Source: Bdellovibrionota bacterium
GTDB lineage: Bacteria > Bdellovibrionota_C > UBA2361 > JBGSMV01
DNA length: 20,539 bases
Reading direction: 5' to 3'
Assembly: GCA_041739995.1 (NCBI GenBank)
Contig: JBGSMV010000060.1
Coordinates: 1-20,539, forward strand
The notes beneath the pieces were generated by a model that worked only from the letters and a program-made list of their open reading frames with translations, had not been told where the DNA came from and made no database searches. The position numbers and the translations under genes are program-made. Within the stretch, counting starts at the first letter, position 1. Each line of letters starts with the position of its first letter. Shown here piece by piece: positions 1 through 20,539 of this stretch.

Positions 1-44
1 AAGTAGCGGTGCTTTAACTCGTCAAAACCTACTATTTCTCTCAT
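1..44 (-). CDS. Possible 5' end of an ORF reading out of the window (MREIVGFDELKHRY...), inside the terminal repeat
   Basis: ATG at 44-42 preceded by aaggttctggaaat; open for 14 codons to the window edge; same in the right copy. Too short to assign a product. Confidence 0.35.
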   Translation of the reverse strand, partial: MREIVGFDELKHRY

Positions 45-140
45 ATTTCCAGAACCTTATAAAAGTTCGGTAACTGGAATTATGAGGCTTCAACCACTCA
101 AACAGCTTCTCTTTGGTAACCTTTTTTATGAGGCTTATCG
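2..140 (-). repeat. Left copy of a perfect 139-bp terminal inverted repeat; probable end of a multi-copy mobile element
   Basis: 2-140 is the exact reverse complement of 20401-20539. Identity stops abruptly at ...aggcttatcg|atggc (left) versus ...aggcttatcg|ggtta (right, reverse-complemented). 53 of the first 140 bases are G/C (~38%), lower than the interior. Confidence 0.97.
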
Positions 141-160
141 ATGGCACCTCCCAAGAGGCT

Positions 161-706
161 CTATTTAACGTCTCGGCCCATAACCGTTTTTCTCCCCGCC
201 GCCTTCGCATTCTCTACGGCTTGCTTGCACGACAAAACTATCTGGGAGCTCAGCGCATCTATTGCACATTCGCTGGTATTAAAATCTGAGAGGTCTTTAA
301 CTAGTTTTTTCACTCTTGAAACAACTACCAGGGTCTCACTGTCAATTGAAGGCGAAGCTCCTGGCTTTGCAGAGAATGAAGAAACAGCGCCCGAGGCAGA
401 AGGAGAGGGCGGTGGGCTGGAGATAATAGTTCTACGGGGCGCTTGAGTTATGCGCCCTTCTTCGCCCGCTTCTAGAAACTCATTTTTACTCGGTGCTACC
501 GCTTCCTCAGCAAAGGCACTGCGGTGATTCGCAAATCCAAGATGCGCGTCCCAACAGGGCACCGAGCAAAATACGTAGCCCGTACGCTTTGCGCGACAGG
601 TACTCACCGAGCACACATAGTGCTTCTGTTGGAAGCTAAGTTCCTTCTTGCAGCCACTACAGCGCTTCCAAAATGTACGATTCTCGTCTGGTCCAGGTTG
701 GTTCAT
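161..706 (-). CDS. Bacterial histone-fold protein with N-terminal ZZ-type zinc finger (ZZ histone)
   Basis: C-terminal ETLVVVSRVKKLVKD..FNTSECAIDALS...AVENAKAAGRKTVMGRD closely resembles Bdellovibrio histone Bd0055, including the RKTV..RD motif. N-terminal CxxC-x12-CxxxxC-x9-CxxxCxxxH-x5-H; Pro/Ser-rich linker. Confidence 0.9.
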   Translation of the reverse strand: MNQPGPDENRTFWKRCSGCKKELSFQQKHYVCSVSTCRAKRTGYVFCSVPCWDAHLGFANHRSAFAEEAVAPSKNEFLEAGEEGRITQAPRRTIISSPPPSPSASGAVSSFSAKPGASPSIDSETLVVVSRVKKLVKDLSDFNTSECAIDALSSQIVLSCKQAVENAKAAGRKTVMGRDVK

Positions 707-863
707 ATGTCTCGCTCAGCCACTCACTCCGGCTCTGAAAAGATTAAGAGATTTTAGTCTGAAGCGATTCTCAGTGCTGCGCAACCTGGTGCTTAAATCA
801 TACGCGACCGACCGGCCCCTTGCAGCTCTTTAGGTCCTCCCACCGCTCTGACACAGAGAAGGC

Positions 864-1904
864 CTATTCGTTTTGCTCTGCCAGAAGTGACAAAATCGCT
901 GGTAAAAATGCAAACGACAACCAAATAACCAGCGAGGGCTGTGCAAACCCTGAAAAGTAGTTTGCACCAAAGAGAACACCGCACAAAATGGTGGCAAGAA
1001 AGGCCGCGCGCCGCTCTATCTGGGTGGATAGAAACCTTGCTGTGTGTAGGGCGCTAAGCGCGCGGATTGTCCGAAAATACTCGGCATTAAAAAATTGGTG
1101 CTTGCCAGGCAGGTACCCAAACAGCATGACCACGTTCTGGGCGATATATGCCCCTGCAAGTCCAAAGAGAAACCACTGAAAAATAGACTCTGCCCCGATG
1201 ACTGCATCACCGACCTCGAGCGAGCTTTCGATGGAGCTCAAGCCAAACATCCCGGTGAAATAGAGCGATCCAAAAACAACCATCACAAAACAAGACCACA
1301 AACTCAGCCATAACCGGTGGCCGTTCGAGAGCGGGATAGAAGAAAAAGCATGTGTCAAAGCGAATAGGGAAGGGACTGCAATGAGTCCCCCAACCAGGAG
1401 CAGAGCCTTTTCCTCAAAATAGCTTATAACTAAATACCAGAGCGAGTAGGTGTGAAGCAGAGTGTCTGCCTCGCCAAGTCGCGCGGTGTATAGTTTCTGA
1501 TGCTGGACAAGCACCACTATGAAAAAAGATATGGCGAAGTAAAATGGCCACATGCTCACATGTGCAGCAAACGAATAAGTAGATTCTCTCTTGCCTGGAA
1601 GAAAGGCCAGAAAGCTAAATAGCAAAGACACGCCAATAATTCGGAGCACCCTCTTGCTATCGCCAAGCAGACGGTAGAGCTCCCAAAAACAGCCCAGCAG
1701 AAACACCGTCATTTCAATCACCAGAGTCTGCGGACGCCCGAGCGTGTGGGTCAATAATCCCACGACGAGCAAGAGCAGCACCACGATGGCAAGGGACAGC
1801 AGATCGAGGAGCGGTGCTTTTGCTCGGTCGTTAATCTCTCTATCGGCAGTCGACCGAGCAGCTCGACTGCCGGCAGATTTCTTCTTAACTCGCCGCTTGT
1901 TCAT
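864..1904 (-). CDS. Polytopic membrane protein of unknown function (346 aa)
   Basis: Long ORF with about 10 hydrophobic segments, basic N-terminus and aaaagga upstream of the ATG; LPGK occurs twice. No family recognised. Confidence 0.75.
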   Translation of the reverse strand: MNKRRVKKKSAGSRAARSTADREINDRAKAPLLDLLSLAIVVLLLLVVGLLTHTLGRPQTLVIEMTVFLLGCFWELYRLLGDSKRVLRIIGVSLLFSFLAFLPGKRESTYSFAAHVSMWPFYFAISFFIVVLVQHQKLYTARLGEADTLLHTYSLWYLVISYFEEKALLLVGGLIAVPSLFALTHAFSSIPLSNGHRLWLSLWSCFVMVVFGSLYFTGMFGLSSIESSLEVGDAVIGAESIFQWFLFGLAGAYIAQNVVMLFGYLPGKHQFFNAEYFRTIRALSALHTARFLSTQIERRAAFLATILCGVLFGANYFSGFAQPSLVIWLSFAFLPAILSLLAEQNE

Positions 1905-2509
1905 CGACGTTCCTTTTCAGTGCGCGCATTACCCGCGTGCGTGGCTTGCTGTTCGCCCTGACTAGCTCTTATATGAATACTCGAGGCTTCGAGCTATCCG
2001 GCGCTCGTGGGCCGAAGAGGGGAGTCAAACAAGACTACGCCCTAGTCACCCTTAGTAAATCCCAATTTAACGCAGCGCTCGCTGCGAGCTCGGTTGATTT
2101 ATGAATTAGCTCGCTTGCTGCGGCCAAAGATTCGGTTTCCTCTATGATGAACTTCCTTCGCCGAATAGGCGATTGGCGGTTTGAAATGGCAACCCACGAC
2201 ACCCTCCCCACAATCACGATAACAAGCTAAATAGACTAGAGATTTTGGGTGGTGACTAGTCACCTTCTTCAGTCACCGACTTTCAATGGCGAGCCCAGCG
2301 CAGGGCTCGCCTCTTGTCGCCCCTTGGTTAAAACCTTCGGCTGCGGTAGGAGGGCGGTATAGGGATTCTATTTCGCTCTTTAATTTAAAGAGCCTCATTG
2401 TGGGGTCTTCCGAAAATGCTCGACCTACCTGGCCCCACGGGGTCTCCTCTCGAACCACAGGGAACGCCAACATCGAGGTCTGAAACGCCTCCGAGGTGGA
2501 CCGTCTCGG

Positions 2510-3358
2510 ATGGCAACATCCTCACCTCCGCCAGCCCGCGAGAGGAAAACGACGGAACCAGAGCCCGCCCAAATTGAGCCAAGCAGCAACGGCCTTGAAG
2601 CCCTATCTGTACCGGAGCGCAAAGTGCCGTGCTGGGTGGCTCGATATCGTTCGGGAGAACCACTCGGGAGCAGCATTATCAATCCCGATCTCGAACGAAG
2701 ACGCGACCCTGTTCTCCTAGCCCTCTTGAAGGAAAATCCGGATTGGAATCCAACCAACGAGCAGCGAGATTTTGTGGTTGGAACCAGATTCCTCGCCACC
2801 AAAATTGTTCCCGTGAAAGGCGTCAGGCGCTGGTTGGATTCTGCAGAAGGAAAGGCTTACGAGAATACTACCAAGGAATTTGAAGACCATTTCTCTTTGG
2901 CACTTTCCAATCTGCTTGTTCATCGATATCCGAGCGACCCGAAAGTGGTTGCTCTCACCCCGGACGATCAGCCTCGTAGATATAGCGAAACCCCAGCCTC
3001 GGACATTCTCGCGTCGCAGTGGTTGGTCGAGTCGCTAATCCTCTGTCTCCCGCGCCATCCTCCTCTCATTCCTTCAATGCTCCGTGTAGTTTCACAGGCT
3101 CGACAGGAAGAGATGTCGCTAGAGAGAGCCAACGGGATTCCTAATTCCCAACAGGGTATCCATTTCGGCGCAAAAGTAATCGCAAATTTCACCATGGCCA
3201 CCGTGATGGCTTACTATGCAGCCCGAGAAAATGGAGAACTGCAAACTGAGATCGGGCATTTGTTTTCACGCCTAACCGGATTCAGTGATTCTGCTGCAAT
3301 CCGCGGACTTGAGAGCGGGGCATTAGAGCTTTCCCTTGCAAAATTCCACCCTGAGTAA
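2510..3358 (+). CDS. Hypothetical protein (282 aa)
   Basis: Long ORF with protein-like composition; disordered N-terminus followed by a helical-looking region; gaggtgga upstream. No family recognised. Confidence 0.7.
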   Translation: MATSSPPPARERKTTEPEPAQIEPSSNGLEALSVPERKVPCWVARYRSGEPLGSSIINPDLERRRDPVLLALLKENPDWNPTNEQRDFVVGTRFLATKIVPVKGVRRWLDSAEGKAYENTTKEFEDHFSLALSNLLVHRYPSDPKVVALTPDDQPRRYSETPASDILASQWLVESLILCLPRHPPLIPSMLRVVSQARQEEMSLERANGIPNSQQGIHFGAKVIANFTMATVMAYYAARENGELQTEIGHLFSRLTGFSDSAAIRGLESGALELSLAKFHPE

Positions 3359-3368
3359 GAAGCGGAAC

Positions 3369-3788
3369 TCACTTGCAAGAGAGGCTTAGCAGCACCGCCT
3401 CAGGATCCTCCTGCGCATGATATCTAAAGAAAATGGTCGAGCGATTCTCGCCACACACTAAACGTAGCTCAGCATTAGGTTCGAACAGCGTCCGCGGCTC
3501 CTCCCATTTCCCCGACACCACGCCCACCGGCTTCCGGTCGACTTCAATACTCCAAGCTCCGCCTTCCGCCGAAAGAATGGGCAAGAAGCCAGAGGCCACG
3601 ATGCTCTTTATTACGTACACAAACTTCATCTGCGCTTCATAACGACGCAATTCATCAGGACCATTAAAGTCATCTGGTAATTTCGTTGATCCTGAGCTTA
3701 CGGAACAAGAAATCTTTGAGCTTACGCGAGAGGATTGGAGCAAGTGCCGAAGCAGGGTATGAGCCTTTGCCTTTCCGGTGAAAGGCAA
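3369..3788 (-). CDS. Small hypothetical protein; true start probably downstream of 3760
   Basis: C-terminal ~100 aa look like a compact globular domain (SGFLPIL..GGAWSI...PVGVVSGKWEEPR...FRYHAQEDPEAV). The track's start lies inside a 16-bp hairpin, so it is doubtful; an in-frame ATG exists at 3629. Confidence 0.55.
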   Translation of the reverse strand: MPFTGKAKAHTLLRHLLQSSRVSSKISCSVSSGSTKLPDDFNGPDELRRYEAQMKFVYVIKSIVASGFLPILSAEGGAWSIEVDRKPVGVVSGKWEEPRTLFEPNAELRLVCGENRSTIFFRYHAQEDPEAVLLSLSCK

Positions 3789-3795
3789 AGGCTCA
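3760..3795. repeat. Perfect 16-bp stem, 4-nt loop hairpin
   Basis: tgagcctttgcctttc-cggt-gaaaggcaaaggctca; no U-tract on either side. Confidence 0.85.
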
Positions 3796-3824
3796 GAAGG
3801 AAGAGTCCGCGTACTCGCTCAATT

Positions 3825-3867
3825 AAAAAGCGCCGAGGGATCCACCATAAGATGAACCCCTCGGCGC
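3825..3867 (-). terminator. Rho-independent terminator of the SYLF gene
   Basis: gcgccgaggg(3830-3839)/ccctcggcgc(3858-3867) stem extends to 15 bp with two G-U pairs only on the minus strand, and is followed by TTTTT; 40 bp after the 3907 stop. Confidence 0.8.
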
Positions 3868-3906
3868 AATGTTTCAGATCTGCTAACGTTCTCAGATCTA
3901 CGAACT

Positions 3907-4473
3907 CTATGCTTTAGGCTCGAACTGAGAGATCTTGGCACCTTGAAGTCCAAGACCCGCCATCAAACCCTTCTGCTCGAAGAAGAACGCATAGACTCCC
4001 TCGCGAAGCGTAGTGCTCGACAACGAGCTGGCCAACCCTTTGTCCACAATAGTCACCGATGGGCCTACTCCGATCTCCCAACCGTTGGAAGTGCGAAGAT
4101 ACTTAAGGTCTGAATCAGACATAAAGAAGAGCGCGTATCCATACTTCTGAACACCAGCCTGGAGTCCAAAGGAAGCTGCTGCAGTCTCATAGAATTCGGC
4201 CGCTTTCCCTTCTGTAAAGAGAACGCCTTCTCCGTACTGTCCACCAAAGATAAAGCCGGCCTTAGTGATGCTCGGGAATACCAAAATGCCTTTGGCCGAG
4301 TTCGACAAAGCAGCTGCACCAGGTGTGGACTTATACAAATCGGCCAAAGCTGCGCGGGCGTCCTTTTCCATTTCCGCAGCAGAATCGGCATGCGCAGAGG
4401 AGACGACGGGAGCAAAGACACAAGAAAACACAAACAAGACTGTGGTGATCGCGTACGATTTAAGAAAACGCAT
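3907..4473 (-). CDS. Lipid-binding SYLF (Ysc84/DUF500-like) domain protein, exported
   Basis: Signal peptide (..SSAHA|D); AKGILVFPSITKAGFIFGGQYGEGVL, SFGLQAGVQ, GWEIGVGPSV, QKGLMAGLGLQGAKI; RBS ggaga. Confidence 0.9.
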   Translation of the reverse strand: MRFLKSYAITTVLFVFSCVFAPVVSSAHADSAAEMEKDARAALADLYKSTPGAAALSNSAKGILVFPSITKAGFIFGGQYGEGVLFTEGKAAEFYETAAASFGLQAGVQKYGYALFFMSDSDLKYLRTSNGWEIGVGPSVTIVDKGLASSLSSTTLREGVYAFFFEQKGLMAGLGLQGAKISQFEPKA

Positions 4474-4883
4474 ATTGTTTCTCCGTTAAATTTAGGCGCA
4501 AGCACTATAAGCGAGCGATGTTACGGCCGCAATACTCACCACATTACGCGTATTTCTCGTGGTGTGCCGGCTCCCCCAGAATTAATTCAGCGAATGGTCG
4601 AAGTTCGCTCGGGTCGTCGTGCTTGATGTGGGCACGCCGACGGTGTGCGCCGCGACGACCATGCATCACGCCGATTAAGAGCTCGACCAGCATTCGAATG
4701 CCCTGCTATCCGGGGCCGAGGACAATCGCAAATGAAAACCAGAGGGAGTTTGGGGGCCCTTGGAGCACCCCAGGAGCGCACCCACACTAGGAATCCCTTC
4801 AGCAAATTCAAGCGGTTGCTCGTCAGAAAACGATTACTTACTGTTCCGAACCAACTTCGGAGCCCGCCTCATCAGAACACCTT

Positions 4884-5174
4884 ATGAATCCAGTAGACTC
4901 AAACCCAGCCTCAAATATCAACAAAACGCCTCCGCTGGCGCCCAAAGACATCGCTCCTAAAGCGCCTTCGGCTATTTCTAAACAAGCGCCCACGGCCATT
5001 TCAAAACACGAAGGCGTGGTCGCCTCAGTATCGCCCGCAATAAATAGCCCGGAACAGGCAGATGCAGAACTTTTGCGCATCAAGGCGCTGTTATCACCGT
5101 CGGGCGCACGTGCACTCGAGGCTTTCAACCCAACCGATGTGGCAAAGATTAATCGACTACTGTCGGACGACTGA
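4884..5174 (+). CDS. Hypothetical protein, largely disordered with C-terminal helices
   Basis: Pro/Ala/Ser-rich N-terminus with a short tandem repeat (KAPSAISK/QAPTAISK) and an amphipathic C-terminus (DVAKINRLLSDD). Confidence 0.6.
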   Translation: MNPVDSNPASNINKTPPLAPKDIAPKAPSAISKQAPTAISKHEGVVASVSPAINSPEQADAELLRIKALLSPSGARALEAFNPTDVAKINRLLSDD

Positions 5175-5221
5175 GTTCAGCGACCCAACCTGGACTAGAA
5201 ACGAGCGGCACCCGTTCAGCA

Positions 5222-5644
5222 TTAATCCACCTGCTGCGCCGTCAAGAACATTGCCTTTTCAAGTGCCGCAAAAAACTGCTGATACGGCTCGGGGTCAGTA
5301 ACCGGTTCAATGTTGTACTGCGCATTCGCTCGAACAATGAGCTGCTTCTTTCCTCTCGGCATCACCGAAACCGTAATGCGCAACGCATACCCATCGAGCT
5401 TGGTCCCGCTTATCGTGCCAAGATCAAGGTCTGCTTTATCCACCACGAAACTTAAATCCTGTAGCGTCTGAATGGCAGTGCGCAGAGTTAGACGTCGATC
5501 GGTTGTATCAAAGGCGCGCGACTGAATTTGTCGAAGCTGCACCTGAGACTGGTCACTATCGAGAATTCTCTGATTCGGAGGGACGCAGCCAAAGAGTAGG
5601 GGAGTTGCCACAATTAGAAACAGCGCCACCTTCCTTAAATCCAT
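5222..5644 (-). CDS. Lipoprotein of unknown function (paralogue of the upstream gene)
   Basis: Lipobox LLFG|C; RQIQSRAFDTTD...LQDLSFVVDKADLDLGTISGTK...PEPYQQFFAALEKAMFL; RBS ggagag. Confidence 0.85.
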   Translation of the reverse strand: MDLRKVALFLIVATPLLFGCVPPNQRILDSDQSQVQLRQIQSRAFDTTDRRLTLRTAIQTLQDLSFVVDKADLDLGTISGTKLDGYALRITVSVMPRGKKQLIVRANAQYNIEPVTDPEPYQQFFAALEKAMFLTAQQVD

Positions 5645-5665
5645 GCGAATTCTCTCCCGATCAGT

Positions 5666-6211
5666 CTAGATATTGTTAGCCTGCAAAAATACCGACTTGG
5701 AAAGTTTGTCGAAAAACTCCTGGTACAACACCGGCTCCTCAAGACTTTCAACTCGAGCGACCTGTCCGCGATCGTCAATAACAGTGCGTTGGAAAGTCAC
5801 CCTCACATTCATGGCGCCTTTAGCTGGGGAGCGAGTAACCACCGATGCTTTGATATGTTGCACCCTATCAACAGGCATATTCGAACCTGAAAGCAGCCCC
5901 AGGAGGATCGCACCCGCAACTTGGCTCGCACTGGTCGCATCTCTCGACTTAGACCCTGCAATCAGCCCAAGTTTGGTTTCGCTCTCGTCGATAGAAAACC
6001 CAATATCTTGGAGCACCATAGCGGAGGCTTGGAGAAGCTGAAGCTCATCCGAAGTATCGAACCGACGGGTCTGAAGTTGCCGCCGAGCAAGGGAGTCAGG
6101 CTGTAGCAGCAGTGCGTCTTTGGGAATCGTTGGGGCACAACCCTGCAGCGCTGCAGAGAAACCCAACAGTACCAAAGCCAAAAACACATCCCTGGCCGGT
6201 CTCAACTTCAT
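5666..6211 (-). CDS. Lipoprotein of unknown function (181 aa from the ATG at 6211)
   Basis: Start reassigned to MKLRP, 4 nt after the upstream stop; lipobox ALQG|C; RQLQTRRFDTSD...LQDIGFSIDESETKLGLIAGSK...PVLYQEFFDKLSKSVFL. Confidence 0.85.
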   Translation of the reverse strand: MKLRPARDVFLALVLLGFSAALQGCAPTIPKDALLLQPDSLARRQLQTRRFDTSDELQLLQASAMVLQDIGFSIDESETKLGLIAGSKSRDATSASQVAGAILLGLLSGSNMPVDRVQHIKASVVTRSPAKGAMNVRVTFQRTVIDDRGQVARVESLEEPVLYQEFFDKLSKSVFLQANNI

Positions 6212-6215
6212 GAAA

Positions 6216-6692
6216 CTAAAACCGAGAGGTATGGTAGGCAAAATCGCGCACCATCTTTCGGTCGTCGAACTTGATAATGACGGTAAAGGTCTTCTGACTT
6301 GTGGATGCAGCACCGCTTCCCGCGTTGTAACCACTCCCCACACCCCCGCCAACACCGCCACTTCCAAAGGTGCCTCCGCCGAAAATCAGAGATGAAATTC
6401 CGCCTGAATCCTGCGACTGAACATGCTCGGTCGAAATGCGGTCATAAATCCAAACCTCTCGACGATTCTCATCCGTCGTGACGATATTGGGAGAACCGAG
6501 CACACTGGCGACGTCCCCACCGGACATGCCGACTCTAATTTCCTTCTGAACGGTACCTACGGTGAGAGCGTCCCCCTCACGATCTGCGACTGCTTGGCGA
6601 TGCTGGGAAGCTCCCGCACACCCAATCACAAAGAAACACAGGGCGACCACGACAACTCGTTGCATCATTTTGACCATCCTAAATTTCCCCAA
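6216..6692 (-). CDS. BamE/SmpA/OmlA-like lipoprotein with Gly-rich insertion
   Basis: Lipobox FVIG|C; IRVGMSGGDVASVLGSPNIVT...EVWIY and TVIIKFD...VRDF match the SmpA/OmlA fold pattern. Exact start Met uncertain. Confidence 0.8.
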   Translation of the reverse strand: MGKFRMVKMMQRVVVVALCFFVIGCAGASQHRQAVADREGDALTVGTVQKEIRVGMSGGDVASVLGSPNIVTTDENRREVWIYDRISTEHVQSQDSGGISSLIFGGGTFGSGGVGGGVGSGYNAGSGAASTSQKTFTVIIKFDDRKMVRDFAYHTSRF

Positions 6693-6908
6693 AAATATGA
6701 AGGCTACAGACCGGGGCTATCAGCGCTCCGAATATAGCGCGACGACACCAGAGGGCCAGCCTAAAGAATAGCATGGCAAGCAGGGGACGTTACCCCGTAG
6801 AGGGCCGCTAGCGGATTGGTCTATGTCATCGTAAGAACTAGGGGTAGTCGAACCCGAACACCAACCTCTCTTCTGAGGGAGTTCGCAAGCCTTTACACGG
6901 TAATCTGT

Positions 6909-7349
6909 ATGGTTAAAGAAGCACACCACTGGGCCCCACTGATTTTAAGACTGGCTTTGGGGTTCTTTTGTGTACGCCTCGGCATCTGGGGCTACGTAGG
7001 AGAGGCTACTTTTAAGTCAACGATTGAGTCTTATACTGGTTTGCAAGGTATCCCGCTTACGCTCTACCTCATTCTGGGACCCTACCTTTTGTTTGGGGCA
7101 GGAAGCTTACTAATACTCGGGTTATTCACCCGCGCTGCTGCGCTCGTCGCGATTTTTGTTTTTGCACCTCTTCTGATTGCAGGAGGAGCAATTTCTGCCA
7201 TTGAAAACCCGATGGCGCTTTTTCCTGAGCAACGCACGATCTTCAAAGATCTAGTAGTCCTGGCCGCATTTGGTTCTCTGCTGTTCAGTGGGCCGGGCGC
7301 GATTAGCATAGACAACACGTTGAAGGCTCTGTACCGAAGCAAAGACTGA
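6909..7349 (+). CDS. DoxX-family membrane protein
   Basis: APLILRLALG, LLILGLFTRAAAL, KDLVVLA, GPGAISID motifs; start moved to the ATG at 6909. Confidence 0.85.
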   Translation: MVKEAHHWAPLILRLALGFFCVRLGIWGYVGEATFKSTIESYTGLQGIPLTLYLILGPYLLFGAGSLLILGLFTRAAALVAIFVFAPLLIAGGAISAIENPMALFPEQRTIFKDLVVLAAFGSLLFSGPGAISIDNTLKALYRSKD

Positions 7350-7376
7350 GTCGGGTAGCGGAGCTGCGCGTTGCTC

Positions 7377-7526
7377 TTAGATACGTTCGTGGTGAAGAAT
7401 GGAAAGATGCTCAGCCCGTAGCCAGAAATCAACGCCATCGGGTGCATCTGCTTCTTTCCGTATAATAAGATAGGCAAGACCCACGAGGCCACAGAAGAAA
7501 TCTAAGACGAGTGTCCCCGTATCCAT
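7377..7526 (-). pseudogene. Frameshifted, 3'-truncated small membrane protein gene (YGKKQ-type ~65-70 aa family)
   Basis: ATG 7526 gives MDTGTLVLDFFCGLVGLAYLI; skipping one base at ~7463 continues YGKKQMHPMALISGYGLSIFPFFTTNV. The expected final hydrophobic helix is absent. The unshifted frame stops at 7377-7379. Confidence 0.65.
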
Positions 7527-7544
7527 ACAGTGCCAACTCTTACT

Positions 7545-9332
7545 CTAGCGTCGCCTTGGTATGGAAATCGTTCGAAGCGGACTTCTATTCGTCCGAATCG
7601 CCGTGCTACCGCTCTCTCCTCTCACTCTAAAGGAGACGCGGTAGTTGCCAGGCGGCAGGCTCCGAAAGGACGTTTGGTTGCGCTTACTGACCTTTCGGAG
7701 CGCCTCAGTCTTTAGCGCTGTCTTGCCCAAAGGTTTCACAAGCACCATGTAGCAAATGCCGCTCTTTGGACAGGTTCGCCCACTCGCCTTAGAAGACACA
7801 CCGCTTGAAGCTACTTCTGAGAACTTTTCCATAAAAACTGTGGCAGAGCGCTTCACCGTGCAGACATCAGGGGCTTCATCAAGGCGTTCCCCTGCCGTGA
7901 GGGGATTATCTCTGGACGCTGGGTCTTTGGATGCAACGGAGCCGTAAATATCGACTAGCTGATTATCGTCACTCGGTTGAAATATGGCGGCGGTTTCATA
8001 CACAACTAAAATGCTCCCAGATGAAATTGACGGCGCATCGCTATCAAGACCGCTCGTCGCTTGATATCCGGAAGTACTCAAGTTCACCCTGCGCACCGTG
8101 TCCAAGATATAGTCGTGAATGATGATGTCGCGGGCGGCGTTACAATCCGAGCGTCCACTCAAATTCGTCGCATCGGATGCAAACGCAATATAATTCCCGC
8201 CAGCAGCAATACTCGGCGATCGACTATCCCCGTCTCCTTGCTCGCCCGAAATCAACGAGCTCACCAACTCTGTGGCTCCGAGACTTCTATCTCCATTGAG
8301 GAAGCGCCGAAACACATCACGCTTTCCATTGGTGTCAGAAACCACAAGGTCTGTCGCATCCGAGTCAAAGGTAATGTCCCCACCCCCATCGACATCTATC
8401 GAATAGCTCGCACCATTGGCCGGGGCTCCATTGACCGCGCGCGAGACCAGCTGGGTGATCCTACCGTCCCCAATACTTACCACTCGGTCTCGGATGAATA
8501 CGTCTGCAACACCATTTGCATCATCACCCACAAGGTTTGTGGCCTCGGAGACAAATCCAATGTAGCGAACACTGCCAAAGACGGGAGCCGAGCTATCTCC
8601 ATCTGCCTGCTCTCCAGTCGAGTTGATGCTTATGAACTCGTTACTGGCGTCGGTTAGATCACAGTCGGTTCCGGAAGGATTTGTGTACATAAAAATGTCG
8701 CGCTTTCCATTCGTATCCGGCAAGACGGCGCCGTCCTGCCCAAGCGCTTGAAGGTTCGTAGCGTCTGACGCGTAAACGATATAGCAGCCATCATCTGAAA
8801 TGCTTGGCGTCACACTGTCACCGTTCGACTCCCCGGTTTCAACACCAAAAATAGTCAGCGGAACACTGACTCTTCGAATTGAGCTGTTCTCTCGATCGTA
8901 TAGAAAGATGTCCGTTTTGTTGTTTGTATCGCCCGCGACAAGATTCGACGCCGCAGATGAGAACACGATCCAGCGCCCGTTTGCGCTTATACGCGGATTG
9001 CCACTCGGCCCATTCGCCTCAACGCCCTCGTTGCTTACCGATATGCGTGTGGTCACTATGGGGAGCGGATCAAATGCCGCCAACTGTATCGTTTCCTGCT
9101 CGTGCAGAAAGATATCAGTCACGCCGTTTGTATCTCCTGGCGCCAAATTAGTCGCATCCGATGCGAACACGATGTAACGGGGATCCTCGCCTACATCAGG
9201 CGAGTAGCTGCGGCCATCGGGGAGCAGTGCGGCCGAGCTCTGACTCACGATGATTGTTTGCGCCTGTGCCTGCAGAGCGACAAGCAGCGCGATGCTTAAA
9301 GCAAGCGTACTGGTGCGGAAGTTCATCATCAC
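7545..9332 (-). CDS. Secreted TolB-like/PD40 beta-propeller repeat protein with C-terminal beta-sandwich-like domain
   Basis: Signal peptide (ALQAQA|Q); about 6-7 repeats of PSIS.DG.YIVF.SDATNLV.GDTNG..DIF; basic C-terminal domain (SLPPGNYRVSFRV); RBS ggagag. Confidence 0.85.
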   Translation of the reverse strand: MMMNFRTSTLALSIALLVALQAQAQTIIVSQSSAALLPDGRSYSPDVGEDPRYIVFASDATNLAPGDTNGVTDIFLHEQETIQLAAFDPLPIVTTRISVSNEGVEANGPSGNPRISANGRWIVFSSAASNLVAGDTNNKTDIFLYDRENSSIRRVSVPLTIFGVETGESNGDSVTPSISDDGCYIVYASDATNLQALGQDGAVLPDTNGKRDIFMYTNPSGTDCDLTDASNEFISINSTGEQADGDSSAPVFGSVRYIGFVSEATNLVGDDANGVADVFIRDRVVSIGDGRITQLVSRAVNGAPANGASYSIDVDGGGDITFDSDATDLVVSDTNGKRDVFRRFLNGDRSLGATELVSSLISGEQGDGDSRSPSIAAGGNYIAFASDATNLSGRSDCNAARDIIIHDYILDTVRRVNLSTSGYQATSGLDSDAPSISSGSILVVYETAAIFQPSDDNQLVDIYGSVASKDPASRDNPLTAGERLDEAPDVCTVKRSATVFMEKFSEVASSGVSSKASGRTCPKSGICYMVLVKPLGKTALKTEALRKVSKRNQTSFRSLPPGNYRVSFRVRGESGSTAIRTNRSPLRTISIPRRR

Positions 9333-10002
9333 TCTCTCCGTTTACTTCGAAATCTTATTGAGCAAGTCGGCGGATTATGGAATCTCCTAAAACGGAGACC
9401 TTCACGTGAATTCGCTATCGCATAAAACGCAGAAGACTCTCGCGGAGACAGGGTCCAGGCGGGCGCAATGTGCTCGATCGACCACACTTTTAGTGCCGCT
9501 CCCTCGTTAACGCTGTTTGGGGATCCATCGTTTGGTCACCAGAGACATCGACTCTGGCGAACCTCAGATTGTGGACAGAGAAGGGATTTAAAAAGGAGTC
9601 CCCCTAGAGGAAAACTAGAGGCTCCCTCCGAGAGAGCCATGGTTCACCTCCCCGACGGAGATATGAGCGTATTTCGCTCTCGAGCTCCTCCTCTGCCCCT
9701 CGAACTCAATTCCGAGGAGACTCCAACGGGTTATTGCGCGCCGGGCGGGAGAGGTTTCTCTCACTCAAATCAGAACTAGGAGTAGGTAGCACCCTCCTTA
9801 AAGGATCACCCATGTCCAGCCAGCACAGCCAAGCCATCATGACGCGGGACTAGGAAGGCCTACGACCTTCGGCGAGTGTCGGTGATGCGTAAGTCTCGCG
9901 AACAAATTAACCGAGAATTTTGGCCGTGACTAAATTTGAGCACGAACTACACCAAGCGCGCTTGCAAGATAGCGTTTGAGACTCCTAGGAGGCCGGGGCT
10001 AG

Positions 10003-10470
10003 GACGCGAGGGAAGACAAAGTACGTTGCCTAGGGCAGCTGATAGTCCAGCGCGTGAGACATGGAGTCCAAGCGCTCAATCGTATAGTCCCTTCGACGTT
10101 TAAACTCATCTTTAAATTCCCGCAGATAATCATCGCAGAACCGCAGAGCGGCGCTTGCTGCGTATTGAGAAATGACAGGAGCGCAGGTCACCAACGCGTC
10201 GTGGTACTTTACTATCTCTCGAACTTTCGAGGCTTCAGCGTGTAAGAACCCAACGCGCCAGCCTGTCATGGCGTACGCCTTTGAGAACGAGCACACTCGA
10301 ATGACTCGGCTTCTGGCTTCAGGAATAAAGCACAGCGTGAAGTGTGTATCTGACGTGTAGTAGAAGTCCTCATAGACCTCATCAATGAGCACGGTGAGGT
10401 TATGGCGCTCTGCTAATGCAATCAGCGCCCGTGTGTTTGCTTCAGAAAACAGTTATCCGGTTCCGTTACT
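10003..10470 (-). pseudogene. Internal fragment of a class I/II PLP-dependent aminotransferase with in-frame stops
   Basis: One frame reads SNGTG*LFSE...LIDEVY...SFSKAYAMTGWRVGF...RRRD...YQLP*ATYFVFPRV. Stops are TAA 10453-10455 and TAG 10030-10032. No recognisable N-terminal half or C-terminal VPG..FG segment nearby. Confidence 0.85.
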
Positions 10471-10761
10471 TACGGCTCTTGGTGAGTTTAGTTGTCCGCA
10501 GGTAGTAGGGTGGAACGTAGATTAAGAGCACTGGTTCCGAAGAGGAACGGCTCCGCCTTGCTCCCGATTGAAGATTTCTTGGGCTCACAAGCGGAGGGCT
10601 ACGAAATCGCGCTCGTGTGGCTGGGGGCATTTAGGTCTAATAGCTCTCCGAATGCGACTTCTTTCTAACTTGCTGATAATACAGAATTACCTAGGAGCTC
10701 GTGCCTACGCCTTTGGAATAGGCGTTCTGAGAACATCGATGTTAAGGAGCACCGCCGAAGC

Positions 10762-10778
10762 TCGGCACGAAACTGGCA
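10762..10778 (+). promoter_or_regulatory. Candidate sigma-54 (-24/-12) promoter upstream of the TadE-like gene
   Basis: tcGGcacgaaactgGCa has exact GG-N10-GC spacing and two mismatches to YTGGCACGRNNNTTGCW; ~75 bp before ATG 10854. Confidence 0.35.
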
Positions 10779-10853
10779 TATAGGTTTGTGATCACCTGAG
10801 TGAAATAAGAGCAAAGAGAGCAATCTCTGAAGCGGCTCTAAGGACGGTTTGCA

Positions 10854-11456
10854 ATGATAAAAGGACATCAACAGCAATTAGAGACGACCTCTGAATCCCA
10901 CGGGTCGGTCTCGCTTGAACTCACTCTGGTGCTACCGGTGCTGCTCTTTATGTTCTTCGGAGTTGGGACGCTTGGCCGGATTATCGGACAGCTTTCCTGG
11001 ATGTCGCAGGTCGCGTATCAAACGACGCTTGCTGCGGGAGAGGCGGATGATGCAGAGCGGGGAGCAATTCTTGAAGCTCGATGGACTCGTATCCTCGAGG
11101 GCTACGAAGCCCGATCAGGGGGCTCGCGACCAGTTGAAGGCGAAAGTAGAGCAGTGACGATTGTAACCGACCCAGCCGAGAGATCGGTCTCTGTTGAAAT
11201 TTCTGGCGGGGTTCTATCGTTACTCGGCGGACTGACCCTCTTGCCGGTACAAACTACCATTGTCGGCCCACTCATGGCTCCTGATGCGACCGCGGCCGGC
11301 TCACTCTCGGCCCCAATGAATCCTCCCACAGGAAGTCTCTGGAATTGTATTGGGGCGCAGGGCACAGGAGGGACGGAAATGTGCCTCTCCAACTGCCTCT
11401 CTCTAGGCCTGTGCCAGTGCGCGCTGCCGTCGACCGAGCAAACAGTCCCTTGCTAG
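10854..11456 (+). CDS. TadE-like minor pilin with Cys-rich C-terminal tail
   Basis: Prepilin motif HG|SVSLE followed by LTLVLPVLLFMFFG hydrophobic helix; 6 Cys in the last ~37 aa. Confidence 0.8.
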   Translation: MIKGHQQQLETTSESHGSVSLELTLVLPVLLFMFFGVGTLGRIIGQLSWMSQVAYQTTLAAGEADDAERGAILEARWTRILEGYEARSGGSRPVEGESRAVTIVTDPAERSVSVEISGGVLSLLGGLTLLPVQTTIVGPLMAPDATAAGSLSAPMNPPTGSLWNCIGAQGTGGTEMCLSNCLSLGLCQCALPSTEQTVPC

Positions 11457-11737
11457 AGGTTCAATTCTTCCTTAGTCAGGAGTGCGGTTGAATCAATGTT
11501 CATACCCCCCTCCCGAGCCAGTCCATTGAGATCACAGAGGAATAGGGGGAAGCTCTCCTACTTACGGGCGCCGCCCTCATGCTTTCAAGTCAAAAATTCC
11601 TTAAGTTTGAAGTTATTGGGCCGATTGTATTGGTGGAGGGGGCTTAGATCCGCGTATGGGGGTTTTACGTGGATTTATTGAAAGCAAGCGTTCCACACGC
11701 GAATCGGGAGGTGAAACCTGTGACGTTCTTGAATCGA

Positions 11738-13663
11738 ATGAAGCGAAACCGCGCAGCAGTGATTTTCTTTGCTGCTGCAATAGCTCTTGTCTCCACTGCG
11801 GAAGCACAGGACAAGATTACTTCGAAGAAGCCTATCCCCAATTGGTCAGCACCTGCTTCGGAGGGCGATCCAAAAGTTAGTGATCAAGGTATTGCAGAGA
11901 GTGCCGTTAGTTTTGATCAAATCAAGGAATTTCTACACTCAGACCTAAAGTCCGCCGAGTTTATCAGGCAAGATAAATTCGGTGATGCTGTTCGCCGTGA
12001 ACGCAACGTAACCTTTGCGGAAGCCTACGAAGGACAAGGGGAGCCGGTGGGAGGGCAGTCGCTCGGATTCTCAGAGCCCCAAGAGTTTTTGGTCGCTGGA
12101 TGTTCTCTCTCTCCGGTGAACACTACCCGAGTCAGTTTTACACCAGTCAAATTTTGCGAAGGAAAGCCGATTCGGCTCACCGATGTTTCGGCGACACATC
12201 ATGTGGTTGGACACTATCGTCGTCAGTCCGATGGGCGTTATCACTCGTTTCGTTTGTTGTCTCAGGTTAACGGAGGTTACTCCGATGTTAAGGTTCTTAG
12301 TAACGGCCCCCACAATATCCCAGGTGCGGATTCAGGCACGCTCGCGCTTGGGTTGTCAGCAAACGGTCAGGTAATTGTTGGAATGGGGCATGCAGAAGGG
12401 GGCCAGAGGCCGATTCGATGGCAATCAATAAATCATGCCCCAACGATGCTCTCTAAAGTTCCTTGTCAAGGCGGAAACGGGTGTGATCTCCCCACCAATG
12501 GATCGAGCGATAAGGGAGAAGCGACTGCGACTAATATCGATGGCAGCGTAATTGTGGGGAGCTACAGTATTTCTGGACTTTCCCAACATTTTCGAGCGCG
12601 ACGCTGGGTCGTCAATCCCGTAACGGGAGCTGTGATTTCTAGTCAGCAAATTCCCGATCCCGTCGATGGGAGTCTTGGCGCTTGTGTGGGATCAGGCGCA
12701 CCAAGTGGTGCATATTCTGGATATGGAGTTTGCATGTCGTTTGGTTATGGAGTGAACTCGAGCGGCAATTCCCTGGTGGGGTTTTATCGCCACCGAATTG
12801 GAGGAGGAGCTGCGGTTGCGCGACCCTCTTTGCCGTTTCTGTGGTATCTTGAGCGGTCAGACACGACCGTCCTTCCACGACTTTTCACCCCCACTTCGTT
12901 CTCTTGGCAGGCGGGCAGTGGTGATGCCGATCTTGCTAGCGGGGCACGAGCCACGATTTCTGGAGATCTTGGGTTGCGACCGCATGGGAAAGCGAACGCC
13001 ATATCGGCAGATGGCTGGTCCATTGTTGGTTCTGATACCACCGGTTCTGCTGCACGAAATTCCTATCCCAGTATTTTTTATCCGCGGATTCCCACTCTTC
13101 TTACTGGCGCATTGCCGTCCGATACTGACCTTGCGGTCGATCCGGACGATGGTGGTCCGTCTGGGGTAATTAGCGTGGGGAGAACAACCGAGGATGGATT
13201 CAGATGGCGTCCGACTGCGTATCGTGGAACGGCAGGAGTCATGACCCCAATGCGCGACGTGGAAGATGAGTATTTCACTGGTCTCGCGAGTAATTTTTCG
13301 CGAAGTATCTACAATGATACTTCTAACGGAGGTTGTCGAACCGTCGGGAAGAGCTATGCGGGGGGAATGAGTGGCTTTCCTGACGCTGAATTTCTTGAGA
13401 CCGCGGTAGTTCGTCCCGGAATCGATTGTGCCACCGAATCTTGTCGCAAGAGTCAGCGCCTGAAAACGGAAGTAAATCGAATTATGGGGAATGGCAGGGG
13501 AATCGATGCTAATAATCCCATGACAGCCGCTTGGCAGCTGACGGAGGCTACCGGGATTTCTCCAGATGGTAAGACGATAATCGGTAATGCGATCTGCCAT
13601 CAGCAGGGGCAAGTGCTTGATATCGAAAATCAAGTTGGCTTTATCGTAGAAATTAAGAGCTGA
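11738..13663 (+). CDS. Secreted protein with HAF-type extracellular repeats (probable beta-propeller)
   Basis: Signal peptide from M at 11738 (MKRNRAAVIFFAAAIALVSTAEA|Q); repeats ALGLSANGQVIVG, ATATNIDGSVIVG, GYGVNSSGNSLVG, ANAISADGWSIVG, ATGISPDGKTIIG; paired Cys insertions. Confidence 0.8.
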   Translation: MKRNRAAVIFFAAAIALVSTAEAQDKITSKKPIPNWSAPASEGDPKVSDQGIAESAVSFDQIKEFLHSDLKSAEFIRQDKFGDAVRRERNVTFAEAYEGQGEPVGGQSLGFSEPQEFLVAGCSLSPVNTTRVSFTPVKFCEGKPIRLTDVSATHHVVGHYRRQSDGRYHSFRLLSQVNGGYSDVKVLSNGPHNIPGADSGTLALGLSANGQVIVGMGHAEGGQRPIRWQSINHAPTMLSKVPCQGGNGCDLPTNGSSDKGEATATNIDGSVIVGSYSISGLSQHFRARRWVVNPVTGAVISSQQIPDPVDGSLGACVGSGAPSGAYSGYGVCMSFGYGVNSSGNSLVGFYRHRIGGGAAVARPSLPFLWYLERSDTTVLPRLFTPTSFSWQAGSGDADLASGARATISGDLGLRPHGKANAISADGWSIVGSDTTGSAARNSYPSIFYPRIPTLLTGALPSDTDLAVDPDDGGPSGVISVGRTTEDGFRWRPTAYRGTAGVMTPMRDVEDEYFTGLASNFSRSIYNDTSNGGCRTVGKSYAGGMSGFPDAEFLETAVVRPGIDCATESCRKSQRLKTEVNRIMGNGRGIDANNPMTAAWQLTEATGISPDGKTIIGNAICHQQGQVLDIENQVGFIVEIKS

Positions 13664-13693
13664 ATAAAATCCGACACGAGTACTCTCCCTAAC

Positions 13694-16042
13694 TTAATTG
13701 GCTGATACGAGGATATAGGGGTTTCCACCGACAGTCTGTTGGACGCACCGCGCCGCTTGTTCGGAGGGTTCCCATTCCCGCGGGGCACAGTAGAATGTGG
13801 AGGGCCATTGCGCACAGGGACTGAGCGATCCATCTGGCTCATAGCAAGACCCCCCACACGCAGGACATTGAGCGGGAGTGCAGATATCGAGTAGCGGACA
13901 CATGAGGCCCCCAGAGTCCAGCGAAAGATAGGTAAACACCCAATTTGGGTCTCTGAAAATTCTTGTATCATTGGCGGAGTTCTTCTCACCAACTTTTTCG
14001 TAGGCATCCTCTTCGCTTGTGCCGTTGAGCTGAGTGTACTCCACTAAGCTCTTTGCTGCGTTTCTATCTCTGGAGCTTTGAGCCCAAAGCTCTCGGAGAG
14101 TGGCGTGCCCCGATCCAGAAGGCGACAGTGCAAATTTGAAGTTTGGCTGCACAAGCTCCCCTCGCAATAGCGTAGTAAGAGCAATGCGACTCTGGGTAAG
14201 TTTGTTACGAATGCTATCGACTCCAGGGCCAATGAGATTTTCTACGGCACTCAAATAGCTAGTGTGGTCCTTAGGTGCGGGGCAGCTCTGAACGCCCGTA
14301 ACAGGATCAGTATCACACGTCATCAGTCCGTCCGTCGCAAGAACTATCGATTTCTGGGCACTTGCGGGGCAGATGTTGATGTCAGCCAGACGATCAATAG
14401 CAAACTTGAGAGCGCCAATGATGTCCGTGTCCCGGTTGTTGGTCCGGTCAACAGGGAACCATCCCATGTCGATATAGTTTGGGTGAAGTTCCCCTGGAAC
14501 AACTGGAAAGGTCCCGCCTGGGGGCCACCCGGGTGGGCTAGTCACTGGTCGATACGGAGATGCCGTCTCCCAATTAGTAATGGTTCCTCGGTTGAGATAG
14601 TTTGTCGTCTGAACGAGAAACGAAAGATTACGTTCGACCTTGTCCAGAGCGGTGTCGGCGGGGAATACGTTCATCGGTACTTTTCCGAATGGGACCACCA
14701 TTGCACCATCTGCACCTGTTGTTTGGAGTTGTATGAGTCGAAGACCTGCATTGAATGCTGTGAGGAAGGTAGACAATGGTTCGGGGTTGTTGACGTGGTC
14801 GATTCGCACATACCCGTAGGGAGTTCCGCGATCGAGATAATGCTGGCGGTAATGCTTCAGAATTTGAGGAGCTCCGCCGGGGGTGACTGGGTAAGCCAAG
14901 GGAGTCGCATTCCCGCCACGATCGAGAAAGCCACCATTCTGCATCGCAAGATTGCACCACACGAGTCCGGAGTTATTCCCGGGAACCAAAATTGCGCCGT
15001 TGTTGTCGAGATTGCACCATGAAAGAGTGGTAGTGTTATTCTGCGGGTCGGGGAGTCCTCCTCCTACATGCAAATCTTGCGTAAGCATTGCAAACATCGC
15101 GCTATTGTTCGGACAGAGCACGCGGCCCGGTCGTGGCGAAAGCAAATACACCGGTGGCGGCGGCGGAGGGGCGAGTTCGGCGTCACACTCTACCCAGGGT
15201 GGATAGGGAAGACCCGTATCAGGGTCGTTGCCGGTGACAATAGTTTCGGGCGAGGAGTCCCACGGGCGCGAGACGTATGGGAGTCGTAGGTTACCGCTGG
15301 GAAGTTTGTGGCTCTCGTCAGTGGTCGATAGCGAGACATCTAACACAAACGCCACGCACCGTTGTGCAAGGGAGGCGGTAACGGAGCTATTAATCTGGGA
15401 GTTCTCCTGCCCGAGGATCGAGGCGATCGGTACGATAATAGGATTCGAGGCCGCGTTTCTGGCTAACACCCGAACCGCATTTACTGGGAAGAATGGGTTT
15501 TCCGGTTCGAACGTCGCCGAATCAACTGGCTTGAAGCAAGGATATGCCGGAGGAGGACCGTCGCACGGAGTCAGCGGGCCCGTCCCATCAGGATCTTCAG
15601 AGAAATACGATCCAGGCTCGAGGAGGCCTCCAGTATCCACCGTTTCCGTCTCATCAACGAGGCGCAATCCGCCCAAACTAGAATTCGTAAGTGCAAGATC
15701 GTTGCTACCGAGTATGAAGTTGGCTCTGTCTCGAGCGAAGTCCGCGAGATCTCTGGGAGGGTGATTAGCGGGATCTGCCCTTTTATCTATGTACTCCTTA
15801 AGCGCAGCCAGGGAGGCGAGGTTGGCCGCCTGCTGAAGACGAGTGCTCCCCGTTGCCACGATGCCAAGGCCGATCGAGAGGGCGACTAAAGCCAGAAGAG
15901 CAAATGAGGCAATTACAAAAAAGACGATGACAAACCCCGACTCGCCACGGCACATCGGGCTTTGCAGCCCTCTAGCCAGAGTTTTCTGTCCAGCACCACC
16001 TGATGCAATGGTACCTGATGACTGAATCGATGTCGGAGACAC
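13694..16042 (-). CDS. TadG-like minor pilin/adhesin with interrupted vWA domain and Cys-rich C-terminus
   Basis: ESG|FVIVFF hydrophobic N-terminus; RLQQAANLASLAA Tad motif; MIDAS elements VAFVLDVSLS, TDIIGAL and IVLATDG; RBS aggagg overlapping the upstream stop. Confidence 0.82.
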   Translation of the reverse strand: MSPTSIQSSGTIASGGAGQKTLARGLQSPMCRGESGFVIVFFVIASFALLALVALSIGLGIVATGSTRLQQAANLASLAALKEYIDKRADPANHPPRDLADFARDRANFILGSNDLALTNSSLGGLRLVDETETVDTGGLLEPGSYFSEDPDGTGPLTPCDGPPPAYPCFKPVDSATFEPENPFFPVNAVRVLARNAASNPIIVPIASILGQENSQINSSVTASLAQRCVAFVLDVSLSTTDESHKLPSGNLRLPYVSRPWDSSPETIVTGNDPDTGLPYPPWVECDAELAPPPPPPVYLLSPRPGRVLCPNNSAMFAMLTQDLHVGGGLPDPQNNTTTLSWCNLDNNGAILVPGNNSGLVWCNLAMQNGGFLDRGGNATPLAYPVTPGGAPQILKHYRQHYLDRGTPYGYVRIDHVNNPEPLSTFLTAFNAGLRLIQLQTTGADGAMVVPFGKVPMNVFPADTALDKVERNLSFLVQTTNYLNRGTITNWETASPYRPVTSPPGWPPGGTFPVVPGELHPNYIDMGWFPVDRTNNRDTDIIGALKFAIDRLADINICPASAQKSIVLATDGLMTCDTDPVTGVQSCPAPKDHTSYLSAVENLIGPGVDSIRNKLTQSRIALTTLLRGELVQPNFKFALSPSGSGHATLRELWAQSSRDRNAAKSLVEYTQLNGTSEEDAYEKVGEKNSANDTRIFRDPNWVFTYLSLDSGGLMCPLLDICTPAQCPACGGSCYEPDGSLSPCAQWPSTFYCAPREWEPSEQAARCVQQTVGGNPYILVSAN

Positions 16043-16051
16043 TTCGCCCTC

Positions 16052-17653
16052 CTATCCGTTAATTATACCGTTTGGACACGCGCAACAGCAGTCGAGCGTT
16101 GGCCCCAAGTTGGTGTCCCATGCTCTGCATTCTGGCTCCGCTGGGCCTGGTGGATCTGTGCACTGCGGATCGCCAGGTCGCGGGTCGAAGCACTCCGCAG
16201 GGCAACCACTTGGAGTCGGAGTGTTGGTTGCTGTAGCGGTCGGTGAAGTAGTGGCGGTAGCGCTTGGAGTAGCCGTGTGTGTCGGAGTGCCGGTGCTTGT
16301 TGGTGTCCGTGTTCGAGTAGGTGTGCGGGTATTCGTCGCTGTGCCTGTTGCGGTGGCGGTGCCAGTGGCGGTGCGGGTTGCGGTTGCAGTAGCAGTCGAT
16401 GTTGCCGTTCCTGTATTAGTTGGAGTTCCGGTTTCCGTAGCCGTCCCGGTTGCAGTTCCTGTTGCGGTTGCAGTTCCCGTGTTCGTTGGCGTAGCAGTTT
16501 GAGTCGCTGTTACGGTTACGGTTGGCGTCATGGTCGCGGTGGCCGTATTAGTTGCAGTGCCGGTATGAGTCGGCGTTCCAGTCTCCGTTGGTGTGGCAGT
16601 AATCGTAGCGGTTGCAGTGGCCGTTCCAGTTGCAGTAGGCGTTACTGTCTCCGTGGCTGTGCTTGTTACTGTTGGTGTTGATGTGGCGGTGCCTGTAGCG
16701 GTTGCTGTGCCGGTCTGCGTAGCTGTGCCAGTTTGGGTTGCAGTTCCCGTACTGGTAGCCGTGACGGTGGCTGTTCCCGTTGCGGTCGGTGTCTCCGAAG
16801 GTAACGACGTTGGAGTCTCGGTTGGAGTTGCCGTCGAGGTCGTTGTTGGCGTCGCTGTTGCGGTTTGCGAAGGCACTGGAGGGAGACGTCCAAGACCGAA
16901 CTTGCCGGATTTCCGAAATCCAAGGGCGGAGGCACTGATTCTAAATTCACTCAGAAAAAACGGAATAATTGGTCGAAAGGTAACTTCGATGCGAGCCGCG
17001 AGCGGATTCTCTTGAAACACAGTGTCCCATGTTTCAAGGGGAGAGGGCCAATAGAGCGGAGGAACAGAGTCTTCTCCGCGCAGAGGGTGCCACTCCCGGC
17101 CCGATGCAGGGGGGACGCGGTCCATAAACTCTCCAGGGCGAAGAAAGCCAATTGGAGAATTTCTTGTAATGAGACCGCTCCATGCGTCATAGCTTGCGGC
17201 GCCGACCGCGTCATATTCGGCTTTGTTGTACATTCGGAATGCGACGAGCTCAGCCATCCCGCCACTTGCAGGGGGGGAGGCGACTAACGAAGCAGTGCGA
17301 AGTGCTCGCGAGGTTGGCCCAACGAGCTGAAGGATGAAATCATTAAAGGTTTGGCACTGAGCGAGGTTAGTGGGGTTCGAGGTGCAGAAAGTTTCAGTGG
17401 TCTCAATCTCCATTGCGAATTTAGTCGCATCGTCAATCGCCTGATGTGCGCTAAGAGAGAGAAATATGGAAATCAGGAAGTAGCGACAAAGGTCGATGAA
17501 GGCAAGAAGAGTAAGTAGGAAGACGGGGAGCACTATGATCGCTTCCACGAGCGAGACCCCACGCACATAGTGCGATCGCGGAGGCGATTTTCGGATCTTA
17601 CCTGTGCTGTGCATACGTCCAGCAAGAAACCCCAAAAACCTGCTCCTGTCCAT
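16052..17653 (-). CDS. TadE-like minor pilin with long Thr-rich stalk and Cys-rich tip
   Basis: RG|VSLVE AIIVLPVFLLTLLAFIDLCR TadE motif; ~220-aa (T-x)n tract; 8 Cys in the last ~50 aa (…DCCCACP). Confidence 0.85.
   Translation of the reverse strand: MDRSRFLGFLAGRMHSTGKIRKSPPRSHYVRGVSLVEAIIVLPVFLLTLLAFIDLCRYFLISIFLSLSAHQAIDDATKFAMEIETTETFCTSNPTNLAQCQTFNDFILQLVGPTSRALRTASLVASPPASGGMAELVAFRMYNKAEYDAVGAASYDAWSGLITRNSPIGFLRPGEFMDRVPPASGREWHPLRGEDSVPPLYWPSPLETWDTVFQENPLAARIEVTFRPIIPFFLSEFRISASALGFRKSGKFGLGRLPPVPSQTATATPTTTSTATPTETPTSLPSETPTATGTATVTATSTGTATQTGTATQTGTATATGTATSTPTVTSTATETVTPTATGTATATATITATPTETGTPTHTGTATNTATATMTPTVTVTATQTATPTNTGTATATGTATGTATETGTPTNTGTATSTATATATRTATGTATATGTATNTRTPTRTRTPTSTGTPTHTATPSATATTSPTATATNTPTPSGCPAECFDPRPGDPQCTDPPGPAEPECRAWDTNLGPTLDCCCACPNGIING
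16211..16867 (-). repeat. Low-complexity coding repeat (TATATGTAT/TPT; 6-nt periodicity)
   Basis: Thr at almost every second codon with varied codons, so the repeat is degenerate at the DNA level. Confidence 0.9.
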
Positions 17654-18427
17654 CTATTCTCTTTGTTTTTAGGATCCTAAGCGAGTTTGTGGAGCGGTTA
17701 TTCCCGATAGCCGCCACCGTTCTTAACGACTTGATATTATTGAGATTAGAAGCGCCCATCCGTCTCGTGGACTCGATAAATGCAAAGGACGATGTGATGC
17801 GACATCGTCAACGCTAACGGAGCGAAGTGAGCACGTGGAGAAACTCTTTGATTAAGGACCCGACGGCTACTGAGAGCAAACTCTGAGCTTTTGAGTGCAA
17901 AATGCGCGGCGAAGTAGGACGCTTGATTCTGTTGGGTATCCCCAAACCGTTGGCGGGAACGCACGTGAAGCGTCTGCCCCTGAGATGTTATTAGAGATCG
18001 CAACTTCAAACGCGGGGCAGAGTGGTGAGTGTGATTCAAATCAGAATGCCTGCCAAATCGCTAGAGGCAGCTGAAATGCTCATGCGCCGAAGCGCGGTAA
18101 GCAAAGGAACCTTCTTTCTAGAACCTGGGAGCGACCTCTCGCCCTGGCCGGGTGGACACCCGCACTGTGTCCCCTGCAATTTGATCAAGGCGAATGCGAG
18201 GAGAGGAAACTAGGAAGGCAAGAAGTCGCAATGTGATGTCGCGTAATGACCCGGTGTTCAAATTAGCTCAGCCTTCAGGCTGGATCGCCAAACTGAATTT
18301 GCATGGCGTTGATTCACGGGTTAAGCATGGGCCCCATAGATGTTTAAACTCTTGCACGGCTAATTTGGGAGTGTGTGCCGCGCGAACCCGGGAGCTAATT
18401 CCCTCCGTCGCTTGTTGAGACAGCCCT

Positions 18428-19000
18428 GTGCCTAAGAACCATAACAGTGCTCCAGGCATTTCTCTGGGGAGGTTCCGTTTGCCACAAAGGATCGGTCAGG
18501 TCTTGTTTGCTGGGTTAGTGATGTCGATTGGGGCCTTTACTGTAGTCGCCGCTACCCGCATGGTCTTCCGCCAATCCTTCCCCTCAACTTCCATACATGT
18601 CGGTGATCTTAGAGTGGCCTATTTTGCGCAGACTTTAGGCGAGTTGAGGGTTCACCGGTCCGTCGAGAACGAACCCTTACTTATCGGAGGAGTGATGTAT
18701 CCATCCGGGATTGGAACGCATGCAAACTCTGAGGTGAAAGTTCGCTGGAGTAAGTCGGCGCGAGAATTCAAGGGGGGGTGCGGCATTCACGACAATGCAG
18801 GCCCTTTAGGAAGTATTGTTTGCAGTGTCGTCATAGGGACGCGGCGGGTTGCCGTATCCCCGTTGTTACGGCGGGGCGATCCTGCCTGGGAGTTCGTTGT
18901 TGGTGTCGGTGGAGTGACGGAATTGATGCTGATCGCCACTAACGGCGAAGATGGTTTCTCCCATGATCATGTGAACTGGGTAAATCTCAGGTTGCGATAG
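18428..19000 (+). CDS. Membrane-anchored NPCBM/NEW2 carbohydrate-binding domain protein
   Basis: One N-terminal TM helix; PLLIGGVMYPSGIGTHANSE, GIHD..G..GSI, SPLLRRGD, ELMLIATNGEDG.SHDHVNW motifs. Confidence 0.85.
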   Translation: MPKNHNSAPGISLGRFRLPQRIGQVLFAGLVMSIGAFTVVAATRMVFRQSFPSTSIHVGDLRVAYFAQTLGELRVHRSVENEPLLIGGVMYPSGIGTHANSEVKVRWSKSAREFKGGCGIHDNAGPLGSIVCSVVIGTRRVAVSPLLRRGDPAWEFVVGVGGVTELMLIATNGEDGFSHDHVNWVNLRLR

Positions 19001-19067
19001 ACTGGAGATGTGCGCTGACCTTCGACATAGGGGGTTGTTTCACGAGTCAAAAATGGAGTGACTGCGC

Positions 19068-20519
19068 ATGCTTGTTCCTCCGACAGTTCGGCGATTTTTT
19101 TCACGCAGCGGAGACGAACGATCGCAAGCCTATTTACTTGCGCTCCTTTTTCTTGTCCTTGCGGCACACCTCGCAGCTCGTGCTTGGAGCCGTTCCTATT
19201 TTGTGAATGGCTGGGATTTGCTCGGTCCGACGCGTGGATTGGTTGAACTGAGTCAGGGTTCGGCCCTTTCGGGATTCCTAAGTTTTTGGCGGACAAGCAT
19301 AGATTATGTCTATGGAGTGCCCTCCAATGGCCTGATATATGGTTGGCTTGCTGGGCTGCTCTATCAATTGAGTGGTACGGCCTTTATCTCTCACTATATT
19401 TCTCTAGGCGTACTTCTTCTCACGATTGTTTTGAGTCTTGGCCTTCTGCCATCTCAGTCAAAGGTGGTATTTCTTGGTTGCATTCTTTCATCTTCTTCGA
19501 TCATTTCATTCGGATTGATTGGAAACACCCCCATTACCGGCCCGCTTGGCGTGGTGCTAGCGCTGCGCCTCCTATTTGCTCAGCGCTTTAATGTGAGCCA
19601 TTGGGGCATGTGGCTCTTCGAGGTTCTTTTGTGGACTCTGCTCTATTGCTTTGGCTACCAAATCTACGAGGGTAGTAAGATATACCTAACTGCGCTTCCT
19701 TTCATCGGAGTGCTCACCCTTAACCAGATTCCCAAAATACGCCGAGCGACATGGGGGCTGGTTTCTATTTGCTTTTTCTACGGATATTTCCTGGCCGGTC
19801 ACAATGAAGTGCACGGGTATAGTTTTCCTTGGGGGTTTGATGAAATTCTGAGCGCTGCACAGTTGTATGTTTTTCATGCCTTCACTGATGAGAACTTAGA
19901 CCCTCCGTACCTCCTGGTATGCACGGCCGTTGCACTTTGTTTGGGTCCGAGACATCACCGCCTGTTTTGGCTTGGGGTTGCTGCGGTGTGCATGACTTCC
20001 GCAGTCTGCATGGCCTTCCAAGGCGCTCCTGCCATTCGACCAAGAAGGTTGCTAGTGAATCAGTATCTATTCTGCATAATCATCAGTGTGGCTTGGGAGA
20101 GTCTGCGTACGAGGGTCTTTCCTCGCCTGGTAGGAGCTGGGCTTATTGCGCATGGCATCGTCGCCAACTTGTTCGTCACCCTGACATTTTCCCTTTCAAC
20201 ATCGATGGGTCCGTTCTCACTTCCGAATTCCGGCGCTGCAACCGACTATAGAATCGATCGGGTAGCAGTTCACGAGGCGCATGCACTTGGCGCAATGATT
20301 GCGAGAGACTCCGCTACTTATATCATTCTCTATGGCTATTCACTGATGGCGGAGAATGAGGGAGACCCTCTTGCCCTACCGGAGCGACTCCTTCTTAACC
20401 CGATAAGCCTCATAAAAAAGGTTACCAAAGAGAAGCTGTTTGAGTGGTTGAAGCCTCATAATTCCAGTTACCGAACTTTTATAAGGTTCTGGAAATATGA
20501 GAGAAATAGTAGGTTTTGA
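19068..20519 (+). CDS. Polytopic membrane protein, possibly GT-C-fold glycosyltransferase; native sequence ends at 20400 and reads into the terminal repeat
   Basis: About 11-12 hydrophobic segments, acidic residue in the first loop (VNGWD), then a soluble C-terminal region. The last 38 aa (ISLIKK...NSRF) are encoded by the repeat. Confidence 0.7.
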   Translation: MLVPPTVRRFFSRSGDERSQAYLLALLFLVLAAHLAARAWSRSYFVNGWDLLGPTRGLVELSQGSALSGFLSFWRTSIDYVYGVPSNGLIYGWLAGLLYQLSGTAFISHYISLGVLLLTIVLSLGLLPSQSKVVFLGCILSSSSIISFGLIGNTPITGPLGVVLALRLLFAQRFNVSHWGMWLFEVLLWTLLYCFGYQIYEGSKIYLTALPFIGVLTLNQIPKIRRATWGLVSICFFYGYFLAGHNEVHGYSFPWGFDEILSAAQLYVFHAFTDENLDPPYLLVCTAVALCLGPRHHRLFWLGVAAVCMTSAVCMAFQGAPAIRPRRLLVNQYLFCIIISVAWESLRTRVFPRLVGAGLIAHGIVANLFVTLTFSLSTSMGPFSLPNSGAATDYRIDRVAVHEAHALGAMIARDSATYIILYGYSLMAENEGDPLALPERLLLNPISLIKKVTKEKLFEWLKPHNSSYRTFIRFWKYERNSRF

Positions 20520-20539
20520 CGAGTTAAAGCACCGCTACT
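20401..20539 (+). repeat. Right copy of the perfect 139-bp terminal inverted repeat
   Basis: Exact reverse complement of 2-140; contains the tandem sites at 20405-20432 and 20451-20478 and an ATG at 20497. Confidence 0.97.

Follow-up and report, generated by a model that had tools for sequence, protein, structure and literature searches.

The window analysed here, a whole contig of 20,539 nucleotides from a Bdellovibrionota bacterium, is best explained by two copies of one insertion sequence (IS) that inserted separately and in opposite orientation into continuous chromosome, with both contig ends broken within the IS; we put the probability of this reading at about 0.93. The order in the chromosome would be C10, IS, window, IS and C61, where C numbers denote contigs of the assembly. 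The left copy would have landed between genes and the right copy would have cut a membrane-protein gene, each insertion duplicating 4 bp of its target, and both copies would point their transposase-proximal end at the window. We infer these links and the full length of both flanking IS copies, given that no read or contig examined spans a whole flanking copy. The features are listed in Table 1.

Table 1. Features of the window (positions 1 to 20,539) that bear on its two ends and on the DNA between them.
Feature	Position	Strand	Remarks
Left arm	1..140	-	IS positions 140..1, transposase-proximal "A" end; reaches the contig end at the assembler overlap length
Start of transposase gene, 14 codons + 2 nt	1..44	-	ATG at 44-42
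Subterminal second copy of end motif	66..90	-	76% like 112-136; direct repeat
IS terminal inverted repeat, imperfect, 5'-CG start	111..140	-	About 22/31 aligned positions against the other IS end, one 1-nt gap
Target-site duplication ATGG, left IS copy	141..144	+	Partner C10:70300-70303
Resident chromosome between the insertions	145..20396		Pfam scans, composition
Last ORF before the left IS	161..706	-	181 aa, no family
Multi-pass membrane protein gene, 5' part	19068..20400	+	444 codons + 1 nt; cut by the right IS; resumes at C61 base 118
Target-site duplication AACC, right IS copy	20397..20400	+	Partner C61:114-117
Right arm	20401..20539	+	IS positions 1..139, same "A" end, forward orientation
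Terminal repeat of right arm	20401-20430	+	Within right arm
Second end-motif copy, right arm	20451-20475	+	Direct repeat
Transposase ATG, right arm	20497-20499	+	Sequence reading

Both a repeat search and direct reading showed that positions 2-140 and 20401-20539 form an inverted repeat of 139 nt, 100% complementary at a spacing of 20,260 nt, as the first-pass annotation had described. The arms are AT-rich (37.9% GC vs 52.85% for the interior, 141-20400), and their inner flanks show no relatedness, which agrees with that annotation as well. A perfect repeat of this length is far beyond chance; the next-longest inverted pair within the window is 27 nt at 70%. Base 1 likewise belongs to the repeated unit, since window 1-140 is matched in full at four other sites of the genome. 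The claim that no mobility gene lies inside stood in part: no transposase, integrase, Rep or polymerase family was found by Pfam (E<=0.001) in 55 ORFs of at least 80 aa, but each arm contains the start of a transposase gene, namely its first 14 codons. The reverse complement of window 1-44 equals positions 385-428 of locus L015, which is the beginning of a 393-aa ORF.

The full IS, 1293 bp long, was assembled whole once, at C77:4688-5980. Its sole ORF (393 aa, IS positions 97-1278) is uninterrupted, its product passes the Pfam rve cut-off (36.6 bits against 32.6), and D168, D229 and E265 do not vary among 16 aligned sequences; judged by its sequence, the element is an rve/DDE insertion sequence. 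A sequence search returned no solved structure resembling the transposase at E<=0.1. The ends, set by 14+14 flank comparisons, are imperfect terminal inverted repeats of about 30 bp starting 5'-CG, and at each end the end motif occurs again about 46 bp further inward. These repeated motifs are putative transposase-binding sites, the subterminal copy in the left arm being a candidate second site. Transposition would presumably proceed by cut-and-paste or copy-out-paste-in, as is typical of rve transposases. It had been remarked earlier that the end is not of the TG type, which the 5'-CG termini bear out, while the element type, then left unidentified, can now be given.

The end of the IS seen in the arms ("A") is present in 14 genome copies at 100% identity, 13 of them at contig ends, and the opposite end ("B") also has 14 copies, again with 13 at contig ends. 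All A and B ends are 100% identical over shared bases, and the flank is different at every copy. The left arm, for example, matches C77:4688-4827 and 12 other contig ends at 100% identity; counted by contig, the same 140 bp end 11 further contigs besides lying inside C77. The element thus has what defines a DDE-class IS: its own transposase, defined terminal repeats, a fixed duplication and identical copies at unrelated sites. It was probably active recently. Two identical insertions of a multi-copy element, the same end facing inward, had been the first-ranked reading of the window, and it is the one that the copy counts and the 1293-bp IS uphold.

The length of the arms points to the assembler. 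At 105 of the 162 contig ends the terminal sequence is found again at another contig end, and the commonest overlap, counted from the listing, is 141 bases (38 of 105; 140 bases in 6 more). Because overlaps of about 141 bases are general across the assembly, the arm length is set by the assembler, as had been suspected from its closeness to k=141; contig names with "k141" in related MAGs show how common this setting is. In the proposed sequence of events, a k-mer-graph assembly of the window contig would have halted on either side within a copy of the same multi-copy IS, and the retention of about k-1 repeat bases per contig end would leave a perfect inverted repeat of 139/140 bp. Repeat-induced contig breaks in de Bruijn graphs likewise give ends that share about k bases with other contigs; what departs from the textbook case is that both ends of this contig lie in the same end of the same IS. 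Logan contigs from four runs of one study join the arm to the flanks of C63, C5, C51 (two runs) and C57, although the MAG itself may derive from one of these runs, which are therefore not independent support. In the same four runs the summed depth of the last bin, which holds the arm, is 6-22 vs about 2-5 elsewhere, a figure that is not a copy number.

The flanks of the IS copies carry the evidence for separate insertions. When the last 4 bases of each A flank were compared with the first 4 of each B flank, 11 of 196 pairings matched, all one-to-one, so that 11 of the 14 left-end flanks are paired with right-end flanks by exact 4-bp duplications; five offset controls gave 0, 2, 1, 1 and 1 matches, and no 5-mer or 6-mer matches were found among the A x B pairings. 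The left flank of the window pairs with the end of C10 and its right flank with the start of C61. The pairing with C10 is based on four bases alone, with a chance of a false partner among 14 of about 5% by our own arithmetic. Gene order in three relatives was compared at the left junction: the C10 gene belongs to a large paralogous family with 62-71 matches per genome, and the window gene at 864-1904 matched nothing. Three A flanks (C5, C22, C77:4688) and three B flanks (C7, C8, C77:5951) have no 4-bp partner, and the only fully assembled copy, in C77, has no target duplication. Either some copies are not simple insertions, or the partner contigs are absent from this 91%-complete genome.

The left IS is intergenic, because the last ORF before it ends with a stop codon 20 nt short of the insertion; towards C10, 261 nt separate the IS from the start of the closest gene. 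The right IS interrupts a gene for a multi-pass membrane protein. When the empty site was computed by joining the window to C61, a single open frame of 563 codons resulted, extending 350 nt into C61. Homologues of the broken gene in genomes G001 and G032 (25-27% identity) extend beyond the break, and they have in common with the C61-encoded part a motif, C-R-[FY]-x-C-[LVF]-P, 18-20 residues after the break. The C61-encoded part alone shows weak homology (E 0.09-0.6). A word-based search of 8000 candidates returned no homologue of the window part at E<=1e-5, so the continuity of the gene is read from these two distant genome homologues. A scan of metagenome contigs for an empty site gave 0 exact matches to the 30-nt right inner flank. 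Contigs from four runs of one study were aligned to window 540-20539; none extended beyond 20400 into sequence other than the IS, nor were any joints reported, but with a depth of 2-5 and rare variants dropped this has no bearing on empty sites or inversion.

An arrangement of this kind might also invert. The 20.3 kb between the IS copies could flip by homologous recombination, both orientations being present in the population, and this is compatible with the two separate insertions favoured here. Inverted identical repeats of 1.3 kb, such as the two copies would provide, are good substrates for RecA-dependent inversion; the same IS end stands at both window ends, so either orientation would yield identical contigs, and the flanks without a partner, three A and three B, suggest that the IS has caused rearrangement at other places in the genome. 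However, contigs from the public runs cannot bridge 1.3 kb of repeat and offer no direct evidence of flipping, inversion would leave the membrane-protein gene broken, and no regulatory logic is apparent. We regard an invertible cassette as improbable.

The DNA between the two IS copies is normal chromosome. Its genes include TadE/TadG-like pseudopilin genes as well as NPCBM, PD40, DoxX, BamE-like and Ysc84-like genes, and many ORFs have no family. Its GC content is 52.85% vs a genome mean of 52.37% (sd 0.88) in 20-kb chunks, and its tetranucleotide distance falls at the 90th percentile of 157 chunks. A foreign island was considered but rejected on these figures, as GC deviates by no more than 1 sd from the mean and the tetranucleotide distance reaches no higher than that percentile.

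The first-pass annotation had seen in the window a potential composite transposon, in which the 20.3 kb and the two IS copies moved in as a unit. The window does resemble the Tn10/IS10 and Tn5/IS50 composites in having two inverted copies of one IS around a passenger segment, with identical IS ends on both sides; for some interior genes, homologues in the nearest genomes are distant or missing, and the tetranucleotide distance just given would also suit such an origin. Had the segment moved as a unit, however, the two outer flanks would carry one duplication, and neither IS copy would have matching bases on its inner and outer sides. The opposite was observed: the outer flanks differ (ATGG in C10 vs AACC in C61), and each is repeated on the inner side of its own IS. 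In addition, the gene split by the right IS has one half in the segment and the other beyond it, and the GC of the interior departs from the genome mean by less than one sd. The transposase also belongs to another family than those of Tn10/IS10 and Tn5/IS50. Since each IS has its own duplication and a gene straddles the boundary, the segment did not come in as one unit, and a composite transposon is very unlikely.

Two further readings, both raised earlier, are left with next to no probability. That the window is a whole linear plasmid or phage bounded by genuine terminal inverted repeats would fit the perfect repeat and the plausible contig size, but this reading is effectively excluded by the copy count of the 140 bp over other contigs and inside the complete 1293-bp IS of C77, as well as by an arm length equal to the assembler overlap, by the right-end ORF that carries on into C61, and by the absence of polymerase, terminal protein, Rep and phage genes from the 55 window ORFs. 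An artefact (adapter, vector, a chimeric hairpin contig or another organism's DNA), which the closeness of the repeat length to k might suggest, is equally excluded by an arm that is part of a complete multi-copy IS and leads into a coding transposase with database homologues, by target duplications at the IS ends, by the same end layout in long-read MAG relatives, and by separately assembled Logan contigs (four runs) in which the arm adjoins flanks that it also has in this genome.

The IS has many relatives. A database search found 1779 proteins homologous to the transposase, and 548 related loci are present in species-representative genomes from many bacterial phyla and one archaeon; the relatives are about 40% identical to the window's IS. 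In four long-read MAGs, related elements of 1305-1468 bp have the 5'-CG / TTGCCTCA-like / GTTACCGAAGG-like end layout of the window's IS, 5'-CG opening the left end in each of the four relatives compared, and identical 4-bp flanks are present in 22 of 29 full copies of relatives. The best NCBIfam match of the transposase is IS481 (E 1.1e-11), whose 44.8 bits do not reach the cut-off of 224; IS481 is also best in nine of ten relatives, at 25-48 bits, the tenth being without a match. The NCBIfam IS3 model gives 29.1 bits, far below its cut-off of 160, and RefSeq labels plasmid homologues only as "DDE-type integrase/transposase/recombinase". By likeness of sequence, the element is a member of a clade that is widespread, has no name and resembles IS481 distantly; its ends start 5'-CG and it duplicates 4 bp of target.

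The window's IS resembles the IS481 family in its length of about 1.3 kb, its single transposase ORF without a frameshift, and its rve core with the triad D..D..(36)..E. IS481 itself has TGT...ACA ends, unlike the 5'-CG...CG-3' ends found here. The IS3 family shares the rve-type DDE core, and its duplications are short, at 3-5 bp; however, IS3 elements have orfA and orfB joined by a programmed -1 frameshift, whereas the window's IS has one uninterrupted 393-aa ORF, and it is without the TG...CA ends of the IS3 family. According to ISfinder, as quoted in the excerpts of PMC10045372, IS481 target duplications range over 2-15 bp, which includes the 4 bp of the window's IS, whereas most members have 6-bp duplications (PMC10045372). 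In the same excerpts, TGT...ACA or TNT...AYA ends are reported only for eukaryotic IS481EU relatives, and the clade of the window's IS does not appear (PMC10045372).

The clade is marked by 5'-CG termini, by a duplication of strictly 4 bp and by an end motif that occurs twice at each end. One public-run contig has an IS end attached inside a lone IS-end-like motif, at a site that this assembly shows uninterrupted, which hints at end-targeted insertion. The IS in this genome may still be active, and the inverted pair could flip or mobilise the 20.3-kb pilin-like segment. Taken together, the IS and its relatives may represent a distinct uncurated family or a deep sub-clade of IS481, possibly active and end-targeted, with an inverted pair that may flip or mobilise the segment; as a whole this combined picture is doubtful.

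For genome assemblies, these results indicate that a contig whose two ends form a perfect inverted repeat about k-1 bases long signals a collapsed repeat and not an element boundary, and that 4-bp duplications can order contigs without reads; eleven joins are proposed, including C1-C10-window-C61. For biology the finding has little weight, being an ordinary structure from which a false lead has been removed. For the elements, the family models searched give the clade no name, and the anatomy of this widespread rve-type IS clade is now documented in its ends, duplication length and catalytic residues.

The window's ends are a routine assembly break within two independently inserted copies of one insertion sequence (IS), bearing out the first-ranked reading of the first-pass annotation, a break inside two copies of a multi-copy element. 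The window is the entire contig C40 of a genome assembled in 81 contigs (3.81 Mb, rated 91% complete). The claimed inverted repeat is real: 2-140 equals the reverse complement of 20401-20539 at all 139 nt; the arms are indeed AT-rich (GC 37.9%, against 52.85% in the interior), and the sequences directly inside them are dissimilar, in line with the unrelated inner flanks described. The search of the window's own genome with the 140-bp arm gave 14 matches at 100% identity, 13 of them at contig ends (both window ends included) and one internal (C77:4688-4827). Comparison of C77:3001-9000 with the genome defined the repeated unit as C77:4688-5980, 1293 bp, whose opposite end (C77:5841-5980) also occurs in 14 copies, 13 at contig ends. 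The whole IS has a GC content of 51.6%, near the genome's 52.4%; the arm is low in GC because it is the AT-rich non-coding tip of the element. The proposed k-mer origin of the arm length also held: across the assembly, the terminal sequence recurs at another contig end for 105 of 162 ends, and by our count the overlap is most commonly 141 bases (38 of the 105), with 140 bases in 6 more. The arms are thus as long as the k-mer overlap of the assembler, and their length is not that of a biological repeat. The statement that no mobility gene lies inside stands for 141-20400, where none of the 55 ORFs of at least 80 aa matched a mobility family, but fails for the arms, each of which holds the first 14 codons of the transposase gene.

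Aligning the 14 flanks of each end set the termini of the IS to the base, with a 5'-CG start and a CG-3' end. Its terminal inverted repeats are imperfect (~22 of 31 positions, one gap), and the end motif is duplicated ~46 bp further inward at each end. A single 393-aa ORF occupies IS positions 97-1278; it scores 36.6 bits against Pfam rve, above the curated cut-off of 32.6. Its only NCBIfam matches, to IS481 (44.8 bits) and IS3 (29.1 bits), fall well short of the respective cut-offs of 224 and 160. D168, D229, and E265 are invariant among 16 aligned sequences, including relatives down to 39% identity, and are the predicted DDE triad expected of a transposase.

We compared the chromosomal flanks of the transposase-proximal (A) and opposite (B) ends. 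Among 196 pairings, the last four bases of A equalled the first four of B in 11, all one-to-one, while the identical test at five offsets off the junction gave 0, 2, 1, 1, and 1 matches; no 5-mers or 6-mers matched in the same pairings. These one-to-one matches and controls show that target duplications by the IS are exactly 4 bp long, and they link the two sides of every former empty site. For the left inner flank of the window the partner is the end of C10 (ATGG, window orientation), for the right one the start of C61 (AACC), and for the other end of C10 it is C1. Thus, the ancestral order was C1 - C10 - window - C61, along which the first two IS copies are reversed and the third is forward. 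A 4-bp partner is absent for three of 14 A flanks (C5, C22, C77:4688) and three of 14 B flanks (C7, C8, C77:5951), and the sole fully assembled copy, C77:4688-5980, has no target duplication (ACCA vs AAAC). The unpaired flanks would be accounted for by deletion or inversion through the IS, or by contigs absent from the bin, and the unpaired copies could be hybrids left by IS-IS recombination. At its right end, C12 carries 135 nt that share 95.6% identity with IS-flanking DNA in C5 and run uninterrupted over the insertion point; this is the C5 site in a diverged form without the IS, either a strain variant or a duplicate.

Inversion of 141..20400 by recombination between the inverted 1.3-kb IS copies is possible: C10-[141..20400]-C61 and its inversion would give identical contigs, because the same IS end lies at both window ends, and the 4-bp duplications show ancestral rather than present-day adjacency. 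The segment, seen in the first-pass annotation as a potential composite transposon, did not arrive as one. Transposition as a unit needs one duplication on the two outer flanks, which instead differ (ATGG in C10, AACC in C61), each agreeing with the flank on the inner side of the adjoining IS. A linear replicon and an artefact were both excluded. Between the two independent insertions lie 20.3 kb of resident chromosome.

The left IS is intergenic, 20 nt past the stop of a 181-aa ORF (161-706) and, on the C10 side, 261 nt upstream of a 1133-aa gene; the window/C10 pairing, made by four bases, is probable, with a false-partner chance that we estimate at ~5%. At the right junction, the IS appears to cut a membrane-protein gene. 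Removing the IS and one duplication copy by script gave a single 563-codon open frame at the window/C61 join, spanning 1339 nt before the junction and 350 nt after it; by our own arithmetic (~3 stops per 64 codons), the chance of ~116 further stop-free codons is ~0.4%. The window part has a homologue in only three of 40 related genomes searched (25-36% identity). In two of these, G001 and G032, the homologous frame extends 387 and 238 residues past the cut point and carries a C-R-[FY]-x-C-[LVF]-P motif 18 residues beyond it; the C61-encoded continuation has the motif at residue 20, and alone matches these homologues weakly (E 0.09-0.6). The homologue continuation and common Cys motif support the window/C61 pairing.

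Other features lie inside the window (table below). DNA at 10004-10452 is 75% identical to C11:9766-10214, and the aminotransferase-like ORF looks like a gene fragment within a gene-poor stretch (9333-10853). Thr-X repeat DNA lies at about 16209-16850.

Other genes inside the window
Feature	Position	Strand	Remarks
120-aa ORF	10030-10392	-	match to the class I/II aminotransferase profile limited to 183-293 of its 361 positions
Second TadE-like gene	10854-11456		near the 533-aa TadE-like gene
782-aa protein	13694-16042	-	sub-threshold Tad (TadE/G-like) match, 21.5 bits (cut-off 22.3); adjoins the 533-aa gene
533-aa TadE-like protein	16052-17653	-	Thr-X dipeptide repeats (T-A, T-G, T-P etc.) over ~210 residues, then Cys-rich tail

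Four public runs of one study (X1-X4; hot-spring and biofilm metagenomes, Logan contigs, depth 2-5) contain 43-68% of the sampled words of 10401-20400, and are not independent because they may include the genome's own source sample. At 20399-20401, the IS arm is bordered in run contigs by flanks other than the window's; three correspond to A flanks in this genome, those of C63, C5, and C51. The fourth, in one X3 contig, joins the A end to C57:13150, where the assembled C57 is uninterrupted. This point lies inside a lone motif (C57:13140-13172) with 80% similarity to the final 30 nt of the IS, the only IS-end-like site in the genome outside IS copies. This one contig suggests a polymorphic, possibly IS-end-targeted insertion, and hence a recently active IS. 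Contigs from all four runs also depart from the window at 10281, and contigs from two to four runs leave it at 8736, 10940, and 16691 for sequence absent from the genome; the latter may be strain variants, or other organisms with short common stretches.

Database homologues of the transposase number 1779 at E<=0.001 (best 92% identical) and lie mostly on ~1.3-2 kb contigs; those named by their source are "hypothetical protein", save one evident misnomer. Plasmid relatives occur in 269 records, all below 60% identity (35-38% among the 15 matches listed), annotated as "DDE-type integrase/transposase/recombinase" or plain "transposase". Species-representative genomes contain 548 loci that encode a relative; identity is 37-42% for the 80 retained, which belong to Gammaproteobacteria, Nitrospirota, Fibrobacterota, Verrucomicrobia, Zixibacteria, Spirochaetales, one Methanosarcinaceae archaeon, and others. 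Related elements in four long-read multi-copy MAGs measure 1305, 1468, 1308, and 1306 bp, with ends built alike from 5'-CG, boxes resembling TTGCCTCA and GTTACCGAAGG, and, deeper inside, a second box; identical 4-bp flanks border 22 of their 29 full copies. Two copies in the Fibrobacterota MAG (L048, L051) lack matching 4-bp flanks of their own, and the first four bases of the L048 right flank are the last four of the L051 left flank, as expected after recombination between two copies.

The clade works like IS481/IS3-type elements, yet falls below the curated NCBIfam scores of both. IS481 elements end in TGT...ACA, whereas the ends of this clade differ, being 5'-CG...CG-3' in the IS described here. 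The element described here makes 4-bp duplications. Those of IS481 are put at 2-15 bp, mostly 6 bp, in one published account (PMC10045372). The modest yield is a view of how one widespread but poorly annotated clade of IS elements is built, together with a hint of its activity in these samples.
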